Part shown: positions 1 to 64,000 of the stretch, one piece after another
Layout of the letters: every line of letters starts with the position of its first letter
Position numbering within the stretch: position 1 is the first letter of the stretch
DNA from: a virus
Length of the DNA stretch: 64,000 bases
Reading direction: 5' to 3' (one strand)
Virus record (IMG/VR): IMGVR_UViG_3300031519_006853
Location: 117,664 to 181,663 of that record
Translations under genes and position numbers: made by a program
Notes under the pieces: model-generated
The model's database searches: none
What the model was told of the DNA's origin: nothing
What the model saw: the letters and a program-made list of their open reading frames with translations, nothing else

Positions 1-2
1 TT

Positions 3-149
3 GCAGTAGATCATGTAGATATATTATTCTTAAGACAAGTTCTTAACGACTGGGCTTGTGATTTAGAAGAAGATAATATGTGGGCTGGTAGAACTCCTAC
101 AAGGTTAGAGAAAATAGGAATAGCTTTAGTTGGTACAATCTTTAAATAA
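3..149 (+). CDS. 3' end of a hypothetical protein (runs in from the window edge)
   Basis: Frame-3 open reading AVDHVDILFLRQVLNDWACDLEEDNMWAGRTPTRLEKIGIALVGTIFK* ends at TAA 147-149. Not in the ORF track because it has no start in the window. Confidence 0.6.
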   Translation, partial: AVDHVDILFLRQVLNDWACDLEEDNMWAGRTPTRLEKIGIALVGTIFK

Positions 150-150
150 A

Positions 151-218
151 TTGTTAATAACTTTTAAAAATAATTAGAGAAGTATGGCTACAATCGCGAA
201 AAATTGATTATATTTATA
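151..218 (+). promoter_or_regulatory. Conserved 68-bp early/host-RNAP-type promoter element (copy A)
   Basis: TTGTTAATAACTTTT...GAAAAATTGATTATATTTATA is nearly identical to 59594-59662 and related to 6234-6302. All three copies are intergenic and lie directly before a + strand operon. TATATTTA resembles the Bacteroidetes -7 box TAnnTTTG. Confidence 0.7.
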
Positions 219-244
219 CTATATTAATAATTAAAAAATAAAAC

Positions 245-550
245 ATGAGCAAGTACCAAGAACTATTACAAAACCCACCAACATTCACTGAACTTTATGA
301 TAGTGAAAATTTAAGAGAAGTTATTTTTGAACTAATTAGCTGTATGTGTGATAACAAATATACATTCAAATTAAAAAAGAATTCCGAAGGTGATTTTAAA
401 TTACATACATGCGGGTTTGCATTTAGCAATTTTTCAATCAAAAACCCTATGCATGATATTGAATGGGAAGCTGATGATAACAATTGGGGAACTGTTGTAA
501 ATATGATCAATACCGGTACATCAAAAATTAATACTGTTAAGTGTAGATAA
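245..550 (+). CDS. hypothetical protein
   Basis: 101-aa ORF directly after the promoter element, with an A-rich start context. No recognisable motif. Confidence 0.75.
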   Translation: MSKYQELLQNPPTFTELYDSENLREVIFELISCMCDNKYTFKLKKNSEGDFKLHTCGFAFSNFSIKNPMHDIEWEADDNNWGTVVNMINTGTSKINTVKCR

Positions 551-1092
551 TGAATTGTACTAAATGTAAAGAAGATATTGATTCTAGGCGACTAAAAGCT
601 TTACCACAAACTAAGGTTTGTGTAAACTGCTCAACAGAAGAGTATGTTAGTTGTGTTGATGTTATCTATCATAAAACAGGAAATACAATACAGATCATGG
701 ATAAGGAATCTGCTGATAAGATAAACAAACTTTCTAGGAGAAGCGGTTTTGGAATTATGGCAGGAATGAAAGGTAGTAGCGGTGGAGGAACCTCATCTAA
801 AGTATTAGGGAATGTTACAGTATTTAGAATACCTACCGAAGAAGATTATCAACAGACACTAAAAAGAGTAGGTGAAATGATTGATTTTACAAGTCGTGAA
901 AAATGTATTGCATACGTAGAGCGTCAATATGAAAGTAAGTTAATCAATTCTAAGCATTCTTTTAATCTTAAAACAATAATAGATACATTATTACCCTTGC
1001 CTAAAAAGGAAGAAGTTATTATAGATGAAACTTTAGATGAAGAAATACTTCATACATTTAGAAACTGGAAAAACTCAAAAATATACAGATGA
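550..1092 (+). CDS. DksA/TraR-type C4 zinc-finger protein
   Basis: N-terminal CTKC-x3-IDSRRLKALPQTKVCVNC matches the DksA/TraR finger pattern CxxC...I...RL.ALP....C..C. Confidence 0.75.
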   Translation: MNCTKCKEDIDSRRLKALPQTKVCVNCSTEEYVSCVDVIYHKTGNTIQIMDKESADKINKLSRRSGFGIMAGMKGSSGGGTSSKVLGNVTVFRIPTEEDYQQTLKRVGEMIDFTSREKCIAYVERQYESKLINSKHSFNLKTIIDTLLPLPKKEEVIIDETLDEEILHTFRNWKNSKIYR

Positions 1093-1595
1093 TAAAAAAT
1101 ATAATAATGGTACTACCTTTTGCTCTTACCCTAACAGGATCTGAGAGTAACTATAAAGAGGATATAGAAGTTATGGACAATCTTATTATTGATATTATAG
1201 AACCAGAAGTTAACCTCATTAATGGAAAGATTGATAACCGAGGAGAACTTATAACGGCTATGGCTTTTGTTGAAAGTGGTGGTAATCCTGCAACAATTGG
1301 AGATATTAATTTAGGAACACCTTCGGTAGGACTTTTACAAATTAGACCTATTATGGTTAGAGAAGTAAATAGAATATTGAGAAAACAAGGATTAGATAAA
1401 AGATTTAAAAATAGTGATAGAAAATCAGCTGATAAGTCAATTGAGATGTTTAATATCTGGGCTGATGCTTATCACTTAAATAGTTCATATGAAAAGATGG
1501 CAAGAAATTGGAATGGCGGACCTAGGGGCTATAAGAAAACTGCAACTGCTCATTATTGGACTAAAGTAACAAACTATGTAACATTAAATTTATAG
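1089..1595 (+). CDS. lytic transglycosylase / lysozyme-like (SLT-fold) protein with N-terminal hydrophobic segment
   Basis: AMAFVESGG (catalytic Glu-Ser), VGLLQI and ARNWNGGPRG...YW motifs. The N-terminus IIMVLPFALTLTG is hydrophobic. Confidence 0.75.
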   Translation: MIKNIIMVLPFALTLTGSESNYKEDIEVMDNLIIDIIEPEVNLINGKIDNRGELITAMAFVESGGNPATIGDINLGTPSVGLLQIRPIMVREVNRILRKQGLDKRFKNSDRKSADKSIEMFNIWADAYHLNSSYEKMARNWNGGPRGYKKTATAHYWTKVTNYVTLNL

Positions 1596-1739
1596 ATGCC
1601 TAAGGATTTTATAAAATGTAGTAGATGTAAAGAAACCTTTGATAGTGGTTTTGGCTATAGGATGCATTTTGATAAGCACATAGATGAATGGTACGAATCT
1701 AAAGATAAGAAAAAATATATTAAAAAAACAACACAATGA
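1596..1739 (+). CDS. 47-aa classical C2H2 zinc-finger microprotein (absent from ORF track)
   Basis: MPKDFIKCSRCKETFDSGFGYRMHFDKHIDEWYESKDKKKYIKKTTQ* gives C-x2-C-x3-F-x5-Y-x2-H-x3-H. It starts right after the upstream TAG and overlaps the next gene by ATGA. Confidence 0.8.
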   Translation: MPKDFIKCSRCKETFDSGFGYRMHFDKHIDEWYESKDKKKYIKKTTQ

Positions 1740-2182
1740 TAAAGGTAAAGGTAGTATACATGAATGGGAAAGAAACTGAATATAATGTTGAGTACCCAAA
1801 AGCATATATAGCAAAAATTATGGAAAGTGAAAATGATCTAATGCTAGACCAAAAATCTGTAAAAGAAATTTATAAAGAAGATAAACTGATTGCTAAATTT
1901 ACAAATGGATTTCTAAATGAATTGGTATTAGAAAAACCCGAGCCTAAAAAGACTGCAGGTATGGGTAAGTACAAAGGTCATACGGTTCCAGCAGGTTGTG
2001 ATGTTGGTCAACATCTAATCCCAGAAGTACAAGAGATAGAAGATAAGATTAAAGCTGAAGAAGATTGGAATGAATACCAAGCAGAAATCTTACATGCTCA
2101 AAAAATACTAAAGGAAAACTTATGGGTAACAGATCATACTGGTGGTAATGTAGATTTGAATTACATTCCTAAGTCTTTATGA
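1736..2182 (+). CDS. hypothetical protein
   Basis: 148-aa ORF coupled to the previous gene by ATGA. It is the last gene of the + operon and converges on the - strand island. Confidence 0.75.
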   Translation: MIKVKVVYMNGKETEYNVEYPKAYIAKIMESENDLMLDQKSVKEIYKEDKLIAKFTNGFLNELVLEKPEPKKTAGMGKYKGHTVPAGCDVGQHLIPEVQEIEDKIKAEEDWNEYQAEILHAQKILKENLWVTDHTGGNVDLNYIPKSL

Positions 2183-2595
2183 AGAACTTTCATAAAAGGT
2201 TTAAAGTTATGTTGACCATATTCATCTCTTAAAATTTGACCTACAGCTAATGCAAAATCAGCATAAGACATTGAGTCATCTATTTTAATCATTGCTTTAT
2301 CCATTGCTTTTGCTAAAGCTTCAGACTTTTTAGATTCAAATATATCAAAAGGAGGTACATGATTTTCATTTTGAGTTTTATCATCCTCATGTTCTTCTTC
2401 CCAGTGTGGACTTTTAATATCTTTATCTCTAGTAGGATGAACATCAAATCCTTGTCTTACTGGACTATCATACGCGTTAGTATCTTTACCATCTGCTAAG
2501 TCGTCAAACATTTGTTTAAACTGGCCAACTGTACCTTTATAATGTCTAATTGTATCTTGGTCTTTTCTTGACTGATCTTCTTCCTTTGGGTCCAT
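2161..2595 (-). CDS. hypothetical protein, possible internal head protein
   Basis: 144 aa, charged, with internal HVPPFDIFES resembling the CTS-like motif. Coupled to the upstream - strand gene. Confidence 0.65.
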   Translation of the reverse strand: MDPKEEDQSRKDQDTIRHYKGTVGQFKQMFDDLADGKDTNAYDSPVRQGFDVHPTRDKDIKSPHWEEEHEDDKTQNENHVPPFDIFESKKSEALAKAMDKAMIKIDDSMSYADFALAVGQILRDEYGQHNFKPFMKVLHKDLGM

Positions 2596-3494
2596 TACTT
2601 TTTATATTTTTGCTTAAGCTGATGTATTTGTGTTTGTATCTTTAATCTTTGCAAATCCATTTTGTCAAGTGATACTCTTAATTGATAATATTGAACGGCG
2701 AAAGGATCTTCTCTATCTTGCGCAGCTCTAAATCTTTCAATGTTTTGCTGTTCTCTTCTTTTTAATCTTTCAGCTGTTTCATTTGGATTAAATTCATGTT
2801 TAGCAGCTTCGGTAACTCCATCATTACCATCCATCGTATCGTGAACTGAATTTAGATTTTTAACTGAGTCTGAGATTTTAGAATACATCCAAGCATCTAA
2901 TGTTTGACCTTGTGACATTCTATCTTTAATCATATCAGCATAATCAGCGATTCTTTCAAGATCGGTATTTGCCATTTTATTTAAACCGCCTATAGTATCT
3001 TCACCTTCAATAACTACTGATTCATTTTCCATTACATAAACATAATCTTCACCATCTTCCTTTGCTTTCTTCTTAGCCCATTTCTGAGCATCTGGCCATG
3101 ACATCCCGTTTGGAATTTGCCACTCATCAGATCCATCACGATTATATGAGAACATCCATCCACCATATCCTTTAGGTTTCTTACCATGAGATCTTACGTA
3201 TCTTTCGGTTTCAATCTTAGCGGCTTCGGTAACTGCTGATTCACTAAATAATCTCTTACCAGTGTTATCTTCTAAATGTAATAGTGCTTTAGGATACTTT
3301 TCTTGCATTACATTAAACGTTGCAGGAGCAACATCTGGTGTACTTACTGGTTCTTGGTGTATTACCTTACCATCCTGTACAACTACAATTACTGCAGGAT
3401 AACTTCCCTGCTTTGCAGCCTTGTGTACTTTACGCCTAGATGCCTCATTTACACTAAAGGATTCAAATCCTGGTATTAAATCTATACTTGCCAT
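2595..3494 (-). CDS. modular protein with CTS-like N-terminus, putative processed internal head protein
   Basis: Starts MASIDLIPGFESFSVNE|A. Internal VTE|AA occurs twice, along with other candidate xxE| sites that separate dissimilar segments. Confidence 0.65.
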   Translation of the reverse strand: MASIDLIPGFESFSVNEASRRKVHKAAKQGSYPAVIVVVQDGKVIHQEPVSTPDVAPATFNVMQEKYPKALLHLEDNTGKRLFSESAVTEAAKIETERYVRSHGKKPKGYGGWMFSYNRDGSDEWQIPNGMSWPDAQKWAKKKAKEDGEDYVYVMENESVVIEGEDTIGGLNKMANTDLERIADYADMIKDRMSQGQTLDAWMYSKISDSVKNLNSVHDTMDGNDGVTEAAKHEFNPNETAERLKRREQQNIERFRAAQDREDPFAVQYYQLRVSLDKMDLQRLKIQTQIHQLKQKYKK

Positions 3495-3495
3495 A

Positions 3496-3981
3496 TTAAA
3501 ATGTTGAATTTATAATTAGTTCTTGGATCTCACTTATTAATTGTTTCTTCTCTCTTGATCCTTTTGGATTTCTTCCGTTAATTGCACTTATGTAATTTTT
3601 GTCAATTAAATAATCTGAAATTACTGTTGCTAATACTTTTGCTCCAGATGGTTTATCTTTTCCAGCTACTTGAACCATTGCTTCATCCATAGAACCGTAG
3701 TTTTCATATGCTCTATCCATAGATTCATTTACATGCTTCTTAGCTTCTTTAAGATATGATTCAGCTGTATGATCATTATTATCATTAGTTTCATACATGT
3801 TTGCTTGTTCAGCAATATGATTTGAACATGATTCAATAATTCCTGTAACAGGAGTCATACTATATCCAGTTTCTGGTGTTGCACCACCTAATCCAAAATT
3901 CTGGATTCCTGATTGCCCAAAACCCATAACTGCAATTTCTTCATTTACTTCGAATTTATCAAAATTTGGTATCTTACTCAT
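3496..3981 (-). CDS. protein with CTS-like N-terminus, putative internal head protein
   Basis: Starts MSKIPNFDKFEVNE|E. It is the first gene after a leftward AATATATAA motif. Confidence 0.65.
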   Translation of the reverse strand: MSKIPNFDKFEVNEEIAVMGFGQSGIQNFGLGGATPETGYSMTPVTGIIESCSNHIAEQANMYETNDNNDHTAESYLKEAKKHVNESMDRAYENYGSMDEAMVQVAGKDKPSGAKVLATVISDYLIDKNYISAINGRNPKGSREKKQLISEIQELIINSTF

Positions 3982-3990
3982 AATTAGTTT

Positions 3991-4039
3991 TATATTTGTT
4001 TATATATTTGTAAACAAACATTAAGTTGTTGCATATAAA
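3991..4039. promoter_or_regulatory. Compact divergent promoter region with 8-bp hairpin
   Basis: - strand AATATATAA (4008-4000). + strand TATATTTG twice (3991-3998, 4003-4010). AAACAA-N16-TATAAA (4012-4039). Inverted repeat TTTGTTTA 3995-4002 / TAAACAAA 4011-4018. Confidence 0.65.
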
Positions 4040-4052
4040 AATAAACACAATT

Positions 4053-4238
4053 ATGTCAGAATTTTTTAGAACAGCGATGGGTCGTAAATTAATTGATGGA
4101 GATATACCTAATTTGGTAAATGTCTTAGAAAGAATTGCAACTCAATTAGAAAGAAAAAACAAATTAGAGGAAAAGAAATTTATATTAGAAGAAAAAATCC
4201 AAAGACTTACAATAAAAGAATCAAATAAAAATGGCTAA
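4053..4238 (+). CDS. hypothetical coiled-coil protein
   Basis: The ATG at 4053 (MSEFFRTAMG...) is preferred over the track's TTG at 4026, which lies inside the promoter motif. Confidence 0.65.
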   Translation: MSEFFRTAMGRKLIDGDIPNLVNVLERIATQLERKNKLEEKKFILEEKIQRLTIKESNKNG

Positions 4239-4497
4239 AGGGGATATTACATATAAACAATTTATTGCTCACATGGATAAGGGTAGTAAAGTTTATATGA
4301 AAAAACCTAAGTCATGGCAAAAAGTCTGGTTTTGGTGGGAGAGCAAAAAAGACAAATGGTTTTTAAATAAAGCATTTGATAAAAGAACAGATGGAAGAGT
4401 AGAACCAGAGCCTTCAGTATGGATAACTGCAAAACAAATGGACTCTCATTTTAATTTTATGTCAAGACAAGGTTATAAATATCATATAGATGAATAA
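4231..4497 (+). CDS. hypothetical protein
   Basis: 88-aa basic/aromatic ORF overlapping both neighbours. Confidence 0.7.
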   Translation: MAKGDITYKQFIAHMDKGSKVYMKKPKSWQKVWFWWESKKDKWFLNKAFDKRTDGRVEPEPSVWITAKQMDSHFNFMSRQGYKYHIDE

Positions 4498-4834
4498 ATT
4501 ACTATTAGCATTTGCATTGTTCTTTACTGGGCAAGCTGCAATATGGTTTCAAACAAATGGACAATTTGTATGGCCTTGGTTTAAAAAGAATCCTTTAACA
4601 GTATCAGTTCTATTTGGTACTGCAATTAGTTACATATTAATATATGGTACTAAGTTTATGGTTGAATACTATGATGGCTTACTATGGCCAGGTAGATTTA
4701 TTGCCTTTGGGTCTGGTATTATTTCTTTTACGTTTTTAACATGGTTTTTTCTTGGTGAAGGAATTACGACTAAAACAGTAGTCTCATTATTCATAGCATG
4801 TAGTTTAATTGGTATACAACTTCTTTGGAAATAA
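4490..4834 (+). CDS. small multi-pass membrane protein, DMT/SMR-like
   Basis: 114 aa with about four hydrophobic segments. C-terminal FLTWFFLGEGIT...LFIACSLIGIQ is typical of DMT-superfamily proteins. Confidence 0.6.
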   Translation: MNKLLLAFALFFTGQAAIWFQTNGQFVWPWFKKNPLTVSVLFGTAISYILIYGTKFMVEYYDGLLWPGRFIAFGSGIISFTFLTWFFLGEGITTKTVVSLFIACSLIGIQLLWK

Positions 4835-5661
4835 TGAAAGACCCTTATAACATATTAGGAGTAGATAAATCTTCATCAGCTGATGATATTAAAAAAGCTT
4901 ATAGAAAATTAGCTAAAAAATATCACCCAGATACTACAAATGGAAATGAAGAAAAATTTAAAGAAGCAGCTGATGCATACGAAACTTTAGGTAATACTCA
5001 AAAGAAAGCACAGTATGACCAAATGCAATCTAATCCATTTGGTAATTTTGGAGGTGGTGATTTTAATGATAGTATGTTTGAAGATTTACTTAGAAATCAA
5101 AATTTTAGTGGGGCGTTTAATCAGAGGTATGGATATAATACAAAGGGTAGGAATACAACAGGTGTTTTAAGAATAACTTTAGCTGATGCTTATTACGGAA
5201 CAAGTAGGGATGTAAACATTGGAATGAAAACAATAAAACTTGATATCCCACCAGGAATACGAAATGGACAAAAGCTAAGATTAAAAGGACTAGGGCAAAG
5301 AGGCCAAACTGAAGAATTAAGCGGTGATCTTATTATGAACATTGAAGTTATAAATGATACTAACTTTTTTCTAGATAATCAAGGTTTGCATACTGTTAAG
5401 AATATAAGTATGTATGATGCCATACTTGGTGGAAAGGATTCTATTAATTGTTATGATAAAATTATATCTTTTTCAATACCAAGAGGAACTACTAATGGAA
5501 AAGTATTGAGAGTTAAAGGAAAAGGGTTTCCTGTTTATAAACAAGAAGGTAAGTATTCAGATTTACTTATAAGTGTAATAGTTGATATTCCAACTAATTT
5601 AGATAAGGAAGATGAAATATTAATTAAAAAAATTAAAGATAAGCATAATGGAAAAGGGTAA
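4834..5661 (+). CDS. dnaJ: DnaJ/CbpA-type co-chaperone (class II, no Zn finger)
   Basis: DPYNILGV...IKKAYRKLAKKYHPD J-domain, G/F-rich linker and C-terminal domain (IPPG...G..LRLKGLG...GDL). The likely start is ATG 4834, overlapping the upstream TAA; the track used TTG 4825. Confidence 0.92.
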   Translation: MKDPYNILGVDKSSSADDIKKAYRKLAKKYHPDTTNGNEEKFKEAADAYETLGNTQKKAQYDQMQSNPFGNFGGGDFNDSMFEDLLRNQNFSGAFNQRYGYNTKGRNTTGVLRITLADAYYGTSRDVNIGMKTIKLDIPPGIRNGQKLRLKGLGQRGQTEELSGDLIMNIEVINDTNFFLDNQGLHTVKNISMYDAILGGKDSINCYDKIISFSIPRGTTNGKVLRVKGKGFPVYKQEGKYSDLLISVIVDIPTNLDKEDEILIKKIKDKHNGKG

Positions 5662-5938
5662 CGGTTTTAGTGATGATTTTATTAGAAGTCTTTTACTAAC
5701 ATTAGAGCAAACAGATTTTGCTGAATTTATGAAATTATCATATCATGTAGTAATGCAGAGTCCTAGCGCAGTTTTAAAAAGAAGAGACTCTATGGAATTA
5801 AAGCTAAAAAGTATTAATGGGATGATTAAATATTTTGAAGAAACTGAAGAATATGAAAAATGTACTAATTTACAAAAATTAAAATCAATGTTATTTGTAA
5901 TTCCACCAGATGATGATGATCATAAAACTTTTAATTAA
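5648..5938 (+). CDS. hypothetical protein with UVR-like helical hairpin
   Basis: 96 aa. YFEETEEYEKCTNLQKLK resembles the UvrB/C (UVR) E.YE.A..L motif. Confidence 0.55.
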   Translation: MEKGNGFSDDFIRSLLLTLEQTDFAEFMKLSYHVVMQSPSAVLKRRDSMELKLKSINGMIKYFEETEEYEKCTNLQKLKSMLFVIPPDDDDHKTFN

Positions 5939-5967
5939 TTTTACATATAACTAATAAATCAATCAAT

Positions 5968-6138
5968 ATGAACTTTTTAGAATTTATATTTCAATCATTT
6001 TGGCATTTTATAGGATGCGTATTTCTTTTAGCTATTGTAGTTCAGTGGAAACCTTTTGTATCTTCTAGACACCAAGGTCTAACTACCAAACAATTTAATG
6101 ATATATTAGAAGAGCTTAAAAAGAAAAAGAGTAAGTAA
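5968..6138 (+). CDS. 56-aa membrane microprotein (absent from ORF track)
   Basis: MNFLEFIFQSFWHFIGCVFLLAIVVQWKPFVSSRHQGLTTKQFNDILEELKKKKSK* has one TM segment and a basic tail, and fills the gap before the tRNA. Confidence 0.65.
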   Translation: MNFLEFIFQSFWHFIGCVFLLAIVVQWKPFVSSRHQGLTTKQFNDILEELKKKKSK

Positions 6139-6145
6139 TTTTTAT

Positions 6146-6218
6146 TGTCCTATGGTGTAACTGGCAACACGTCTGTTTTTGGTACAGAAGAGTCGAGGTT
6201 CGAGCCCTTGTGGGACAA
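6146..6218 (+). tRNA. tRNA-Gln (anticodon UUG), CCA not encoded
   Basis: Cloverleaf: acceptor TGTCCTA/TGGGACA, D arm GTGT/ACAC, anticodon stem TCTGT/ACAGA with loop TT-TTG-GT, T arm CGAGG-TTCGAGC-CCTTG. The U1-A72 pair is typical of tRNA-Gln. Confidence 0.93.
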
Positions 6219-6233
6219 CTATTTGTTTTAAAA

Positions 6234-6302
6234 TTGTTAATAACTTTTTGAAAATAACGTGAATTTATAGTTCAGAACCGAGAAAATTGTATTATATTTA
6301 TA
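6234..6302 (+). promoter_or_regulatory. Early-type promoter element (diverged copy C) before DNA ligase
   Basis: Shares TTGTTAATAACTTTT, AAAATAA, GAAAA(A)TTG and ATTATATTTATA with 151-218 and 59594-59662, but the spacer has diverged. Confidence 0.6.
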
Positions 6303-6328
6303 TTATAATAAATTAAACAAAACGGAAT

Positions 6329-7630
6329 ATGACTGAACTAACAAAAAACCTAAATTATCTACAATCATTTATTGATGAAATGAATGATTCATCTTCGGGT
6401 AATTACAAAATTGAAACTATTAAGAAACACTCTGATAGTAAATTTCTACAAATGATTTTTAATTATACTTATAATCCTTATAAGAAATATAATGTAACTT
6501 CAAAAAATTGTAAAAAGAATTTTGATTTACTTGGCCATGCAAATACTTATGGTAGTATCTTTACTATATTAAATGATTTAGCAAACAGAGTTTCTACTGG
6601 GCATACTTCAATTGCAAATGTTAACAGATTTATCTTAGAAAATAAACAACATGAAACTCTTATTTATAATATTATTGATAGAGACCTTAAAATGGGTGCA
6701 TCTACCAGTTCTATTAACAAAGTAATTCCAGGATGTATACCAACATTCAAGGTTGCATTAGCAAATCCTTATAATGTAAAAAGAGTAGATTTCAAAAGTG
6801 GAGACTGGTACGGTTCTAGAAAATTAGATGGAGTTCGTTGTATTTGCCGAAAAGAAAATGATATAGTAACATTCTTTTCTAGGAGTGGTAAAGAATTTTT
6901 AACATTAGGTAATTTAGAAAATGAAATTCTAAAGATTCCAGGTAACTTTATTTTAGATGGAGAAATCTGTATGGTTGATAAAGATGGCAATGAAGATTTT
7001 CAAGGAATCATGAAACAGATTAGAAAAAAGGATCATCAAATTGAAAAACCTAAATTCTTTGTATTTGATTATTTAACCTTAGAACAATTTGATAATCAAA
7101 CTGGAACTACACCATTAACATTAAGATTAAGAAATGGTTATCATAACTTACCAAATGATGTTAACTATGATATGTTAGAATTCTTACCACAAGAACAATT
7201 AACTACCGAAGAACAATTTACTGAAATGGCAAAGGCTGCTGAAGATGCAGGATTTGAAGGAATCATGGTTAGAAAGAATGTAGGCTATGAAGGTAAAAGA
7301 AGCCATAATCTACTAAAGGTTAAAAAATTCCATGATGCAGAATATACCGTCTTAGGAACTACCAATGCATTTATCCGATGGACAGAAAATGGTAAACAAG
7401 TAGAAAGAGAATGTTTAAGTAACATTACAATTGAACATAAAGGTTGTAAAGTAAATGTAGGATCAGGATTTTCTAAAGAACAAAGAGAAATGTACTTTGA
7501 TTTTCCACAGAATATTATAGGTAAGACTGTAACAATTCAATACTTTGAGGAAACTAAAAATCAAAACGGAGGATTCAGTTTAAGGTTTCCTGTATTAAAA
7601 CATGTTTATACCAATGGCAGAGATTGCTAA
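6329..7630 (+). CDS. lig: ATP-dependent DNA ligase
   Basis: SRKLDGVR (motif I), ILDGEI (III), FFVFD (IIIa), EGIMVR (IV), LLKVK (V), and a C-terminal OB fold ending in LRFPV. Confidence 0.95.
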   Translation: MTELTKNLNYLQSFIDEMNDSSSGNYKIETIKKHSDSKFLQMIFNYTYNPYKKYNVTSKNCKKNFDLLGHANTYGSIFTILNDLANRVSTGHTSIANVNRFILENKQHETLIYNIIDRDLKMGASTSSINKVIPGCIPTFKVALANPYNVKRVDFKSGDWYGSRKLDGVRCICRKENDIVTFFSRSGKEFLTLGNLENEILKIPGNFILDGEICMVDKDGNEDFQGIMKQIRKKDHQIEKPKFFVFDYLTLEQFDNQTGTTPLTLRLRNGYHNLPNDVNYDMLEFLPQEQLTTEEQFTEMAKAAEDAGFEGIMVRKNVGYEGKRSHNLLKVKKFHDAEYTVLGTTNAFIRWTENGKQVERECLSNITIEHKGCKVNVGSGFSKEQREMYFDFPQNIIGKTVTIQYFEETKNQNGGFSLRFPVLKHVYTNGRDC

Positions 7631-7703
7631 TCACAGACACCTTTTAAGTACATCTAGTGAATTAATCCAACTTTGTTGATAAATAATAAAAGGAAAATTT
7701 AAA

Positions 7704-8285
7704 GTGAGGCTATTTGAAGCAAATAAAAGAAATGCAATTACCATATTTGATGTGGATGATACTCTTGTAGTTACTCGTAGTAAAATTAAAGTTCATAATC
7801 CTAAAACTGGCTTTTCAGCTGATCTTACTCCACAAGAATTTAATACATTTAAGACTAGACCAAATGATAAAATGGATTTTTCAGATTTTCAAAGTTTGGA
7901 TATTCTTAAAGCTGGTAAAATTATTGAATGGGTTTTCTCAATATTAAAAAGAACTATACAAAAAGGTAAGGCTGTTGGTATTATAACAGCAAGAGATGAT
8001 TCAAAACTTATTCAACAATTTTTGTCTCATAATGGAATTAACATAAACCCACAATACATATTTGCTATTAATGATTCTTCATTAGGATTTAAAGGTTCTA
8101 CATCAGAGAAGAAAAAGGAAGCATTTAAAAAATTCATAGATATGGGATTTAATGATTTTACATTTTTTGATGATGATGAAGATAATATTAAATTAGCTAA
8201 GTCTTTAAGTAAAGAACCTAATATTAAAATGAAAGCTAAACTAATTAAAAGCAAATGGATTCCAAAATTCGACGACTTCAAGTAA
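7704..8285 (+). CDS. HAD-superfamily phosphatase (Pnkp-phosphatase / RNA-repair-like)
   Basis: IFDVDDTL (motif I), ITAR (II), K (III), FFDDD (IV). GTG start, N-terminus MRLFE|A. Confidence 0.75.
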   Translation: MRLFEANKRNAITIFDVDDTLVVTRSKIKVHNPKTGFSADLTPQEFNTFKTRPNDKMDFSDFQSLDILKAGKIIEWVFSILKRTIQKGKAVGIITARDDSKLIQQFLSHNGININPQYIFAINDSSLGFKGSTSEKKKEAFKKFIDMGFNDFTFFDDDEDNIKLAKSLSKEPNIKMKAKLIKSKWIPKFDDFK

Positions 8286-8728
8286 AGATAGAAACCTTTT
8301 CTAAAATTTTAGATAATATAAAAAATCTTTCCAATTCTTCAACAACCAAAGTAGGGTGCATTGCATTAAGAAAGGATTTTAGTAAAATTGCAAGCTTTGG
8401 TTATAACGGATCTTATAGTGGTGCAAATGATAATGAAAAAACAGGTACCGAAGAAGATAGTCTAATACCAGGGGAAAGTGGCTTTATTCATGCTGAGGTA
8501 AATATGATTGCTAAATTTAAAGAACATGACCCCGAAAATTACATTGTTCTTTTAACATTGTCTCCATGTAAAATGTGTACAAAAATTCTAGTTAATGCTG
8601 GATTTAAACATGTATATTGGATTGATGATTATCGTAACCTAGATCATTTACAAATTTTTAAACAATGTAATATTACAAATGGGCCTATATCATTACTCGC
8701 AGATGACTACCATCTAATCAAAGACTGA
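8255..8728 (+). CDS. dCMP deaminase
   Basis: KVGC, GYNG, HAEVN and SPCKMC zinc-deaminase motifs. Confidence 0.9.
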   Translation: MDSKIRRLQVKIETFSKILDNIKNLSNSSTTKVGCIALRKDFSKIASFGYNGSYSGANDNEKTGTEEDSLIPGESGFIHAEVNMIAKFKEHDPENYIVLLTLSPCKMCTKILVNAGFKHVYWIDDYRNLDHLQIFKQCNITNGPISLLADDYHLIKD

Positions 8729-8753
8729 ATATATAAAAAAATAATAGATCCCA

Positions 8754-9329
8754 TTGATTTTAGAAGGAATAACATTTAAGTTAGCTTTAGACTTTTTTAC
8801 CTTTTTGAAAAAAAATAAAATAACCTCTACAAGTATAAAGGTTGATTTTTTCAATAGAGTGAAACATGAATATATTGATTTTGCAGATGTTACTGCGATG
8901 GAAGTATACTACAGTACTAATTATAGTCCTCTTAATAATTGTAACTTAGGAGATTTGGTTTCTATTTCATTTTTCTTAGCCACGAGTAATCTTTATGATT
9001 TTACAACCGAATTCAAAGCAATGGATGTTACTAATAACCTAAAGCTTGAAACAGGTTCTGCATATGATAGACAACGAAAAGCCGGAAGACAAGTATTTAT
9101 AGATAGGCAAATTCAATTAATCAAGAATGCAGTTACTGATTATGTAAAGTATTACTCAGAGTTAAAATATATTTATGTAACTGGAATTTATTCACCTTGT
9201 TATGCAGTACCAGGTTGGTCTGAAAACACATGGTATCTTAAATCTTTCCGTGAAGCATTTATTTCACCAAAGGATACTTCGCAGTTTCCATACAATGATG
9301 TAAAGATTGAGGAATTCCCCCCAAACTAA
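8754..9329 (+). CDS. hypothetical protein (late-promoter preceded)
   Basis: 191 aa with a TTG start, preceded by GAATATATAA. No recognisable motif. Confidence 0.65.
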   Translation: MILEGITFKLALDFFTFLKKNKITSTSIKVDFFNRVKHEYIDFADVTAMEVYYSTNYSPLNNCNLGDLVSISFFLATSNLYDFTTEFKAMDVTNNLKLETGSAYDRQRKAGRQVFIDRQIQLIKNAVTDYVKYYSELKYIYVTGIYSPCYAVPGWSENTWYLKSFREAFISPKDTSQFPYNDVKIEEFPPN

Positions 9330-9370
9330 ATATATAAAGAAGAAGAATAAATAAAAAAATATTTAACTCA

Positions 9371-12300
9371 ATGGCAACGTCATTTAACCTACAAGAATAT
9401 ATTCTTTTCAGAACAGAAATAAAAAGAGAGCTCACCAATAACGAGGTTGATACTAATTTTAAAATGGTAGCTAACCCATGGGAAACTACTAGAATATATG
9501 AAATAGGAAACATTGTATATCATCCTGTTATCGTGGATGATCCTGCTACTACAGGTGAAGATCAAGTCTTAGCTTGGTGGAGAGCAAATGCAAGAACTAC
9601 ACAAGGTGTATTTGATACTAGTCAATGGGATATAATCGGTGGATTAGGTTCAGGTAATATTAATATACAAGGATCAGTAGGTTTTGGAAAAATTAATGTA
9701 AATTCAACTGCTGCTGCATCATTCCAAGCAGGTAATGATGCTTTAATAACTTCAACTACACCTAATGATACTTTTAATTTTATTGCAGGGCAAGGAATGC
9801 AACTACAATATGATTTAACTTCTAAGTCAATAAAGTTAGTAAACACACTAGCTGCTAATCCAGGTGAGGTTAATGTAGGTGAAAATATTGGAACAGGAAC
9901 TGGGCACCAGGATGTTTATGCTGGTAAGGTTGGTCTTAATTTACAATTTAATGGATTTCAGTCAACCAATACTGGTACAGGCGATGCATTATCTATAAGT
10001 ACAAATAGTACACAAAAAAATATTGAATATAATTTTAATGAAGGGTTAGTTGATCTTGCTGAATTAAATAGCGGAGTACCAACAATTGGTATGCTATCTG
10101 ATGTATCTCCGAATGTTCCTAATCCTCAAGATATTTTACAATGGAATGTTGGTAATGGTTTATGGACTCCAATACCATTAGGCTCATTAGGACAAGTAAA
10201 TATTTATGGTAATGATGGAAGTATTGCATCAGCAGGAAGGATTGTTTCTTTAAATGGTGGGGCTGGGCAATTACAATTTAATAGGATTAATGAAGCTGGT
10301 ACAGGTATACATTTTGAAAATACAGCAGCTACTCATCAATTACAATTAAGAAATGCTGCTGCAAATGGAAATGCTGCAACACAATATACTTTAAATGCTT
10401 TAATAAAAGCTACAGCGGGTATATTTGGTGGATCTAGTGAAGATTCATTTGGAATTAATATAGGTACTACCGGGTTAGCAGGTTTATCTGTAGATGCTTT
10501 AAGTATATCTAGTAATAGTGAATTATTCATACCTCAGATTGCTACAGATACGGTTACAGCAGCGAGTGTTAATTTTAGAATTCCTTTTGTTAATGAGGGA
10601 ACAGTTGTTCCTGGAAATACTGCGGTGGATACAGGTAAGTTTGAATCTACTAATAATTATAGATTAAGTTCTTATTCTGATCAAGGCGGAGCTGTTGATA
10701 TGATTTCTATTTTACATGAAGGAGATTATGCATTAACTGGTGTAAGTACTTTAAATACTACTTCAACTACATCATTCTCGTTTGATAATGAACATGACTT
10801 TGGTGCTACTTCAGGTTTAAGAGTTGGGTACGGTTTATACATGAATTATAAGACACCTACAAATATTGAAGGTGTTAATATTTTACAGTGGATGGATAAG
10901 ATAAATACTCGCTATATAGGAAGCCAAATACAAACAGATTCAACTAGTGATATAGCTACCAAGTATATTGGTTCTAATATTGCACTTGATAATAAAACAG
11001 GTGTAGCAATTAATGTTGGTCAAATTATTTCATTTACTGGTAGCGGAACAGATCCACAGAGAGTTGGTCTGTATTCTAATGTTATAGATTCAGAAGCAAG
11101 CTCTGATAGCGAACCAGTGTTAACTGATTTAATTGCTGATAATGGTACATGGGCTGGTTATTTTGTAGGTTGTGTTAATATTAAAGATGGTGGATTAGTT
11201 CTACCTTCTTCAACTTTTGCAAACAGACCATTATGTAATGATGTAAGTGGTGGAACAGTTGCAGATAGAACTCTATGGATTAATTCTGCAAATGGACATT
11301 TATATAGAGGAGAGGTTGATGTCGAAGATGTCTTTGGTTCTATTGGATTAACAAATTTAACTGATGTTGATATTACAAATGTTCAAGATGATCAACTCTT
11401 AGTATATAATAGTTCTACAAGTAAATGGGAAAATGCAAGTTTATCTGCGTATAATTTAAATGCTATTGATTTAACAGGTGGTGGCGTAAGTTTACAATTA
11501 AGTGATGGTGTGGCTAGTAGTGATATTGATTTATTGCCTGGTACAGGTATATCTTTTAGTGTAGATGAAGCAACTGATGAAATAACTATTACTGCAACTG
11601 GTGGTAGTGGGGCGCAAGGTGCAGCAGGACAACAAGGAGCAACAGGAGCAGGACAACAAGGTGCAGCAGGACAGCAAGGTGATAATGGTGCTCAAGGTAA
11701 TAATGGTGCTCAAGGTAATAATGGTGCTCAAGGTGCAGCAGGACAACAAGGAGCAACAGGAGCAGGACAACAAGGTGCAGCAGGACAGCAAGGTGATACT
11801 GGTGCTCAAGGTGCAGCAGGACAACAAGGAGCAACAGGAGCAGGACAACAAGGTGCAGCAGGGCAACAAGGTGCAGCAGGACAACAAGGTGCAGCAGGAC
11901 AACAAGGTGATACAGGAGCTCAAGGTGATACAGGAGCTCAAGGTGCAGCAGGACAACAAGGTGATACAGGAGCTCAAGGTGCAGCGGGACAGCAAGGTGC
12001 AGCAGGACAACAAGGTGCAGCAGGACAACAAGGTGCAGCAGGACAACAAGGTGCAGCAGGACAACAAGGTGCAGCAGGACAACAAGGTGCAGCAGGACAA
12101 CAAGGTGCAGCAGGTGGTTGTGTTGAAATATTATCAACAAATTATATTTCACGGAATCCATTAAATGCAGGTTCACTTCAAAATTTTGAAGTTGCCGTAG
12201 ATGTAGTATCTGGAGATTTTACATCAAATATTCAACGAATATTTTTAGGTTTTACTAGTGGTGCTATACAACCGACTACAGGTTTACCAATAGGTAGTAC

Positions 12301-13084
12301 AATAACACTATCAGAATCGCCTGCAAATACTGTAACATCTGTGTATACTGTAACTGCTTCGTCTGTAGTTGGCGTTACAGGAAATCTATATAATGTTACT
12401 TTTCTTTCTGGTAATGATATTAGTAATACTGGGACACCGCATCGAGTATGTACTTCAACTGCAGGAATACAAGGTGCGCAAGGTGATATAGGAGCAAGCG
12501 GTGGCTTTAGTACTATTGCTCAGTCATCTATGTCAGGAGGCGGAAATGCCCCAGCTAAAATAACAAATGGTTATGCATTTGGGTATAAGGTTGCTTCATT
12601 TGCATCTTCACCAGCTACTTATACTGGATCTGGTGAATTAATGATAGAAAATACAGGAGCCTCTTGGCCGATCTACCAATTAGGTGTATTTAATCCTATG
12701 GGTGTTACTAGGACGAATACTAGAGCCATGAGATTAATTGCAAATATTACTTTACATGGAAATAAATCAGTTACAAATGTACAAAGAACATGCCATTTTA
12801 TAGTGGAAAGAATTAATGTCTTAGGTCCTAATACTGCATTTACTACACTGGGAGCAACAGCAGTTAATGAATACTCATCTACTGATCAAACACCTGCTAT
12901 AGTATCAGGAGCTACGTTTGCCCATAACTTTCAAATTTCAGATTCATTTACTATGTTAGCATTCAATAGTGCAGATCTGATATCTGTAGGCTTTGGTTTT
13001 TCTGAAGTAGGTGGTGCATTTATACCAGCAGATTTTGACTTTAGCCTTACATGGAAAATTGTTGAAGAAGGAGCAGCATCGTAA
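9371..13084 (+). CDS. collagen-like tail fibre / virion appendage protein
   Basis: 1237 aa. N-terminal [10 protein letters not shown] anchor motif, a W..T..Y..G..V module, Gly/Asn/Thr-rich beta segments and a long G-X-Y region. Confidence 0.75.
11609..12115 (+). repeat. Collagen-like tandem repeat ([12 protein letters not shown]), 9- and 18-bp units
   Basis: Tandem GGTGCAGCAGGACAACAA units plus GGTGATACAGGAGCTCAA variants, with recurrent two-residue GA interruptions (GATGA-GQQ). Confidence 0.95.
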
Positions 13085-13088
13085 TCTT

Positions 13089-13115
13089 AAACAATTATTA
13101 TATTTAATGTATAAT
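13089..13115 (+). promoter_or_regulatory. AAACAA-N15-TATAAT promoter-like motif
   Basis: Same bipartite pattern as 4012-4039, 21932-21959, 52168-52195 and 60442-60468, all intergenic and before non-structural genes. Confidence 0.55.
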
Positions 13116-13131
13116 AATAAATACACAAATA

Positions 13132-13704
13132 ATGCAAAAGGATAATACTGAGGAAAACATACTAGGTGTGAATTCACCTTTACCTGGTGAGAAAACCGAA
13201 GAAGCAACAGATAGTAAATATTTTCAATGGATTAAAGGTGAAGATACTGGTACAGTAGTTAATATTAAAGATATAGATGATCAATGGATTAATTTTACCA
13301 ACGGTCGTAGATTGGCTAAAGATCTTAGGGATGAATTTATTCAACCATTAGATGAAGAGCTTGCTAAAGAATTTATAAAAACTGAAGCAACGCCTACTTT
13401 ACTATCCACACCAATTAGTGTAGCAGTTAGCAATGACGCACCAATTTCTGTAAAGCAAATTTCACCTATTAGAGTTTTATTTAATAAGCAAAAGAAAAAT
13501 AATAAAGTAAAACTTCTTTTAGAATTTCCTATAAACATTCCAACAAAAGGCGTTTATGAATTAATGAGTACATCATTTGATAAAGAAGAGGTTGATGAAA
13601 AGTTACATGACTTTATTTCAGAGCAATTAGATGAAGATGAAATTACTGATTGTTTATTTGATAGTATTAAATCATTAATCGAGAGCAAGTACAAAGGCGA
13701 ATAG
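13132..13704 (+). CDS. hypothetical protein
   Basis: 190-aa acidic ORF. No motif recognised. Confidence 0.7.
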   Translation: MQKDNTEENILGVNSPLPGEKTEEATDSKYFQWIKGEDTGTVVNIKDIDDQWINFTNGRRLAKDLRDEFIQPLDEELAKEFIKTEATPTLLSTPISVAVSNDAPISVKQISPIRVLFNKQKKNNKVKLLLEFPINIPTKGVYELMSTSFDKEEVDEKLHDFISEQLDEDEITDCLFDSIKSLIESKYKGE

Positions 13705-13743
13705 CATACTTTATAACTAGTAATATATAATAAAATCAATCAT

Positions 13744-14130
13744 ATGAACGAGACTACAAATCAAAGAATACCAAATCGTAGCCAAAGAAGAAGGGCAATG
13801 AAACACCAAGGAATCTTAAAAATGAAAAGTAAATTATCATTAAAAGATTGGACCGAATTATGCAAACAAACAAGAGAAAAAGGTAATGAGATTCATGCTG
13901 CTAATGTTGATGCTTCTGAAAAATCTACTTATGCTGCATTAGAAGCTGCTGAGGTTATTCATATAAGTAGATGGAAAGAAGAAGGATATACAGATAAAGA
14001 AATAGAAAAATTAAGAGAAGCATATTCTCTTATAATGATTAAAGATAAATCTACATGGCATACTGATAAAAAAGTTGCAAGAAAAACAATCAAAGAATTA
14101 GCATCTAAATTATATAATAGAAAATCGTAA
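13744..14130 (+). CDS. hypothetical basic protein
   Basis: 128 aa with an N-terminal NRSQRRR motif, preceded by TAATATATAA. Confidence 0.7.
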   Translation: MNETTNQRIPNRSQRRRAMKHQGILKMKSKLSLKDWTELCKQTREKGNEIHAANVDASEKSTYAALEAAEVIHISRWKEEGYTDKEIEKLREAYSLIMIKDKSTWHTDKKVARKTIKELASKLYNRKS

Positions 14131-14460
14131 ATGATTAAGATAGTTTTAGAACCTGCCAGGAATGGTGTAATTAAAAAAGTCATTGATGATAATCACGGTG
14201 GTGGTAAAGAACACTTTACTTCAACAGATGTTTATGAATCAAATGAAAATGATAAGAATCAATTTAGCTATATAAAAAGATTCTTTTTTGATTTATGCGA
14301 TGATCTTGGTTTAGAGTTAGGTAGTAAATTTGATAAAAAAGTATTAGATATTAATACACAATGGGGAACTCACTATGAACCTACTGTTAAAGATATTGAA
14401 TTTAAAATAAAAAGACTTAAGAGTGAGCTTAAGGAATTAGAAGAATGGAAGAACATATAG
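14131..14460 (+). CDS. hypothetical protein
   Basis: 109 aa, abutting the upstream stop codon. Confidence 0.7.
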   Translation: MIKIVLEPARNGVIKKVIDDNHGGGKEHFTSTDVYESNENDKNQFSYIKRFFFDLCDDLGLELGSKFDKKVLDINTQWGTHYEPTVKDIEFKIKRLKSELKELEEWKNI

Positions 14461-14834
14461 AATTTAATTTCATATACTCTAGTGATGCATTACGCGTTAA
14501 AACATTCTTAGGAAAAGTTCCTAGGAGTATTGAGTGTATAAATTATATGGATATATTTAACAAACTTACAAAAAACGACTTTTATCAATATGAACCATCT
14601 GATGCAGTAGTATCATCTTATTTAATGAGACAATTACAAAATGCAATAGGTCGTAATATTTCTACAACAATATTTTATGTTTTAGGAAATCTTAATAAAG
14701 AAACAGTTGGAGGAATACAGTCATATGTAGAATCACTTTCTGATAAACCTATTACTTATACAATTTATCATTCACCTGATATTACTGTCAACGGAACTGC
14801 AGAGCTATTCGATGACATAATAGAGTTTGAATGA
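14445..14834 (+). CDS. hypothetical protein
   Basis: 129 aa, overlapping both neighbours. Confidence 0.7.
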   Translation: MEEHIEFNFIYSSDALRVKTFLGKVPRSIECINYMDIFNKLTKNDFYQYEPSDAVVSSYLMRQLQNAIGRNISTTIFYVLGNLNKETVGGIQSYVESLSDKPITYTIYHSPDITVNGTAELFDDIIEFE

Positions 14835-15394
14835 AAACACACAGAATATTTAATAAAGGACAGAACGTATACTGCTTGTTAGCATCTCATACTAATCCTA
14901 ACATTCTTTTACCTGTTAAAGGTATTATACTTGATTCTAAATGGGATCCTGTAAATCCGCTATATCAAATTCGTATTATTAAGTTTTATGATAATATGAA
15001 ATTTTTAAAACAACATTTCTTTGATATGAATTTTAGGCACTTGTTTGAAAACAGAGCCAGGAAGATGATTCTAAAGGCTGAAGATTTTAAAACTGCTAAG
15101 GTATTAGAGAATAGATTAAATGAAAAAGATAGAGAAAGATTTTATGTTGTCATAGAATCAGTAATGTGTACTAAAACAAAGGTTGGTCTTTCAGAATTAT
15201 TTGAAAAGGTTCAACTATATATGATTTCTAAAAACTTAAAAGAAATTAGGGATATATCAACCCGGCCTTTTTTTAAAGGGCCACTATCATTAGATAGTCC
15301 TAAAGAATTTGATGCAAGGTATAAAAATAGCTGGTCAGATAAATTTGAAAAAAGTAACCTAGACATAGATAAGTATCTTAATAGCCTAGGTTAA
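14831..15394 (+). CDS. hypothetical protein
   Basis: 187 aa with an ATGA overlap. The N-terminus (FNKGQNVYC...VKGIILD) is possibly SH3/KOW-like. Confidence 0.7.
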   Translation: MKTHRIFNKGQNVYCLLASHTNPNILLPVKGIILDSKWDPVNPLYQIRIIKFYDNMKFLKQHFFDMNFRHLFENRARKMILKAEDFKTAKVLENRLNEKDRERFYVVIESVMCTKTKVGLSELFEKVQLYMISKNLKEIRDISTRPFFKGPLSLDSPKEFDARYKNSWSDKFEKSNLDIDKYLNSLG

Positions 15395-15423
15395 ATATAT
15401 AATAAAAATAACCTATCTTTATG
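15387..15423 (+). promoter_or_regulatory. Late-promoter motif inside a hairpin covering the translation-initiation region
   Basis: TAGGTTA (15387-15393) / TAACCTA (15409-15415) encloses AATATATAA (15394-15402). The ATG is at 15421. Confidence 0.55.
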
Positions 15424-17220
15424 GCTTTTGATTTTTCTAATTCAGTTGAGAATATTAATGATGCAATGTACCCTAATCCGTTTAAAGCTAATCCTAATTT
15501 AGTAGGACCTTTTGGCGGTGAAGCTATTGGGTTTGCTAAAGGTGTTGGTGAATTATATAGTAGAAATTTTTACACTGGAGAAGGTACTGTGCCAGATGCT
15601 TCAACGGTCCCTAATGGCATGACTAATTCAAAATTAGCCAGTTCTTTAGCCAATAGGTATGCTTTATTTAATTTTACTGGATTTAATGGATCATTACCAC
15701 AAAATACAAAAACTAATTATATTGATAGTCCAAATAATCCTTTAATGGGTGGAACAAACGCACAAAATGTTTCATTACCAAAGATCATAAATTATTTTGA
15801 TGAAAATTATCCAAAGATAAGTTATAAACCATCAGATTTTTTATATTCTAAATATTACAAGAAAATTCCTGTTAATCATTTAATTACATTAAGAAGGTTT
15901 CCAACACCTATCACAGATAATATTTATAATTATAATATTAGGCCTAAAGATAGCGAAGATTCTGTTGATGGTACACAGGTTGCTGGTGTAACTGCAATAA
16001 CCTACTTAGGAGAAACTGCTGGTAATACTTTAGAAGAACTTCTTAAAATGTCATTTGGTTTAAACTTTAAAGAATTAACAGCTGAAATGGAAGCTGTTGA
16101 TACTGGCGGTGCAGGTGGTGGATATACGCAACAACCTTTTTATAATAAAATAGGTGGAATTGGTAGAGCTGTTTCTGATGCATCAAAAGGAGTAACACCA
16201 GGTGCTAAGTTTAGGGCACAAAATGGTGCAGGGACTTCAACTGCTGATAGGTTAGGTACTACTTATGCAAACTTTGTACTAGGTCCTATTAATGTAGTAG
16301 ACAAGACAATGATTAGAGATAGAGGTTTAAAGTTTCAAAATGATATGAAATTACAATTTGAATATGAGCTTAAATCGTTGAGTTATGTTAATCCTAAAAT
16401 AGCTATGATTGATATTATTAGTAATATGTTAACTATGACTACGAACAATGCTCAATTCTTTGGAGGTGGGCATAGATATTATGGTAGTGCTGGTTATGTA
16501 GGAAGTCAATTTGGAGATGTTAACAAATTAAGGAATGGTGATTTTTCTGGTTATATGGGGAGTGTTGTAAATGATGTAGAGAATGGTATGAAAGGTTTAT
16601 TTGGCGATGCTAATGGTAACTTTGATGCAAACAGTATTGTTGATGGTTTAAAGAATGTTGGTAAAACATTATTAGGAAATATGCTTGGTGGCTTTTTAGG
16701 TAGCCAGGTTGGTGGCCAAACTGGTACACAGGCAACAAAAGCTTTTATTAGCGGTGAACCAACCGGTGATTGGCATGTTACTGTAGGTAATCCACTTAAT
16801 CCAATTGTAATGATGGGTAATATGATATGTGATAATACAACAATGACACTAGGCCAAGGATTAGGATACGATGATTTTCCAATGGAAGTTAAATTTGAAT
16901 TAGATTTAAAACATGGTAAGCCAAGAGATAAAGGTGATATAGAAAATATGTTTAATGCTGGACAAGGTAGAATATATGCATCAGCTGCAAATGTTGAGGA
17001 TGTTTTAAATTTAGCAGGTAAAGAAACTGAAACTTATGGATCTGTCCCTGATGTAGGAACTAGTAGTTTACAACCGTCTGCTAACCAAGCACCTGCCGCA
17101 TCATTTACAAATGAACAGATTAGTAATATTAATAACAGGACAGCAGCATCATCCCCACAAGCCCAAGCAACATCAGGGGAGTATGTTAGTAATTTAACAC
17201 AAATGTTAATTGACTCATAA
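15421..17220 (+). CDS. putative baseplate/tail structural protein
   Basis: 599 aa, Gly/Asn-rich, first gene of the baseplate cluster. Possibly gp48/gp54-like by position only. Confidence 0.5.
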   Translation: MAFDFSNSVENINDAMYPNPFKANPNLVGPFGGEAIGFAKGVGELYSRNFYTGEGTVPDASTVPNGMTNSKLASSLANRYALFNFTGFNGSLPQNTKTNYIDSPNNPLMGGTNAQNVSLPKIINYFDENYPKISYKPSDFLYSKYYKKIPVNHLITLRRFPTPITDNIYNYNIRPKDSEDSVDGTQVAGVTAITYLGETAGNTLEELLKMSFGLNFKELTAEMEAVDTGGAGGGYTQQPFYNKIGGIGRAVSDASKGVTPGAKFRAQNGAGTSTADRLGTTYANFVLGPINVVDKTMIRDRGLKFQNDMKLQFEYELKSLSYVNPKIAMIDIISNMLTMTTNNAQFFGGGHRYYGSAGYVGSQFGDVNKLRNGDFSGYMGSVVNDVENGMKGLFGDANGNFDANSIVDGLKNVGKTLLGNMLGGFLGSQVGGQTGTQATKAFISGEPTGDWHVTVGNPLNPIVMMGNMICDNTTMTLGQGLGYDDFPMEVKFELDLKHGKPRDKGDIENMFNAGQGRIYASAANVEDVLNLAGKETETYGSVPDVGTSSLQPSANQAPAASFTNEQISNINNRTAASSPQAQATSGEYVSNLTQMLIDS

Positions 17221-17235
17221 AAGAAAAATTTAAAT

Positions 17236-17781
17236 ATGAACATTAAATCTCTTACACTTAAAAATAAGTTGTCAATCGAAAAAACTGGAGAACAGTATTT
17301 TGATTTAACTGCGCCATCATTTAAATATAGAAGAGAGCTAGGTGTAAAAGCTTTACATTATGTTACGCAGGATCAGGTAGGCCGAATTGATAAAATATCA
17401 GAAAAGTATTTTGGAACAGGCCAATACATAGATGCTATCTGTGTAATCAATAATATATTTAATCCATTTAGTGTTAATGAAGGTGACATTTTAGCAATAC
17501 CTCAATTAAAAAATGAAAACCTTGTTTACAAAAGACCTAATCCAGCATCAAGACCAAGTGCTACATTAGCTCAGTATGTTAACACTGAACAACAAAGTGA
17601 AATTGATCAATCAAGAATACAAAGATTAATACAAAAAGCAAAAACTAAAAAGACTGGAGTTAAAGCTCCAATACCACCTAATATGTTACAGCAAGGACAA
17701 GCTGCTAAAGTATTCGAAGGTGGCAAAATTAAATTAGGAGCAAATTTACCAACTAGAAATAGTACTAACACAGAATCATAA
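17236..17781 (+). CDS. LysM-like baseplate wedge protein (T4 gp53-like)
   Basis: GRIDKISEKYFG...I..IN.I.NPFSVNEGDILAIP is the LysM-like gp53/tail-X signature. Confidence 0.75.
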   Translation: MNIKSLTLKNKLSIEKTGEQYFDLTAPSFKYRRELGVKALHYVTQDQVGRIDKISEKYFGTGQYIDAICVINNIFNPFSVNEGDILAIPQLKNENLVYKRPNPASRPSATLAQYVNTEQQSEIDQSRIQRLIQKAKTKKTGVKAPIPPNMLQQGQAAKVFEGGKIKLGANLPTRNSTNTES

Positions 17782-17784
17782 GGT

Positions 17785-19272
17785 ATGTCAAATAGCACAG
17801 TTGAAAGAAATATATTAACAGTTATAGAACCTGCTATTCTATTGGATCCAATGGAAATATTAGATGTAGAGAGTGATAGCCAAAATTCTGATGATGGAAC
17901 TATAAAAGAAAAACCTTCAAAGTTTTCTTCTGTTGTACCAGATATTAGAATAAACGGTTATGATGTTCAGATGGATAGATTAAATTTCTTTTCATTACAG
18001 AATGATTCTTTTTATCCAGAAATTAGAATTCAGTTTTCAGATGTAGATGGTTTATTTACAGCAAGGTTTTATCCTAAAGATGGTGATTTAATACAATTAA
18101 ATATTAGGTCACAAGGTGATGAAACAACATTTAAGCCAATAAGAATTGATTTTACAATAGATGACTGTAAGCCTGTTGGTGGTGGGGGTGGTGTTGCTGC
18201 TAATGAATACTTAATAGAAGGTAAAATGTTTGTTCCTAACTTATTTACTGAAAAGGTAGAATATGAAGAAGAAGTTACAAGCTGGGATGCTTTATTAAAT
18301 ATTTCAGAAAGATTACAATTAGGGTATGCATCAAATGTTGAAGAGACAGCAGATGTAATGACTTGGACTAATCCTAATGATACAACAGAATCATTTATTA
18401 AAGATATTGTTGCAAATAGCTACCTTAGTGACGAAACGTTTTTTACTGCATACATTGATCCTTATTATTATTTAACTATGGTTGATGTTAATAGATTGTT
18501 TAGCCAAGAAGGAGCAATAGAAGCTAGCCTTGATTTTAGTCAAAATGCTGGTGATACTATGGGAGCAAATGGTAATGATGGCCAAACGGAAGAATCATTT
18601 CCTAATTACTTAAGTAATTTAGTTCAGATGCAAGGAGGGGCTAGATATATTTCTAAACACCAAATGGTAAATAATAGTGGAGAAATAACTAAAGCAAACG
18701 GCTATAAAAGATATACTCAGTATTGGGACCTAGAGGCTAAAGAATGGGTTAGTGAATTTGTAGATCCTCTAACTAATGATACACCAGGAATGCTTCCTGC
18801 TACTAAAGGTAGATTAGTAGACGGTGAAGTAGAAGGCCCAAGAAATAACCAAGTTAAATATAAATATTTAGGTACACAAGGAGATAACGTGCATGCGGAA
18901 TATTCACATGCAACAGTTCAAAATTATCAAAATATAACTGAGATTAATAAAATGGGAATGACTATAGAATTAGATACAGTTAATCCTGCTTTAGTAAGAT
19001 ACAGTAGAATTTATTGTCAAATATTAGAATATGGTAGCCCTATTAAAAATGTATTATTAGCTCCAGGGCAAGATCAAATTGAAGGAGAAGAGGCTCCACA
19101 GACTAGATCAGGTGGTGATGATGAAAATGACCCGGCATCAGAAAATGGTGTTGTAAATGAATACTTAACAGGGTTTTATGTTATTGCTGGTGTAGAATGG
19201 ATATTAACAAAACCAGGACCTGTCAGAATGAAATTAAAATTACAGCGCCGAGAGTTTACTCCAACAACCTAA
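17785..19272 (+). CDS. baseplate hub protein (gp27/late control D-like)
   Basis: 495 aa between the LysM and spike genes. C-terminal LTGFYVIAGVEW...MKLKLQRRE is typical of hub proteins. Confidence 0.55.
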   Translation: MSNSTVERNILTVIEPAILLDPMEILDVESDSQNSDDGTIKEKPSKFSSVVPDIRINGYDVQMDRLNFFSLQNDSFYPEIRIQFSDVDGLFTARFYPKDGDLIQLNIRSQGDETTFKPIRIDFTIDDCKPVGGGGGVAANEYLIEGKMFVPNLFTEKVEYEEEVTSWDALLNISERLQLGYASNVEETADVMTWTNPNDTTESFIKDIVANSYLSDETFFTAYIDPYYYLTMVDVNRLFSQEGAIEASLDFSQNAGDTMGANGNDGQTEESFPNYLSNLVQMQGGARYISKHQMVNNSGEITKANGYKRYTQYWDLEAKEWVSEFVDPLTNDTPGMLPATKGRLVDGEVEGPRNNQVKYKYLGTQGDNVHAEYSHATVQNYQNITEINKMGMTIELDTVNPALVRYSRIYCQILEYGSPIKNVLLAPGQDQIEGEEAPQTRSGGDDENDPASENGVVNEYLTGFYVIAGVEWILTKPGPVRMKLKLQRREFTPTT

Positions 19273-19294
19273 ATAAATATAAAAACAAAAGAAT

Positions 19295-20734
19295 ATGGCA
19301 ACTAATGGAAATAATAATCAGGCTAATGAGTTAGGGAATCCCTTTACTGCTGCAGGTATTGGTGGGTCTGCTTTAAGTGGTGGTTCATTTCCAACTGCTT
19401 ATGGTTTTGCTAAGAAATTTGTAGATGCTAAAAGTGTTTATGGAAGTGGTAATAATGGAGTTACATCAATAGATGATCCTACTTATTTAGGTTTTGAATT
19501 AATGTTTGATATATCATCACCATTATTTAATGGTACAAGCTCAGGAGATCCTGGTATAGATGACGGTGGTAGCAGTAGTGATTACCCATCAACACCTTCA
19601 GCTATAGGTTATCTTAATAAGATTGGCCAAGCAAACAGAGTTCAATATTTAAAATCATTCTGCCAAGGGATGTTAGAAATACAAAGAACAAGACCTTATT
19701 ATTTTCAAACAATTTCTGGATTAGTAGAAGCATTTCAAAAATCTACTGATTTTGCAATAGACCCTTTTACTGGAAGTACCGGAGCAGATGGTATTGCTGT
19801 TGGTTGTTTAGAAGCTTTAGATTTAAAGATAACTGCTTTATTTAATATGTATAGAATGGCAGTGTATGACATGAGATACAAAAGATTTGTTGTACCTAAG
19901 AATTTGTGCAGGTTTGATATTTATATTAATGTACATGAAATAAGAAAATTTAGAGCTACAGTAGCGGCAAGCGGTGCAGATGCTAAAACTTATGGTAATG
20001 TACCAGAGGCAGGTAATACAAATTCTGCCGGAGCCGATACTGCCTCAGTTACTAATGAAAATACTTCTCAGATTAGATTTAAGTTTACTGAGTGTATGTT
20101 TGATGTTGCTGCTAGTGGTAAAGTTTTTGATGGTGTTACAAACAGTGGTGGTGAAATTGCTACTACTGAATTAAAGTTTGGTTATAGTACATTAGAATTA
20201 ATATCTCAATATTCTGGATTTGCAAGTGCAATGGAAGAAGATAAACAGCAGACTTCTAGTTCTCCTGGTATGGATAATAAGCAAAAAAGTTTCCTTAAAA
20301 GTAAATTAGATGAAGTTGCAAATAAAGCTGCTGCTGTAGGTGATACTGCATTAGCTAATCTTAAAGCAGCACCAGGTAGAGTTTTGGATGCAGCACAAGC
20401 AAGAATAGGTGGTTTAATTGATAGCGCAGTATTAGGGAATGTTTTTGGTTTGCAAAATCAAATATTAGGTGCACTAACTAACCCAGGTGTAATTAATGCT
20501 GCACTAGGCGCAGCTATACAAGGAGGACTAGGTGGTGCAGGTGGATCTATATCAACTAATTTAGGTGATGCTGCATTTGACCCAGCAGTAGCTCCAGGTA
20601 ATTCATTAACAGGAAATCAACAAGTGTTTGATCCATCGACAAATACACTCGGTGGCTTAGGCGCGTCAAACGTATTTGGTCCATCAGGGCCTTCAAATAA
20701 TTCTGCGTTAAATTCTGAAAACATATTTGATTAA
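19295..20734 (+). CDS. putative tail-tube-initiator / baseplate protein
   Basis: 479 aa with DDPTYLGF and IRFKFTECMF tube-fold-like strands and a Gly/Ala-rich C-terminus. Call rests mainly on position in the baseplate module. Confidence 0.45.
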   Translation: MATNGNNNQANELGNPFTAAGIGGSALSGGSFPTAYGFAKKFVDAKSVYGSGNNGVTSIDDPTYLGFELMFDISSPLFNGTSSGDPGIDDGGSSSDYPSTPSAIGYLNKIGQANRVQYLKSFCQGMLEIQRTRPYYFQTISGLVEAFQKSTDFAIDPFTGSTGADGIAVGCLEALDLKITALFNMYRMAVYDMRYKRFVVPKNLCRFDIYINVHEIRKFRATVAASGADAKTYGNVPEAGNTNSAGADTASVTNENTSQIRFKFTECMFDVAASGKVFDGVTNSGGEIATTELKFGYSTLELISQYSGFASAMEEDKQQTSSSPGMDNKQKSFLKSKLDEVANKAAAVGDTALANLKAAPGRVLDAAQARIGGLIDSAVLGNVFGLQNQILGALTNPGVINAALGAAIQGGLGGAGGSISTNLGDAAFDPAVAPGNSLTGNQQVFDPSTNTLGGLGASNVFGPSGPSNNSALNSENIFD

Positions 20735-21600
20735 TGGCAAAGGTAGATCCAACAAATTTTAATGCAGATGATTTAAGAACTACTCAGTGGGTAGGTATTG
20801 TCGAAGATACTGTAGATGATATCTTTGAAGGGAGATGTAAGATTAGAGTATATGGAAAAATGAATGATCGTGTAGATCCTGAAGATCCTGAAAGTGCGTA
20901 TGTAATTCCTACACTTTCATTGCCATGGGCTAGGCCTCATCAATTAATGTATGGTGGTAGTGCAACAGGTAGTGGCAAATTTGAAATCCCTAAACTAGGA
21001 TCTATTGTTAGGGTTACATTTGATAATGGAAATCAATACCAACCAGTTTATCATGAAAACATTTATCCTTCAGATGAAACAAAAGGAGAGATAGAAGCAT
21101 CATACCAAAATTCACATGTATTAATATATGATACTGCATTCGGTTTAACTGGTGAGTTACAGGATGGCGTTTCTGAGGTAACAAATGAAAGAGAAGGTGA
21201 ACATGTTAAAGTTTTCTTTACTGAGGAAAAAGGTTTAATGATGGATTATACAACAACAGAAGGTCCAACTACAGTTAATATAAAACCAGATAATTCAGTT
21301 GAAATAATAAATGCAAACGGGGATACTGTTGTAATGCTTAACGATGGAAATATAACATTTACTCATTCTGCAGATGTTAACATAAATTGTGTTAATGCAA
21401 CGATTACAGCTAGTGGTGAAACTCATATAAATTCGCCAAGAATCAAATTAGGAGAAGCTGCTGCTGAGGCTGTTATTAAAGGAGATACTTTTGCAGGAAT
21501 ATTTGATGCACATACTCATGTTGGTAATTTAGGTGCTCCCACTAGTCCACCTATGTCTGTTACTGCACCTTCACTAAGTGCAAAGAATACAACTGACTAA
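20734..21600 (+). CDS. baseplate central spike (gp5 OB-fold / gpV-like)
   Basis: GIVED..D....GRCKIRV...LPWA.P...G...F.IPKLGS.V.V.F.NG....P OB fold, beta-repeat body and C-terminal DAHTH metal-binding tip. Confidence 0.85.
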   Translation: MAKVDPTNFNADDLRTTQWVGIVEDTVDDIFEGRCKIRVYGKMNDRVDPEDPESAYVIPTLSLPWARPHQLMYGGSATGSGKFEIPKLGSIVRVTFDNGNQYQPVYHENIYPSDETKGEIEASYQNSHVLIYDTAFGLTGELQDGVSEVTNEREGEHVKVFFTEEKGLMMDYTTTEGPTTVNIKPDNSVEIINANGDTVVMLNDGNITFTHSADVNINCVNATITASGETHINSPRIKLGEAAAEAVIKGDTFAGIFDAHTHVGNLGAPTSPPMSVTAPSLSAKNTTD

Positions 21601-21630
21601 TATATAAACTATAAATTAATATTTTAAAAG

Positions 21631-21927
21631 ATGCCATTAATTCCACCTATTTTAAACACTGCATTAACTAGCGCGTTCTCCGCTGCTATGTATGACTTTA
21701 TTACTGTATCAGCACAACCTGGTACTAATGATGGTGTTGATAAATCGGCTTTGGCTATTTCAACTGCATCCGCAACCTTTGCAAGTATTGCTGGGCCAGC
21801 TATAGATGCTTACATAAGATCACAACTTATAATTTTACCACCAGGACAGGCCGTTGCTACTGCAGGATCACCATCAGCACAAGTTGGAGCAACAACTGCT
21901 CCTTCACCACCAGCTATTATTACATAA
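21631..21927 (+). CDS. small Ala/Pro-rich virion protein downstream of spike
   Basis: 98 aa, preceded by TAATATATAA and following the spike gene. Confidence 0.55.
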   Translation: MPLIPPILNTALTSAFSAAMYDFITVSAQPGTNDGVDKSALAISTASATFASIAGPAIDAYIRSQLIILPPGQAVATAGSPSAQVGATTAPSPPAIIT

Positions 21928-21931
21928 TCTT

Positions 21932-21987
21932 AAACAATCTACATAAGCCTGTGTATAACAATTAAATATGCTAGGTGTAATATATAA
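21932..21987 (+). promoter_or_regulatory. Tandem AAACAA-N16-TATAAC and AATATATAA motifs before the S1 gene
   Basis: AAACAA 21932-21937 and TATAAC 21954-21959, then TAATATATAA at about 21978-21987. Confidence 0.5.
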
Positions 21988-22017
21988 TCTATAATAACCA
22001 CTCTTAAAAATAAAAAA

Positions 22018-23160
22018 ATGACCGAACAAGAAATCACCATTCAATTAAGTGATGATCCATTTGATACAAAGAAAGTAAAAGTCCAAGTACCAGAAGGTAC
22101 AAAGTTAATGTGTAATGAAGCATATGCTGCTGATGCATTATCATTATATGGAATTACAGATTCACAAGCTGCAAAAACTCAACTAATAGAAGATAATATT
22201 GGTTATATAACTAGAGGTTATATTTCTTTTATATCTAAGGATGGCGAAAGGGCTCTTGTTGATATTGAATCCAAATACACTGCTTACTGTAGTCTTACTA
22301 AAGAACCTGATTATATTGTAGAACAATTAGAGGTTGGTATGGAAATTGATGTTAAGATTAAAACTAACAAAAAAACTGGTGATGTTATTGCTTCTATATC
22401 AGATGCAATAAGAGAAGTTAAATTAAAAGAAATTAAAGAAGCTATAGGAAATTCTTCAGTTGGATTTACTGCTAAGGTTAAAGAATTAATACACGGTGGA
22501 TACTGGGTAGACGTTGCAGGTATTAAATGCTTTATGCCAGGTTCTTTAGCAGGATTAAATAAGCTTCATAATTTTGAGGCTATCGTTGGTAAAGATATTG
22601 TGGTTATGCCAATTACATTCTCTAGAGAAAAAGATACAATTGTAGTATCTCATAGAGAATATTTAAGAACAATGATTCCAATTACTATTGATAAATTAAA
22701 TGAAACTATTAAAGAACCTAGAATTGGTTTTGTAACAGGTACTACTAAATTTGGCGTGTTTGCTGAGTTTGACGAATGTTTAACTGGACTAATTCCTAGA
22801 GCTGAATTAAGCGAAGATTTCCAAAAGAAATTAGATGATAGAGATATCAAACCTGGTGATGAAATTGAATTCTGGGCTAAGGAAGTTATATCTGATAGAA
22901 AAATTATATTAAGCCAACTAGGTCCTAAAATTGATTTATGGGATGGTGTAGATGAAAAATATAAACCTATGATGATCACTGAAGGTAAGGTTACAAAAAT
23001 AACTTCATACGGTGCATTTGTTGAATTAGAAAAAGGTATTAGTGGGTTAATACATAAATCTAAATTAAAAGGTGCAGATCTAACTAAAGGAGATACTATA
23101 AATATAAAAATCGGTAGTGTAAATGTTAGTGATCGTAAGATTACAATGAACATAGCATAA
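22018..23160 (+). CDS. rpsA: ribosomal protein bS1 homologue (four S1 domains)
   Basis: D1 (ALVDI..KY..Y...LEVG.EIDV), D2 (GGYWVDV.GI.CFMPGS...VG.....IVVSH), D3 (KFGVFAEF....TGLIP..EL), D4 (SYGAFVELEKGISGLIHKS.L...RKI). Confidence 0.85.
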   Translation: MTEQEITIQLSDDPFDTKKVKVQVPEGTKLMCNEAYAADALSLYGITDSQAAKTQLIEDNIGYITRGYISFISKDGERALVDIESKYTAYCSLTKEPDYIVEQLEVGMEIDVKIKTNKKTGDVIASISDAIREVKLKEIKEAIGNSSVGFTAKVKELIHGGYWVDVAGIKCFMPGSLAGLNKLHNFEAIVGKDIVVMPITFSREKDTIVVSHREYLRTMIPITIDKLNETIKEPRIGFVTGTTKFGVFAEFDECLTGLIPRAELSEDFQKKLDDRDIKPGDEIEFWAKEVISDRKIILSQLGPKIDLWDGVDEKYKPMMITEGKVTKITSYGAFVELEKGISGLIHKSKLKGADLTKGDTINIKIGSVNVSDRKITMNIA

Positions 23161-23164
23161 CATA

Positions 23165-23203
23165 TTCCTGGTTTGAATATATAAACAAATCAGGAACTAC
23201 ATG
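23165..23203 (+). promoter_or_regulatory. Late-promoter motif in the loop of an 11-bp hairpin before the amidoligase start
   Basis: TTCCTGGTTTG (23165-23175) / CAAATCAGGAA (23186-23196), one G-U pair, loop AATATATAAA, ATG at 23201. Confidence 0.7.
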
Positions 23204-24493
23204 TATACTAACGAACAGCTAAATGCCATATACTCATCCAAGATTGGATTAGAATTTGAATTCTTTGCAAATGAAGCATTAGACGAAGTAAAATATAACT
23301 TATCTAATGCATTAAATAAGCAAATTAAAATTGAAGAAAAGGCTCATAGTGAATTTACACCTACAGATGAAATATTTAAATTAGAGCCTGACAACTCTGG
23401 TGGAACTGGGATGATTGAATTAGTTACAGGACCAATGCCATTTGTTGAATCAAAACTTATCATAGCTAAAACTTTAAAATGGATTCGTGAAAATGGATCT
23501 ACTAATGAGAGATGCAGTATTCATATTAATGTTGCATTTGATGGAAAGAAACTTGGTACACCTACAAATGTGTCTTCTTTAGATATTGGTAAATTTGTAC
23601 TTAACTTTAATGAAGATGCTGTATATGAAGCATTTCCAAATAGAAAAGATTCTGTTTACGCTAAATCTATTAAATTTATTGTACCATTGAGTGGTATGAC
23701 TCAACCTTCCCCAGCAACTATTTCATGGAGAAATTATATGTTTGTTTCTGAAAAATATTATGGTGTAAACTTTTCTAAGATACCTAAAAATTATATAGAA
23801 TTTAGATATTTAGGTGGAAAGGATTATGAAAAGAAGTATAACACAATTATGAATATGACAGAACATTTTGTATTGTCATTATATGATTCTTTAGTAAATC
23901 CAAAATATAACCAAAAAGATCTTAAAGTATTAGAAACTATTTTAGAAAAACATAGTGGTGTAGTAGACTCATATAAAGACTATCAAACATTTAAAAAGAA
24001 ATTTCCTAAAATACATTTAATGGTAGATCTAAAAACAGCCGATCAAATAGTAGAAACATTTTATCCTAAAATGAGAGAAAAGATATTTGAACTTTTAACT
24101 AAAGCTGGATTAAAAGAAGGTTTAATTAATTATGATGCTGATAGTGGCAGGATGCAACTTAAGAATGCCGAGTTAATGAAATGTTTTGAAATAAAAGGTA
24201 TAGATATTGTTGATAGTAAAGTACAAGGTAACATTTTAAACTGTGATATATTTAGTTCTGAATTAATTAACTCTTCATTATTTGAAAGTAATATTTTTGG
24301 TGCAACTGATGTTAGTGATTCTAAAATAGAGGATTCTTATGTAAGTAAAAATGTAATGTGTAAAGATTCATATGTATTTGGCGTAAGAGGAATATTCAGT
24401 GGTGAAATGGAAGGTGGCATTTTTAGAAAAGGTAGAGCTACAGAAATGGCGAGATTTGAAAATACCGAAATAATTGAAATAGAAAAAATATAA
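23201..24493 (+). CDS. putative amidoligase (COOH-NH2 ligase type 2, glutamate-cysteine ligase fold) with C-terminal beta-helix-like repeats
   Basis: IGLEFEF, EPDNSG, IELVTGP, CSIHINV, KYYGVN and IEFRYLGG motifs. The C-terminus has repetitive I.DS.I segments. Confidence 0.75.
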   Translation: MYTNEQLNAIYSSKIGLEFEFFANEALDEVKYNLSNALNKQIKIEEKAHSEFTPTDEIFKLEPDNSGGTGMIELVTGPMPFVESKLIIAKTLKWIRENGSTNERCSIHINVAFDGKKLGTPTNVSSLDIGKFVLNFNEDAVYEAFPNRKDSVYAKSIKFIVPLSGMTQPSPATISWRNYMFVSEKYYGVNFSKIPKNYIEFRYLGGKDYEKKYNTIMNMTEHFVLSLYDSLVNPKYNQKDLKVLETILEKHSGVVDSYKDYQTFKKKFPKIHLMVDLKTADQIVETFYPKMREKIFELLTKAGLKEGLINYDADSGRMQLKNAELMKCFEIKGIDIVDSKVQGNILNCDIFSSELINSSLFESNIFGATDVSDSKIEDSYVSKNVMCKDSYVFGVRGIFSGEMEGGIFRKGRATEMARFENTEIIEIEKI

Positions 24494-24499
24494 AATAAG

Positions 24500-25363
24500 A
24501 TGGCTAATAAGAATACTTATTGTAATGATCCTGATGAAGCTGCATGCTTAGATGCATTAATAAAATTAATTAATGATGATCTTACTATTGCATGCCAAAT
24601 ACCGTTTACTGTTCCTAAGAAAGAATTAAACAATATTATACAAAGAGCAAAGCAATATTTTTACAAGATATACGAAGATAGTGTAGAGCAAATGTATATT
24701 GCTTTACCAGCAGGTGCTGTAAATAAAGCTGATTTTAAACAAGGAGTTCCTTATGGTACTGGTGCAGCTAATGAAACTATAACTAATAAAAAAAATCTTG
24801 CTAACCCAAGAGGTATAGTTCAAATGCCTTCCAGAGTTTATTCAGTAAATGATGTATTTGAAATTGGTGGATTTAGTGGAGAAGATGGTGGTTTTGGTAG
24901 TACTAGTTTTAATGCAGGAGATGTAGATTTTTCAATTGATAAATTTATTTATGATGATGTTTATGGTGCTGGTATTGGGAGTGAAAATTTAATGTATTAT
25001 GTAGTTAATTCATTATTTATGGATAATGCAAGACAAGTTCTTTTACCACAAATATCATATACTTTTAATAGATTAACTAAAAAGTTTAGATTCCAAGGGC
25101 AGTTACCAAGAAATGCAGTTATATTTGAAATATTTTCTACTATTCCTGATTGTGCGTTATTTGAAGATGAGGCCTTTCAACGATATGTTATGGGAATGGC
25201 TAAAATACAATTATCTAGAATATTAGGAACCTTTTCATTCAATCTGCCAGGTAATATTACTATTAACTATGATATGATTTCATCTGAAGGTAGAGAAGAA
25301 GTAGACAGAGTAGTTGAAGAAATTAAAAACGATGAAGGCGTTGATTACTTTTTCACAGGATAA
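24500..25363 (+). CDS. neck protein (T4 gp13-like)
   Basis: ELNNIIQRAKQYF at the N-terminus. C-terminal RYV...AKIQL..ILGTF...LPGNITINYD.I..EG.EE is characteristic of gp13-like neck proteins. Confidence 0.75.
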   Translation: MANKNTYCNDPDEAACLDALIKLINDDLTIACQIPFTVPKKELNNIIQRAKQYFYKIYEDSVEQMYIALPAGAVNKADFKQGVPYGTGAANETITNKKNLANPRGIVQMPSRVYSVNDVFEIGGFSGEDGGFGSTSFNAGDVDFSIDKFIYDDVYGAGIGSENLMYYVVNSLFMDNARQVLLPQISYTFNRLTKKFRFQGQLPRNAVIFEIFSTIPDCALFEDEAFQRYVMGMAKIQLSRILGTFSFNLPGNITINYDMISSEGREEVDRVVEEIKNDEGVDYFFTG

Positions 25364-25423
25364 TTATAATCTGAAAGCTATTAAAGTAAAAGAGAATATA
25401 TAATAAAAAATTAGTGTTCTTCA

Positions 25424-25786
25424 ATGATCAGAGATATTTATAGTAGAGATGCATTAGCACCAAAGTATAACGACAATACTTTAGAGGTTAGCGATTCATT
25501 ATCTCAGTTAATTATTAAGATAGAAAATTGTCTATTTACAACCAAAGGCGATGTTTTAGGAGCACCTGGTTTAGGTGCTAATTTAGATGAATTAATATTT
25601 TCATTAGTCTTAAACGAGAATACTATACAGAATAATATTAATAGTCAAATAACTGCATACTGTTTACCAAACTTTGCAGGTTTTGATGTAGATACAAAAG
25701 TTAGCTTTTTTTCTACAGAAGATCGTGACGGGTGTTTGGTTGATATTTTTGTAAATGAACAAAGAGTCATAGGCGCTCTTTTTTAA
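25424..25786 (+). CDS. baseplate wedge protein (gp25-like)
   Basis: 120 aa with IENCLFTTKGDVLGAPGLGANL (gp25 T..GE....P.FG..L motif). Confidence 0.8.
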   Translation: MIRDIYSRDALAPKYNDNTLEVSDSLSQLIIKIENCLFTTKGDVLGAPGLGANLDELIFSLVLNENTIQNNINSQITAYCLPNFAGFDVDTKVSFFSTEDRDGCLVDIFVNEQRVIGALF

Positions 25787-25799
25787 AATAATAAAGTAA

Positions 25800-27656
25800 A
25801 TGTCATTTTTTAGTAAAACAAGATTAAAAGCTACAGAGTTATTTGAAGATTCATTTCAATATCTCCAGCGTACTTATGATCAAGCCGTAGAGGTATTTAC
25901 TCCCGCGTCACCGTTTGGACAAGTCTTAACTGTAGTTTCTAATTTAGGTGAAATGATTTTCTTTTATATAGAGGCAGTAGCTACTGAAATGAATATTTCT
26001 CGAGCAAGAAACATTGAGTCTATATATGGATTATCTAGATTAACTGGTCATGACCCTACGCGAGGTATATCTGCAAGAGGTATTATTGGATTACGATTAA
26101 ACACAAGTGCATCTAGCCTTCTTAATGGTGATTACGTTCAGATTATGAATGGTGCCAGTTTTGAAGTAGGACAAAATGGATTAACTTATTACTTAAGATT
26201 TAATAGTGATTTTATAAGATTAGATAAAACTAATAAACAATTTGTTAATGTTGAAGTAATACAAGGTGAAAAGGATGAACAGTCATTTACTGGTTCAGGT
26301 AACCCTTTACAAAGCTTTAACTTAAGCACTAAAGAACCTACTGATCAATATTTAGTTGAAGTTTATGTTGATGGTGAATTATGGAAAATAGAAGATTCAT
26401 TATATGATATGAATAACGGAGAAAAATCTGTTATGGTAAAAACTAGTGTAAACGGTGGTTTAAGTATATTCTTTGGTAATAATCAATTCGGATTACCTCC
26501 TGCTTTAGGTTCTCGTATTAGAGTTACTTATGTAAAGACTAGAGGTGTTGCTGGAAATATTGGTGGTAAGGCATTAGACATAAAATTTTCAACTCCTGGA
26601 ACTGATTCGTCTGGCGAGGAAGCTGATTTAAATGAAATCTTATCTATAAACATTACTAGAAATCCAATGTTTGGTTCTGATTCTGAAGATCCAACATTTA
26701 CCAGATTAATTGCACCATACCAAAGTAATTCTTTTGTTTTAGCAAATCCTAATAATTATATTTACTATTTAAGTAAGTATGACTTTTGGTCTTTTATAGA
26801 TGCTTATAATACAAAGAATGATGAATACTTAGATGATGATAATATTATTTACTTATTCTTAATACCAGATGTAAAGAAAAAATTAACCAGTGACTTAGAT
26901 TATTTTAGTGTACCTGAGGTTGAATTTACAATGACTACACAGGAAAAAGAGATGACCTATGAAATATTAAACAAAAGCGGAAGACAAGTTGTTACTGCTG
27001 AAACTCGAATTGTAGATCCTACTATTAAAAGGTATGCATTAAATGTTGTAATAAGATGGTTTGATAATTATGATAAAGATGCTATAAGAATAGAAATAAG
27101 AAAAAACTTAGATCAATATTTTTTAAATGTAAATAGAAGAGATAGAATTCCAAGATCAGATATTATTTCAATAATTGAAAATGTTGACGGCATTGATTCT
27201 GTAAATGTATTCTTTATATCAGAAGCAAACGAACAAGCTATTAGAAATGGTTTTTATTTTGTACCTGTGTACGGTACAGATCCTGTCACAGATCAACGCG
27301 TATTAATAGAAAACACCAAAATAGTTTTAAAAGAAGGCGAAGATCCTCAAATAGGTTTGGATAGTTTTGGAGATGTAATTATTGAAAATAATGATATAGC
27401 AATTATTAGAGGTGGATGGAAAGATAGAAATGGAACATACTATGAACCTATACCAGAAGCTAATAAAATTGGTTCTCTTAATGTATTCTATAAAGAAGGT
27501 ATTGCAAATAATCTTTATAATAAAATACAACAAGAAAAATATAATAAAGTTCAAAGAAGCAGAGGTACTACAATTGCAACAGGTGCTAATTCAGCTGGAT
27601 TAAATACCGGTAGATTGCAAAATAGCCCTACACTTAAAGCATTAAAAGGAGAATAA
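25800..27656 (+). CDS. baseplate wedge subunit (gp6/baseplate J-like)
   Basis: 618 aa with ARNIESIYGLSRLTG, FGNNQFG..P..GS.I.V.Y..T.G..GN and gp6-like organisation. Confidence 0.8.
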   Translation: MSFFSKTRLKATELFEDSFQYLQRTYDQAVEVFTPASPFGQVLTVVSNLGEMIFFYIEAVATEMNISRARNIESIYGLSRLTGHDPTRGISARGIIGLRLNTSASSLLNGDYVQIMNGASFEVGQNGLTYYLRFNSDFIRLDKTNKQFVNVEVIQGEKDEQSFTGSGNPLQSFNLSTKEPTDQYLVEVYVDGELWKIEDSLYDMNNGEKSVMVKTSVNGGLSIFFGNNQFGLPPALGSRIRVTYVKTRGVAGNIGGKALDIKFSTPGTDSSGEEADLNEILSINITRNPMFGSDSEDPTFTRLIAPYQSNSFVLANPNNYIYYLSKYDFWSFIDAYNTKNDEYLDDDNIIYLFLIPDVKKKLTSDLDYFSVPEVEFTMTTQEKEMTYEILNKSGRQVVTAETRIVDPTIKRYALNVVIRWFDNYDKDAIRIEIRKNLDQYFLNVNRRDRIPRSDIISIIENVDGIDSVNVFFISEANEQAIRNGFYFVPVYGTDPVTDQRVLIENTKIVLKEGEDPQIGLDSFGDVIIENNDIAIIRGGWKDRNGTYYEPIPEANKIGSLNVFYKEGIANNLYNKIQQEKYNKVQRSRGTTIATGANSAGLNTGRLQNSPTLKALKGE

Positions 27657-27657
27657 T

Positions 27658-27927
27658 ATGGCAACAGTTAAAAATGATAGAACAGGATTTCCTAGCTTGT
27701 ATAGAGCTACCTACGAAGAAGGATGGCAACTAAAAAATACAGGATTTGATTATTCTAAAGGGTTTTTAAGAAACATGATGGGAAAACAAATGTTTAGAAA
27801 TAGACACTTAGCTGAATTCTTAGATGATTATCTTAGTCCTATTATGTTATTTTATATTAATAAAGTAAAGTACTTAAGAATTTATTATAACTTTGCAGTA
27901 CCTAAGTGGTATCAAAAAATAAATTAA
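27658..27927 (+). CDS. small baseplate-associated protein
   Basis: 89 aa between the gp6-like and gp7-like genes. Confidence 0.6.
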   Translation: MATVKNDRTGFPSLYRATYEEGWQLKNTGFDYSKGFLRNMMGKQMFRNRHLAEFLDDYLSPIMLFYINKVKYLRIYYNFAVPKWYQKIN

Positions 27928-27933
27928 TAAAGC

Positions 27934-30900
27934 GTGGCTAATTGGAAACATTTATTTTTCTTTGATAAGAACGGGAAGAATTACAACATGGCATATGACA
28001 GTACTACTGACAAGTGGTCTGGTGATATCTTTTTGCCTCAGGTTTCTATTGACTTATTTGAAGTAGGGCAGATATTTATCTTACAAAAAATGGTTAATGC
28101 TACTAGCAATACTTTTATGTATGGGTATCCTCATGCGTATAATGAGTTAGTTACTGGTGATAATTGTGATTGGGATTTTACATGGGATACTACACAGCCT
28201 AATGAAATATTTCTTTTTCAGTTTAATAAAGAGTTTAACACTGGTACACAATCTGCATTAGTCCAAGAACAAGATGGACCTCCGTTAGAAAAAATTACTA
28301 AATTAAATGCACCATTAGAATATGATTCAAATCAAACAATAAATAGTGAAGGATATATTGTTACGAATAAAATTAATTCTGAAGCATTACAAATAAACAT
28401 TGCGTTCTCATCCCCGTTAGAAAATACATATAGAAGAAAGTTAATTATAACTGATGAGTGTACTAATACTATTATTGCAGAATTTACTGTTTATGCTGAG
28501 AGTATAGAAGAAGATGAAAGATTAAGAGTTATGACTCAAAATATGGGTTATAATGTTATTGCATCTGATAGTGCTGTTTTTAGAGATACAAATATTAAGG
28601 AAGTTTTACCTGATTATGTAGAAGTTAATCTTAAGAGAAAAGAAATAATGATGGATGGGCATAACATATACCCATACATAGGTTCATATAAAGGATTAAT
28701 AAATGCTATAAAGTTTTTTGGTTATAATAATTTAAAGCTTAAAGAATTTTGGAAAAATGTAAATGCCAATTCTCCACAATTTGGTAAGTATATCCAAAGT
28801 AGCACTGTAGATTTATTTTCACCTACAGTTCAATTTGATGACAAGAAAATAACATTACCAAATAAAAACTTTAGAAAGACTAGTTTATTTAGTCTTATTT
28901 ATAGAATTAATAAAATAGTCCCAGGAAAATTTACTGATGAGGATTTACCAGTAACAGAAGAGCTGCAAGATTTTACTATTGAAGAAATTTTAATTAAGCT
29001 ATTTGGTTTAAAGAGAAAATTAGAAAATGAATATCTTCCACTTAATGCTCGCATCCAAGGAATTACAGCAGAGGCTGATTACTTTGGTTTATTAGAAGTA
29101 ACTAATACTATAAGTAGAAATGATACTAATACAATTAGAGCTGGTATAAATACTGATTTTAAAATATCGCCTAGTGCATGTACATACTTAGAAGATCTTA
29201 GAAAATTTGATTCTTTTTGTTTAGAGGAAGCAGGAATTGTTGGTCAAGCAATTGTTAATTTCTGTAATGCATATATTGCACCATTAGCTGGAGCTGGCGG
29301 CGCAGCAGCAGTTGCACAAAACATGATAATAGATTATGTACCAGGACAAGTATTACCACCTTCACCAATTGGCCCAGATCCTAACAGCGTGCTTGGTGCA
29401 TTACAAGATGGTAGTAATGTGCAAATAAAAGATGTAGCTGGAGTGTATGCTGCATATTTTTCTAGATACGCGCCTAATTTAAATAAGGTACCAGGACTTA
29501 ATGATAAAGATGGTTATTCTTCTGAATATTTACCTGACCAACCTAACACACCTACTGGTGCTTTAATTACTTTAACTAATGATAGTTTTGGTAATATAAC
29601 ATGGGATAATATTAATAGTACATGGGATCAACTAACTAATGCAAATGACTTCTTTACTTTTGATTTTAATGTACAAGGCGCGAATGTTGGTGATGTTTAC
29701 ACTATAAGTGATCCTGCATCTGCAACCTCTGCAACTTATACTGTAGTTTTTGGTGATACAATACAATCAATTACTACAGCTATCTTTAATCAAGTAGCAG
29801 CGTTTAAGACAGCACAAACTGATCCTTGGTTATGGTTTGATTGGTCACAGGTTACAAATGATATAGGTCCATGTATTAGAGCTTACGGAAATGATGTAAA
29901 TAGATTTAGAGCAACAGCTACTTTAGCTAATGCTGCAAGTGGTGGTCAATTTACAGGTATTCAATTACCTGGTGAAACTTTATTTACATGGAGTGGTTTA
30001 CAATCTGGGAATATTTCAGAAATAGAATGGACTGTATATAAAGATGCATCGGATGTATCTCCTGCATACTTTTTTCAAATAAGAGGTACAATTGGACAAT
30101 ATGGAACTTTACCTATAACCTTACCTTATATTGGTACTTATAATGTAGAAATGAAATTATTTGATATGTATAATAATATATCATCTTCAGTAAAGCATGA
30201 TGCAATTTGTGTTGATGAAAGACAAGTAGAATACTCAGGGTGGTACCAATCAAGAAAACTTGTATATACATGGAGTAGTGAAGGTAAATATACATGGAAG
30301 GATTATGGATCTTTATGGGATTTACCTATACAACCTTCAGTAACTTGGGATGAAGAAACTCCTAGCTTATATGATTCTCTCGATAGAGTTAATGCAATCT
30401 TAAATACTTTTGGTATTGGAACTTCTACGGATTTTCAACTATTAAATTATCAAGATAGTGGTAAAGCTAGTTTTAGTGGACCATATCAATGGAAAAATTT
30501 AAACAAAAGATTTTGTACTTGGAATAACTCTTATCACTTATGGTGGGACATGACAGCAACGACTGGCGATACTCCTGCATTTTTTCAATTTAGTGAAATG
30601 AAGCCAGATACTTATTTAAAGATTGTTGATCTTAAAGGTAATATAGGAACTCATTTCTTTGATGCAGCAACAGATACTCTAGCTGAGGCAGTTGCAGAGC
30701 TTAATGTAAGCACTAATAACATTATTAACAAATATGTTTATAACTTAGTTTTAAATGCATCAAACAGTGCAATGTTTGTACAGGCAGTATCAAGATACTT
30801 TGGATTACATGGAGATTTTAAATCCGTTGATATTGTAGATATAAATAACTTAAGAGTTTGTTCAAGTGGAACTGGTAATGTTACAGATTATTTTGGAGGG

Positions 30901-32079
30901 GAGATAGCAGCAACTACACTATACCCACCTTTTGCTAAAGCATTACCAATAAATGGAATGACCTTACTTTCAGTAGGGGCCATTGGCGGTGCACCTGCAG
31001 TAACAGATAATTTTGTAGAAAAAGTTGCAAGATGTGTGGAAATGATATTAAATCCTGATGGTGCTAGTATAATTTACAATAAACAAGCTGCCGTATTGCA
31101 AAAACTACAATCATTAAAAACTATTCAGAGAATAGGTTATGTTGGAATGGGATCTTATACCCCAAGTTTAGAAGACATGGCAGGTTGGGATAATACTATG
31201 GACAGTAATTCAAATGTTGATTTTGTTTGGGAAAATACCTCACTATCACCACAAGCGCAAATTACAGAAGTATTAGAACATGTGCTACATACTATAACTA
31301 CATTTGGTTTACCAGGTGCTTATCCTACGGTGTTTAATCAAACTTCTCCATCAGGACCAACTTATGCTGCAATGTCAGAAGCAATTAATAATGGTGTATT
31401 TGATACATCAGGATATTCACAACAACCTGGAGAAACCTTAGACGAATTTAGAGCTCTATTAATGAGAGAGTATTTATACTTATTAATATATGCAGAATGG
31501 AATTTTATTACTACTTACGTGAGCGGTGGAACTTTATCACCAGAATGGACTGCTGATACACCATCATTGGTTGCATCGACCAATCCATTAGGTCATGCTC
31601 TATATACAGATTATATAAGTAAGCTATTAGTAACACCTAGTACTACTATATTAAATACAATATTTTTAACATCAGCTACCCCATCTGGTTATGTACCATT
31701 TGAAATAGATCCTTCTGGTGGAAATGTAGATTGTTTAAGTAGAATTTACAAGTCAAGCCAAAGTATAACAAGTAATCCTACATGGGGAACTGCTAAATTT
31801 ATTAATGATGGAAAAGTATTACCACCAATGTCATGGGCCATGTTTGTCTATGATAAATGTAAGATTGTTGGTAAAGATGCTCCTAAGTGGACTATCTCTA
31901 ATACTACTAACTCATCCGTGGCTGATATATATTTTGAAAGCAAGTATCTAACATATCTTTTTAAAGACCCAGGAAAGTATATGATAACATTAGAACTTAC
32001 TGATACGAATGGGAATAAATATAAAAAAGGTAGAAATATCTTGAATATAAAAGAGATTAAAGAATCTCAACAAATTTAA
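27934..32079 (+). CDS. large baseplate wedge protein (gp7-like) with inserted zincin-like domain and C-terminal PKD/Ig-like domain
   Basis: 1381 aa, GTG start. YPYIGSYKGLINAIKFFGY is a wedge motif, PGKYMITLELTD.NG is PKD-like, and EVLEHVLH lies at about 31267-31290. Confidence 0.6.
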   Translation: MANWKHLFFFDKNGKNYNMAYDSTTDKWSGDIFLPQVSIDLFEVGQIFILQKMVNATSNTFMYGYPHAYNELVTGDNCDWDFTWDTTQPNEIFLFQFNKEFNTGTQSALVQEQDGPPLEKITKLNAPLEYDSNQTINSEGYIVTNKINSEALQINIAFSSPLENTYRRKLIITDECTNTIIAEFTVYAESIEEDERLRVMTQNMGYNVIASDSAVFRDTNIKEVLPDYVEVNLKRKEIMMDGHNIYPYIGSYKGLINAIKFFGYNNLKLKEFWKNVNANSPQFGKYIQSSTVDLFSPTVQFDDKKITLPNKNFRKTSLFSLIYRINKIVPGKFTDEDLPVTEELQDFTIEEILIKLFGLKRKLENEYLPLNARIQGITAEADYFGLLEVTNTISRNDTNTIRAGINTDFKISPSACTYLEDLRKFDSFCLEEAGIVGQAIVNFCNAYIAPLAGAGGAAAVAQNMIIDYVPGQVLPPSPIGPDPNSVLGALQDGSNVQIKDVAGVYAAYFSRYAPNLNKVPGLNDKDGYSSEYLPDQPNTPTGALITLTNDSFGNITWDNINSTWDQLTNANDFFTFDFNVQGANVGDVYTISDPASATSATYTVVFGDTIQSITTAIFNQVAAFKTAQTDPWLWFDWSQVTNDIGPCIRAYGNDVNRFRATATLANAASGGQFTGIQLPGETLFTWSGLQSGNISEIEWTVYKDASDVSPAYFFQIRGTIGQYGTLPITLPYIGTYNVEMKLFDMYNNISSSVKHDAICVDERQVEYSGWYQSRKLVYTWSSEGKYTWKDYGSLWDLPIQPSVTWDEETPSLYDSLDRVNAILNTFGIGTSTDFQLLNYQDSGKASFSGPYQWKNLNKRFCTWNNSYHLWWDMTATTGDTPAFFQFSEMKPDTYLKIVDLKGNIGTHFFDAATDTLAEAVAELNVSTNNIINKYVYNLVLNASNSAMFVQAVSRYFGLHGDFKSVDIVDINNLRVCSSGTGNVTDYFGGEIAATTLYPPFAKALPINGMTLLSVGAIGGAPAVTDNFVEKVARCVEMILNPDGASIIYNKQAAVLQKLQSLKTIQRIGYVGMGSYTPSLEDMAGWDNTMDSNSNVDFVWENTSLSPQAQITEVLEHVLHTITTFGLPGAYPTVFNQTSPSGPTYAAMSEAINNGVFDTSGYSQQPGETLDEFRALLMREYLYLLIYAEWNFITTYVSGGTLSPEWTADTPSLVASTNPLGHALYTDYISKLLVTPSTTILNTIFLTSATPSGYVPFEIDPSGGNVDCLSRIYKSSQSITSNPTWGTAKFINDGKVLPPMSWAMFVYDKCKIVGKDAPKWTISNTTNSSVADIYFESKYLTYLFKDPGKYMITLELTDTNGNKYKKGRNILNIKEIKESQQI

Positions 32080-32092
32080 AACAAATAATAAA

Positions 32093-32743
32093 ATGGCAAT
32101 TAGCGTAACAGAAATTTTAGGAACCGATTCTTTATCAGGATCGAGGTTAGTTATTAATGATAACTTTAATGTTCTTGCTAGTGAAATTAATGCGATGGAG
32201 GTATATTTTGCCCCTACTGCTGGTACAATCACTAATTTAAATAACCTTTCAACCGAGGCATTGAGGGTAGGTTTAAGCACTATCCTACTTGATATTAATG
32301 CTAGTACTTTTGATATTTTAACCAATGTCAAAATGACGGGAAATTTAACAATGAGTGGTGGTGGAGTATTTAGAAATGATACAAACCCAACACCTCTTAA
32401 TGATACTACAGCAGGATCGTCAATGACATTGGATGTCGGTACTAGTACTGCAATACCTGCTTATACAATTAATAGGTGTGGAAATACAGATATTACAGCC
32501 CCTCTAGATATATCATTGTATCAAGGAAGTATAGGACAAGAGATATTCTTTATGTGTACCGAAGGTAGTGGTGTTGTTAATGTAGCTTCTCCTGCGGGAT
32601 TAAACTATATTGTAACAACAGGAACGACAAATACTATTACTTTAAATGCAGTAGGTGAAAGTGTACATCTTTTAGCAATTGACAATGGATCAGGTATTCC
32701 TATTTGGTATATTGTTGGTGGACAAGGATATGTATTATCATAA
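32093..32743 (+). CDS. short fibre/baseplate appendage protein
   Basis: 216 aa. N-terminal EILGTDSLSGSRLVINDNF anchor motif and a beta-rich C-terminus. Confidence 0.55.
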   Translation: MAISVTEILGTDSLSGSRLVINDNFNVLASEINAMEVYFAPTAGTITNLNNLSTEALRVGLSTILLDINASTFDILTNVKMTGNLTMSGGGVFRNDTNPTPLNDTTAGSSMTLDVGTSTAIPAYTINRCGNTDITAPLDISLYQGSIGQEIFFMCTEGSGVVNVASPAGLNYIVTTGTTNTITLNAVGESVHLLAIDNGSGIPIWYIVGGQGYVLS

Positions 32744-32766
32744 TTAATTAAAGAAAAAAACTATAC

Positions 32767-34890
32767 ATGGCAACAACGCCCTTAATCAGAACTCCGCAGG
32801 CAGATGGGGGAACATTTTATACGTTCTCTTCTTCTGCTAAAGACTTATCTAGAACTCTCAATAATGATGAGCTTAAATTAGTCTTTTCTAAGTTTGTGCT
32901 TCTTAATCTACCAGATATGGATAGATTAGATCCAAATACATTTAGTCAATACCAAAACTATATGCAGTTTGATACTATTGATGGTGCAATATGGAGCGGC
33001 GGCTTAAAAGGTGATCCTAATGTTAATTTTACTGAAAGTCTTCAAAACTATGCGCTTAATTTAGAAGAACTTATAATTAGTGATGCAACATATGATAATA
33101 CTACAAATTTAACTGTATCTGAAAGAGTATTTTTTAAATGGCTTAAGGAAACTGGAGCAATGAGATTTAGAGAAGCTACTGTTTTAGAAAAAGCAAGTGG
33201 TATAACAACACCTAGATTTGTTGAGGAAGATGAAGTAACTGCAGGTACGCGACAGTACAGAAGAGTAGTTAGATATATTGGTGAAATTGATATTGTAAAT
33301 AATGTAGATAAGGCCGGAGAAGCGTATACTGAATTGTATATTAATGTACCAACAGAAGTAGGTAGAACTCCCACTATCCTCTTTGATTCAATTTCTGATA
33401 CGAATTATCAACCATCATTAAAGATTACGCGTACAGGCCCTGGTAGTGAATATATAATGGGAAGGAACTCATCATCAGTTCATCCTCAAGGATTGGATAT
33501 GTTTGCTTGGTATGATTATGATCAACCATTACAAGGTGGAGGTCCTGCTGGTTATACTGATCCTGTTGCAAATTGGATGGATGAATCAACACCACCTACT
33601 TCAGTAGATTCTTATTTTACAGAGCCTACATCTTTTACAAGTGTTCTTAACGCTAATATTATAAAATACCCTGGTGATTATAACAATCCTACTGGTTATG
33701 TTGGATCTGCTTATGTAAGATCTGAATTGGATGGAATCTCAGTAGATTTTAATCCTAATGATTATCAACAAATTGCACAAGATCCTACTATAAGTACTAT
33801 TCCACAATTTAATGGAACTGATTTAGCTGAATCATTTGAATTCAATGCTGTATTGGTTTATTATGATATGGTAGACTTAAGTGATTCAAATAAAACAAAA
33901 ACAAACTTATATGGTATTTTAATCTTAGATAACATAACACCTACAACTGATGGTGGTTATATTCAAAGATATCCAAAATACAAACCTAATCTTACAACTG
34001 GACAAAACGGTAACAGTTATGGATTTAAAATTAATTTAAGATTTGATGCTTCACCAGGTACTGCAGGTATTGATACAATTGTAAATGATTATAATACATT
34101 CTCAATGGGATTATTTTCAGATGCATCAGCTCAATTACAGGCATCAGCTCAAATATTCCAAAGACAACAATTAGAACTTGCTGATATAGAATTGAGATTA
34201 GCTTCTGTTGAAAATACCCTTAATTCTGTTAGTACTTCTGCTTTTTTACAATCTCAGATTAATAGTCTACAAACGCAACTCGATAATGCTTCATTAGCAT
34301 TCGCAAGTAGTACTACATTACTTGATTTAATTGCTAAAAACTCAGATGAAATTCAATCTATAGCTAATGGAAATGTTTCGCAAACTTTACAATATAATAC
34401 AGATGTTGTAAGACAAGGTACAGGTATATCTGTAAATACAAATACACCTAATCAAATACAAATTTCTAATAATGTACAAGCATACAATTTCATGGTACCT
34501 ATGGATGCTGGAAATGTTCAAGTTACTATTGCAAATCCATTAAATTTAAATGTAGTAAACCCAGGAGTATTTGTTGATTTATCAACTTATACAAATATGC
34601 TAAGATTAGATACTATTAATACTGCAAAAGGAGACCTAGTTATTTATATTGATGATACTGATACTCAGTGGAGAACTGGGCAAACTGTAAGGTTAACATT
34701 TAATAATGTTCTTCTTATAGGATCACGAGATATAAAAATATATACTGATGCACCAAGTAGACTTAATACAGGTTCGTTTGGTAAATTAGCTGCAACTATA
34801 CCTAATCTTGACCTAAGCAATATTCCAATTATTGATCTGATTTGTACAGAGCAAGGAGTATTAACTTTTGCATATGATATAGTTAAATAA
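32767..34890 (+). CDS. virion structural protein
   Basis: 707 aa, Thr/Asn/Asp-rich, with an internal coiled coil (QQLELADIELRLASVENTL). Lies in the tail module. Confidence 0.6.
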   Translation: MATTPLIRTPQADGGTFYTFSSSAKDLSRTLNNDELKLVFSKFVLLNLPDMDRLDPNTFSQYQNYMQFDTIDGAIWSGGLKGDPNVNFTESLQNYALNLEELIISDATYDNTTNLTVSERVFFKWLKETGAMRFREATVLEKASGITTPRFVEEDEVTAGTRQYRRVVRYIGEIDIVNNVDKAGEAYTELYINVPTEVGRTPTILFDSISDTNYQPSLKITRTGPGSEYIMGRNSSSVHPQGLDMFAWYDYDQPLQGGGPAGYTDPVANWMDESTPPTSVDSYFTEPTSFTSVLNANIIKYPGDYNNPTGYVGSAYVRSELDGISVDFNPNDYQQIAQDPTISTIPQFNGTDLAESFEFNAVLVYYDMVDLSDSNKTKTNLYGILILDNITPTTDGGYIQRYPKYKPNLTTGQNGNSYGFKINLRFDASPGTAGIDTIVNDYNTFSMGLFSDASAQLQASAQIFQRQQLELADIELRLASVENTLNSVSTSAFLQSQINSLQTQLDNASLAFASSTTLLDLIAKNSDEIQSIANGNVSQTLQYNTDVVRQGTGISVNTNTPNQIQISNNVQAYNFMVPMDAGNVQVTIANPLNLNVVNPGVFVDLSTYTNMLRLDTINTAKGDLVIYIDDTDTQWRTGQTVRLTFNNVLLIGSRDIKIYTDAPSRLNTGSFGKLAATIPNLDLSNIPIIDLICTEQGVLTFAYDIVK

Positions 34891-34913
34891 ATAATAAAAT
34901 TGAAACCTAGATA

Positions 34914-37900
34914 ATGGCTGAAAATAATTCAATACAAACAATGCTACCGGAACTGTTAAGACTTTTTAACAATTCACTGGAGAGCTTTGAGAAAGTTAAT
35001 CAAGCAATTACATCAAGCAGAGAATCTGTAACTGTTAACATTCAGAATAATGATGGAACAAATGCTAGGATTACTATACCGAGTTTTGGATTTCTTAAAA
35101 ATTCAGTTGATAGATTAAATACAAACATTAATACTCTTACTAATTTTAATGATGGTGATAGTTCTATAAGATTAGCAGATGGTACATTTAGAAAATTAGT
35201 TTTAGCTAAATTACCAACAGAAGCCTTAGATTTAACTTCTCTTAATTCTATTAATGAATTCGATGTTAAACCTAATTGGTTTTTTGAAGAATTAATTAAT
35301 CCATTATTATATGTAGCATTTAATATCACAGGGCAAGCACCTATTGATACAGAGCGAGCTATTGTTCAAAGATATATTTTAGATACAAATAGCCAAAGCA
35401 AAATTAACTTTTTTGAAAATAATTATAATGGCAATGCTGTAATTGATTATAATACATTTTTACAAGCAATTGTTGAAAAGAATATTTCTTATGTATTAGA
35501 TGAGGCTGTTGTTGATTTGCCACCTAGAGATAAAAGATTTTCAGGTAAATTTAGTGTAATAAGAATTGGAGAAGAAAGTGTAACACAAACAGTTAATGGT
35601 GTTGAGCAGACTATTGTACAAAAATTATATAAATTAAATAAAATATTTTATTCTGATGCAGAAGCTGATTTTGCAGATACTGTGCAGCTTAAAGTAGGTG
35701 ATAGCCTAGAAGTAGTATCTACACCTATTGATACAAGATATACAGTAACACAAATTGATACAAGTACTAATTCTGTTATTGTAAGATTACAAGAAGGGTC
35801 AAGAACTATTAGTATTGGTGCAGATGTTTTAAAGATAGGATCTGCGTTAAGTGATTCGTTAGAGGTAGATGTAACTGTTGGTTTTAATGAAAGGTGTGTA
35901 ACTTTTATTAAACCAATTGATCCAGATTCAAAAATACCTGCAGTGAATTGGTCACCAGGTAGTGGTTTTTATACAAATGATTTAACAACAATTAATTCTG
36001 CAGGTACTGCTCAAACTCTTGCTGACTATTATCAACAGAATGCTGTTGATTTTGGTAGATATTTATTATCATTTGCACAAGATAAGATTCCAACAAGTAG
36101 AGAAGGTTTAATTCCTAATTCTCCAGTACTATCACCAAATGATTTTACAGTATCATTAATAAATGGACAAGTTAGTCAATCAGATTCAATTGTACAGCTT
36201 AAGGATTTAAATAACCAAAAGAATACTATACAATCTACATTATCTGAATTAGATGTAGCCATTTCACAAAGTAGAGCACGAATACAAACAACTAATTATT
36301 CAACAGAAGTTGAAAGAGATGCTGATAAGAATGCTTTACAGGGTTTAATTACCGAAAGAGCTTCACAAGCAAAACTGTATTCTTCAGTAGTAACTGAAAT
36401 AGATGCATTTGCATCTGATAACTCAGTAAGTAGTATAACACCTAAATATAGGGTTAGAGGATTTTGGGCAATGCCTGAGGAAAAATCAGCCCCAGAAACT
36501 GGAGTACAAGATATAATTAAATTTAGATATCGTTATAGATATCTTTCCGCTGATGGTGCAGCTAATGCAGTTGATCAGTTTACATACACTGATGGTAGTG
36601 GAACAAGCCAAGGCGCGTTTTCTAACTATGTAATTGTAGATAGTGTAATAAGACCTAGAACTAAAAATAGTATAACAGGTTTATATGAATGGGCTCCGCT
36701 TGATGATGACAATGCAAATTCTGTAAATATCAATCAATTAGATATTCCAATTAGAAAAGGGGAACAGGTAGAAATAGAGGTTCAATCTATATCAGAAGCA
36801 GGTTGGCCATCTAATCCATTAGAAAGTGAATTCAGTACTGCTATAAGAGTTGAGTTTCCAGCAGACTTAAGCTCTGATAATGCATTAGAATCTATACTTG
36901 CACAGAATAAAGAAGATTTAGCATCAGTTGCATTAAATGAAAATTTAGAATCTATTGGGTTACCTACTCACTTAAGTAGTTCATTTACTGCAAATGAAAC
37001 ATATTATGCGCATTCATCACCAGTAATTGCATCAGGGTTTTTATCAGAAAATCAAACACCTATTGATCTTTTTACTAAATTGACAGAAATGCAAAATCAA
37101 TTAGATTTATTTTCTGAAATATTAAATTCTGCACAAGGTGAATTACAAACAACATTAGTTGATGACACTGGTAATACATTTAATTTAAGGAGAAATGCAG
37201 TTACAAAGGTATTTGCTGGTTTTTATTCACAAGAGGTTGATGGATTAGATGATCCTAGAGGAGCTGTGGTTTCCAAAACTTATTTTATTAATATTGCAAA
37301 TGCATCACAAACTGCATTACAATTATTGGCAAGAATAACAGGTAGTCGTAGTAGGATGGTAAAACAATCTGAAAACCCTGGTGATTATTCACCAACTAAT
37401 ACTGGTGCTTTGGATAACGGATCTGTAATATTACCAGCAACATATTCATGGTTAGATAATAGTGCTAGTAATCAATCTGATAATAGACAAACATACAGAG
37501 GAGATGATACAGATTATAACACAGTTAGGAAATATGATTTAACTCCTATTATTCTAACAAATCCTGATGTTACTACTGCTACACAATATGGTCAGATGGT
37601 ATCAACACCACCATTTGGATCAACACAAAATAAAAATCAATTTATATATAGTAGGTTTAGTGATGTATCGGCAGAAGGTAATTTTTATAGTTATCTAAAT
37701 CCAGATTCACCAACTAATTTATATACATTTAATTTAGATACTTTAGAGAATTTTTATAATGCAAACTCAGCAACTACAATAGGAGCACCAACTACCGAAT
37801 TTATATGGGGTGGTGGTTTTGATGCAGCAGGCTTAGCAACAACTACTAGTGGCTACCCTACTAATGATGATGTAGTATCAGTTTCAATTGCTCACCCTTT

Positions 37901-38822
37901 CTTAACTAATTATACTGCATATAGAAATGCTTACATTTCTTTGACTGGAGATACTAATACTTTATCAACCACACCTACATTTCCACTAGACTGTTCTAGT
38001 GCAGGTAATGGTACAGGTGCTGTAATATTTAGACAATCTAAATTTGCACCAATTACAGCAGATACAAAGTATGGCAAGCAGCAAGGAATATATTTAAATG
38101 AAAATGTTACTGATTTATTAGACTTATCAAGTGGAAATGCAGGCGCAGTTCCACCGATAGTTGCATTGCAGCCAAATTTTGATACTGGGCAAACATTACA
38201 ACCAAGCCCATCACTCTCATCACCTGCATTGGCTAACCTTTGGGATGAATCTGCAGCAGGTTATATTACAGGTGGTTATAGTAGGAATGGAAAAACTTCA
38301 TTTGAAGGATTTGACCAATATACTTTAGGAAAGCAATCATGTGGATCTTATTTGTTTGTTTCTTCTGATAATCATTTAAATATTCAAGTAGATGGAGATT
38401 CAATTCAATCTCGAGAAGTTATAGCATTCGGTCAGCAAAATGCCATTAGCGTTCCACTAGTCTTTCAATATAGAATGACTGATTATTTTGGGGCTACATC
38501 AGGAACTGGTTTAGGTAATATTGGTGGAGATAGTACAGGATCAACTGTTAATTTAACATATGCTAAAAGAATAGGATTTGACTTATTACCAAATAACTCT
38601 GAGGTAATACAATTTGATATTGAAATTTCTGCTAAATATAGATCTGATAGATTAAGTATAGATGTATTCCCTAAAGCTACAGTAACTAAAGGCTTAAATG
38701 ATTTAGAAAAAGTTGTATCAGCGCTAAGACCATCAATAAGACAAACTGCCGTAAGCAATAATGGTGGCAGTAGTGGAGGTGGAAGTGGAGGCGGACAATC
38801 TTTCATTGGCAACGTATTATAA
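34914..38822 (+). CDS. large virion structural protein
   Basis: 1302 aa with coiled-coil segments and Ig/FnIII-like strands, preceded by AATAAATAA. Confidence 0.6.
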   Translation: MAENNSIQTMLPELLRLFNNSLESFEKVNQAITSSRESVTVNIQNNDGTNARITIPSFGFLKNSVDRLNTNINTLTNFNDGDSSIRLADGTFRKLVLAKLPTEALDLTSLNSINEFDVKPNWFFEELINPLLYVAFNITGQAPIDTERAIVQRYILDTNSQSKINFFENNYNGNAVIDYNTFLQAIVEKNISYVLDEAVVDLPPRDKRFSGKFSVIRIGEESVTQTVNGVEQTIVQKLYKLNKIFYSDAEADFADTVQLKVGDSLEVVSTPIDTRYTVTQIDTSTNSVIVRLQEGSRTISIGADVLKIGSALSDSLEVDVTVGFNERCVTFIKPIDPDSKIPAVNWSPGSGFYTNDLTTINSAGTAQTLADYYQQNAVDFGRYLLSFAQDKIPTSREGLIPNSPVLSPNDFTVSLINGQVSQSDSIVQLKDLNNQKNTIQSTLSELDVAISQSRARIQTTNYSTEVERDADKNALQGLITERASQAKLYSSVVTEIDAFASDNSVSSITPKYRVRGFWAMPEEKSAPETGVQDIIKFRYRYRYLSADGAANAVDQFTYTDGSGTSQGAFSNYVIVDSVIRPRTKNSITGLYEWAPLDDDNANSVNINQLDIPIRKGEQVEIEVQSISEAGWPSNPLESEFSTAIRVEFPADLSSDNALESILAQNKEDLASVALNENLESIGLPTHLSSSFTANETYYAHSSPVIASGFLSENQTPIDLFTKLTEMQNQLDLFSEILNSAQGELQTTLVDDTGNTFNLRRNAVTKVFAGFYSQEVDGLDDPRGAVVSKTYFINIANASQTALQLLARITGSRSRMVKQSENPGDYSPTNTGALDNGSVILPATYSWLDNSASNQSDNRQTYRGDDTDYNTVRKYDLTPIILTNPDVTTATQYGQMVSTPPFGSTQNKNQFIYSRFSDVSAEGNFYSYLNPDSPTNLYTFNLDTLENFYNANSATTIGAPTTEFIWGGGFDAAGLATTTSGYPTNDDVVSVSIAHPFLTNYTAYRNAYISLTGDTNTLSTTPTFPLDCSSAGNGTGAVIFRQSKFAPITADTKYGKQQGIYLNENVTDLLDLSSGNAGAVPPIVALQPNFDTGQTLQPSPSLSSPALANLWDESAAGYITGGYSRNGKTSFEGFDQYTLGKQSCGSYLFVSSDNHLNIQVDGDSIQSREVIAFGQQNAISVPLVFQYRMTDYFGATSGTGLGNIGGDSTGSTVNLTYAKRIGFDLLPNNSEVIQFDIEISAKYRSDRLSIDVFPKATVTKGLNDLEKVVSALRPSIRQTAVSNNGGSSGGGSGGGQSFIGNVL

Positions 38823-38831
38823 TTTAACCAA

Positions 38832-38871
38832 TATCTTTTGGTGAATATATAAAAAAAGTGAAAGATAAATG
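38832..38871 (+). promoter_or_regulatory. Late-promoter motif within a 7-bp hairpin abutting the start codon
   Basis: TATCTTT (38832-38838) / AAAGATA (38861-38867) encloses GAATATATAA. The ATG is at 38869. Confidence 0.5.
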
Positions 38872-41800
38872 GCTGAAAAACTCCTAGATAAAGCGTCGTA
38901 TAGTTTAGTTAGAACTAATCCTAAATTAACAGGTAATGTTAAAGTAGTATCGGATGGTACTGATATTTACTTAGAATCCTTTAGTGCTAATACAAGACTT
39001 GCATCTCAGAAATTTAAAGCATTTAAGGTTGATGGTTCTAGTACCTATGATCGTGATGTTTTTAGATTTTTTGATTTTGGAAAATTTCCTAAAGAAGCTG
39101 CGTACGAAATCTTCCAAGAATATGAAGATGATGCAGTACTATCTAAATACGGTAATCAATATGAAATGTTTTATTGCGCAGGGACTAGGTCAGTTGCGTC
39201 GGAAGCATATTCACAGAGTTTAGCTACATTAGCGCCTCTTTGGTTAAATGATCAAATGCCTAATTACTTTGTAGTTTTTAGATTAGATAACCCAGCAGCA
39301 GTAAATAATTTTAGAGCTGCAACTGAGAATGCTAATACTGTAAATGCACAAACATCTGCTGAATTTAGCAAAAATGTTTTGGAGAATTGTACTGCAATTA
39401 AAACATTTGATTTAACAGAAAGTACCCCACTAGGATCTTATATTAGAAATTATAGAAATCAAGAAACATTTCCAGAAGTACCACTAAATGTTTCATGGAG
39501 AAAAGACGAGCCTATCTTGTGGAATGGTATATCTTATAAAAGTGGAGGGTTTACTAGCACAGGAAATTTTGCATATAATGATATAATCGGTAAAGATTCT
39601 ACTATTATTCAAGATGAGTATTTATTTACACAAGGGTTTCAGAATAATGGAATTCTTTTGGCTAATCTTTTAAATATGGAATTCTTATTTGATGATCCTA
39701 CTGCTGAAGATTATTCAATTAATAGATATTTTGGTATGTATGTTAATGATATTGAAGAAGGTAGGTTTGATATATCAGGAGAAGCATTTTATAAAAATAC
39801 AGAAAAAACACAGTTACCTAAAATAACTACAATAACTGAAGTTTCACAAGATCTTAATACCCCTTTTACTATAACTAATGAACAAGGTATATTATTATTT
39901 TTAGATCCTTTAAAAACAGAAACTATTACAGGATTACCAACACCTACTAGAGTAGATGAAGTTGAATCTATTTTTTATGTTAAGGATAAAGAAGATGATT
40001 TTCATACAATTAAAAAAGGGGCAATTTGGGGTAAAAATCAAATAAGATTATTTGACACTGAGGTTGATGTTTCTTTATTTACAGGTTATAAGGATCCTGA
40101 TACTTTTGCTAATGCTAGTATTATAAATCGCGCAGGTGTTGCACAGATGTATATAAAGGTATTAGATAATATTGAAGATGGCTTTAGTATAACTTTTTAT
40201 GATGGCTCATCTGTCACAGGTAAAATATTTGCTAATAGTACACTGGCACCAATACCTGGGAAATCATTTGAAAGATTCTTTAATCCTAACGGTACAATAC
40301 AAGAAGTTGCACAATCTATAACTTCTGCTATTAATAATGGTATAGATGAAAATGTTAGATTTTTTGTAGCCTCTTATAATGATAGTACTGTTTATGTTAA
40401 GTCAAGATTTAGTGGTAATAGATTTAATAGAATGGGATTTCTGTTGGATATACAATTCCCAGAAGCGTTTTCACAATTGCAAACATACCCATTAACCACA
40501 CTAGTTAGCCCATCTAATACTTTTGTTGGTGGGAATGATGTTAAGAATAGTTTGCTAAAAGTTGAATTAGGAGATCAAGATAGATTTACACCTGGTGAGT
40601 TTGTACAAACAACTGGTGGTTATGCTGTTATTGGTGATTGGGTTCCATACACTGATGAACCTATTTATAATGGTTTTAATGAAATTATAGGATATACTGA
40701 TATAGATAAATATGCAATCATAACATGTAATGATGATGAGATAATAGTTACTAGGTCTAATCAAGTTGCACTCTATTCAGATTACAAGCCATCATTTGGT
40801 AGATTTTCATTTTTTGAAGTTAGAGATTTTGATTTTAATTTCTATAGTACTATGTATAGTGAAGAAGGTGAATTAGATTTTGAGTTTAAAGAATATAACC
40901 AAACTACACCAGGTATAGTACCTCTTCAATATACTGGAGTAAGTAGCAATCCACAGATTAGAAACTTTTATGATAATGGTGGGTTTTATAATCTTATCGG
41001 TTTATTAAATGATGCAGAAGACCAGAACCCTAATGATGAATATATTAAAAGTGAATATGTTAGGTTGGAAGAAAACTTTTTAACTTCACAGGCCGCTGCG
41101 TCTAGAATTGCACCTTATATTAATAAATGGGGATGGGTTAACGACGGTAAAGATGTAAGAAATCATCCTTATAGATTGGATGTAAATGAAGCCTTTGGTT
41201 TAAATAACTTTGCACCATCTAAATGGGATAAGATACAAGAGGCTAGTGGTTATTCTCATGAGTGGTATTACTTATCTGAATTTCCAGAATATTTTACTAA
41301 TGACGCAATTGAAAGCTCTTGGAGTTATTGCGTTAAGGCACCTACCGATAATATAGAAGCTAATTTATTTACTGGGCAAGTATTTGTGCCAGGTACTTTT
41401 CAAAATGTTAACATAAATTATTTTGATGAATATTTTATTGTACAAAAATTTGATTTTGGTAATAGCAATATTGTAGAGATAGATAGACAACTAAGATATG
41501 GTAGATTTAGCGGTGGTAATGAAGATAATTTTGCTGAGGCATTTTTACGAGGTGTTAGAATTATAGCAAAGCCTAAATCAATTGGTACAGAAAAACCTGA
41601 TTTTAATGCTAGATCATTATCATATGTTAGAGATGGTTCTTTTAATGATTATAGATTTTCTGTTATCATGGTTCCTAATTTACCAGATAGCCCGCCATTT
41701 GAAATTAAGTTTATAAAAAATGAAAAGTGGAAAACTATAGTAATGTTTATTTCAATTGAATATGCTGTAAAGTGTTTAAATGATAATACTAAATCTATTA

Positions 41801-43566
41801 TAGATAGAACTAGTTTATATTCTTTAAATAGTAATTGGGCCGTCAATCCAGCTACATGTGCACCACAAAACATTCCTAACCCATACACTAATACTACAGT
41901 GAGTGGTGCAATTGCATTAACGCAATCTTATTTAGAACCATCTGGTGATATTATTGTTAAATGGCAACCAGATAAAGATGGTGTTTTACCTGACTTGATT
42001 AATGATATTAGAATTTTAGAAGATGGAACTTATGGTGAGATTAAATTTACAATTGGTTTTGATATCTTTGTAATTAATGGGATTATTAATATTGAAAATT
42101 TTAATACACTAAGAGTAGCGGCTAATGGTTTTACGAAAAATGGTAATGTGCAATCAATTCCATCATCTTCACCAAATAATGTTGAATTAAGAGCTGCAAC
42201 ATACCAAATTAATAAAGGTGGTTATTTACAATATACTGATAGACTTAATTCAGCTAGCTTTGGAGAAATGTTTGATGCGGTTAATCAAGGTAACCCAAGT
42301 GTTATATATGAAACGATTGCAACTGATGGGAGCCAACTTAGAAATAATGACGGTTCATTAGCACAAACTTTTAGTATTGAACTAAGAGCACAGGCAGATA
42401 TACTTAAAGCTATATATGTTGGTGTATTACCTGATCCGGCAAAGCCAACTGCATTTAACTTAACTGATGTGGTTGGGTATGATTTATCTTTACAGAAAAA
42501 ACCAAGGTTAGTACCTATTGCAAGACATGCTGGTTATTATGCACCGTATGCGTTACCCCTGCTTTCATTTAGAGATCCTTATCAAAATTTAGATTTTAAT
42601 GATGTTACTGGTGGAACAGGTACTTCACTTATTCCAGATGCTGATTATAAAATAAAGGTAGCGGAATTATGTAAATATAAAAATGCACAATTTTATAGTA
42701 AAGATCCTACATTTGGCCAAGTACAAAATTTCTTTTATCATAAAGTAAATGAACAAGATCCATCAACAGTTTTAGAATTATCAAGAGAAAGTGCATTCCC
42801 TAGTTTATATCCTCTAATTAATGAAATAGGTATTGACTATAAAGATTTTTATGCATTCTCATCAAACTGGGAACCGTCGTATTTTATTAAAAGTATTGAT
42901 AAGTCTCAAATACAAAAGATTATTGGAACAAGATCAATGCTTGAGCGAAAGTCATTTTTCGGATCTAAATATTTAAAAGTTCCAGAAACTATTATATTAG
43001 AAACATTTAAACCAGATCCATTTGTTAAAGGCGCAATTAGACAGCCCAGTTTAATAGATGGTACATTTATGTACTTAGATCAACCTTCTGTAACAATTAA
43101 TAAAAAAACAATTCAACGAGAAGGCGTAGTAAGCACTAGATCAATTAAGAAAAAACCTTCTGCTCCTGTAATTAATTTTTACTTATTTAATCAAAAGAGA
43201 TTAATGGAACATCTATTCACTCCAATTAAAGAACAATTTTTAAAGTATGTTAATGAATTGTATGGGTGGGGTAATTTAGAAACTCTTGATGATGATGTTA
43301 ATCAATACATAAGAGAAAATATATTAAAATTATATAAAGTAGAAAAAGTTGAATTATATACATTAGCTAGCAGGACAAAAGGTGGATCTACATATACTAC
43401 AGCTGAATTAACAGATGCACAAAAAATTAATAATGGTTTAACTATTAATAATAATGTAGCATCAAAAACTTTAAATACAAACCCATTTGATTTAAGGCTA
43501 ATATATAATAAAAGAACAGGTTTCTCTGAATCATTTGGTTTCAGTGTTACAATAGTTAAAAAATAA
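38869..43566 (+). CDS. very large virion structural protein
   Basis: 1565-aa uninterrupted ORF in the tail module. No catalytic motif recognised. Confidence 0.6.
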   Translation: MAEKLLDKASYSLVRTNPKLTGNVKVVSDGTDIYLESFSANTRLASQKFKAFKVDGSSTYDRDVFRFFDFGKFPKEAAYEIFQEYEDDAVLSKYGNQYEMFYCAGTRSVASEAYSQSLATLAPLWLNDQMPNYFVVFRLDNPAAVNNFRAATENANTVNAQTSAEFSKNVLENCTAIKTFDLTESTPLGSYIRNYRNQETFPEVPLNVSWRKDEPILWNGISYKSGGFTSTGNFAYNDIIGKDSTIIQDEYLFTQGFQNNGILLANLLNMEFLFDDPTAEDYSINRYFGMYVNDIEEGRFDISGEAFYKNTEKTQLPKITTITEVSQDLNTPFTITNEQGILLFLDPLKTETITGLPTPTRVDEVESIFYVKDKEDDFHTIKKGAIWGKNQIRLFDTEVDVSLFTGYKDPDTFANASIINRAGVAQMYIKVLDNIEDGFSITFYDGSSVTGKIFANSTLAPIPGKSFERFFNPNGTIQEVAQSITSAINNGIDENVRFFVASYNDSTVYVKSRFSGNRFNRMGFLLDIQFPEAFSQLQTYPLTTLVSPSNTFVGGNDVKNSLLKVELGDQDRFTPGEFVQTTGGYAVIGDWVPYTDEPIYNGFNEIIGYTDIDKYAIITCNDDEIIVTRSNQVALYSDYKPSFGRFSFFEVRDFDFNFYSTMYSEEGELDFEFKEYNQTTPGIVPLQYTGVSSNPQIRNFYDNGGFYNLIGLLNDAEDQNPNDEYIKSEYVRLEENFLTSQAAASRIAPYINKWGWVNDGKDVRNHPYRLDVNEAFGLNNFAPSKWDKIQEASGYSHEWYYLSEFPEYFTNDAIESSWSYCVKAPTDNIEANLFTGQVFVPGTFQNVNINYFDEYFIVQKFDFGNSNIVEIDRQLRYGRFSGGNEDNFAEAFLRGVRIIAKPKSIGTEKPDFNARSLSYVRDGSFNDYRFSVIMVPNLPDSPPFEIKFIKNEKWKTIVMFISIEYAVKCLNDNTKSIIDRTSLYSLNSNWAVNPATCAPQNIPNPYTNTTVSGAIALTQSYLEPSGDIIVKWQPDKDGVLPDLINDIRILEDGTYGEIKFTIGFDIFVINGIINIENFNTLRVAANGFTKNGNVQSIPSSSPNNVELRAATYQINKGGYLQYTDRLNSASFGEMFDAVNQGNPSVIYETIATDGSQLRNNDGSLAQTFSIELRAQADILKAIYVGVLPDPAKPTAFNLTDVVGYDLSLQKKPRLVPIARHAGYYAPYALPLLSFRDPYQNLDFNDVTGGTGTSLIPDADYKIKVAELCKYKNAQFYSKDPTFGQVQNFFYHKVNEQDPSTVLELSRESAFPSLYPLINEIGIDYKDFYAFSSNWEPSYFIKSIDKSQIQKIIGTRSMLERKSFFGSKYLKVPETIILETFKPDPFVKGAIRQPSLIDGTFMYLDQPSVTINKKTIQREGVVSTRSIKKKPSAPVINFYLFNQKRLMEHLFTPIKEQFLKYVNELYGWGNLETLDDDVNQYIRENILKLYKVEKVELYTLASRTKGGSTYTTAELTDAQKINNGLTINNNVASKTLNTNPFDLRLIYNKRTGFSESFGFSVTIVKK

Positions 43567-43576
43567 TAGAAAAGAA

Positions 43577-46500
43577 ATGCCAATCACTATAAAAGAAATA
43601 ATAGCATCGGATACTATTTCACAACTGGTCGATAAAACAAATTTTAATTTTGATCAATTGTTACTTAATGGTGGAGGTCCAACTGGCCCTGCCGGTATAC
43701 AAGGACCTGTTGGTCCTGCAGGTGGAAGAGGACCAAAAGGAACTACATGGTATGAAGATACTGCTACATCTGCACCAGGTACTACACCTACTGCTAATTT
43801 TCCAACATTAACACCGTTAAGTGGTGATTACTATTTACAATTTAATGGCCAAGTATGGGAATATACTGGATTAGTATGGTCAATTACTACAATAAATTTA
43901 CAAGGGCCTATGGGTCCACAGGGGCCAGGTGGTGGAATGGGAGATACTTTTGGTTCGCCAACTATTGGTTTACAAACTGCTATTTATAATGGTACTATTG
44001 GATTAGGAGCAGGTGCTACAACTGGTGCTGGTGGTAATGAAGGTATTGCTTCTGTTATGATTGGTGGGGCAGTAACAACAACAACTCAATTGACAGGCAT
44101 ACCTTTAACTAATGCTTATGTTATTCCTGATTCAGTTGCTACCCAATTAATTTCCAGCGCAGCTTCACTATTAATACATCAAAAAGATTCTACTGCAAAG
44201 GCAATAGTGTTTCATGGCGGTTATGCAAATTTAGGTGATAAGTTTTATCAAACAGATCTAGGAGGGTTATCAAATATTAAAATTGGCGTAGATGACAGAT
44301 TAATTTTAAGTGTACCTAAGGCTTCTACCACTCCTTCTTCAATAAATGACTTGATTGGTTTTGAGCTTGATATACCAGAAAGATCTCAGTTATTTACTGC
44401 CGGAAAGGCAATCACATTCCAAACTGGAGATAGAAGTACCTTGGATTTATCAGGTGAAAATTCAAACTTTGATATTAGTGTTGGGACAGGATCAAGCCCA
44501 GGTGGAAATCAATTCAGTGTTACAACTTCAGGTACAGCTGCATCTGCAATTATGCAAATGGGTACAGGCTTTACTACAGTAACAAACCAAAATGCTAGAG
44601 TAGGCGATTTTCAAATACAAACAGGGAACATAGGCCTAGTATCATCGGCTAACAATAATATTAAGCTATTCTCAGGAGGAACAATAGATTTAGAAACTAC
44701 AAATGGAAGTAATCCAGTAGGCAGAATTAATCTACTATCAGGTGCAGGTGGAATAACTGCACAAACTAATGATGGAACAATACAACTTAAACAGAATAGT
44801 TCAGCCGGGACAGCAACAGCTGACATTCTTATTGAAAATGCGTCTACTGCTGGCTCAGCTACTGCGGGAGGAGATATTAGAATACAAGGAAATAGTTTAA
44901 TAGTATTAAAGAAGACAATACAAACTTCATTAGAAGCACCAAGTATAGTTATTGATTATACACGACTTACACCACCTAGTGATACACCAACACCGTTTAC
45001 TAGATTTGTAGGAAAGCAAACAATTTCACCAACGGGTTTAAGTGGTATTACTTATCCTTCATTAAGCCATAATACACTTATATATAAAAATCCTGAAACA
45101 GTAGTAAATACTGCTAATGCTATATTTGAATTGACAGGAACAGCAGGTGTTACAGATTATGCACCTGGTATATTTTTACAAGCATGGACAGGTGGACCAC
45201 AATCAACTTCAGGTGTTGACGCTGGTTTACTAGCAATTAACTTAGGGAGCGAAGGACCAGTATCCCCTGTTACTGCAGGCTATGAGCTATTTGATAATTC
45301 ACTAGGGTTTGGAGTAAGAGATCAAGCTAATACAAAAGATTATTTTAATGCAAGTGCAAATAAAATTTCATTTGCAGCACCGTGGGTATTAAAAAGAGCA
45401 AATGATTTAAATAGTTCTATTAACTCTGCACCAGCTGCAAATCGTTCAATAAGCTCTACAGCCTCTGCCCCTATAAATTACGGTTGGAATACAAGACAAG
45501 TTCTAACACCACAACAAGCTTCACCAAACGGAGTATCTTCTCTAGGGGTGCCAACAACAGCAGATTTAAATGTTCCATTTATATCTCTTAACTATGGGGT
45601 AGGTTTAGGTTATACTGATGCAGGTGCTACTTTTAATACAATCAATGTAGCTTACGACTATAAAGTTAATTTTCCTATTGGTGCATACCCTGGCCAAAGA
45701 ATAACGGTAAAAGTGTATGTACAGCCACTCACGTATGCAGAAGGCTCAAAGGCTGGTGGAGGTGGTACTATTACAGTACGAAATTATGGTTCAGTTTTAT
45801 TAAGAGTACCACAATTTAGAATTGCATCACCATCATCTGCCAGTTATACTAGTTGGTGGGGTTCTACAAATAGTAGTTCTGGAAATGGTCAAACACATAA
45901 TGGTTATGCATCCTATCTGGTCTCCACCACTCAAAATGATTCTGATGACGGTATTGGGCGATTTAAACTATTAGACATGATATGGGATGGTCAGATTATA
46001 ACACAAGTAGGCCAAATTGTTAACGCACAAGTTCAAAGCCAAAATACTATGACCACAAAAACACAACATGGTTGGGCAGTTACATCTGAAGGGGCTTTTC
46101 TTGCTGCAAATAATTCAGTAGCAATTAGTGGTTATGATAATAATGCATCTTGTTTTGTAGCCGGGACCGAAATTTCTTTAGCGAATGGAGATATAAAAAA
46201 TATTGAAGATATTTTATCAGGTGAAGAAGTTATAACATGGAATGAATCTACCAAAACAGCAGAAGTTGGTACTGTAGGTAAATTAAATATTACAGAAGAT
46301 GTAAGTATGATTATTAGGCTAACGCTTGATAATAGCACTGTAATTGAAACTACTGAACACCACCCATTTTATCATAGAGATGGTAAAAATATAGGTCTTA
46401 TTGATGCATGTGACTTAAGACCAGGAATGGCATTATTAACAATAGGAGAAACAGAAGCTAAGATAGAATCTGTAGTAAAAGAAAATGGTTTATATACAGT

Positions 46501-46798
46501 TTACAACTTAATTGATGTAAGCGGTAATAATAACTTCTATGTAAATGAAACATTGGTACATAATAAAGTATCTGACATTAGATTAAAAGAAAATTATAAT
46601 GTAATTGGAAAATCACCGTCAGGTATACCAATTTATGAATATAGTTATATTGGTAAACCTGAAAGATATGTTGGGGCAATGGCGCAAGACTTAATTAAAT
46701 TAGGAAGGGCTGATGCAGTAACTGAAATGGCTAACGGATATTATTCTGTTAACTATAACTTAATTGATGTAGAATATAAAGAACTAAATTTAATATAA
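43577..46798 (+). CDS. tail fibre with short collagen segment, Hint (intein-like) domain and C-terminal peptidase S74 chaperone
   Basis: GPTGPAGIQGPVGPAGGRGPKG collagen. CFVAGT...LVHN Hint domain (46151-46564). SDIRLKEN...IY.Y.Y...G.MAQDL...V...GY..VNY S74 domain. Confidence 0.85.
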   Translation: MPITIKEIIASDTISQLVDKTNFNFDQLLLNGGGPTGPAGIQGPVGPAGGRGPKGTTWYEDTATSAPGTTPTANFPTLTPLSGDYYLQFNGQVWEYTGLVWSITTINLQGPMGPQGPGGGMGDTFGSPTIGLQTAIYNGTIGLGAGATTGAGGNEGIASVMIGGAVTTTTQLTGIPLTNAYVIPDSVATQLISSAASLLIHQKDSTAKAIVFHGGYANLGDKFYQTDLGGLSNIKIGVDDRLILSVPKASTTPSSINDLIGFELDIPERSQLFTAGKAITFQTGDRSTLDLSGENSNFDISVGTGSSPGGNQFSVTTSGTAASAIMQMGTGFTTVTNQNARVGDFQIQTGNIGLVSSANNNIKLFSGGTIDLETTNGSNPVGRINLLSGAGGITAQTNDGTIQLKQNSSAGTATADILIENASTAGSATAGGDIRIQGNSLIVLKKTIQTSLEAPSIVIDYTRLTPPSDTPTPFTRFVGKQTISPTGLSGITYPSLSHNTLIYKNPETVVNTANAIFELTGTAGVTDYAPGIFLQAWTGGPQSTSGVDAGLLAINLGSEGPVSPVTAGYELFDNSLGFGVRDQANTKDYFNASANKISFAAPWVLKRANDLNSSINSAPAANRSISSTASAPINYGWNTRQVLTPQQASPNGVSSLGVPTTADLNVPFISLNYGVGLGYTDAGATFNTINVAYDYKVNFPIGAYPGQRITVKVYVQPLTYAEGSKAGGGGTITVRNYGSVLLRVPQFRIASPSSASYTSWWGSTNSSSGNGQTHNGYASYLVSTTQNDSDDGIGRFKLLDMIWDGQIITQVGQIVNAQVQSQNTMTTKTQHGWAVTSEGAFLAANNSVAISGYDNNASCFVAGTEISLANGDIKNIEDILSGEEVITWNESTKTAEVGTVGKLNITEDVSMIIRLTLDNSTVIETTEHHPFYHRDGKNIGLIDACDLRPGMALLTIGETEAKIESVVKENGLYTVYNLIDVSGNNNFYVNETLVHNKVSDIRLKENYNVIGKSPSGIPIYEYSYIGKPERYVGAMAQDLIKLGRADAVTEMANGYYSVNYNLIDVEYKELNLI

Positions 46799-47032
46799 AT
46801 GACAAAAAAAGAAATAAAAGAACTTAATGAATACATAGGTAGATATAGAGAAATTCAACTTTCTTTAGACTTAATGCAAAAAAGTATTCAAAGTTTAGCA
46901 AAGAAAAGAGATGGTCTTTTTGAAGAAGTTGATGGTATGAAACTAAAAGAAAAAAAGTTTATAGATAAAATTGCAAAAAAATATGGTGCTGCTGAAGTAA
47001 CACCTAATAAGTTAATGAAGTATATAAAATGA
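46799..47032 (+). CDS. small coiled-coil protein
   Basis: 77 aa with a heptad pattern. Confidence 0.65.
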   Translation: MTKKEIKELNEYIGRYREIQLSLDLMQKSIQSLAKKRDGLFEEVDGMKLKEKKFIDKIAKKYGAAEVTPNKLMKYIK

Positions 47033-47814
47033 TTTTAATTATTAAAAATATTCTTGGTATTCTAACAGACCCAAAGAACACTAGAATGTTTTTATTAGGG
47101 GGGATTGGAATATTGCTTTTTTTATTACTTAGACAATGTAATGAAACTGAACAGGCTAAAGGTGAGGTTACTAGATTTCAAAATAATCTTTCTGCAGCTA
47201 ATGATACTATTCTTAATTATGTAAATGAGAATGGAGAATCAGTTGGGGAAATTAAAGGTTTAAATTTATCATTAGAAGAATTAAGAGATAGTTTAGAATA
47301 TGAAAAAGATAGACCACCTATAACTATTGTTAAATATAAAACAATAATTGAAGAAAGAATAATTGAAGTCCCAGTTATAACAAGAGACACTGTAGTTAAA
47401 CAAGATGGTATTGAATTTAGTTCAGTACTAAGTTTTGATTCAAAGAGTGAATGGGAAAAGAGCTCAAGATTAATTGATGTATCTTTGCCTTACACCTTTA
47501 CAGATAGTTTAATGTTCGGTTCAGCAATAATAGGATTAAAACAAAATATATGGTTAGATGCTACACTATCACAAGATCTTAATACAAAGGAAGTTTTTAT
47601 TAAATTAACTTCGGATTATCCTGGTACAACATTTAATAATACACAAGGCATTATGATTGATCAAAATAGTCCTGCGTTTAAAAGTATACAAATGAAAAAT
47701 AGAAAACCTTTTGGTTTCGGTATTAATATGGGAATGGGAATTACTGGAGATGGTAATTTTGGGCCTTATATCGGATTAGGAATTTCTTGGAACCCAAAGC
47801 TTTTGCAATGGTAA
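47029..47814 (+). CDS. membrane-anchored coiled-coil protein, possible spanin-like
   Basis: N-terminal TM segment ending LLLRQC, then a coiled coil and a C-terminal Gly/aromatic beta-hairpin (FGFGINMG...YIGLGISW). Confidence 0.45.
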   Translation: MILIIKNILGILTDPKNTRMFLLGGIGILLFLLLRQCNETEQAKGEVTRFQNNLSAANDTILNYVNENGESVGEIKGLNLSLEELRDSLEYEKDRPPITIVKYKTIIEERIIEVPVITRDTVVKQDGIEFSSVLSFDSKSEWEKSSRLIDVSLPYTFTDSLMFGSAIIGLKQNIWLDATLSQDLNTKEVFIKLTSDYPGTTFNNTQGIMIDQNSPAFKSIQMKNRKPFGFGINMGMGITGDGNFGPYIGLGISWNPKLLQW

Positions 47815-47828
47815 ATAAATAGAATAGA

Positions 47829-49211
47829 ATGGAATCATCAAGGTTTATATCAATATCTGAGCAAATACTTATAGAGTATGTGTACACTAGTCAGTCAACA
47901 CCGACTACGTTTAATACTGCTACTTATCCTATAGAGTTAATGCGAGACACTAATACTAAAGGAACTTATTTCTTTAATACGGATAGTGTTTCTGCAACTA
48001 TGGGTAATTATAGAGATATCTCTGCAGTATCTAATAATGCTCTTAGAACACAGTATGTTTCTTTAGATACAGATATAGGCGTTCCTTATAATGATTACAG
48101 TCCAGCATTAACAGATTCAGCTAATCTTTTACAAACATTTAGCCCACAGCTTGATGTTGCATATGATAAGATTAGAGTGCATTTTATAGCAGGCTTTAAT
48201 TTTGAAGGATTTGATGGTATTGTATTTGAAGCATTAGCACCAAGAAGAGATAGTGTTATGTTAAATCTTTCGTCAATCAATTTCTTAAAAACTGATACGC
48301 CAACATTTAATCCTGACCCATTATTAATTGCAGATAGATTATATGCTACTTTTATTGAATGGAGAGTTCCATCTTTATATTATATGAATAATTTATTTAC
48401 TGCTTCTGATTCTAATGGAGTAGCTTATAAGTTAACAGATAGCCAAGGGTTTCTTAGTACACCTCCTATTACACTAAGAGCTACTGGTATATTCCAAACT
48501 ATTGTAGAAAATGCATATAGTTTTTATGAGATGCAGGAAATTAATTCGGTATCTATTTTAAATAGAGATATTTATGACAACTTATATGCACAAGTAATCC
48601 AATCAGATAATGGTGATTATTTTGAATTGTCTGGCCAAGTAACAGGATCTAGCTTTAGTAATTTTATTGCTCAGTTAAATTCTTCAGGTGGTCAGTATGT
48701 AGTATTTCATGAAATTAGTGTTACAGAACAAATAGGGCAGGTATTTACACAAACAAGCTTTCAGGTTATAACACAAGACACTGACTTTGACGAACCAGTT
48801 TTATTTAGGCCTATTATTAAAAATGGTAATAGCGCAGTTTCTTTTTCTATTAATTATGTATTAAGATTATATAATAAAGCTGATGCTACACAGATTATTA
48901 AAAATGCTAAACTAACATCATTTGATGCTCAAAAATATGGAAGACAAATGATTCAGATTAATTTAGGTGTAGTACCAACTGTTGCCAATGTATATAATCA
49001 AATTAATAATGATACAGGAAAACAAATAGTAGTTGGGACTGGTGGATCTAGTGAAGATAATACTAATAATACATCTGAACAAATAACAGAGAAATTAGTT
49101 GTTAAGACTAGTTATGTAACAACATTTAGAGATAGAATAAAAGTAAAAGCTGCAATTTCTCCAGCTAAAATACAAACAATAACAGAAACTAATGGCCGCA
49201 ACGAAAAATAA
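47829..49211 (+). CDS. virion structural protein
   Basis: 460 aa, beta-rich, preceded by AATAAATA. Confidence 0.55.
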   Translation: MESSRFISISEQILIEYVYTSQSTPTTFNTATYPIELMRDTNTKGTYFFNTDSVSATMGNYRDISAVSNNALRTQYVSLDTDIGVPYNDYSPALTDSANLLQTFSPQLDVAYDKIRVHFIAGFNFEGFDGIVFEALAPRRDSVMLNLSSINFLKTDTPTFNPDPLLIADRLYATFIEWRVPSLYYMNNLFTASDSNGVAYKLTDSQGFLSTPPITLRATGIFQTIVENAYSFYEMQEINSVSILNRDIYDNLYAQVIQSDNGDYFELSGQVTGSSFSNFIAQLNSSGGQYVVFHEISVTEQIGQVFTQTSFQVITQDTDFDEPVLFRPIIKNGNSAVSFSINYVLRLYNKADATQIIKNAKLTSFDAQKYGRQMIQINLGVVPTVANVYNQINNDTGKQIVVGTGGSSEDNTNNTSEQITEKLVVKTSYVTTFRDRIKVKAAISPAKIQTITETNGRNEK

Positions 49212-50184
49212 ATTATCGGAAGCAGAAAAAATACAAATAAAGGCAAGTACTCCTCAGGTTGTTGGTGGTGTAAGGACTAATATATCTTTAACAAAAACTG
49301 AAAAAGAATATTACCAAAGATTTGTTAATCTTTCTGTTAATGAACAACCACTACCACAAGGTGATGGTATGATTAGAATATCACCGTTTGATGATTATTA
49401 TCTTTTTACATTATATGATGAAGTAGATAATGAAGATACTCCAATTGACTTAAGTAATGTAGGAAGTCTTTATTTAAACTTTATCGGCAGCAGTGATGAT
49501 ATTGATATATTGAATCATACACAAGTTGACGAGGTAGATTTGGCACAAGGACAAGTGTTATTTAGAATTACAAGATCAGATAGTAAAAAGATATTAGCGT
49601 TGGATAATAATAATTTTTATGTCTCTACTAAAATGGTTGATCCTGCTGATGGCTCTACTTCAGACGAATCGGTATTATACCAAGGAATTTGGTTGGCTGT
49701 AGACGATGCAAATAGAGCAACACTAACTTCTCAAATTGAAGAAACTAGAATAGAATATAGTATAGAACTTGCTAGATTAAAAGCAGAGAATGAATCTCTT
49801 AAGGTTGATAATGCAGAGTTGATAACATCAGAGTCAGAAGATAATGCAACTATTATAAGATTACAAAACAGTAATGATGAATTAACGAATGAATTGGCTG
49901 AGTTATCTAGAGATTTAAAGTCTTCAAAAATAGAATCAATAAATCGCCGTGCTAAAGCAGCACAAAAATATGCAGAATTACAAAAATTAAACAAACAGCA
50001 AACAAGAGCTCTTGTTGCAGCCGCAAGACAATCTAAAACTAGAAGTAAAAAAGTTGCCTTTTATAAAAATGCAGCTAAGAATTTACAAAATTATACAGTT
50101 GGGAGAAACCAAGTAACAGAAAATGTAGAGCGTCTACGAGATAGATTTGACATACTTAAAAGGATTAGACGTGGAAGAAGATAA
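49192..50184 (+). CDS. hypothetical protein with C-terminal coiled coil and basic tail
   Basis: 330 aa with a long heptad region and an Arg/Lys-rich end. Confidence 0.6.
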   Translation: MAATKNKLSEAEKIQIKASTPQVVGGVRTNISLTKTEKEYYQRFVNLSVNEQPLPQGDGMIRISPFDDYYLFTLYDEVDNEDTPIDLSNVGSLYLNFIGSSDDIDILNHTQVDEVDLAQGQVLFRITRSDSKKILALDNNNFYVSTKMVDPADGSTSDESVLYQGIWLAVDDANRATLTSQIEETRIEYSIELARLKAENESLKVDNAELITSESEDNATIIRLQNSNDELTNELAELSRDLKSSKIESINRRAKAAQKYAELQKLNKQQTRALVAAARQSKTRSKKVAFYKNAAKNLQNYTVGRNQVTENVERLRDRFDILKRIRRGRR

Positions 50185-50197
50185 AATAATATAACCT

Positions 50198-50752
50198 ATG
50201 ATATTAAGTGCAAGAAATAATCAATTCAAGTTTGATTTTCCAAGGAACTTTATTCCTAAGCCAATTATCGAGAAATATAAACCATTTCTTAACAGGATAC
50301 CTGGTGGGTTAATTAAAGAACCTATTGATTATTGGAATTATGGAATACAATCATTAAATTTACCAGGGCCTTCTTTTGATCCTGTAACACAGACAGACTA
50401 TCCTGGTAATACTCGTGCATTTAGATCAAGCATACCAAAGCAGCAATTATTTGATAAATCAATGACTGTTACTATGCAAGCCTTTGATGGTTATGTTAAT
50501 TATTGGATGGCCATTGAAATGTTTGATTATTATTATAAGCTAAGTGGCAAGCATCCTTATTTGCCTGAGGGTGTTGGTGTGCAAATGTTGGATGCTGACG
50601 GTACTGTATTTGTTACCGTTCAGTTAAAGGATATGTTTATTTCTAATATAGGCGCATTAGATTTAAATTTTTCAAGTAATACTATTGAATTTCAAACTTT
50701 TGATATTGAATTTAGTTATAATGTCTTAGATGTTGTGGTTAACATAGCCTAA
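50198..50752 (+). CDS. tail tube protein (T4 gp19-like)
   Basis: LNLPG.S, MTVT......NYW, QMLD.DG, LKDMF...IG.LDL and F.TFDIEFSY fit the gp19 tube fold. Confidence 0.75.
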   Translation: MILSARNNQFKFDFPRNFIPKPIIEKYKPFLNRIPGGLIKEPIDYWNYGIQSLNLPGPSFDPVTQTDYPGNTRAFRSSIPKQQLFDKSMTVTMQAFDGYVNYWMAIEMFDYYYKLSGKHPYLPEGVGVQMLDADGTVFVTVQLKDMFISNIGALDLNFSSNTIEFQTFDIEFSYNVLDVVVNIA

Positions 50753-50776
50753 TATATAAACAAATAAAGAACTCAA

Positions 50777-51133
50777 ATGAAAACCTTTAAAGATTATCTT
50801 ACTGAAAATAATGCCTCATTAATTGATATACAAAGTATATTAAATGAATCTCATGAATTAACAGAAGAACAAGATGCTGCAATAGATTTTGCAGTAGAAA
50901 GAATTCTTGAAGCTCAGAAAGAAGGTAAAAATCTAGAAGACTGTGTTGAAGAAATAATCAATGAAGGTTTACTAGGAAGTATTTTTGGTGGTTTAACTGG
51001 TTTTGCTTTAGGAAAAACTATAGGTAAGGCTGTTGCTAAAGTATTAGGTGTTACTAAAGGTGTTCTTTATGATTTATTAACCTCACGTCTTGTAGGTGCT
51101 GCACTAGGTGCTGTTATCGGCAAGAGAATATAA
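50777..51133 (+). CDS. CTS-tagged glycine-zipper membrane protein, putative internal/ejected protein
   Basis: N-terminus MKTFKDYLTE. The C-terminal half is hydrophobic with GxxxG repeats (GLLGSIFGGLTGFALG...VGAALGAVIG). Confidence 0.55.
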   Translation: MKTFKDYLTENNASLIDIQSILNESHELTEEQDAAIDFAVERILEAQKEGKNLEDCVEEIINEGLLGSIFGGLTGFALGKTIGKAVAKVLGVTKGVLYDLLTSRLVGAALGAVIGKRI

Positions 51134-51138
51134 TTAGA

Positions 51139-51798
51139 ATGATTCATATAGGAATTGACTTTTCATTAAATAGCCCTGGTGCCTGTGTTGAAACGGACAA
51201 TGGCAAATATCACTTTATAACTTTTTTTAATTACGGAAATCGTATATGGGATGAAGAAGGTAGAAAAATACCTAAATCATTTGGTGTGCATAAAGAATTA
51301 ATGGACGACTCTGCTTTATTAGGATTTCCTTACAATAGAGATGTAACTAGTAAAGAATTTTTACCTAGAGAGAGACAAAAGCTACAAGATGCTGGAAATA
51401 TAAGTTCTCTTATGGTTAATATATTTTCTACACTATTTGAAGGAGATGAAGTTTCTGTTGCATTAGAAGGATTTTCATATGGCTCTAAAGGTAATTCATT
51501 TATAGATATAATTCAGTATAATACATTTTTAAGAAAGGAACTAATAGATAAGTACACTATTGAAAATTTATCTGTCTTTCAACCATCTCATGTTAAAAAA
51601 TTAGCTGGTAAAGGAAATGCAAACAAACATTATATGGCTAAAGCATTTCAAGATGATGTCCTTAATGATAAGAACTTAAGAATGACTAAACTTTGGAAAT
51701 GGTGCCAAGGAAAAGACTTCAGCATTAAAATTCCTAAACCTATTGATGACATAGTTGATGCCTACTTTATACTTAAAGCATTAAAGGCTAACAACTAG
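51139..51798 (+). CDS. RuvC-like Holliday junction resolvase (RNase H fold)
   Basis: IGIDFSLNSPG, VALEGFSYG, PSHVKKLAG.GNANK and DDIVDAY catalytic acidic motifs. Confidence 0.8.
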   Translation: MIHIGIDFSLNSPGACVETDNGKYHFITFFNYGNRIWDEEGRKIPKSFGVHKELMDDSALLGFPYNRDVTSKEFLPRERQKLQDAGNISSLMVNIFSTLFEGDEVSVALEGFSYGSKGNSFIDIIQYNTFLRKELIDKYTIENLSVFQPSHVKKLAGKGNANKHYMAKAFQDDVLNDKNLRMTKLWKWCQGKDFSIKIPKPIDDIVDAYFILKALKANN

Positions 51799-51826
51799 AT
51801 ACTTTTCCTACTCTGAATAGTTAAAA

Positions 51827-51857
51827 ATTATATTGCAACATGTGGAGTTTGTTTCAG
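51827..51857 (-). promoter_or_regulatory. Leftward GAAACAA-N16-TATAAT motif (antisense to the RuvC-like gene); left arm of a 12-bp inverted repeat flanking groES
   Basis: The - strand reads CTGAAACAAACTCCACATGTTGCAATATAAT. AGTTTGTTTCAG (51846-51857) is the exact reverse complement of CTGAAACAAACT (52165-52176). Confidence 0.45.
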
Positions 51858-51883
51858 CTTTACTCAAAAAAAATTAAAATAAA

Positions 51884-52168
51884 ATGATAAAACCTTTAGG
51901 AAATAGAATATTTTTAAAAAAAGATGTACAACCAGATAGAAAAGGTAATATAATTTTATTAAAACAAGATGGCATGTATGCACCTCCATACTCCGGAACA
52001 ATCATCGGTGTTGGTAGTGGTGTTAAAGATAAAGAATTTATAATTGGAGAAAAGGTTCTTTTTCATGATTTAGCTGGTACAGAAATTAAATATGATGGAG
52101 AAACTATATTTAGTCTAAGAGAAAATGATATAACTGCAATAATAGATAAAAATATAAAAATAGTCTGA
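51884..52168 (+). CDS. groES: GroES/Cpn10 co-chaperonin
   Basis: MIKPLGNRIFLK, G.IIGVG.GV, IGEKVLF and GTEIKYDG......RENDI.AII. Confidence 0.9.
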   Translation: MIKPLGNRIFLKKDVQPDRKGNIILLKQDGMYAPPYSGTIIGVGSGVKDKEFIIGEKVLFHDLAGTEIKYDGETIFSLRENDITAIIDKNIKIV

Positions 52169-52341
52169 AACAAACTGACTTAGTGAATATATAATAAACA
52201 AAGGAATCAATAAAGTATTGGTACTTTTTAAAAGGCGATAACAAGGCGAAGTAAATAGGCAATAAAAAAGAAGTTTAGGCACGAAGGCTTGTTATCATAA
52301 ATTAATAATAATAATAACAAAAACAAAAAAAGGCAATTAAC
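52168..52341 (+). promoter_or_regulatory. Promoter and structured 5' leader of the SSB gene
   Basis: AAACAA-N16-TATAAT overlapping AATATATAA, hairpin AAAGTA/TACTTT (52212-52227), 9-bp stem GATAACAAG (52237-52245) / CTTGTTATC (52288-52296), six AGGC motifs, then an A/U-rich tract to the ATG at 52342. Confidence 0.55.
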
Positions 52342-53265
52342 ATGGCAAATGAATTCGACATTTTTAACGTAAGTGTAAAAGATTTAGACACTGGTGAAAG
52401 ACCATCTACCGCAGGTAGTGATCTTTATTCACCTAAACCAGATCAAGGACAGGACGGAACTTACCGTTCTTTAATTAGGTTTCTACCTAATGCTAAAAAC
52501 CCAAGAAAACCATTTGAAAGAAAGTATGTCTACTGGTTAGAAGACAGAGAAGGGAACGGCTTTTTCGCTGATTCACCATCAACAGTTGGAGAAAAAGATC
52601 CTATACAGGATATGTTTTTCAAACTAAGAAACTCTGAATCTGCTGTAGACAAAAAGATGTCAGAAGGTTTAAAGCGTAGAGAAGTATTTTATGCATTGGT
52701 ACAAATCATGAAAGATCCTCAGAATAGGGATTTAGAAGGACAAGTTAAAATCATGAAGTTTGGTTATAAAATCAAAACTAAAATTGATGAAGAACTCAAT
52801 CCTCAATTTGATGAACCTACTCAAGTATTTGATCCATTTGAAGGAAAGAATTTTGAATTGGTAATTTCAAAGAAAGGTGGCTTTCCTAATTATGATTCAA
52901 GTAAATTCCACGGAAATAAATCTCCAATGACAATTAATGGTGAAGCAGTATCTAACGATGATGCAAGCCGTAAATCAATATTGGATTTACTAAAGGATGC
53001 TCCAGATTTAACAACATGGGGTTATAAAGCATGGGACGATGTAGTAAGAGGAAAGGTAATGAATGTATTATCTCAATTCCATTCTCCAGGCGATTCAATA
53101 CAAAATATCACAAGATCAAAACCAGCACCAGTAAATACTCAAGTTACTGAAGCTGCTGCAACTAAAGTAACAACTGAAACAAAGGCAACTCCAAAGGCTG
53201 AACCTGCAAAAGGTGAAGAAAAGGCTGATGACTTTGATGATTTCATTAATGGTTTAGATCTTTAA
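52342..53265 (+). CDS. gp32: single-stranded DNA-binding protein (T4 gp32-like)
   Basis: IRFLP, VKIMKFGYKIKTKI, FDPFEG.NF.L...K.G..PNYD.SKF and an acidic C-terminal tail (DDFDDFINGLDL). Confidence 0.9.
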   Translation: MANEFDIFNVSVKDLDTGERPSTAGSDLYSPKPDQGQDGTYRSLIRFLPNAKNPRKPFERKYVYWLEDREGNGFFADSPSTVGEKDPIQDMFFKLRNSESAVDKKMSEGLKRREVFYALVQIMKDPQNRDLEGQVKIMKFGYKIKTKIDEELNPQFDEPTQVFDPFEGKNFELVISKKGGFPNYDSSKFHGNKSPMTINGEAVSNDDASRKSILDLLKDAPDLTTWGYKAWDDVVRGKVMNVLSQFHSPGDSIQNITRSKPAPVNTQVTEAAATKVTTETKATPKAEPAKGEEKADDFDDFINGLDL

Positions 53266-53270
53266 TAAGT

Positions 53271-54344
53271 ATGGCAACGGAAGTAATAATATCTTCTGAA
53301 ATGAAAGCTCGGATCATTGATAAGGTGGTCCGAGTTCTTCATACTAACCATACTCATACAGAGAAAAGAAGAATACTGGAGAGTAAGGGTAGGTTAAACT
53401 TTGCGTGTCCTTATTGTGGAGATTCAACTGATAATCTTAGAAAGAAGAGAGGTAACTTATATTGGAATGATTTATATTTTCATTGTTATAATTGTTCAGC
53501 TCATGCATCATTAGATGTTTTCTTGGCTGAGCATAACCAAAACTTTGAGGGTGATGATAGAGTTGATGTAATTAATTATATTAAAGAAAACCGTAAACAT
53601 TTCTCATTAGGTGAAAGTTTAGATTTTTATCTTTTTGATAAAGCCAAAGAACTAGCATTAACTTTTGATGAATTAGCATTAGGCTTTAATGTATACCCAA
53701 TTAATACTTTAACATATCAAGCATATCCATATTTAAAAAGTAGATTATTACATCATAAAACTGAACGATTTGGTTTTGATCCAAGACGTAGAGAATTATA
53801 TGTTTTTAATTTAACACCCGAAGGTAAAATAATAGGATTCCAAACCAGAGACTTAGGTGGGAGTGGTGGTCCTAAATATAAAACATGGAACATAGAAAGA
53901 ATATATGATAGATTAAAATTACCAATAAAGGTTGCTGAAGAAGAGCTAGATAACCTAAACAAAATATCAATGTTGTTTGGTATCTTAACTGTTGATATGT
54001 CAAGAGACTTTTCTATATTTGAAGGTCCTATAGATGCTATGTTTATGAATAACACAATAGGATTAACTGGTGTTAAAAAACAAATAATAGAATTTAATGA
54101 AATACCTACAGCAAGATATTTCTTTGATAATGATATGGAAGGTAAAACTAGAATGATTGAAAAATTAAAAGGTGGCCAAACTGTATTTATGTGGGATAAG
54201 TTTTTAAAAGACTTTGATATTCCATCAAGAAAAGTAAAAGATTTAAATGATTTAGTAAAATGGGAGTATACTAATCGATCTGGGTGTTTGAGTGACTTAG
54301 ATAAATATTTTACAAATAACTCGTTAGATATTATTTTTATATGA
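53271..54344 (+). CDS. DNA primase (T4 gp61-like)
   Basis: N-terminal Zn finger CPYCGDS...FHCYNC, plus TOPRIM motifs IFEGPIDAMF, FFDND and KDLND. Confidence 0.9.
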   Translation: MATEVIISSEMKARIIDKVVRVLHTNHTHTEKRRILESKGRLNFACPYCGDSTDNLRKKRGNLYWNDLYFHCYNCSAHASLDVFLAEHNQNFEGDDRVDVINYIKENRKHFSLGESLDFYLFDKAKELALTFDELALGFNVYPINTLTYQAYPYLKSRLLHHKTERFGFDPRRRELYVFNLTPEGKIIGFQTRDLGGSGGPKYKTWNIERIYDRLKLPIKVAEEELDNLNKISMLFGILTVDMSRDFSIFEGPIDAMFMNNTIGLTGVKKQIIEFNEIPTARYFFDNDMEGKTRMIEKLKGGQTVFMWDKFLKDFDIPSRKVKDLNDLVKWEYTNRSGCLSDLDKYFTNNSLDIIFI

Positions 54345-54562
54345 TGAGTTTTAAAAATTATAGCAATTTCGTGAGTGAAGAGGAAGATAACTTTTATGAT
54401 GATTTAGAAACAAGTAAAAAAAGACTTAAGTTTTTTGCTACATTTAATAAATCTGAATTAAACCAAGTAAAGACTAGTTTTTCTATACCAGCTCCAAAAA
54501 AGAGGTTTCAGCCTAAAGTAAAGGGTTTTAAAAAGATTAATAATGATAAAGGTATATTTTAA
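54341..54562 (+). CDS. small hypothetical protein with CTS-like N-terminus
   Basis: 73 aa starting MMSFKNYSNFVSE|E. Confidence 0.6.
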   Translation: MMSFKNYSNFVSEEEDNFYDDLETSKKRLKFFATFNKSELNQVKTSFSIPAPKKRFQPKVKGFKKINNDKGIF

Positions 54563-55011
54563 TGGAGTATAACGATTCCGCTACTGGTGATGCTAATGAA
54601 GAATTAGCTGTTAGATTAGCAAAAGATAGAAATGATTGGAAAGTAAAGATAAGTCATTTAATTAGTTTACTAAAAGAAGTCCGTAATTTATCGGAGTGTC
54701 AAGTAAATATGCTATCATATAGACAAATCTTATTAGATAAGATTACTGATTTTAAAACAACAAAACATAAAAGGCAAGCTGCATATGATAGGTATTATAA
54801 AATTAAGTATAGAGAGTATTCTGTAGAGTATGATATTAAATTAACAAGCGGTGAAAAAGTTGCTTTCATTAAAGCTGACTTGTCTCATTTAAGAGCACAA
54901 ATGGAAATGCTGCAATCTCATATGGATTATTATCAAGAATGCATTAAGACTTGTGATAACTTAGCGTTTGCAATAAGAAATAGGATTAACCTAGACGATA
55001 AAGAATACTAA
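54562..55011 (+). CDS. uvsY: recombination mediator UvsY-like
   Basis: 149-aa helical protein immediately upstream of UvsW. EK.AFI.AD...L...IKTCDNLAFAIRN.I matches the UvsY ending. Confidence 0.65.
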   Translation: MEYNDSATGDANEELAVRLAKDRNDWKVKISHLISLLKEVRNLSECQVNMLSYRQILLDKITDFKTTKHKRQAAYDRYYKIKYREYSVEYDIKLTSGEKVAFIKADLSHLRAQMEMLQSHMDYYQECIKTCDNLAFAIRNRINLDDKEY

Positions 55012-56516
55012 TGGAATTATCACTATCCGAAAATAAAAAGTTTTTAGTTATAGATGCATGTACTGAATTAGAGTATGAGCAGCTAAAGAGTAGTTTGACT
55101 AAAAAAATTGAAGGATGGAGATTTCACCCACTAGTTAAAAAGAAAGTATGGGATGGTAATGTATCTTTTGTAAAAAGAAATAAAATCCCTGCAGGACTAT
55201 GGAAAGAAATTTTAGATATATGTAAAGATTATGATTTCCCAGTTACTCTAAATAATATAACTGATATATTTGATACTGAAATTAAAGAAGATAAATTTAG
55301 AGAATGGGTTACTGAAATTTTTAAAAAACAACCAGATTTTAAACCTAGGGAATATCAAATAGATGCAGCATTTAAAATATTAAAGTATAGAAGATGTTTA
55401 GCCGAATTAGCAACATCAGCCGGTAAAACTTTAATATCATTTATGGTGGTTGCTTATCTTATGGATAAATTAAATAAGAAAAAAATCTTAATGATTGTAC
55501 CTAATGTAAATCTAGTCTTACAAGCAACCGGTGATTTTGATGAGTATAATAAATGTGGAGTTCCATTAAAGACTCAGCAAATATATGCAGGGGTAAAAAT
55601 AAGAAAGAGTTCTAATTTAGTTATAGGTACATACCAATCCTTAGTTAAAAAGGATGAAGAATACTTCAGTCAATTTGATGCTGTTTTTGTAGATGAAACT
55701 CATAAAGCAAAAGCTAATTCAATACAAAAAATTATGGATAAATGTTGGCATTGTGATTTTAGGTTTGGTTTAAGTGGAACTATTCCTAAAAAAGGAACTG
55801 TTAATAGATTAAGCTTAATGTCTGCAATGGGACCTTTGGTTACTCAAGTAAAGGCTAGTCAATTACAACAAGAAGGTTTTATAGCTAGCTGTAAGGTTAT
55901 GCAACTCCACATGGATTATGCAACCGATGCTCAAAAAGAATCATTTTCTTTTTTATCCAAAAACCCACAAGATAGACAAAGGTTATTTGGATTAGAGCAA
56001 AACTTTATAAACCAAAGCGAAAAGAGATTAGACTTTGTTTGCCAAGTAATTAAAAAGTCTACATCAAATTCATTAGTACTATTTCATAAAATAGCATACG
56101 GTGAAAAGATCTATAATAAACTAAGACACATAACAGATAAAAAGGTATATTATGTGGATGGTTCAGTTAATGTAGATATAAGAGAAGAATTTAAAAGCCG
56201 AATGGAAAAGAATGATGATGTTATTATTGTAGCATCTTATGGTACTTTTTCAACTGGTATTTCAATTAAAAATATACATAATATCTTTTTTACCGAAAGT
56301 TTTAAATCTGAAGTAATTATCAGACAAAGTATTGGTAGGGGATTAAGAAAGCATGTATCAAAGGATGTTGTAAAAATCTATGATTTTATAGATGATTTTA
56401 GATATAAAACCGAAGACCATGATTGGGTTAATTATATCTACCGCCACGGTATTGCACGGCGAACAATATATAAAGAAGAAAAGTTTCCATTCGAAGTTCA
56501 GAACATAAGATTCTAA
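55011..56516 (+). CDS. uvsW: SF2 DNA helicase UvsW
   Basis: PREYQ, ELATSAGKT (Walker A), VDETH (Walker B), GLSGT, SYGTFSTGISIKNIHN and QSIGRGLR. Confidence 0.93.
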   Translation: MELSLSENKKFLVIDACTELEYEQLKSSLTKKIEGWRFHPLVKKKVWDGNVSFVKRNKIPAGLWKEILDICKDYDFPVTLNNITDIFDTEIKEDKFREWVTEIFKKQPDFKPREYQIDAAFKILKYRRCLAELATSAGKTLISFMVVAYLMDKLNKKKILMIVPNVNLVLQATGDFDEYNKCGVPLKTQQIYAGVKIRKSSNLVIGTYQSLVKKDEEYFSQFDAVFVDETHKAKANSIQKIMDKCWHCDFRFGLSGTIPKKGTVNRLSLMSAMGPLVTQVKASQLQQEGFIASCKVMQLHMDYATDAQKESFSFLSKNPQDRQRLFGLEQNFINQSEKRLDFVCQVIKKSTSNSLVLFHKIAYGEKIYNKLRHITDKKVYYVDGSVNVDIREEFKSRMEKNDDVIIVASYGTFSTGISIKNIHNIFFTESFKSEVIIRQSIGRGLRKHVSKDVVKIYDFIDDFRYKTEDHDWVNYIYRHGIARRTIYKEEKFPFEVQNIRF

Positions 56517-56571
56517 TATAGAATATCTTTTCATTAAGACATGGATATATAAAAAAAATAAAATAACTAAA

Positions 56572-58305
56572 ATGAAGTCAATCAAAAAGTTTTCTGCGAT
56601 GTCTGCTAAAGATCAACCGATCACAGAGTCAGCAAAAGTAACAAAAGAAGCTGTTGATGAATTGATCAAAAAGATTGGTTTTGACAGTATAGAAGAGTTA
56701 AAAAAGGAGAAGGATCTTCTTGCAAAACTCGAAGCAATGTCTAAGACATTTGCAAAAAGTAATGATATATCTGAGGATGAAATCGAAGAAGATAGAGCTG
56801 AAGATATCGAAGATGAAATGAAAGTCAAAGGCAAAGCTAAATCTTTAGAAGATTCCGAAGATAAAGGCAGTGATGAAGAAGTAGTTGCTGATGTTGAAGA
56901 AATAGAAGAACTATCTGGAAAGGCTAAAGAAATAGAAGATGAGGTTAATACTATCGGTGCTACTAAATCTTTAGAAGATAAAGAAGGTGAAGAAGTTTCT
57001 GATGATCAAGAAATTACTAAAGAAGTTCCAGCTGAAGCTGATGAAGTTAAAGATGAGGATGGCGTGGATGTTGCTTCTGAAGAAAAAGAAACTCCTAAAG
57101 CTACAAGAAGAATTATGGCTTTTGAAGATTTCATTAAAGAAAAAGAAGAAACTATTAATAAAAACATTTCTTATCATGATGATGATGAAGAGCCAGAAGA
57201 TTATGCTGTTCCTGTAGCAGCCTCTGCTGATCCTCTTGCTGAAGGTGCTGAAGCTAAAGGTAAAGAAGATGAGAAAGAAGGTGATGAGTTAGAAGATAAA
57301 GGAGATAAGAAAGTTGATTCTGAAGATGATAAAGAAAAAGCAGACCATTATAAAGGAGCTGTTAAATCTGATGATAAACAAATTGATGCTTTAAAGAAAG
57401 ATGCTAAGTTTGATAAAGAAGAAGAGGAAGATGCTGAAAAGAATGAATCTACTATAATGGATTTTGCAAGTTTTGTAAATGAAGCTTATGACAAAGTTGT
57501 ATTCGGTGGAAACAAAGGAGATAAGTCTAAAACTAAAGAAGATGAAGAAGACTTTGAAGATGAAGATAAAACTGACGAAAAGTTTGATGATGTAGTTCTT
57601 GGAGGTAATAAAGGCGATAAGTCTAAAACTAAAGAAGGAGAAGAAGATTACGAAGATGAAGATAAAAAGGATGAAGCATATGATGTAGTAACTTTAGGTG
57701 GTAATAAAGGCGATAAGTCTAAAACCAAAAAAGGTGAAGAAGATTATGAAGATGATAAAGATGAATCAGTAGATGAAACTGTTGGTCAAGTAATAACTAA
57801 AGTTGAAGGTGATGAAATTGCTGATGAAGTAGCAGGTGATGACGGTATAGCTATTCCTGCAATGAAAGGTGATGGTTCTGAAACTGCTGCTGGGATTGCT
57901 GGTGATATAATGGATAAAGGTAAAGTTAAAAACTTATCTACATTGTCTGGTAAATTAGTTACACCAGATCAAAAGGTTACTGAAGTAATTCCTGATTCTG
58001 CAAACGATGTATCTGAAGATGGTATTGAAATTCCACTAGTTAAAGAAGAGGAAGAAGTATTAGCTGATGATTCTATTGCAGAAAAATTCAGAAAAATTGC
58101 TACCAATAAATTAGGTAAAGTAAATGAAGCAGATATTACTTCTGATGATCAGTTTAAAGAATATGCAATGAAAATGTTAAAAGATGCATTCGGTGCTGAT
58201 TTTGATGAAGCTAAAGCTACTGAAACTGCTGATGGTTTAATTTCTAAGTATGATGGAGATTACGGTGCAATGGTTGGAGCTTTACAGTCTACTATGGGAT
58301 CATAA
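56572..58305 (+). CDS. highly acidic low-complexity protein with internal repeats; putative prohead core/scaffold or internal protein
   Basis: 577 aa, D/E/K-rich, with internal CTS-like segments RIMAFEDFIKE and IMDFASFVNE|A. Preceded by GATATATAA. Confidence 0.55.
   Translation: MKSIKKFSAMSAKDQPITESAKVTKEAVDELIKKIGFDSIEELKKEKDLLAKLEAMSKTFAKSNDISEDEIEEDRAEDIEDEMKVKGKAKSLEDSEDKGSDEEVVADVEEIEELSGKAKEIEDEVNTIGATKSLEDKEGEEVSDDQEITKEVPAEADEVKDEDGVDVASEEKETPKATRRIMAFEDFIKEKEETINKNISYHDDDEEPEDYAVPVAASADPLAEGAEAKGKEDEKEGDELEDKGDKKVDSEDDKEKADHYKGAVKSDDKQIDALKKDAKFDKEEEEDAEKNESTIMDFASFVNEAYDKVVFGGNKGDKSKTKEDEEDFEDEDKTDEKFDDVVLGGNKGDKSKTKEGEEDYEDEDKKDEAYDVVTLGGNKGDKSKTKKGEEDYEDDKDESVDETVGQVITKVEGDEIADEVAGDDGIAIPAMKGDGSETAAGIAGDIMDKGKVKNLSTLSGKLVTPDQKVTEVIPDSANDVSEDGIEIPLVKEEEEVLADDSIAEKFRKIATNKLGKVNEADITSDDQFKEYAMKMLKDAFGADFDEAKATETADGLISKYDGDYGAMVGALQSTMGS
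57481..57768 (+). repeat. Three tandem 96-bp (32-aa) repeats
   Basis: EAYDKVVFGGNKGDKSKTKEDEEDFEDEDKTD / EKFDDVVLGGNKGDKSKTKEGEEDYEDEDKKD / EAYDVVTLGGNKGDKSKTKKGEEDYEDDKDES start at 57481, 57577 and 57673. Confidence 0.9.
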
Positions 58306-58321
58306 CAAAAACATAAACTAA

Positions 58322-59593
58322 ATGAAACATGTAAAATTGTTTGAACAATGGCTGACTGACAAAAGTCAGCCATTTTTGTTTGAAGGTGGTGCTGCTGGTC
58401 ATATGCAGCATCCATTTGATAATAAGGATTTAACCTTTGGAGATTTCAAAGCAATGGTTGATGCTGGACTTAGAGGCCAATTAAACTTTGAAGAAGATCC
58501 TACAGAAAAAACTGATGGGCAAAACTTATTCGTAACTATTCAAGATGGTAAAGTAAAATTTGCTAGAAATAAAGGTCAAATGGCAAACCCATTAGATCTT
58601 AATGGTATTATTGATATGTTTACTGGTCATGCATCAAAGTTAGTAGAAGATACTTATATTTTTGCTGCTAGAGATTTAGATAAGCTATTAAGAAAGCTTT
58701 CACCAGCAGATCAAGAAAAGTATTTTAAGAATGGAAAAGATTTTATGAATATGGAATTAATCTATTCATTGAATCCAAATGTTATTCATTATGATACCGA
58801 TGTTATACAATTTCATGGAATAAAAGAAACAGATGGTAAAGGTAATATCATAGGTACAAATAATAAACCTGCAAAAGAAATAACAAGTATACTCCAAAAG
58901 GTAAAATCTGATATTGGTAAAACATTTAAAATTATACCACCTAAAGTAATTCAATTACAAAGAGATTTAGATTTTACTGCAAATAAGAAAAAGTTTATTA
59001 ATCAAGTTAATGCTTTAGAAAAAAGGTACGGATTAAATGACGGTGATGAAGTTTCAAGATATCATGAAATGTGGTGGAGAGAATTAATAGATAAAGAATT
59101 TCCAACATTAACTCAAGATATTAAAGAAGGTTTACTTAGAAGATGGGCATACGGTGATAAGAAGAGTTTAAACATGAGATCTTTAGCTAAACAAGTTGGT
59201 CCTAAAGAAGCTGCACTGGTTAAGAAGTTTGATAAAGAGGATGTTGCTAAAAAGTATAAAGAAAACATTAGACCATTTGAAGATCTGTTTTTAGAGCTAG
59301 GTTCTATCATTATGAAAAATGCTTCTAACTTCTTAGCTGCTAATCCATCAGGTGAAGCACAAAGACTAAGAAAAGAAATTGAAACTCAAGCAAGTAAGAT
59401 TAAAAAGACAGGTGGTGTAGAACAAATTAAAAAGGTTGAAGCTGAGCTTGCAAGATTAAGTCGTATTGGTGGTATAGAATCAATATTTCCAACTGAAGGT
59501 ATTGTATTTAAATATAAAGGTAAGATCTATAAGCTAACTGGTACCTTTGCTGCAATTAATCAGCTAATGGGTATAATTAAATACGGCAACTAG
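58322..59593 (+). CDS. RNA-ligase-fold (covalent nucleotidyltransferase) protein with CTS-like N-terminus
   Basis: MKHVKLFEQWL...FLFE|GG, TEKTDGQN (motif I KxDG), FARNK (Ia), NMELIY (III), EGIVFK (IV), IYKLTG (V). Confidence 0.6.
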   Translation: MKHVKLFEQWLTDKSQPFLFEGGAAGHMQHPFDNKDLTFGDFKAMVDAGLRGQLNFEEDPTEKTDGQNLFVTIQDGKVKFARNKGQMANPLDLNGIIDMFTGHASKLVEDTYIFAARDLDKLLRKLSPADQEKYFKNGKDFMNMELIYSLNPNVIHYDTDVIQFHGIKETDGKGNIIGTNNKPAKEITSILQKVKSDIGKTFKIIPPKVIQLQRDLDFTANKKKFINQVNALEKRYGLNDGDEVSRYHEMWWRELIDKEFPTLTQDIKEGLLRRWAYGDKKSLNMRSLAKQVGPKEAALVKKFDKEDVAKKYKENIRPFEDLFLELGSIIMKNASNFLAANPSGEAQRLRKEIETQASKIKKTGGVEQIKKVEAELARLSRIGGIESIFPTEGIVFKYKGKIYKLTGTFAAINQLMGIIKYGN

Positions 59594-59662
59594 TTGTTAA
59601 TAACTTTTTTAAAATAATTAGAGAAGTATGGCCACAATCGCGAAAAATTGATTATATTTATA
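59594..59662 (+). promoter_or_regulatory. Conserved early-type promoter element (copy B)
   Basis: Differs from 151-218 only in the T/A run and one C/T substitution. Confidence 0.7.
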
Positions 59663-59682
59663 TATAATAAAATAACAACAAT

Positions 59683-60039
59683 ATGGAACACTTACACACT
59701 TATGAATCCCTTAATGAATCTAAGAAATTAGACACTATTAAAAAACAAGTTTTGGATTTTGCTGAAAAGAACGGCAAATCTAAATGGGGAGACTTACAGA
59801 AATTTATTTTAACTCTTAAGGGCTTAGATCCAAATGATAGAGATAATCGTGGGCAGTTCTCATCTTATTTTTCTGGTGGGTCTTCTTGGCAATCAAAAGG
59901 AAAGGATACTAAATTAGGTAGAGATGCAAATTCTCATGGTTTATTAATGAGGCCTACTAAACAAGATCCAAGATATTTAGAAAAAGATGGTAAAGATTAT
60001 ATTGTAAAGGTATGGGATGGTAAATCTAAATTAGCATAA
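59683..60039 (+). CDS. small protein with CTS-like N-terminus
   Basis: 118 aa starting MEHLHTYESLNE|S. Confidence 0.65.
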   Translation: MEHLHTYESLNESKKLDTIKKQVLDFAEKNGKSKWGDLQKFILTLKGLDPNDRDNRGQFSSYFSGGSSWQSKGKDTKLGRDANSHGLLMRPTKQDPRYLEKDGKDYIVKVWDGKSKLA

Positions 60040-60040
60040 T

Positions 60041-60367
60041 ATGAAAAACTTTAATGAATTTGTAAATGAAGCTATCAGCTATAAAGATAGAGATGGTAAA
60101 TCATTTAAAATAAAAGGTATGAATTTTGTTTATACTGAGCAAGGCGGTAGATTTTATGGAACATATTTATATGACGTAGCAAAAACTGCAAATGTTCAAT
60201 GGACATCAAAGATATCTATAGATGAAACTAATAAATTATTAAAGTCATTAGGGGTTAAGTTAGAGCTACCAAATAGATATGATGATAGAGATCTGGATAA
60301 GATATGTAAAGAAGTATCAAAAAAGAGTATAGTATGCGACCACGGTGATTATATGGATGTATCATAA
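60041..60367 (+). CDS. small protein with CTS-like N-terminus
   Basis: 108 aa starting MKNFNEFVNE|A, a close match to T4 MKTYQEFIAE. Confidence 0.65.
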   Translation: MKNFNEFVNEAISYKDRDGKSFKIKGMNFVYTEQGGRFYGTYLYDVAKTANVQWTSKISIDETNKLLKSLGVKLELPNRYDDRDLDKICKEVSKKSIVCDHGDYMDVS

Positions 60368-60407
60368 TTAATATGTAATAATAATAGGAAAATAATATAA
60401 GTGTATT

Positions 60408-60441
60408 AGAGGTGAGTTAAACGACTCATCTTTTTTGTTTT
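60408..60441 (+). terminator. Intrinsic (rho-independent) terminator
   Basis: AGAGGTGAGT-TAAACG-ACTCATCTTT hairpin followed by a T-rich tract, after the two small ORFs. Confidence 0.75.
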
Positions 60442-60489
60442 AAACATTCTTTAAATCTAATATATAAAAGGTATAACTAAAAACTAATA

Positions 60490-63291
60490 ATGAAAGAGTT
60501 AACAAACATATATAAAGAAGCAGGGCAACAGTTCGTAGATGATCTATTTAAAGATTACCTATTAGTGACTGAAAAATTATCAGGATCATCATTCTCATTT
60601 GAAAGACATGGTGATGAATTGAAATTTTTTAAAGGCAGCAACAAGCAGCCTATTAATTTAGTGGATAGAACACTAATGATGTATTATGAACCTGCAATTC
60701 AATACATACTTTCACAAACAGTAGATAATTTAGAAGACTTACCAGAATATTGGAGATTTTGTTTTCAATACTTTGTTAATAATCAACCTGGTGCAATTGA
60801 ATATGATAATATGCCAAAGAATGGTTTAATACTTACTCATATTCAAATTAGAAATGCAAAAGGTAAAATTGCTAAAGTTATAGAAGATCCTAGAGTATTA
60901 AGAGACTGGGCATCTGCGTTTCAAGTAACTCCGCTCATTCCAATATTTAGTGGATATTTAAAAGAAGAACAAAAAAGAAAGATTAGAGAATTTCTTTCAA
61001 CTCCAAAAGAAGATCAGTTAGAAGTATTTGGTACAAGTTCATTTGCTAAATATTTAATTGATTCTTTAAATCCAACGATTAAGCAAACAACATTACAGAA
61101 TGATTTAAATAAACCTATTGATTCTATTATCTTTAAGTTTTTTAAACAAGGAACTAATCAAGTCTTTGCTGCTAAAATGATTGATCCTTATACTGAAGCT
61201 TTAATGAAAGAAAAAGAACCTATAGATCTAAGAAGAGCTCCTGCTGATATTAATGAAATACTTTTATTAGATATTTTAGCTTTTATAGAAGAAAGAGGAT
61301 TAAGAGGTGGCGAACTATTAACTTCAATACCAAGTGAAAGGTATTTAGAATTAATGTCAAATCTATTTAATGACTATATTGCAAAAAGAGGAGTTGATCT
61401 ACAAAAAATAGATATTGAAAAAGCTGAATTTGCAAAAGGGCCAGAATTTAATCTAAATTTAGATTTAATTAAAAATAATAGAACAAGAGAAATATTACAA
61501 AAATCTCCAAAGTTACAAAACTTATATAAAATAATGTTAGGTTCTTTAAGAAAGAAAAGAAACCCTAATCGAATAGGCGCAGTAATGACAGCATCAGTAA
61601 TAGAAGATTTTAATAAAATGGTTTCTAAAGTAAGTGATACTATTAATAAAGAAACATCAAATGAATTTAAAACTTTTGGTGACTATTTAGATAATAAGCT
61701 TACTGAAGAAATAAATCATAAAGATTTAGAAGAATTGATTGTTGAAGAAAAAGTATTAAACTATAATAAATTTATTAACTTAGCTAAAGTAGATATATTA
61801 AATGAAGCTAAGAAGATATCTAAAAAAAGTATAGAGGAATTTTGGAAAAATGGATACAAGAAATATTCTAAGTCAACTGATGTGACAGGGGTATCTTCAA
61901 GAAAGGGAGATACTGGTGAAGTACTTAGAGCTAACTTTGGACCTAACGACGGAACAGCAGAAAAATCTATAAAAGATTTTTTACTTAAGCATGCTGGGAT
62001 TAAACCAAATACTTATAAAATAGAAAGTTTACCAGTAGGTGTTATTTCATCTGACTACGCTGCTTATAAAATAATAATACAAAGAGGTGTTAAAAATAAG
62101 TTAGGACAAGATTATGGAATTAGTGATTTCTTTATTATAACAAATAGATATAAGATTTCTAAAAAGACTGGAGAGGCTTCAGTTATAGGTAGAAAGGATT
62201 TAACCCCAGATAGACTAGGTGTAGCTAAACCTAACGGTATTGAATATCATAATGCGGCTGCGCTATATGCTAAAGTAGAGCCTAAAATTAAAGCTTTAAA
62301 ATATCCTGATAATTATAAAGAGTTTATTTTACAATCAACTCGCGAAGTTATGGATAGTAGCAATAGTGGAAAGTTTACTGATTTTAAAAAATATGCAAAT
62401 GCACCAACACAAATCTTAAATTATAAAATTACAGAATCTTTGTTTGATGGTATAGATCAATTATCAATTCAAAACTTTCAAAATGATTACGGTGAAATAT
62501 TAGGTGGCTTTATGTTATTTAATTTATTACAAGATACTGGTAAAGGTATAAGATATCCAATTAATTCCAACGAAAAGCTAGTAGATTTTTATTTTGATAA
62601 CTATGCAATATCATCAAAGGCAGGTAGGGGCGGTACTCCTAGTGGTGATACTATTATTCAAAGAATATCTTCAATGTACTTAGACGATAAATTAGATTTT
62701 AGTACAATACAAGAACAAGACTTTTATAATTATGTAATAAAAGTATGGACTAATCCAACAAAGCTAGCAAGAAGTGGTATTTATAACACTGTAATGAATT
62801 TATGCAGTGTAAACATTACAGATAAAGCTAATTCAGGTTATTGGTATTTAATAGCCGAATCTAAACTTCAGCCTAATTTATTAACACAAGATTCAGTAGT
62901 GTCTTTCTTAGATGAATTACATTTAGATGAAAATAAGTTTAAAGAATTCTTAAATACATTATGGACAAAGTCAGGTATGGCTTGGAACGATAAAAAATTA
63001 AACGCAGCATATGATGGCTACATTGCATTAGGTAGAAATAGAATAGGTGTAGTATTTTATCCTTTAATGGTTGAAGCTACTAAAATACTTAATGAAAAAT
63101 TCACAAAGCAATTAACACAGTATTCACAATTAGTAACTGATGTTAAACAATTATACTTAGATGTTTTAGTTAAGAAAGGATTGTTTCAATTTAAAACAGT
63201 TCCATTTTCTAAAGCTACATTTGTATTTGAACAAAAAGGAAGTATAGCCAATCCTTTTAATGCTAATATGGGGATAAGAATACTAAAGTAA
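60490..63291 (+). CDS. 933-aa multidomain protein: degenerate ligase-fold N-terminus plus putative PD-(D/E)xK-like C-terminal domain
   Basis: VTEKLSGSSF motif-I-like Lys, internal CTS-like FKTFGDYLDNKLTE|E and ILNE|A, and C-terminal YGEILG...NEKLVDF.....ISSK. Confidence 0.5.
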   Translation: MKELTNIYKEAGQQFVDDLFKDYLLVTEKLSGSSFSFERHGDELKFFKGSNKQPINLVDRTLMMYYEPAIQYILSQTVDNLEDLPEYWRFCFQYFVNNQPGAIEYDNMPKNGLILTHIQIRNAKGKIAKVIEDPRVLRDWASAFQVTPLIPIFSGYLKEEQKRKIREFLSTPKEDQLEVFGTSSFAKYLIDSLNPTIKQTTLQNDLNKPIDSIIFKFFKQGTNQVFAAKMIDPYTEALMKEKEPIDLRRAPADINEILLLDILAFIEERGLRGGELLTSIPSERYLELMSNLFNDYIAKRGVDLQKIDIEKAEFAKGPEFNLNLDLIKNNRTREILQKSPKLQNLYKIMLGSLRKKRNPNRIGAVMTASVIEDFNKMVSKVSDTINKETSNEFKTFGDYLDNKLTEEINHKDLEELIVEEKVLNYNKFINLAKVDILNEAKKISKKSIEEFWKNGYKKYSKSTDVTGVSSRKGDTGEVLRANFGPNDGTAEKSIKDFLLKHAGIKPNTYKIESLPVGVISSDYAAYKIIIQRGVKNKLGQDYGISDFFIITNRYKISKKTGEASVIGRKDLTPDRLGVAKPNGIEYHNAAALYAKVEPKIKALKYPDNYKEFILQSTREVMDSSNSGKFTDFKKYANAPTQILNYKITESLFDGIDQLSIQNFQNDYGEILGGFMLFNLLQDTGKGIRYPINSNEKLVDFYFDNYAISSKAGRGGTPSGDTIIQRISSMYLDDKLDFSTIQEQDFYNYVIKVWTNPTKLARSGIYNTVMNLCSVNITDKANSGYWYLIAESKLQPNLLTQDSVVSFLDELHLDENKFKEFLNTLWTKSGMAWNDKKLNAAYDGYIALGRNRIGVVFYPLMVEATKILNEKFTKQLTQYSQLVTDVKQLYLDVLVKKGLFQFKTVPFSKATFVFEQKGSIANPFNANMGIRILK

Positions 63292-63302
63292 ATATATAAG
63301 GT

Positions 63303-64000
63303 ATGGATAATTTAAATGATTTAAATAATTTCTTAAATGAAAAGAGAGTAACTGTTAAGAGAAGGTACACTGAAGCGTATCCTGCTAAGAATGTATCAAC
63401 GGCTGCGAGGGTAAGAAGTACTATTTTAGATTCTATTGCCGATGGTCATATTACTGAAGATGAGATGACGAGAATACTTTCTGAACTTAAAGCTCATAAG
63501 AGATGGTTAAGTAGAAATAAAGGTTTATTTAATATTAGTGAAGATCAAGCAGGAATTAAAACTTTTTCGCTTTCTCCTTATGGATTAAGAGTAAAGAATA
63601 AAACCACAGTACTTAATGAAGCTTTAAAAGTACCTCATGAAGAAAAGGGTAAAAAACCAGTAAATATGTTTGTTGGTAGATTTCAACCTTTTACACTAGG
63701 ACATGTTAAAGTATTTGAAAAAATGTATAAAGAAAACGGTTTACCTGTTGTAGTTTATATGGTAAGAGGCAGTAAGCCTGATCCAGAGAAAAGACCATTT
63801 GATGAAGATATGCAACAAGCAATGTTTGCTAAAATGAAAAAGCAATATCCATTTTTGGAAGCAAGCTTTGTAGTTCCTAACGGTGCAATTGATACAATGT
63901 TTGCAGCAGCAAGACCAGCATACGAACCTATGATGTGGGGTTATGGTACTGATAGAAAGAAAGATTATGGTGCTATGATTGATAAACAATCATACCGAGA
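63303..64000 (+). CDS. cytidylyltransferase-family / NMN adenylyltransferase-like nucleotidyltransferase (5' part; runs off the window; absent from ORF track)
   Basis: ATG 63303 opens MDNLNDLNNFLNE|K..., later VLNE|ALK and FVGRFQPFTLGH ((T/H)xGH), RPF, GTDR. Open to the window end. Confidence 0.8.
   Translation, partial: MDNLNDLNNFLNEKRVTVKRRYTEAYPAKNVSTAARVRSTILDSIADGHITEDEMTRILSELKAHKRWLSRNKGLFNISEDQAGIKTFSLSPYGLRVKNKTTVLNEALKVPHEEKGKKPVNMFVGRFQPFTLGHVKVFEKMYKENGLPVVVYMVRGSKPDPEKRPFDEDMQQAMFAKMKKQYPFLEASFVVPNGAIDTMFAAARPAYEPMMWGYGTDRKKDYGAMIDKQSYR

Follow-up and report, generated by a model that had tools for sequence, protein, structure and literature searches.

Does a marine T4-like phage mark many unrelated proteins for its head with one short N-terminal peptide? 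The question is raised by the final 64 kb (hereafter the window) of a 182-kb record from an uncultured phage with 31% GC, in which the initial annotation described about 12 ORFs with a motif resembling the capsid-targeting sequence (CTS) of T4. The nine N-terminal strings listed there were all found at ORF starts. We accepted seven members of this family, plus an eighth at 58322 with a caveat; the member at 54341 is doubtful, and those at 7704 and of 144 and 933 aa were rejected. The tag itself is real, with selection at the protein level, and it is a modular and portable unit; a matching protease and scaffold are present in the same genome. The idea of a loading tag as such is already known, with precedent in the T4 literature on CTSs and propeptides (PMC8442874, PMC9026906, PMC5694885), and this is probably the known T4 mechanism extended to more and new cargo.

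Head genes and tag-like N-termini

The nearest capsid proteins are from an uncultured 462-kb phage, Lak phages and Tenacibaculum phages, with about 30% identity to the nearest cultured phages. The host is probably one of the marine Bacteroidota. A megablast of the phage collection with this DNA gave no match. The gp23-like capsid gene adjoins the protease gene, both being outside the window. The protease was recognized by its Peptidase S77 domain (gp21-type; PF03420) at positions 18245-18595 of the genome (Pfam, E 6e-16, with 55 bits where the cut-off is 27), within an ORF of 573 aa (18182-19903 of the genome) that joins the prohead protease to a scaffold-like repeat region. Its counterpart in Tenacibaculum phage PTm1, next to the PTm1 capsid gene, is annotated as 'prohead core scaffolding protein and protease'. 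About 10 tandem repeats of 14 residues each are found within the protease ORF, and the first half of the repeat resembles both the window tags and the T4 CTS. The gene 3' of the capsid gene encodes a coiled-coil scaffold-like protein, whose N-terminus is the top T4-CTS match genome-wide. This tagged start is kept in nearly all of the ~25 distinct orthologue N-termini among those listed, which belong to proteins spanning 278 to 444 aa. We were not able to place the maturation site of the capsid protein by alignment to T4 gp23, where T4 Glu65 falls in a Glu-free stretch. The head regions of LR756500 and PTm1 contain at most one tag-like N-terminus each. In the T4 record, gp24, Alt, gp67, gp68, gp22 and Inh start with short peptides ending in Leu/Ile-x-Glu.

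In a preset test, each ORF was scored by BLOSUM62 over its first ~17 residues for similarity to the T4 CTS core, and 7 of the 203 ORFs scored 20 or more. The expected number was 0.49 in shuffles (maximum of 4 in 500), 0.59 in internal windows, 0.6 in spurious ORFs and 0 in internal Met contexts. At a score of 15 or more, 16/203 ORFs were found here against 4/178 in Staphylococcus phage K, used as a control (two 50-kb stretches with GC of ~30% and no S77 protease). Since phage K also yields 2/178 at 20 or more, the N-terminal enrichment is real but below what the shuffles imply, and one match alone is little proof. The looser original pattern is only weakly enriched (12/183 N-termini, where shuffles give 4.8 and internal windows 4.9), and the T4-CTS score gives the clearer result. 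The pattern is present in 1 of the 29 ORFs of the tail/baseplate block, a match that looks spurious, against 5/30 elsewhere in the window, and at least 11 further tagged N-termini lie outside the window. An unsupervised EM motif search of the N-termini outside the window retrieved a generic Lys-2 alone, no better than shuffles, and simple patterns of 3-4 residues are hardly enriched at N-termini. A profile of nine protease repeats was too narrow, matching only 54341 and the scaffold-like protein.

The group consensus is Lys-x-[Ile/Leu]-Lys-x-Phe-Glu-Glu-Phe-[Leu/Val/Ile]-Asn-Glu, with hydrophobic residues spaced as along a single helix face and an aliphatic-x-Glu end, which is the rule of gp21-type proteases. 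The tags of hundreds of related contigs retain Phe/Tyr at both P7 and P4, together with Leu/Val/Ile at P3 and Glu at P1, and P2, the length of the tag and the linker are free to vary. Among 19 tagged clusters, Phe/Tyr accounts for 92% at P7 and 86% at P4, with Leu/Val/Ile at P3. Conservation goes beyond the positions of the search pattern, reaching Lys at P12, Ile/Leu at P10 and Asn at P2; this last position differs from the protease repeats, being mostly Asn in tags and Ala/Gly/Ser in repeats. The four kept positions are those shown to be functional in T4, where residues 4 and 7 of the CTS serve targeting and residues 8 and 10 processing, and where Asp at position 10 blocks cutting but not targeting (PMC9026906). 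The exact T4 order and spacing (aromatic residues 4 and 7, aliphatic residue 8, Glu10) occur at 50777 and 60041; the tags at 59683, 63303, 56572, 3981 (minus strand) and 3494 (minus strand) keep the T4 residue order and are 2-9 residues longer.

Tagged proteins of the window

The 118-aa protein at 50777..51133 (plus strand) has its tag in residues 1-10 (nt 50777-50806; Phe4, Tyr7, Leu8, Glu10; T4-template score of 26). A further Leu-Asn-Glu site ends at residue 24, and the C-terminus is glycine-zipper-like, with a weak Gly-zipper Pfam match. In its orthologues (46 distinct DNAs), residues 1-4, 6-8 and 10 are invariant despite synonymous codon changes, and residue 9 and the linker 11-15 vary freely. 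Fixed positions 4, 7, 8 and 10 with a free position 9 agree with the T4 genetics. A GroES-like gene is found at 51884. In the 108-aa protein at 60041..60367 (plus strand), the tag also covers residues 1-10 (nt 60041-60070; Phe4, Phe7, Val8, Glu10; score of 25). Its body carries another tag of 9 residues in L056 and two other loci, with the junction exactly at Glu|Ala, and this 9-residue type is also found on an unrelated 108-aa protein at position 95833 of the genome. Evidence is moderate for the basic 118-aa protein at 59683..60039 (plus strand; tag in residues 1-12, nt 59683-59718, with a Leu-Asn-Glu end), whose tag is kept in ~8 close orthologues only. Its gene is considered accessory because it is found in a minority of the related loci.

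The (H/T)xGH nucleotidyltransferase at 63303..63998 (plus strand; tag in residues 1-13, nt 63303-63341) is truncated by the contig end and has 440 aa in relatives. It matches Pfam CTP_transf_like (1.5e-7), and the closest NCBIfam models are NMN adenylyltransferases, every one under its cut-off. At least 7 types of tag, 10-16 residues long, are found among the relatives, each terminated by Glu directly at the conserved body, and one relative has a divergent leader. The 577-aa protein at 56572..58305 (plus strand) is very acidic (pI 4.2), with a tag in residues 1-19 (nt 56572-56628) and internal tag-like units starting with Met at residues 182-190 (nt 57115-57141) and 296-304 (nt 57457-57483). 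These two internal pattern matches exceed the 0.5 expected. Three acidic tandem repeats follow the internal units and precede 60 conserved C-terminal residues; orthologues keep the tag and the C-terminus, with a variable middle. The internal copies reported for the 577-aa protein are thus supported, and those of the 933-aa protein (2 against 2.5 expected) are at chance level.

Two carriers are on the minus strand. The 161-aa protein (3496..3981) has its tag in residues 1-14 (nt 3981-3940), and among orthologues the tag length differs by 2-3 residues with Asn-Glu always preceding the conserved body. The modular protein of 299 aa (2595..3494) consists of a tag in residues 1-17 (nt 3494-3444) and four modules, with aliphatic-x-Glu joints ending at residues 90, 163 and 229 (nt ~3225, 3006 and 2808). 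Relatives are composed of tag+C+D (151 aa), tag+A+D (159 aa) or tag+D (81-85 aa), and module A or C also occurs behind other tags (L172, L178, L185) or within proteins of 741-1247 aa. In the relatives inspected (L165, L170, L176, L178), the module break is at the Glu or a few residues away.

The 423-aa RNA-ligase-like enzyme at 58322..59593 (plus strand) has a tag-like leader in residues 1-13 (nt 58322-58360), which we counted as a tag with a caveat, as P1 is Asp. This Asp is found in its own clade and Glu in other clades. The alignment passes from the leader through a linker of variable length to a highly conserved body, and in the predicted model residues 1-29 stay outside the fold (pLDDT <50). 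The Lys-x-Asp-Gly motif is conserved, and the top fold matches are Trl1/Rnl1/Rnl3 RNA ligases (E 2.7e-3). By BLASTP, neither this protein nor the ligase-like 933-aa protein has a significant match to T4 Rnl1/Rnl2, the likeness being at the fold level only.

The 73-aa basic protein at 54341..54562 (plus strand) is doubtful as a tag carrier. Its N-terminus is strongly tag-like (residues 1-13); it scores 27 against the T4 template, fits the protease-repeat profile better than any other and is conserved in 31 orthologues. Against this, the ORF overlaps the primase stop and lies between the primase and the UvsY/helicase genes, and in four distant loci the key positions of the equivalent small ORF are occupied by aliphatic residues and by Asp/Asn/His.

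Three proposed carriers were rejected. In the 933-aa protein (60490..63291, plus strand), whose N-terminal domain is of the Rnl2 RNA ligase type, the N-terminus carries no tag and belongs to the ligase fold. The model of residues 1-400 (pLDDT 82) places helices 2-19 and strand 23-29 in the fold, and the Glu28-Lys29 pair on that strand is invariant in 16 orthologues, the Lys being motif I. The top fold match is T4 RNA ligase 2 (E 1e-6, probability of 1.0), so the predicted structure is consistent with an Rnl2-type nucleotidyltransferase fold. The 193-aa HAD/polynucleotide-kinase-phosphatase-like protein (7704..8285, plus strand, GTG start; phrog_415 match of 4e-11) resembles the motif over 5 residues only, and its N-terminus is part of the fold because Asp-x-Asp-x-Thr is at residues 17-21. 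With it, the phosphatase proposed as cargo is lost. The 144-aa protein (2161..2595, minus strand) is the final gene of the minus-strand operon and is untagged; it lacks tag-type aliphatic-x-Glu sites, the original pattern has 0 matches in it, and the N-termini of its orthologues are conserved yet untagged.

Tag exchange and rival explanations

The tagged bodies are mutually unrelated, as had been claimed, since no BLASTP match was found among them at E 1e-3 after removing the first 25 residues. Natural tag swaps were found on the bodies of 60041, 63303 and 58322, with exchange at the Glu, and the family of 3494 (minus strand) shows module shuffling at Glu joints. One body can therefore have different tags, and one tag occurs on unrelated bodies. 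Within a conserved four-gene backbone, tagged ORFs of 104-159 aa are inserted at differing sites among relatives. The predicted mature forms range from pI 4.2 to 9.8 and from 60 to 558 residues, and most of the tagged proteins match no family in Pfam or PHROGs. A promoter-like TATATAAA box, common to head genes, is located 24 nt 5' of 50777, 26 nt 5' of 56572 and 25 nt 5' of 3981 (at 3999-4006, minus strand), and a TATATATA box 24 nt 5' of 59683; no TATATAAA box was found 5' of 54341 or 7704. This box had been described as a late-type motif, but it is also present 5' of topoisomerase-like and SbcC-like genes, and because replication-type genes carry it the word 'late' was dropped.

A genome with 31% GC is rich in Lys, Asn, Phe, Tyr, Ile and Glu, and matches near the initial Met-Lys could arise by chance. 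The modest excess by the looser pattern, the two high scorers of phage K, the Lys-2 signal from the unsupervised search and three listed members that are chance matches all go in this direction. On the other hand, four null models give 0-0.6 against the 7 observed, purifying selection at the protein level falls on exactly the T4 positions, tags are swapped at Glu junctions, and Lys at P12, Ile/Leu at P10 and Asn at P2 are conserved though not imposed by the pattern. Over the whole family, a composition artefact is in large part refuted and we regard it as very improbable; it is the best reading for 7704, the 144-aa and the 933-aa proteins. A real and portable tag could also serve another purpose, such as another assembly or compartment, timed proteolysis unrelated to the head, or help in translation or folding of late accessory proteins. 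The GroES-like gene shows that this phage manages folding, and the motif of 54341 lies inside a replication gene block. We consider such a role unlikely given the match to the T4 CTS at four functional positions, a tag end that fits the cutting rule of the phage's own protease family, and the repetition of the motif in the protease-scaffold and scaffold-like proteins, together with its absence from 28 of the 29 tail/baseplate ORFs of the window.

Similarly unlikely is that the tagged proteins are simply core or scaffold parts, degraded and expelled at maturation like T4 gp22, gp67 and gp68, with no payload. N-terminal peptides of this kind are also found in T4 on scaffold/core proteins, which are degraded and not ejected; the 577-aa protein resembles these, being extremely acidic like the gp67 tail and having many candidate sites, and the multi-site modular proteins might just be chopped up. 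For this reason, the initial annotation overreaches in proposing to predict the ejectome from the motif. However, few internal sites are found in the 423-aa ligase-like protein, the nucleotidyltransferase or the 108-aa protein, whose bodies are folded enzymes or small conserved domains; T4 IPs and Alt, retained after a single cut, show this pattern. Although several listed members were lost, the reading of the motif as a CTS-like tag is supported by the S77 protease, the four T4 positions, the selection at the protein level and the portability. We suggest as the likely explanation that 7-9 proteins of the window, and ~20 of the record, carry a T4-type capsid-targeting propeptide of 10-19 residues, by which they would be loaded, cut behind Glu and retained.

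Proposed mechanism and related systems

By analogy with T4, loading into the capsid, docking, cutting, retention and ejection may proceed as follows. During prohead assembly, the tag would dock the protein onto the scaffold core, presumably made of the protease-scaffold fusion with its ~10 tandem motif copies and the coiled-coil protein with its N-terminal tag. The S77 protease would then cut behind the Glu, the tag would exit and the cargo would remain in the head, multi-module proteins such as the one of 299 aa being cut at every joint. Part of the cargo may enter the host along with the DNA. A more speculative extension, to which we give a rather small chance, is a plug-and-play system where a leader of 10-13 residues or a splice at a joint would load any gene product, so that a kit for RNA repair and nucleotide metabolism is pre-loaded. 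The Rnl1/Trl1-like ligase, targeted but uncut owing to the Asp at P1, and the NMNAT-like nucleotidyltransferase might then act against host anticodon nucleases or NAD-depleting defences ahead of phage gene expression.

With T4, this phage shares an N-terminal peptide of 10-20 residues with aromatic residues three apart followed by aliphatic-x-Glu, a gp21-family protease in the genome, and the presence of the tag on otherwise unrelated proteins whose genes are in variable loci, as in the T4 IP loci. It differs in having ~20 carriers in the 182-kb record instead of a handful, and tags that are degenerate and variable in length, with the Glu mostly at residue 13 and usually Asn at P2. Among the predicted cargo are a nucleotidyltransferase, an RNA-ligase-like enzyme and multi-module proteins with cut-type sites at their joints, and this cargo is not uniformly basic, whereas T4 IPI-III are small and highly basic. 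A further difference is that the protease shares one protein with a scaffold-like region in which the motif is repeated in tandem.

The giant phages phiKZ, 201phi2-1 and SPN3US are likewise large phages with a diverged gp21-type protease (PMC5694885, PMC9026906). Many of their head proteins are processed at Glu, a propeptide has several sites, and the protease undergoes C-terminal autoprocessing. Their ejection and inner-body propeptides are cut by the gp21-like proteases at Ser/Ala-x-Glu (PMC5694885, PMC9026906), but they are mostly longer than 100 residues and have no common short tag. P3 is small (Ser/Ala) in those phages and aliphatic here, and the window phage is of a different lineage. 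In phage P1, fewer than 30 N-terminal residues of DarB suffice as a signal that brings a foreign protein into the head, incoming DNA is protected by the cargo, and the loading order depends on other Dar proteins (PMC9024508). An N-terminal loading signal would be common to both systems; the Dar system differs in having no consensus tag and no gp21-type processing rule.

If the tags work as in T4, the proteins that enter the head would be readable from sequence in abundant uncultured marine phages, a group in which one marker gene alone gives more than 300 related contigs. The cargo would then include enzymes not known in virions and proteins built from exchangeable modules. The tags would also be a natural set of alternative loading signals for protein delivery by phage capsids. 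The internal-protein strategy of T4 would, in that case, be old and widely expanded, and not a speciality of T-even phages.

CTS-like N-termini in the phage genome

The initial annotation had proposed about 12 proteins with a T4-like capsid-targeting tag (CTS), a short N-terminal leader ending in Glu, recognized by the motif [FY]-x2-[FYW]-x(1-4)-E. All the quoted N-termini were found at the starts assigned to them. The motif is enriched at N-termini about 2.4-fold (12/183 vs 4.8 in shuffles), but it is a loose pattern. Because of this looseness and weak enrichment, we used a template fixed beforehand, the T4 CTS (PMC8442874), and gave the N-terminal ~17 residues of all ORFs of at least 60 aa a BLOSUM62 score against it. 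Scores of 20 or more were reached by 7 of the 203 ORFs in the phage genome, against 0.49 expected from residue shuffles (maximum 4 in 500), 0.59 from internal windows, 0.6 from N-termini of spurious ORFs and 0 from internal Met contexts. In an AT-rich control whose protease belongs to another family, Staphylococcus phage K, 2 of 178 ORFs from two 50-kb stretches reached this score; with the threshold lowered to 15, the counts were 16/203 in the present genome and 4/178 in phage K. Some of this signal thus reflects what N-termini of AT-rich phages generally look like, and a lone match is weak evidence. At least 11 more tagged N-termini lie beyond the window (whole-genome ORF list), clustered at 72.9-78 kb and 92.5-97.3 kb. 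Within the window, pattern matches occur in 1 of 29 tail/baseplate ORFs, this one probably spurious, and in 5 of 30 elsewhere.

Conservation and exchange of the tags

Comparative evidence is a stronger line than this enrichment. Four IMG/VR scans returned 325, 149, 22 and 130 related stretches, and proteins are named here by the start of their ORF in the window, with (-) for the minus strand. In the 50777 family, residues 1-4, 6-8 and 10 are invariant across 46 distinct N-terminal DNA sequences, while codons 3, 6, 7, 8 and 10 change synonymously and residues 9 and 11-15 vary freely; a second site, Leu-Leu-Asn-Glu at 21-24, is likewise fixed. This set may be slightly biased, since the six patterns used for the search included the tag peptide itself. 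T4 genetics assigned CTS positions 4 and 7 to targeting and 8 and 10 to processing (PMC9026906), and all four are among the invariant residues.

In other families the tag is exchanged in front of a conserved body. The same 60041 body is found behind a tag with T4 spacing or behind another one of 9 residues, with the junction exactly at Glu|Ala; the 9-residue type recurs at the start of an unrelated protein (genome 95833). The nucleotidyltransferase family of 63303 has at least 7 tag types of 10-16 residues, every one with Glu directly before the conserved body. In the 161-aa family (3981(-)) tag length varies and the end is invariably Asn-Glu. The 423-aa family (58322) shows a leader, a linker with insertions and deletions, and a body ~70% identical between clades; residues 1-29 have pLDDT <50 in the AlphaFold model. 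The 299-aa protein (3494(-)) consists of a tag and four modules, with aliphatic-x-Glu joints ending at residues 90, 163 and 229. Its relatives are tag+C+D, tag+A+D or tag+D alone, and modules A or C also occur behind other tags or deep within proteins of 741-1247 aa; among the relatives inspected, the module break falls at a Glu or a few residues from one.

By BLASTP among all tagged proteins, the bodies are mutually unrelated. The logo of 19 tagged clusters reads Lys-x-[Ile/Leu]-Lys-x-Phe-Glu-Glu-Phe-[Leu/Val/Ile]-Asn-Glu, most commonly with the tag Glu at residue 13 and followed by Ala, Asn, Lys, Ser or Gly. Counting back from this Glu (P1), the preferences for Lys at P12, Ile/Leu at P10 and Asn at P2 arise independently of the search pattern. 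The tag is very probably a real, selected and portable N-terminal unit.

Tagged proteins and their predicted functions

Family evidence led us to accept 50777, 60041, 63303, 3981(-), 3494(-) and 56572 from the proposed list. We also retained 59683 on thinner evidence (few orthologues, all close) and 58322 with the caveat that its leader ends in Asp in its own clade and in Glu in other clades; a T4 CTS with Asp at position 10 keeps targeting and loses cutting. The N-terminus of 54341 is an excellent match, but we keep this protein only as a candidate: its gene, inside the replication block, is coupled to that of the primase and has no TATATAAA box, and the equivalent ORF in distant loci lacks the key tag residues. 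Three listed carriers were discarded. The 7704 product is HAD/PNK-like, with the catalytic Asp-x-Asp-x-Thr at residues 17-21; the 144-aa protein (2161..2595(-)) lacks the site and has 0 pattern matches; and residues 2-29 of the 933-aa protein lie inside an Rnl2-type RNA ligase fold (model pLDDT 82). Internal tag copies, also claimed for these last two, were found in the 577-aa protein (56572), which has an N-terminal tag and two internal units, each with an initial Met, as would result from a fusion of genes. Its relatives diverge widely in the middle and keep both ends, the tag and the C-terminal 60 residues; three tandem ~35-residue repeats (Gly-Gly-Asn-Lys-Gly-Asp-Lys...acidic) are located at 57500-57700 (+). 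At 4231-4497 (+), an 88-aa protein has an N-terminus conserved in 12 distinct orthologues, with 7/9 T4 CTS core positions, ending in His and not Glu; it could be targeted but uncut, or a coincidence.

The 58322 protein is ligase-like: its top fold matches are Trl1/Rnl1/Rnl3 RNA ligases, and it has a conserved Lys-x-Asp-Gly motif. The 63303 protein is an (H/T)xGH nucleotidyltransferase whose nearest models, all below cut-off, are NMN adenylyltransferases, and 50777 has a glycine-zipper-like segment at its C-terminal end. No recognisable family was found for the remaining tagged proteins. Predicted mature pI ranges from 4.2 to 9.8, whereas T4 IPs are uniformly basic. The 933-aa protein (60490-63291, +) has an N-terminal Rnl2-type fold domain of ~240 residues (top match T4 Rnl2, E 1e-6; invariant Glu28-Lys29 fitting the motif I lysine) and a large extension, with 0 Pfam or PHROG matches. 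The tagged ligase-like 58322 lies upstream of it and 63303 downstream, and the three together resemble a conserved backbone of RNA-repair-like genes.

Protease, scaffold and gene context

The 181,663-bp record, a single IMG/VR virus record whose final 64 kb form the window, has ~31% GC and a CheckV completeness of 65%. Its gp23-like capsid protein (genome 20011-21939, outside the window) is closest, among public phages, to that of an uncultured 462-kb phage (51% identity), with ~37-40% identity to Prevotella Lak phages and 30-31% to the Tenacibaculum jumbo phages PTm1, PTm5 and pT24. Also outside the window, the first ~180 residues of a 573-aa ORF (genome 18182-19903) hold a Peptidase_S77 (gp21-type) domain; next come ~10 tandem 14-residue repeats, with Tyr-Ser-Glu-Tyr-[Ile/Leu/Val]-[Ala/Gly]-Glu as their first half, and further Asn-Glu and Ser-Glu sites beyond. 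The PTm1 counterpart is annotated as 'prohead core scaffolding protein and protease'. The 78 orthologues found have 564-610 aa, each with 4 or 5 strict-pattern repeat matches. After the capsid gene, a 356-aa Lys/Ala/Glu-rich protein, which looks like the main scaffold protein, starts with the genome's best T4-CTS match and has a second copy near its C-terminus; this start is kept in nearly all of the ~25 distinct orthologue N-termini listed (278-444 aa). In the T4 record, gp24, Alt, gp67, gp68, gp22, gp21 and Inh start with 6-10 residues ending in Leu/Ile-x-Glu, consistent with published reviews.

In the window, tail and baseplate genes occupy a long block at 9371-50752 and replication genes (gp32-like SSB, primase, UvsY-like protein, helicase) another at 52342-56516, with accessory gene clusters at both ends. 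At 50198-56516, the order tail-tube-like, tagged 118-aa, RuvC-like resolvase, GroES-like, gp32-like SSB, primase, 73-aa ORF, UvsY-like and helicase forms a T4-like replication/recombination module directly adjoining tail genes. The 94-aa GroES-type co-chaperonin (51884-52168, +; NCBIfam E 1e-13, under curated cut-offs) may correspond to T4 gp31, which is required for capsid-protein folding. The portal, protease, scaffold-like and several large virion genes have a TATATAAA box 22-40 nt ahead of their start codons, as do the transcription units that begin with 3981(-), 50777, 56572 and 60490. We do not adopt the term late-type for this box, since topoisomerase-like and SbcC-like genes share it. 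Another upstream motif, AAAACGGAA, precedes ~10 genes genome-wide, including a 433-aa ORF at 6329 and 0 tagged ones, and probably marks a different promoter class.

The analogy with T4, together with recurrence of the motif in both the protease-scaffold and the scaffold-like protein, suggests that the tag probably brings its carriers to the scaffold core and that the S77 protease cuts it off. Ejection of at least some cargo into the host, suggested by the T4 and P1 precedents, is a possibility that we rate at slightly under even chances; alternatively, the acidic 577-aa protein may, like T4 gp67, be a core protein that undergoes degradation. The mechanism itself is already known from T4, and we found no description of CTS-type tags in uncultured marine/Bacteroidota-type T4-like phages in the open-access papers searched. 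Compared with T4, this phage has many more tag carriers, its tags are degenerate and of variable length, its candidate cargo includes enzymes and modular proteins, and its protease-scaffold fusion repeats the tag motif.

Follow-up and report, generated by a model that had tools for sequence, protein, structure and literature searches.

Genes for a 'possible rpS1' were reported from huge phages by Al-Shayeb et al. (2020; PMC7162821), who linked them to the lack of SD motifs and proposed a substitution of the host protein. The domains, docking residues, synteny, and promoters were left unresolved there. A phage-encoded bS1, for which replacement of host bS1 has also been proposed, was described for cyanophage PhiMa05, where it is one of six ribosomal proteins which group with Vampirovibrio host genes (PMC13157829). 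Large phages of the Bacteroidetes type were found to encode bS21, a protein of the 30S platform (Chen et al., 2022; PMC9723584); a word search of the main text of that paper revealed no mention of bS1. Literature searches gave no bench test of a phage bS1.

Among the cellular proteins, E. coli bS1 is known to contact uS2 via F5/F9 and K43 (PMC10123108). The bS1 of F. johnsoniae has an additional aromatic helix (residues 11-20) which is positioned on uS8 (PMC13000457). It is loosely bound and raises initiation on an SD-less mRNA about 2-fold (PMC9976891).

The existence of such phage genes and the idea of hijacking are already published. What is distinctive here is a phage S1 copy which is devoid of the FxW anchor and has a rebuilt N-terminus. 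Its gene is located in a window (the whole stretch of DNA that was analysed, 64,000 nt) from a linear virus record of 181,663 nt, which is about 65% complete. The metagenomes in which this record is found are marine and brine. The gene and its domains are:

22018..23160, + strand: gene for the four-domain bS1-like protein (ORF of 380 aa)
22201..22395, + strand: S1 domain 1 (bS1 D1-like), with D82 (= D39) and K86 (= K43); assigned by domain profiles
22462..22650, + strand: S1 domain 2 (bS1 D2-like, FMPGSL motif); assigned by domain profiles and alignment
22717..22914, + strand: S1 domain 3, with F245 and F248 kept and the conserved His changed to Pro260
22972..23154, + strand: S1 domain 4 with a canonical RNA-binding face (Y331, F334, and H346 invariant)

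The ORF is real, conserved, and under purifying selection (dN/dS = 0.08-0.12, 10 relatives compared) and it matches Pfam S1 at 4e-22; PHROGs has no family for the protein. In marine RNA libraries, contigs that match parts of the S1 gene differ from it at 0-1 positions. Being strandless, silent on level and timing, and possibly derived from DNA, these contigs hint weakly at transcription of the gene. On the 5' side, the gene is preceded by a gp5-like spike gene (20734) and then a 98-aa ORF; on the 3' side, it is followed by an amidoligase-like gene (23201) and a gp13-like neck gene (24500). The preliminary description, which had placed the S1 gene between the spike and neck genes, was correct as to the interval, but the gene touches neither of them because the 98-aa ORF and the amidoligase-like gene intervene. 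The amidoligase-like protein (430 aa, window positions 23201-24493) is fixed between the S1 and neck genes; its clusters in the ESM Atlas, all of which are viral, carry PF12224 in 12-29% of their members. A tRNA-Gln (TTG) gene is found at window positions 6146-6219.

The domains of the phage protein were scored against profiles of each bacterial bS1 domain, and its fold was predicted by AlphaFold2. A single-sequence fold was unusable (pLDDT 32); the model based on a 100-sequence alignment reached a pLDDT of 80 and a pTM of 0.55. This model has four OB barrels (about residues 62-126, 149-211, 234-299, and 319-379), with a beta-hairpin (2-24) and a helix (36-44) ahead of them. Phage domain 1 scores a mean of 32 bits on bS1 D1 and phage domain 2 scores 51 bits on D2, with at most 11 bits on the other domains in both cases. 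Phage domain 3 scores 35-36 bits on D4/D5 versus 21 on D3, and phage domain 4 is a generic RNA-binding S1 repeat. The residues F245, F248, K295, Y331, F334, and H346, which belong to the aromatic RNA-binding face of C-terminal S1 repeats, are invariant in 107/107 close homologues. Domain 4 and the preceding linker are among the best-conserved parts of the protein (93-95%), as would be expected if they actively bind RNA.

In NCBIfam, the first nine places are taken by RpsA models (top match 6.6e-43), which span roughly residues 57-379. The RpsA cut-offs are missed by far (128 vs. 577 for TIGR00717; 126.5 vs. 368 for NF005208), that of TIGR00717 being missed also by some true Bacteroidia bS1, though narrowly. 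Sequence matches in the PDB are all to bS1 or its homologues (best 6e-30), with E. coli bS1 aligned at query residues 56-351. Foldseek places bS1 first (9gut_B, 7.5e-25), followed by the CvfB-like 3go5 (2.3e-10), Tex (3.9e-5), and NusA and RNase R (near 1e-5). The non-ribosomal S1 proteins (CvfB, Tex, PNPase, RNase R, GSP13) share the S1/OB fold, but their matches are to single repeats, mostly to domain 4, and none is on D1-D2. Neither winged-helix, nuclease, or PH domains nor a best match to CvfB, Tex, PNPase, or RNase R were found for phage S1. An identity with any of these four was rejected because of sequence and fold scores which are far weaker than those of bS1. The initial proposal of four tandem S1 domains, the first two being D1-D2-like, in a derivative of bS1 and not of CvfB, Tex, or PNPase, is thus borne out by the AlphaFold2 model and the domain profiles as well as by the sequence and fold searches, which are topped by bS1. 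That the phage protein is a shortened bS1, consisting of D1-D2 and two RNA-binding S1 repeats, is well-supported. We consider it likely that phage S1 docks on the host 30S subunit at uS2 and supports the SD-less initiation of phage mRNAs from mid-infection on.

When compared to Bacteroidia bS1 (F. johnsoniae, about 591 aa; PMC13000457, PMC9976891), the phage protein shows the same D1-D2 order, the D39/K43 loop, and the uS2-binding helix, and the domain profiles of the phage family score slightly highest on Bacteroidia D1 (36 bits) and D2 (55 bits). The two differ in the number of domains (six in Bacteroidia bS1, four in phage S1) and share only about 27% identity. Furthermore, a beta-hairpin is found in phage S1 where Bacteroidia bS1 has the FxW/uS8 helix, the His of domain 3 is a Pro, and phage S1 belongs to a separate, long-branched clade and itself scores below all NCBIfam cut-offs.

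Two elements at the N-terminus precede the first S1 domain:

22021..22089, + strand: N-terminal beta-hairpin (aa 2-24) with an invariant DDPF turn (AlphaFold2 strands 2-9 and 17-24)
22099..22155, + strand: K-x-x-x-x-E-x-Y family motif and helix (aa 28-46), equivalent to the N-terminal uS2-binding helix of bS1

In the alignment to bS1, Y44 corresponds to F9, L43 to L8, D82 to D39, and K86 to K43. Most of these bS1 residues are named as uS2 contacts (PMC10123108). Of 107 close homologues, all keep D82 and K86, and 106 keep Y44. The position of F5 is occupied by A40/L41. The lack of F5, F79, and K117 (F79 being absent in Bacteroidia too), the missing FxW, and the replacement of the domain 3 His by Pro260 were weighed against the favoured reading.

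A complex of phage S1 residues 1-145 with Flavobacterium uS2 was modelled along with three controls. The score was 0.78, compared to 0.00 for the best of the 3 controls, with at least 97% contact agreement between runs and a partner pLDDT of 86; the mark set for this score is reached by 58/80 solved complexes and by 2/110 mismatched pairs. As bS1-uS2 is a solved textbook pair, the result may reflect likeness to known structures. In the model, K86 contacts uS2 residues 204-207, which include the invariant N204-D206 pocket, and residues 28-46 pack on uS2 residues 29-39. The predicted interface is thus compatible with a docking of phage S1 on uS2. Residues 1-23 make no confident contact and are outside the predicted uS2 interface.

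The DDPF hairpin aligns with the FxW anchor of Bacteroidia, DPFDT being the segment concerned, and its residues 11-15 are invariant in 107/107 close homologues. The FxW anchor (the uS8 contact) is absent from the N-terminus of phage S1 according to this alignment. The FxW helix is found in 14/14 Bacteroidia bS1, in 0/55 other bacterial bS1, and in 19/82 family representatives, and a DPF-hairpin-like motif is found in about 15/82 of the latter. FxW is kept by about a quarter of the representatives, the DPF hairpin is present in roughly a fifth, and both are missing from many, which indicates that the N-terminal anchor is variable across the phage clade. The DDPF hairpin probably binds to another surface (uS8, phage bS21, or a phage protein).

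A hairpin that is highly conserved yet located outside the predicted uS2 interface could also be explained if phage S1 acts off the ribosome, as an RNA chaperone or as cofactor of a phage enzyme, with D1-D2 and the DDPF hairpin binding a phage partner. Host S1 has such roles with T4 RegB or Qbeta replicase (PMC3014915, PMC10123108), and the question of 'on or off the ribosome' was left open by Al-Shayeb et al. (PMC7162821). Throughout the subgroup, however, the uS2-pocket loop keeps K86 and D82 without exception, and in the model the protein is docked on uS2, so that we consider such a role improbable and prefer docking on the 30S subunit.

The timing of S1 production can be addressed by elements flanking the gene:

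21932..21961, + strand: AAACAA-N15-GTATAACAA, probable middle (pre-replicative) promoter-like motif
21979..21987, + strand: AATATATAA, probable late promoter motif, at -39
23165..23196, + strand: conserved hairpin with a late motif in its loop, covering the leader of the amidoligase-like gene

The two promoter-like motifs had already been seen upstream of the gene in the preliminary description, and each of them is kept in 40/42 distinct relatives. The genome contains the AAACAA-N15-GTATAACAA class 12 times; every copy is on the + strand and ends 3-145 nt ahead of a start codon, mostly that of a non-structural gene. Judged from this distribution, the class is probably one of pre-replicative/middle promoters. 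Copies with the class pattern AAAC[AT]A-N13-16-RTA[ACT]AA[CT][AT]A are found at window positions 13089 and 52168, and further copies of the AAAC[AT]A-N13-16 class at whole-record positions 3578, 5856, 11964, and 14992. ATATATAA occurs in 38 copies on the + strand, 24 of which are located at most 60 nt upstream of a start, many of them before virion genes, and in 8 copies on the - strand; the AATATATAA class is probably a late promoter. A generic scan for sigma70 sites and terminators gave nothing above chance (10 sites vs. 11 expected), and TAnnTTTG, the housekeeping -7 motif of the Bacteroidota, shows no enrichment ahead of starts (2 matches). A third motif upstream of genes consists of ATTATATTTATAT/CTATAA and then, just ahead of the ATG, AAAACGGAA; it is possibly an early promoter with a leader element. 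This motif precedes several small genes (for example, near record positions 105149, 105700, 106144, 114725, and 123982) and is also found upstream of the gene at window position 6329.

The hairpin downstream of the S1 gene folds at -6 kcal/mol or below in 24/26 distinct sequences. Its structure was taken from one alignment row and was evaluated by single-sequence folds and pair counts, with 87.7% of cells paired and 2 pairs changed on both sides (modest covariation); RNAalifold gave no consensus pairs for it. Because the late motif is in the loop, the hairpin would vanish from late transcripts and be confined to read-through RNA (mean -13 kcal/mol, compared to a mean of -0.4 for RNA started just after the late motif). 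The same arrangement is known from T4 gene e and I-TevI, where the timing gate works by staying folded (PMC3014915). By analogy, the hairpin looks like a T4-type timing gate, and this would fit a production of S1 ahead of that of its amidoligase-like neighbour. That such a gate works folded counts against S1 existing to melt such hairpins. The folding of initiation regions has a mean of -1.7 kcal/mol vs. -2.1 for shuffled sequences, and is -0.9 kcal/mol for late-motif genes. It had been suggested earlier that S1 unfolds start-occluding hairpins, but this could not be upheld, given that the initiation regions are nearly unstructured and that the one strong hairpin is gate-like. S1 as melter of many such hairpins was rejected because initiation regions are no more structured than shuffles.

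A family search gave 1,223 matches among 90% clusters, and 82 of the best 150 representatives at 50% identity have a length of 330-450 aa. Viral context was confirmed for IMG/VR loci, phage records, and four of the 82 representatives (two by their Pfam neighbours, two by gene layout alone). Homologues were detected by tblastn in Lak phages and in phage records of 462-735 kb (32-43%). Based on its sequence, phage S1 is assigned to the huge-phage S1-like family of Al-Shayeb et al. (2020; PMC7162821), motif-bearing proteins being present in their supplementary files 149, 174, and 199. The present copy belongs to a marine subgroup with the DDPF hairpin at the N-terminus, the longest contigs of which have about 200-220 kb. 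D1-D2 trees unite all 89 phage-type rows in a single clade, separate from the 72 bacterial bS1 (SH-aLRT 98-100). A grouping of phage and Bacteroidia bS1, and with it a donor from the Bacteroidia, is neither demonstrated nor rejected (p-AU 0.48), these being quick trees in which long-branch attraction is likely. The phage S1 family is an old, phage-specific clade which is widespread in large Bacteroidota phages; the present S1 thus differs from the bS1 of PhiMa05 in being a member of an old and divergent lineage specific to phages. No S1 homologue was found in the cultured Bacteroidota jumbo phages MA9V-2 and PTm1, so that phages of this kind do not all depend on the gene. Two records from a phage collection, MT839544 and MT835655, contain ordinary IspH-bS1 fusion genes and resemble fragments of bacterial chromosomes.

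For the analysis of synteny, 58 IMG/VR loci of relatives were fetched. The order spike - S1 - amidoligase-like - neck - gp25 - gp6 is kept wherever these loci cover it and also in distant members, and in the 462-kb phage it is found up to the neck gene. Such constancy of the position among the baseplate genes might be expected for a structural or injected protein of the virion, with OB folds having been recruited into the baseplate. In the Lak phages and in the 635-735 kb phages, however, the order is broken, and the distance between the homologue and the neck gene amounts to tens to hundreds of kb. As the S1 gene also has a second, non-late promoter-like motif and the residues for ribosome docking and RNA binding are invariant, we consider a virion protein highly improbable and retain docking on the host ribosome as the preferred reading.

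The translation starts of the phage were then compared to what is known for Bacteroidia.

22006..22017, + strand: A-rich leader without SD motif of the S1 gene (leader survey)

An SD core (GGAG/GAGG) is found before 1/167 genes, compared to 4.3% at internal ATGs, and A is enriched at positions -3/-6/-12/-13 of phage starts (58-65% vs. 32-39%), in agreement with the SD-less, A-rich starts noted at the outset. The same positions tune initiation in F. johnsoniae, which uses the same A code (PMC6847099). The A content over positions -20 to -1 is 0.56 in phage leaders vs. 0.44 in a small and biased host sample of 108 leaders from low-GC Bacteroidia loci; the coding strand of the phage is A-rich overall. 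The more A-rich phage leaders make a bias toward phage mRNA possible, but since host leaders share the A code (PMC6847099), any bias would only be a matter of degree. A graded preference of phage S1 for the A-richer phage leaders is thus possible.

The initiation regions of the phage are also less structured than those of the host sample (-1.8 vs. -2.8 kcal/mol). Along with their higher A content, this would be in accordance with a dominant-negative or filtering decoy function, by which phage S1 evicts the six-domain host bS1 from uS2, so that translation of the host declines but unstructured phage leaders continue to initiate. As phage S1 has just two repeats for RNA binding, and one of these is degenerate, structured or less A-rich host mRNAs would be left unserved; docking residues are kept, two domains have been lost, and the His of domain 3 is a Pro. 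The strong conservation of domain 4 and its linker speaks against a mere decoy, as does the late motif at the S1 gene, which points to a stage when a shut-off of the host is less useful. Nor is the reduced size indicative, because bS1 ordinarily has four domains in Bacillota. We consider a decoy unlikely and favour active support of phage initiation.

The phage also encodes bS21 (62 aa from ATG; whole-record positions 114123-114311, + strand), in a region of small genes about 3.4 kb upstream of the window start. Its best matches are 44-51% identical and include Bacteroidia genomes. bS21 is present in 41/41 Bacteroidota vs. 6/31 Pseudomonadota genomes and was seen in 2/5 relative contigs, these contigs being fragmentary. 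In the phages of Chen et al. (2022; PMC9723584), which are likewise large and of Bacteroidetes type, the head module carries the bS21 gene, which is on the reverse strand there, whereas here it is on the + strand and far from the head module. For the relatives of the neck protein, every named host belongs to the Bacteroidota. The phage-encoded bS21, the lack of SD motifs, and the A-rich leaders indicate a Bacteroidia host, so that the phage probably infects members of this group. The DDPF hairpin might even read a phage-modified platform (e.g., one with phage bS21), and bS1 and bS21 together might specialise the 30S subunit for A-rich leaders to the exclusion of host mRNAs, which we regard as rather unlikely.

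According to the reading that we favour, a large, T4-like, marine phage infecting Bacteroidia would probably produce S1 from mid-infection onward, as is suggested by the two promoter-like motifs. Helix 28-46 and K86, the lysine of the D1 loop, would dock S1 at the uS2 site of the 30S subunit, with the FxW anchor of the host protein being replaced by the DDPF beta-hairpin. There, phage S1 would compete with or supplement the loosely bound host bS1 and may replace it; the loose binding of host bS1 and its stimulation of SD-less initiation (PMC9976891) make such an exchange feasible. Domains 3-4 would retain single-stranded A-rich leaders close to the exit channel of the mRNA and thereby maintain a high level of initiation on SD-less phage mRNAs, possibly with some selectivity for the A-richer phage leaders, and phage bS21 possibly acts jointly with phage S1. 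A minimal four-domain S1 with a swapped anchor is testable in the existing F. johnsoniae in vitro system. It bears on the question raised by previous work (PMC6847099, PMC13000457) of whether bS1 reads the A-12/A-13 motif which replaces the SD in Bacteroidia.

Follow-up and report, generated by a model that had tools for sequence, protein, structure and literature searches.

Towards the end of the 64,000-nucleotide stretch of phage DNA analysed here (the window) lies what looks like a conserved three-part nucleotidyl-transfer module, comprising two ligase-fold proteins or domains (LIG1 and LIG2) and an HxGH adenylyltransferase domain (NT). Since fusions among its parts recur in hundreds of related phages and at least two of them bear the head-loading tag of T4, the module is probably best viewed as an injected nucleic-acid end-joining kit. 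Our leading explanation, put forward tentatively, is that LIG1 and NT are injected and that the module joins or repairs polynucleotide ends, most likely those of RNA.

The three parts are functionally linked. LIG2 and NT form a single ORF in 33 related IMG/VR loci (type A) and in LR756500, the join in P0373 and P0374 falling at LNE/ALKVPH, and NT and LIG1 form a single ORF in 42 other loci and in Microcystis phage Mel-JY01 (type B). NT is thereby tied obligately to LIG2 or LIG1 by fusion in about 80 phage contigs. Ligase-fold/NT fusions in both directions occur across ~1800 sequence clusters, all of them viral where the taxonomy is known, and CTP_transf_like is found in 49 of the 78 long LIG1-bearing representatives. 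The modules join at [ILV]-x-E junctions. Co-occurrence of the three genes in relatives, which the original prediction had set in advance as a check on itself, was borne out by this neighbourhood comparison, even to the point of fusion. Further domains are fused in relatives, namely Zeta_toxin/AAA_33 P-loop kinases (11 family hits), a PolyA_pol CCA-adding enzyme (three, in part with HD), a 2H phosphoesterase domain (one) and, in one fused relative, an ADP-ribosyltransferase domain.

The features of the window that concern us are as follows.

7704..8285, + strand: HAD-type (FDVDDTL) protein, 50 kb away from the module; matches phrog_415 'polynucleotide kinase' (4.2e-11), with weak HAD hits
56572..58305, + strand: 577-aa acidic protein (orf577), conserved neighbour directly upstream of LIG1; homologue in 33 type-A loci
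58322..59593, + strand: LIG1 (P0001, 423 aa), intact, predicted to be a very divergent RNA-ligase-fold nucleotidyltransferase
58322..58372, + strand: leader MKHVKLFEQWLTDKSQP at the N-terminus of LIG1, a weak version of the leader that resembles the capsid-targeting sequence (CTS) of T4
59594..59682, + strand: repeated regulatory cassette TTGTTAATAACTTTT...TATGGCCACAATCGC...TTATATTTATA, found by reading the sequence, preceding the inserted small genes
59683..60367, + strand: P0004 (118 aa) and P0005 (108 aa), small inserted genes with the CTS-like leaders MEHLHTYESLNE and MKNFNEFVNE
60490-63291, + strand: P0002 (933 aa), with EKLSG and a motif I-like K29
60490..61806, + strand: LIG2 module (P0002 residues 1-439); residues 1-245 form a predicted Rnl2-like NTase domain, followed by a helical domain up to a DILNE/A junction
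61807..63291, + strand: C-terminal part of P0002 (~494 aa), an exchangeable module, possibly PD-(D/E)xK nuclease-like
63303..63620, + strand: N-terminal module of P0003 (residues 1-106), leader MDNLNDLNNFLNE, ending VLNE/A
63621..63998, + strand: NT, HxGH (GRFQPFTLGH) adenylyltransferase domain, NadM/NMNAT-like (PF01467, 1.5e-7), truncated by the contig end

LIG1, a divergent RNA ligase-like protein

The ORFs and motifs of the original prediction are all present at the positions claimed for them: EKTDG (with K63), EGIVFK (392-397) and YKL (403-405) in P0001, EKLSG in P0002 and GRFQPFTLGH in P0003. The ligase nucleotidyltransferase (NTase) fold that it foresaw for P0001 and P0002 is likewise recovered: for the AF2 models of P0001 and of the P0002 N-terminal domain, the leading Foldseek and VIA matches are RNA or DNA ligases throughout. 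For P0001 (pLDDT 90.8), the top matches in these two independent fold searches are ligases only, with Trl1-LIG and T4 Rnl1 best in Foldseek and NgrRnl (Z 9.3), Trl1 (8.5), REL1 (8.1), Rnl2 (7.7) and Rnl1 (7.5) matched by VIA. By sequence, P0001 has no meaningful match in Pfam, PHROG, NCBIfam or the PDB (by phmmer and by profile), and a megablast search with the region found nothing among phage records.

In the model, the NTase core of LIG1 comprises residues ~24-217 and 382-417, with a helical insert of ~160 residues (~218-381) between motifs IIIa and IV. Across 50 diverse homologues, E62, K63, D65 and G66 of motif I are invariant and motifs Ia, III, IV and V are conserved, R82, E145, E392 and G393 being invariant and K404 nearly so. 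A motif towards the N-terminus, GGAxGHMxHPF (residues 22-32), is also invariant.

Judged from its model, LIG1 is probably a very divergent member of the RNA ligase superfamily whose core is Rnl1-, Trl1- and Rnl5-like. It has the same core motifs (I, Ia, III, IV and V) as T4 Rnl1 (gp63), Trl1 and NgrRnl (Rnl5), and the P-loop kinase and 2H domains of Trl1 are also fused in LIG1 relatives. It differs from these enzymes in its undetectable sequence similarity, its helical insert, its GGAxGHMxHPF motif and CTS-like leader and its obligate HxGH transferase partner. LIG1 falls outside the Rnl1 family (RNA_lig_T4_1) and Trl1-LIG, having no Pfam, NCBIfam or PDB sequence match and a helical region that interrupts the NTase core, rather than the C-terminal helical domain specific to Rnl1 and Trl1-LIG.

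LIG2 and its exchangeable C-terminal module

The N-terminal domain of P0002 (AF2 pLDDT 83) matches T4 Rnl2 in Foldseek (E 2.4e-7), and LIG2 residues 1-245 superpose on the adenylyltransferase domain of this ligase (gp24.1; PDB 2hvq, 1s68) with a VIA Z of 11.1 and an rmsd of 4.0 over 194 residues. In the family alignment E28, K29, R60 and K229 are invariant. Conservation breaks down at motif III, where the acidic position is occupied by Q93 here and by D, R or E in relatives, and K229 is the sole invariant lysine of motif V, so that the complete Rnl2 set of motif III Glu plus KxK is absent. As modelled, LIG2 is an Rnl2-like domain that has kept the motif I lysine and the motif Ia, IV and V residues and lost the motif III acid. 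The motif I Glu-Lys, motif Ia Arg and motif V Lys are common to LIG2 and T4 Rnl2; LIG2 differs in its single motif V lysine and unconserved motif III acid, in its helical C-domain and in its fusions, which involve either NT or exchangeable modules. No sequence profile matches it either, P0002 finding nothing meaningful in Pfam, PHROG, NCBIfam or the PDB (by phmmer and by profile). Comparison of P0001 with P0002 is not significant by BLASTP, and family-level hhalign gives a probability of 2%, even though the motif I segments were aligned together; the basis for paralogy is therefore fold, not sequence.

In relatives with LIG2 domains that are 80-93% identical, unrelated sequence takes the place of the P0002 C-terminal module, the breakpoints coinciding with the [ILV]xE junction. 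The invariant residues of this module (E669, D699, S708 and K710) and a weak Atlas lead to R.HinP1I make it possibly a PD-(D/E)xK-like nuclease. It has no match in Pfam or PHROG, and nine alternative C-terminal variants matched no Pfam family. These exchangeable modules would mark LIG2 as an arms-race locus.

NT and the supply of NAD+

The third protein had been predicted to be an HxGH nucleotidyltransferase, and NT duly passes the PF01467 cut-off. The last histidine of GRFQPFTLGH is invariant, as are S147 and R152 of the second motif, ISATxVR (ISASKVR in the orthologue). P0003 itself stops at residue 232, the contig end; the full orthologue has 372 amino acids. In most relatives the N-terminal module of P0003 is a gene of its own downstream of LIG2-NT, homologous ORFs with CTS-like leaders lying downstream in 34 loci (35 rows with the window).

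NT appears to be an HxGH transferase closest to the NadM-type NMNATs. Searched against the PDB, the NT family profile finds NadM-type NMNATs as its best 11 matches (MJ0541, 8.5e-10), followed by PPAT and NadD. GRFQPF..GH and ISxTxxR are common to NT and the NadM NMNATs (M. jannaschii MJ0541; the NadM-Nudix proteins of Francisella and Synechocystis). NT is directly homologous to the cyanophage 'cytitidyltransferase/NMNAT' virion protein (Syn33_182 and S-SCSM1 gp281, the latter matching P0003 at 5e-8), and the genes for this protein and NT-type genes have the same CTS-like leader, MK[KS]FSAFLTE. NT differs from NadM/NMNAT in that the first HxGH histidine is replaced (by T or G) and in its constant association with a ligase-fold domain.

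These likenesses make NAD+ synthesis a serious rival to RNA repair, which we regard as the likeliest role. NT could be a genuine NMNAT, carried in or made early, that rebuilds or boosts NAD+, with NAD+-using, NMN-releasing ligase-fold partners; the NAD+ would, for example, serve against an NAD+-depleting defence or feed NAD+-consuming phage enzymes, and the fusions would represent an NAD+/NMN cycle. NMNAT models are also the best named NCBIfam matches of NT, cyanophage papers annotate its homologue as an NMNAT and detect it in virions, and the ADP-ribosyltransferase domain of one fused relative fits the same picture. Nevertheless, NT reaches 24-34 bits against equivalog cut-offs of 127-181, with ~55 N-terminal residues aligning and the similarity to NMNAT models confined to the HxGH and ISxTxxR segments. 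NAMPT was not found in the 181-kb record (65% complete), the constant tie to a ligase-fold domain goes unexplained and the fused kinase, 2H and CCA-adding domains indicate RNA ends. On balance we consider an NAD+ supply module possible but unlikely.

Leaders and head packaging

The T4 internal proteins IPI-III and Alt are CTS-directed, processed by gp21 and ejected, and their leader of 10-13 residues, M-K-x-[FY]-x-[EQ]-F-[LIV]-x-E, resembles the leaders of LIG1 orthologues and NT genes; diverse, exchangeable cargo and a gp21-type protease are also common to T4 and the present phage (PMC3012670, PMC9026906). The protease here (Peptidase_S77, PF03420, E 6e-16) is encoded at G000:18245-18595. Compared with IPI-III and Alt, the putative cargo would consist of nucleotidyltransferases, and some of the proteins resemble strings of modules with [ILV]xE sites as the links.

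Leaders were scored by BLOSUM against T4 KTYQEFIAE, the 99th percentile for internal windows being 17. Those of LIG1 orthologues, which include MKLFTYQEFLNE, MKFLKSYEEFLNE and MKKLYTFKEFLSE and are followed by a variable spacer, have a median score of 20 and reach at least 17 in 32 of 41 cases. The P0005 leader is clearly T4-CTS-like (score 25) and P0003-type genes begin MATFEEFLNE, MKKFDEFIGE and similar. Similarity to the T4 CTS is ~10-fold enriched at the N-termini of this genome (7 against 0.7 expected at a score of at least 20). The leader of P0001 itself, which is modelled with low pLDDT and is no part of the ligase domain, is marginal or degenerate (score 16, ending in D), and the first 20 residues of P0002 form a conserved, well-modelled portion of the ligase fold with no separable tag; the degenerate leader of LIG1 and the leaderless state of LIG2 count against a packaged kit. 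The claim that all of these proteins are CTS-tagged therefore survives for LIG1 orthologues, P0003-type genes and P0005, is borderline for P0001 and fails for LIG2.

Homologues of NT have been detected by mass spectrometry (MS) in virions of the T4-like cyanophages S-SCSM1, S-SZBM1, S-CREM2 and S-CBWM1 (PMC9602691, PMC9146016, PMC10665884), making head packaging of LIG1 and NT plausible. The detections cover NT only, and the authors allow for carry-over (PMC9602691, PMC9146016, PMC10665884); no ligase-fold partner appears in the published virion proteomes. The restriction of virion MS to NT also counts against the kit reading, as does the fact that the closest relatives of NT are producers of NAD+, a task for which no ligase is required. 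Virion delivery, as first suggested, draws support from the CTS-like leaders of LIG1 and NT, the gp21-type protease and the cyanophage virion homologues. In 40 type-B loci the position of the gene, 1-5 kb ahead of TerL, likewise speaks for packaging.

Genomic context

The carrier is a marine T4-like phage. LIG1 begins 16 nt after the upstream gene in a replication/recombination block (gp32, UvsW), so that expression of the late head type is not evident. The T4 late-promoter word TATAAATA is not enriched (20 observed, 20 expected) and, its count equalling expectation, is uninformative; together with the replication/recombination setting, this lack of enrichment is a point against the kit reading. 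Family searches gave no match for orf577. P0004 and P0005 have no homologue in the other loci compared and no Pfam or PHROG match, and do not belong to the conserved module. Searched by phmmer against the Syn33 and S-SCSM1 neighbours, the P0002 C-module, orf577, P0004 and P0005 gave nothing significant.

This setting brings to the fore a second rival, that of an unpackaged replication/recombination accessory whose ligases would seal RNA-DNA or RNA nicks (primer, R-loop) beside gp32 and UvsW, the leaders being a common helix. The gene order gp32-orf357-orf149-UvsW-orf577-LIG1-LIG2 is kept in 34-37 loci, LIG2 most resembles the nick-sealing Rnl2 and is leaderless, and the Syn33 gene pair sits between gp41 and gp61. 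We nonetheless think such a role unlikely: the T4 CTS pattern of the leaders is kept while the spacer that follows them varies, purified virions contain NT homologues, and the type-B version adjoins TerL and the prohead protease.

As originally noted, the phage also encodes a conventional DNA ligase at 6329 (PF01068, 2.4e-22, plus an OB domain) and the protein at 7704 proposed to be a HAD phosphatase, for which the phrog_415 match is in keeping. The latter, which found no match in a PDB sequence search, is a candidate Pnk-like 3'-phosphatase and a possible end-healing partner. NAMPT apart, the same 181-kb record, 65% complete, yielded no Tpt1, 2H/CPDase, CCA-adding enzyme or AAA_33/polynucleotide 5'-kinase, which counts against a packaged RNA-repair kit.

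A possible role in RNA end joining

How might an injected end-joining kit work? Their leaders would carry LIG1 and NT into the prohead, the protease would trim both proteins, and they would be ejected together with the DNA. In the cell, broken polynucleotide ends would be joined or repaired, RNA being the likeliest target, for instance tRNAs cleaved by anticodon nucleases of the host. LIG1 would perform classic Lys-AMP chemistry. NT might either supply the adenylate donor (NAD+) or adenylylate a 5'-phosphate end directly, the same chemistry as the conversion of NMN and ATP to NAD+. LIG2 may be a partner specific for duplexes or nicks, which it would seal or bind, and may also carry the exchangeable C-terminal effector modules. 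RNA repair is favoured as the role because of the P-loop kinase, 2H and CCA-adding domains fused in relatives and the Pnk-like HAD protein at 7704. These features recall T4 Pnk-Rnl1 and bacterial Pnkp/Hen1, with which the module would share the logic of a ligase plus end healing. It differs from them in that searches of this genome (181 kb) turned up neither a 5'-kinase nor a methyltransferase, an HxGH transferase and two different ligase folds being present instead.

In a more specific version, which we consider quite unlikely, NT would be no NAD+ synthase. It would instead adenylylate the 5'-phosphates of polynucleotides, or serve as the regenerating half of a cycle run by an NAD+-dependent RNA ligase. 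Two nucleotidyltransferase folds unrelated to each other would then divide ligation between them, NT making the App-end or donor and the ligase-fold domains, the partly degenerate LIG2 among them, carrying out sealing, with the kit preloaded into the capsid via T4-type leaders and the prohead protease freeing the parts from modular chains.

In 40 loci TerL follows the type-B NT-LIG1 gene on the same strand at a distance of 1-5 kb, with the prohead protease further on in 16, an arrangement that would suit processing or sealing of phage DNA nicks or termini in the course of packaging or directly after ejection. We regard this as very unlikely, as the best structural matches are to RNA rather than DNA ligases, an OB domain is absent and the conventional DNA ligase is already present. 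T4 Rnl1 (gp63) doubles as a tail-fibre attachment factor, and LIG1 resembles the Rnl1/Trl1 clade, but a similar structural role with catalysis secondary is hardly credible given catalytic residues that are invariant across about 1800 clusters and an obligate NT partner for which it offers no rationale.

Wider significance and DUF6267

If the enzymes of the module do enter the cell with the DNA, they would add nucleic-acid joining, for the first time, to the known activities of phage internal proteins. T4-like phages are known to have RNA ligases and, separately, NMNAT-like enzymes; in the literature searched, their obligate coupling is undescribed. No paper was found there on DUF6267, on Mel-JY01 or on an RNA ligase together with a cytidylyltransferase, and the polyvalent-protein paper does not mention the combination of ligase and transferase. 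An injected end-joining kit would offer a rationale for the repeated detection of NMNAT-like enzymes in cyanophage virions. Both ligase-fold families lie outside Pfam and PHROG assignments, and the proposal offers a testable function for an abundant part of the dark matter of marine phages, to which the pairing of DUF6267 with 'cytitidyltransferase' may belong.

This gene pair is found in 58 of 66 T4-like cyanophage contigs. P0001 has no match to the DUF6267 profile in Pfam, and alignment of DUF6267 with LIG1 by hhalign is not significant, whether a single sequence or a 70-sequence alignment is used. There is a structural lead between the two, with a TM of 0.63-0.68 and the motifs HxxH, KxDG and EGxV..YKL in common.

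Setting and gene content

The window is the final 64 kb of a 181.7-kb IMG/VR viral contig (~30% G+C, estimated completeness 65%) from a marine T4-like phage, and codes for baseplate and tail-fibre proteins, gp32 and the UvsW helicase; a gp21-type prohead protease gene lies upstream, at contig positions 18245-18595. The nearest record is that of the uncultured phage LR756500 (462 kb, UvsW identity 57%). ORF calls agree with the positions originally proposed for the genes at the end of the contig:

58322-59593: P0001, the RNA-ligase-fold protein LIG1, 423 aa
59683-60039: P0004, small ORF
60041-60367: P0005, small ORF
60490-63291: P0002, LIG2 domain followed by a C-terminal module, 933 aa
63303-63998: P0003, 106-residue N-module followed by NT, an HxGH adenylyltransferase domain; truncated by the contig end at residue 232

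Judged from a relative, the full-length P0003-type gene encodes 372 aa. Only P0003 has a family match (PF01467, 1.5e-7), with sequence searches of Pfam, PHROGs, NCBIfam and PDB giving none for P0001 or P0002. Close P0001 homologues number more than 2000 in marine metagenomes.

Elsewhere in the window, a HAD-type ORF (FDVDDTL; 7704-8285, GTG start) adjoining the DNA ligase at 6329-7630 matches phrog_415 'polynucleotide kinase' (4e-11) and is probably a Pnk-type 3'-phosphatase without a kinase domain.

The ligase-fold domains

An AF2 model of LIG1 based on an alignment of 50 diverse homologues (pLDDT 90.8) gave the ligase domain of Trl1, T4 Rnl1, Rnl3 and DNA ligases as best Foldseek matches in the PDB, at marginal E-values (best 1.2e-3, with 0 at <=1e-3) and probabilities of up to 0.97. 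In an independent all-against-all structural alignment the top ten were ligases, with Z scores of 9.3 for NgrRnl, 8.5 for Trl1, 8.1 for REL1, 7.7 for Rnl2 and 7.5 for Rnl1. The nucleotidyltransferase core is split by a helical insert (about residues 218-381). Residues E62, K63, D65, G66, R82, E145, E392 and G393 are invariant across the 50 homologues and K404 nearly so, which in sequence terms is the full motif I, Ia, III, IV and V set; a further near-invariant segment reads GGAxGHMxHPF. We expect LIG1 to be an active enzyme.

LIG2 was modelled on 32 mostly stand-alone homologues (pLDDT 83), and residues 1-245 match T4 Rnl2 (Foldseek E 2.4e-7, Z 11.1). E28, K29, R60 and K229 are invariant in the alignment, which indicates that the active-site lysine is under selection, and the motif IV acid is retained. 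The motif III acid is replaced by Q in P0002 and the position is variable in relatives, making LIG2 activity uncertain. Relatives that are 80-93% identical in LIG2 have unrelated sequence in place of the P0002 C-terminal module (61807-63291, ~494 aa), the switch always falling directly after ..NFINLGK[VI]x[ILV]xE. A PD-(D/E)xK-like nuclease is suggested for the P0002 variant by its invariant E669, D699 and S708-x-K710, and a weak lead to R.HinP1I came from the Atlas fold search.

Fusion of NT to ligase folds

A HMMER search of 1.8 billion cluster representatives identified 1834 LIG1-bearing clusters, in which LIG1 usually makes up the last ~410 residues of proteins of 500-2000 aa. Local HMMs run on 80 viral contigs resolved two architectures. 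Type A, seen in 38 contigs and also in the window, relative locus L003 and LR756500, has the order gp32-orf357-orf149-UvsW-orf577-LIG1, then the LIG2 gene. In 33 contigs LIG2 is joined to NT in a single protein of 615-645 aa, as it is in LR756500, where tblastn found the fusion (47.5% identity, 2e-55). The long extra LIG2 C-terminal module occurs only in the window's subclade (window, L003 and L009), in which NT sits behind the 106-residue module of the next gene. A 577-aa acidic protein (56572-58305 in the window), with no family in Pfam, PHROGs or NCBIfam, is a conserved neighbour upstream of LIG1 in 33 type-A loci. Type B, represented by 42 contigs and by Microcystis phage Mel-JY01, combines NT and LIG1 with variable inserts in a single 600-1300-aa protein; 40 of the loci have a TerL homologue 1-5 kb downstream of it, and in 16 the prohead protease follows past TerL. 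Given these two fusion architectures, NT is in every case linked to a ligase-fold domain, and the co-occurrence of the three genes in relatives that the original prediction called for is decisively confirmed by the LIG2-NT and NT-LIG1 fusions across the scanned contigs.

Among 78 long representatives surveyed for domains fused to LIG1, CTP_transf_like was present in 49, DUF5661 in 9, ROS_MUCR in 6, PolyA_pol in 3 (HD in 2), and a 2H phosphoesterase and an ART toxin domain in 1 each; Zeta_toxin/AAA_33 kinases accounted for 11 family hits.

With a profile of 28 P0003 transferase domains, the first eleven PDB entries were NadM-type NMNATs (8.5e-10 to 4e-4), PPAT and NadD ranking lower; NT scores well under the NMNAT equivalog cut-offs.

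Candidate packaging leaders

The N-termini of all 216 contig ORFs were scored against KTYQEFIAE, the core of the T4 capsid-targeting sequence (CTS), with internal windows as background. Seven reached a score >=20 where 0.7 were expected, a ~10-fold enrichment which suggests that the phage loads a sizeable set of proteins into its head. CTS-like N-termini are seen at window positions 50777, 54341 and 60041, among others, examples being MAKLKTYSEFLNE, MKNFRTYGEFITE and MKTFKDYLTE.

P0005 scores 25, P0001 16 and P0002 14. Comparison of orthologues makes a much stronger case for a LIG1 leader than the P0001 score does: their leaders (MKLFTYQEFLNE, MKFLKSYEEFLNE, MKKLYTFKEFLSE, MKTLLNYTEFLIE and others) exceed the 99th percentile of CTS score in 32/41, and a spacer variable in length and sequence separates leader from LILEGGAAGH. 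Genes with the P0003 N-module begin MATFEEFLNE, MKKFDEFIGE or MNFNEFLNE. The LIG2 N-terminus is not a tag, since it is conserved, confidently modelled and aligned with Rnl2 from residue 8. The proposal that all these proteins are CTS-tagged is partly supported: LIG1 orthologues, P0003-type genes and P0005 have CTS-like leaders, and LIG2, whose N-terminus is part of the fold, has none.

At module boundaries [ILV]-x-E recurs (slash, boundary): DILNE/A after LIG2, VLNE/A before NT and, in fusions, INE/S before LIG1. These sites fit the gp21-type proteases that trim CTS-led proteins (PMC3012670, PMC9026906), which cleave after Glu (PMC9026906). In L003 (15965-16085) the full-length NT orthologue continues past the NT domain with a leader-like stretch inside its C-terminal part, MKNLKSLNTFTVNE, followed by S and a short extra module, consistent with a chain of modules divided by Glu-ending sites.

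Cyanophage homologues

T4-like cyanophages encode a homologue of NT labelled 'cytitidyltransferase'; 247 phage records matched at E<=1e-3, and P0003 matches Syn33_182 at 2e-8 and S-SCSM1 gp281 at 5e-8. Published mass spectrometry places this homologue in virions of S-SCSM1, S-SZBM1, S-CREM2 and S-CBWM1 (PMC9602691, PMC9146016, PMC10665884), and the S-SCSM1 authors remark on its frequent detection. RefSeq labels a run of five consecutive genes surrounding the NMNAT-like gene of S-SCSM1 (L090, 2242-7720) as virion proteins from mass spectrometry. One S-SCSM1 protein, gp282 (444 aa), contains PADIY...VSLKK, a pattern that recalls PD-(D/E)xK nucleases.

In cyanophages the leader on the NT gene reads MK[KS]FSAFLTE, and the gene lies directly 3' of a DUF6267 gene in 58/66 cyanophage contigs (Prochlorococcus phage Syn33, L089, 4860-6915; L091-L170). 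The DUF6267 motifs HLEHLED, KWDG and EGFVI..YKLV parallel those of LIG1, and the Atlas fold search linked LIG1 to DUF6267-bearing clusters (TM 0.63-0.68). DUF6267 could be related to LIG1 as a short ligase-fold protein; this link is only a lead because profile comparison of the two was not significant.

Possible functions

The reading we tentatively favour is a kit for end joining or RNA repair that is loaded into the head. It rests on the RNA-ligase folds, on the healing domains found in relatives and on the HAD protein at 7704, which is Pnk-like (phrog_415). Several points speak against such a kit: searches of the available genome (65% complete by estimate) revealed neither a kinase nor a CPDase, the genes lie in a replication context, LIG2 carries no tag, and the ligases appear in no virion proteome. 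NAD+ supply and an unpackaged replication accessory, each less likely than the kit, are serious rivals.

A possible insertion between LIG1 and LIG2

Ahead of P0004 and P0005, homologues of which are absent from all other fetched loci, lies a regulatory cassette of a repeated type (TTGTTAATAACTTTT...TATGGCCACAATCGC); behind them, at about 60412-60440, is a terminator-like hairpin with a T-run. Taken together, the stretch 59594-60440 resembles a mobile cassette of early genes that was inserted between LIG1 and LIG2.
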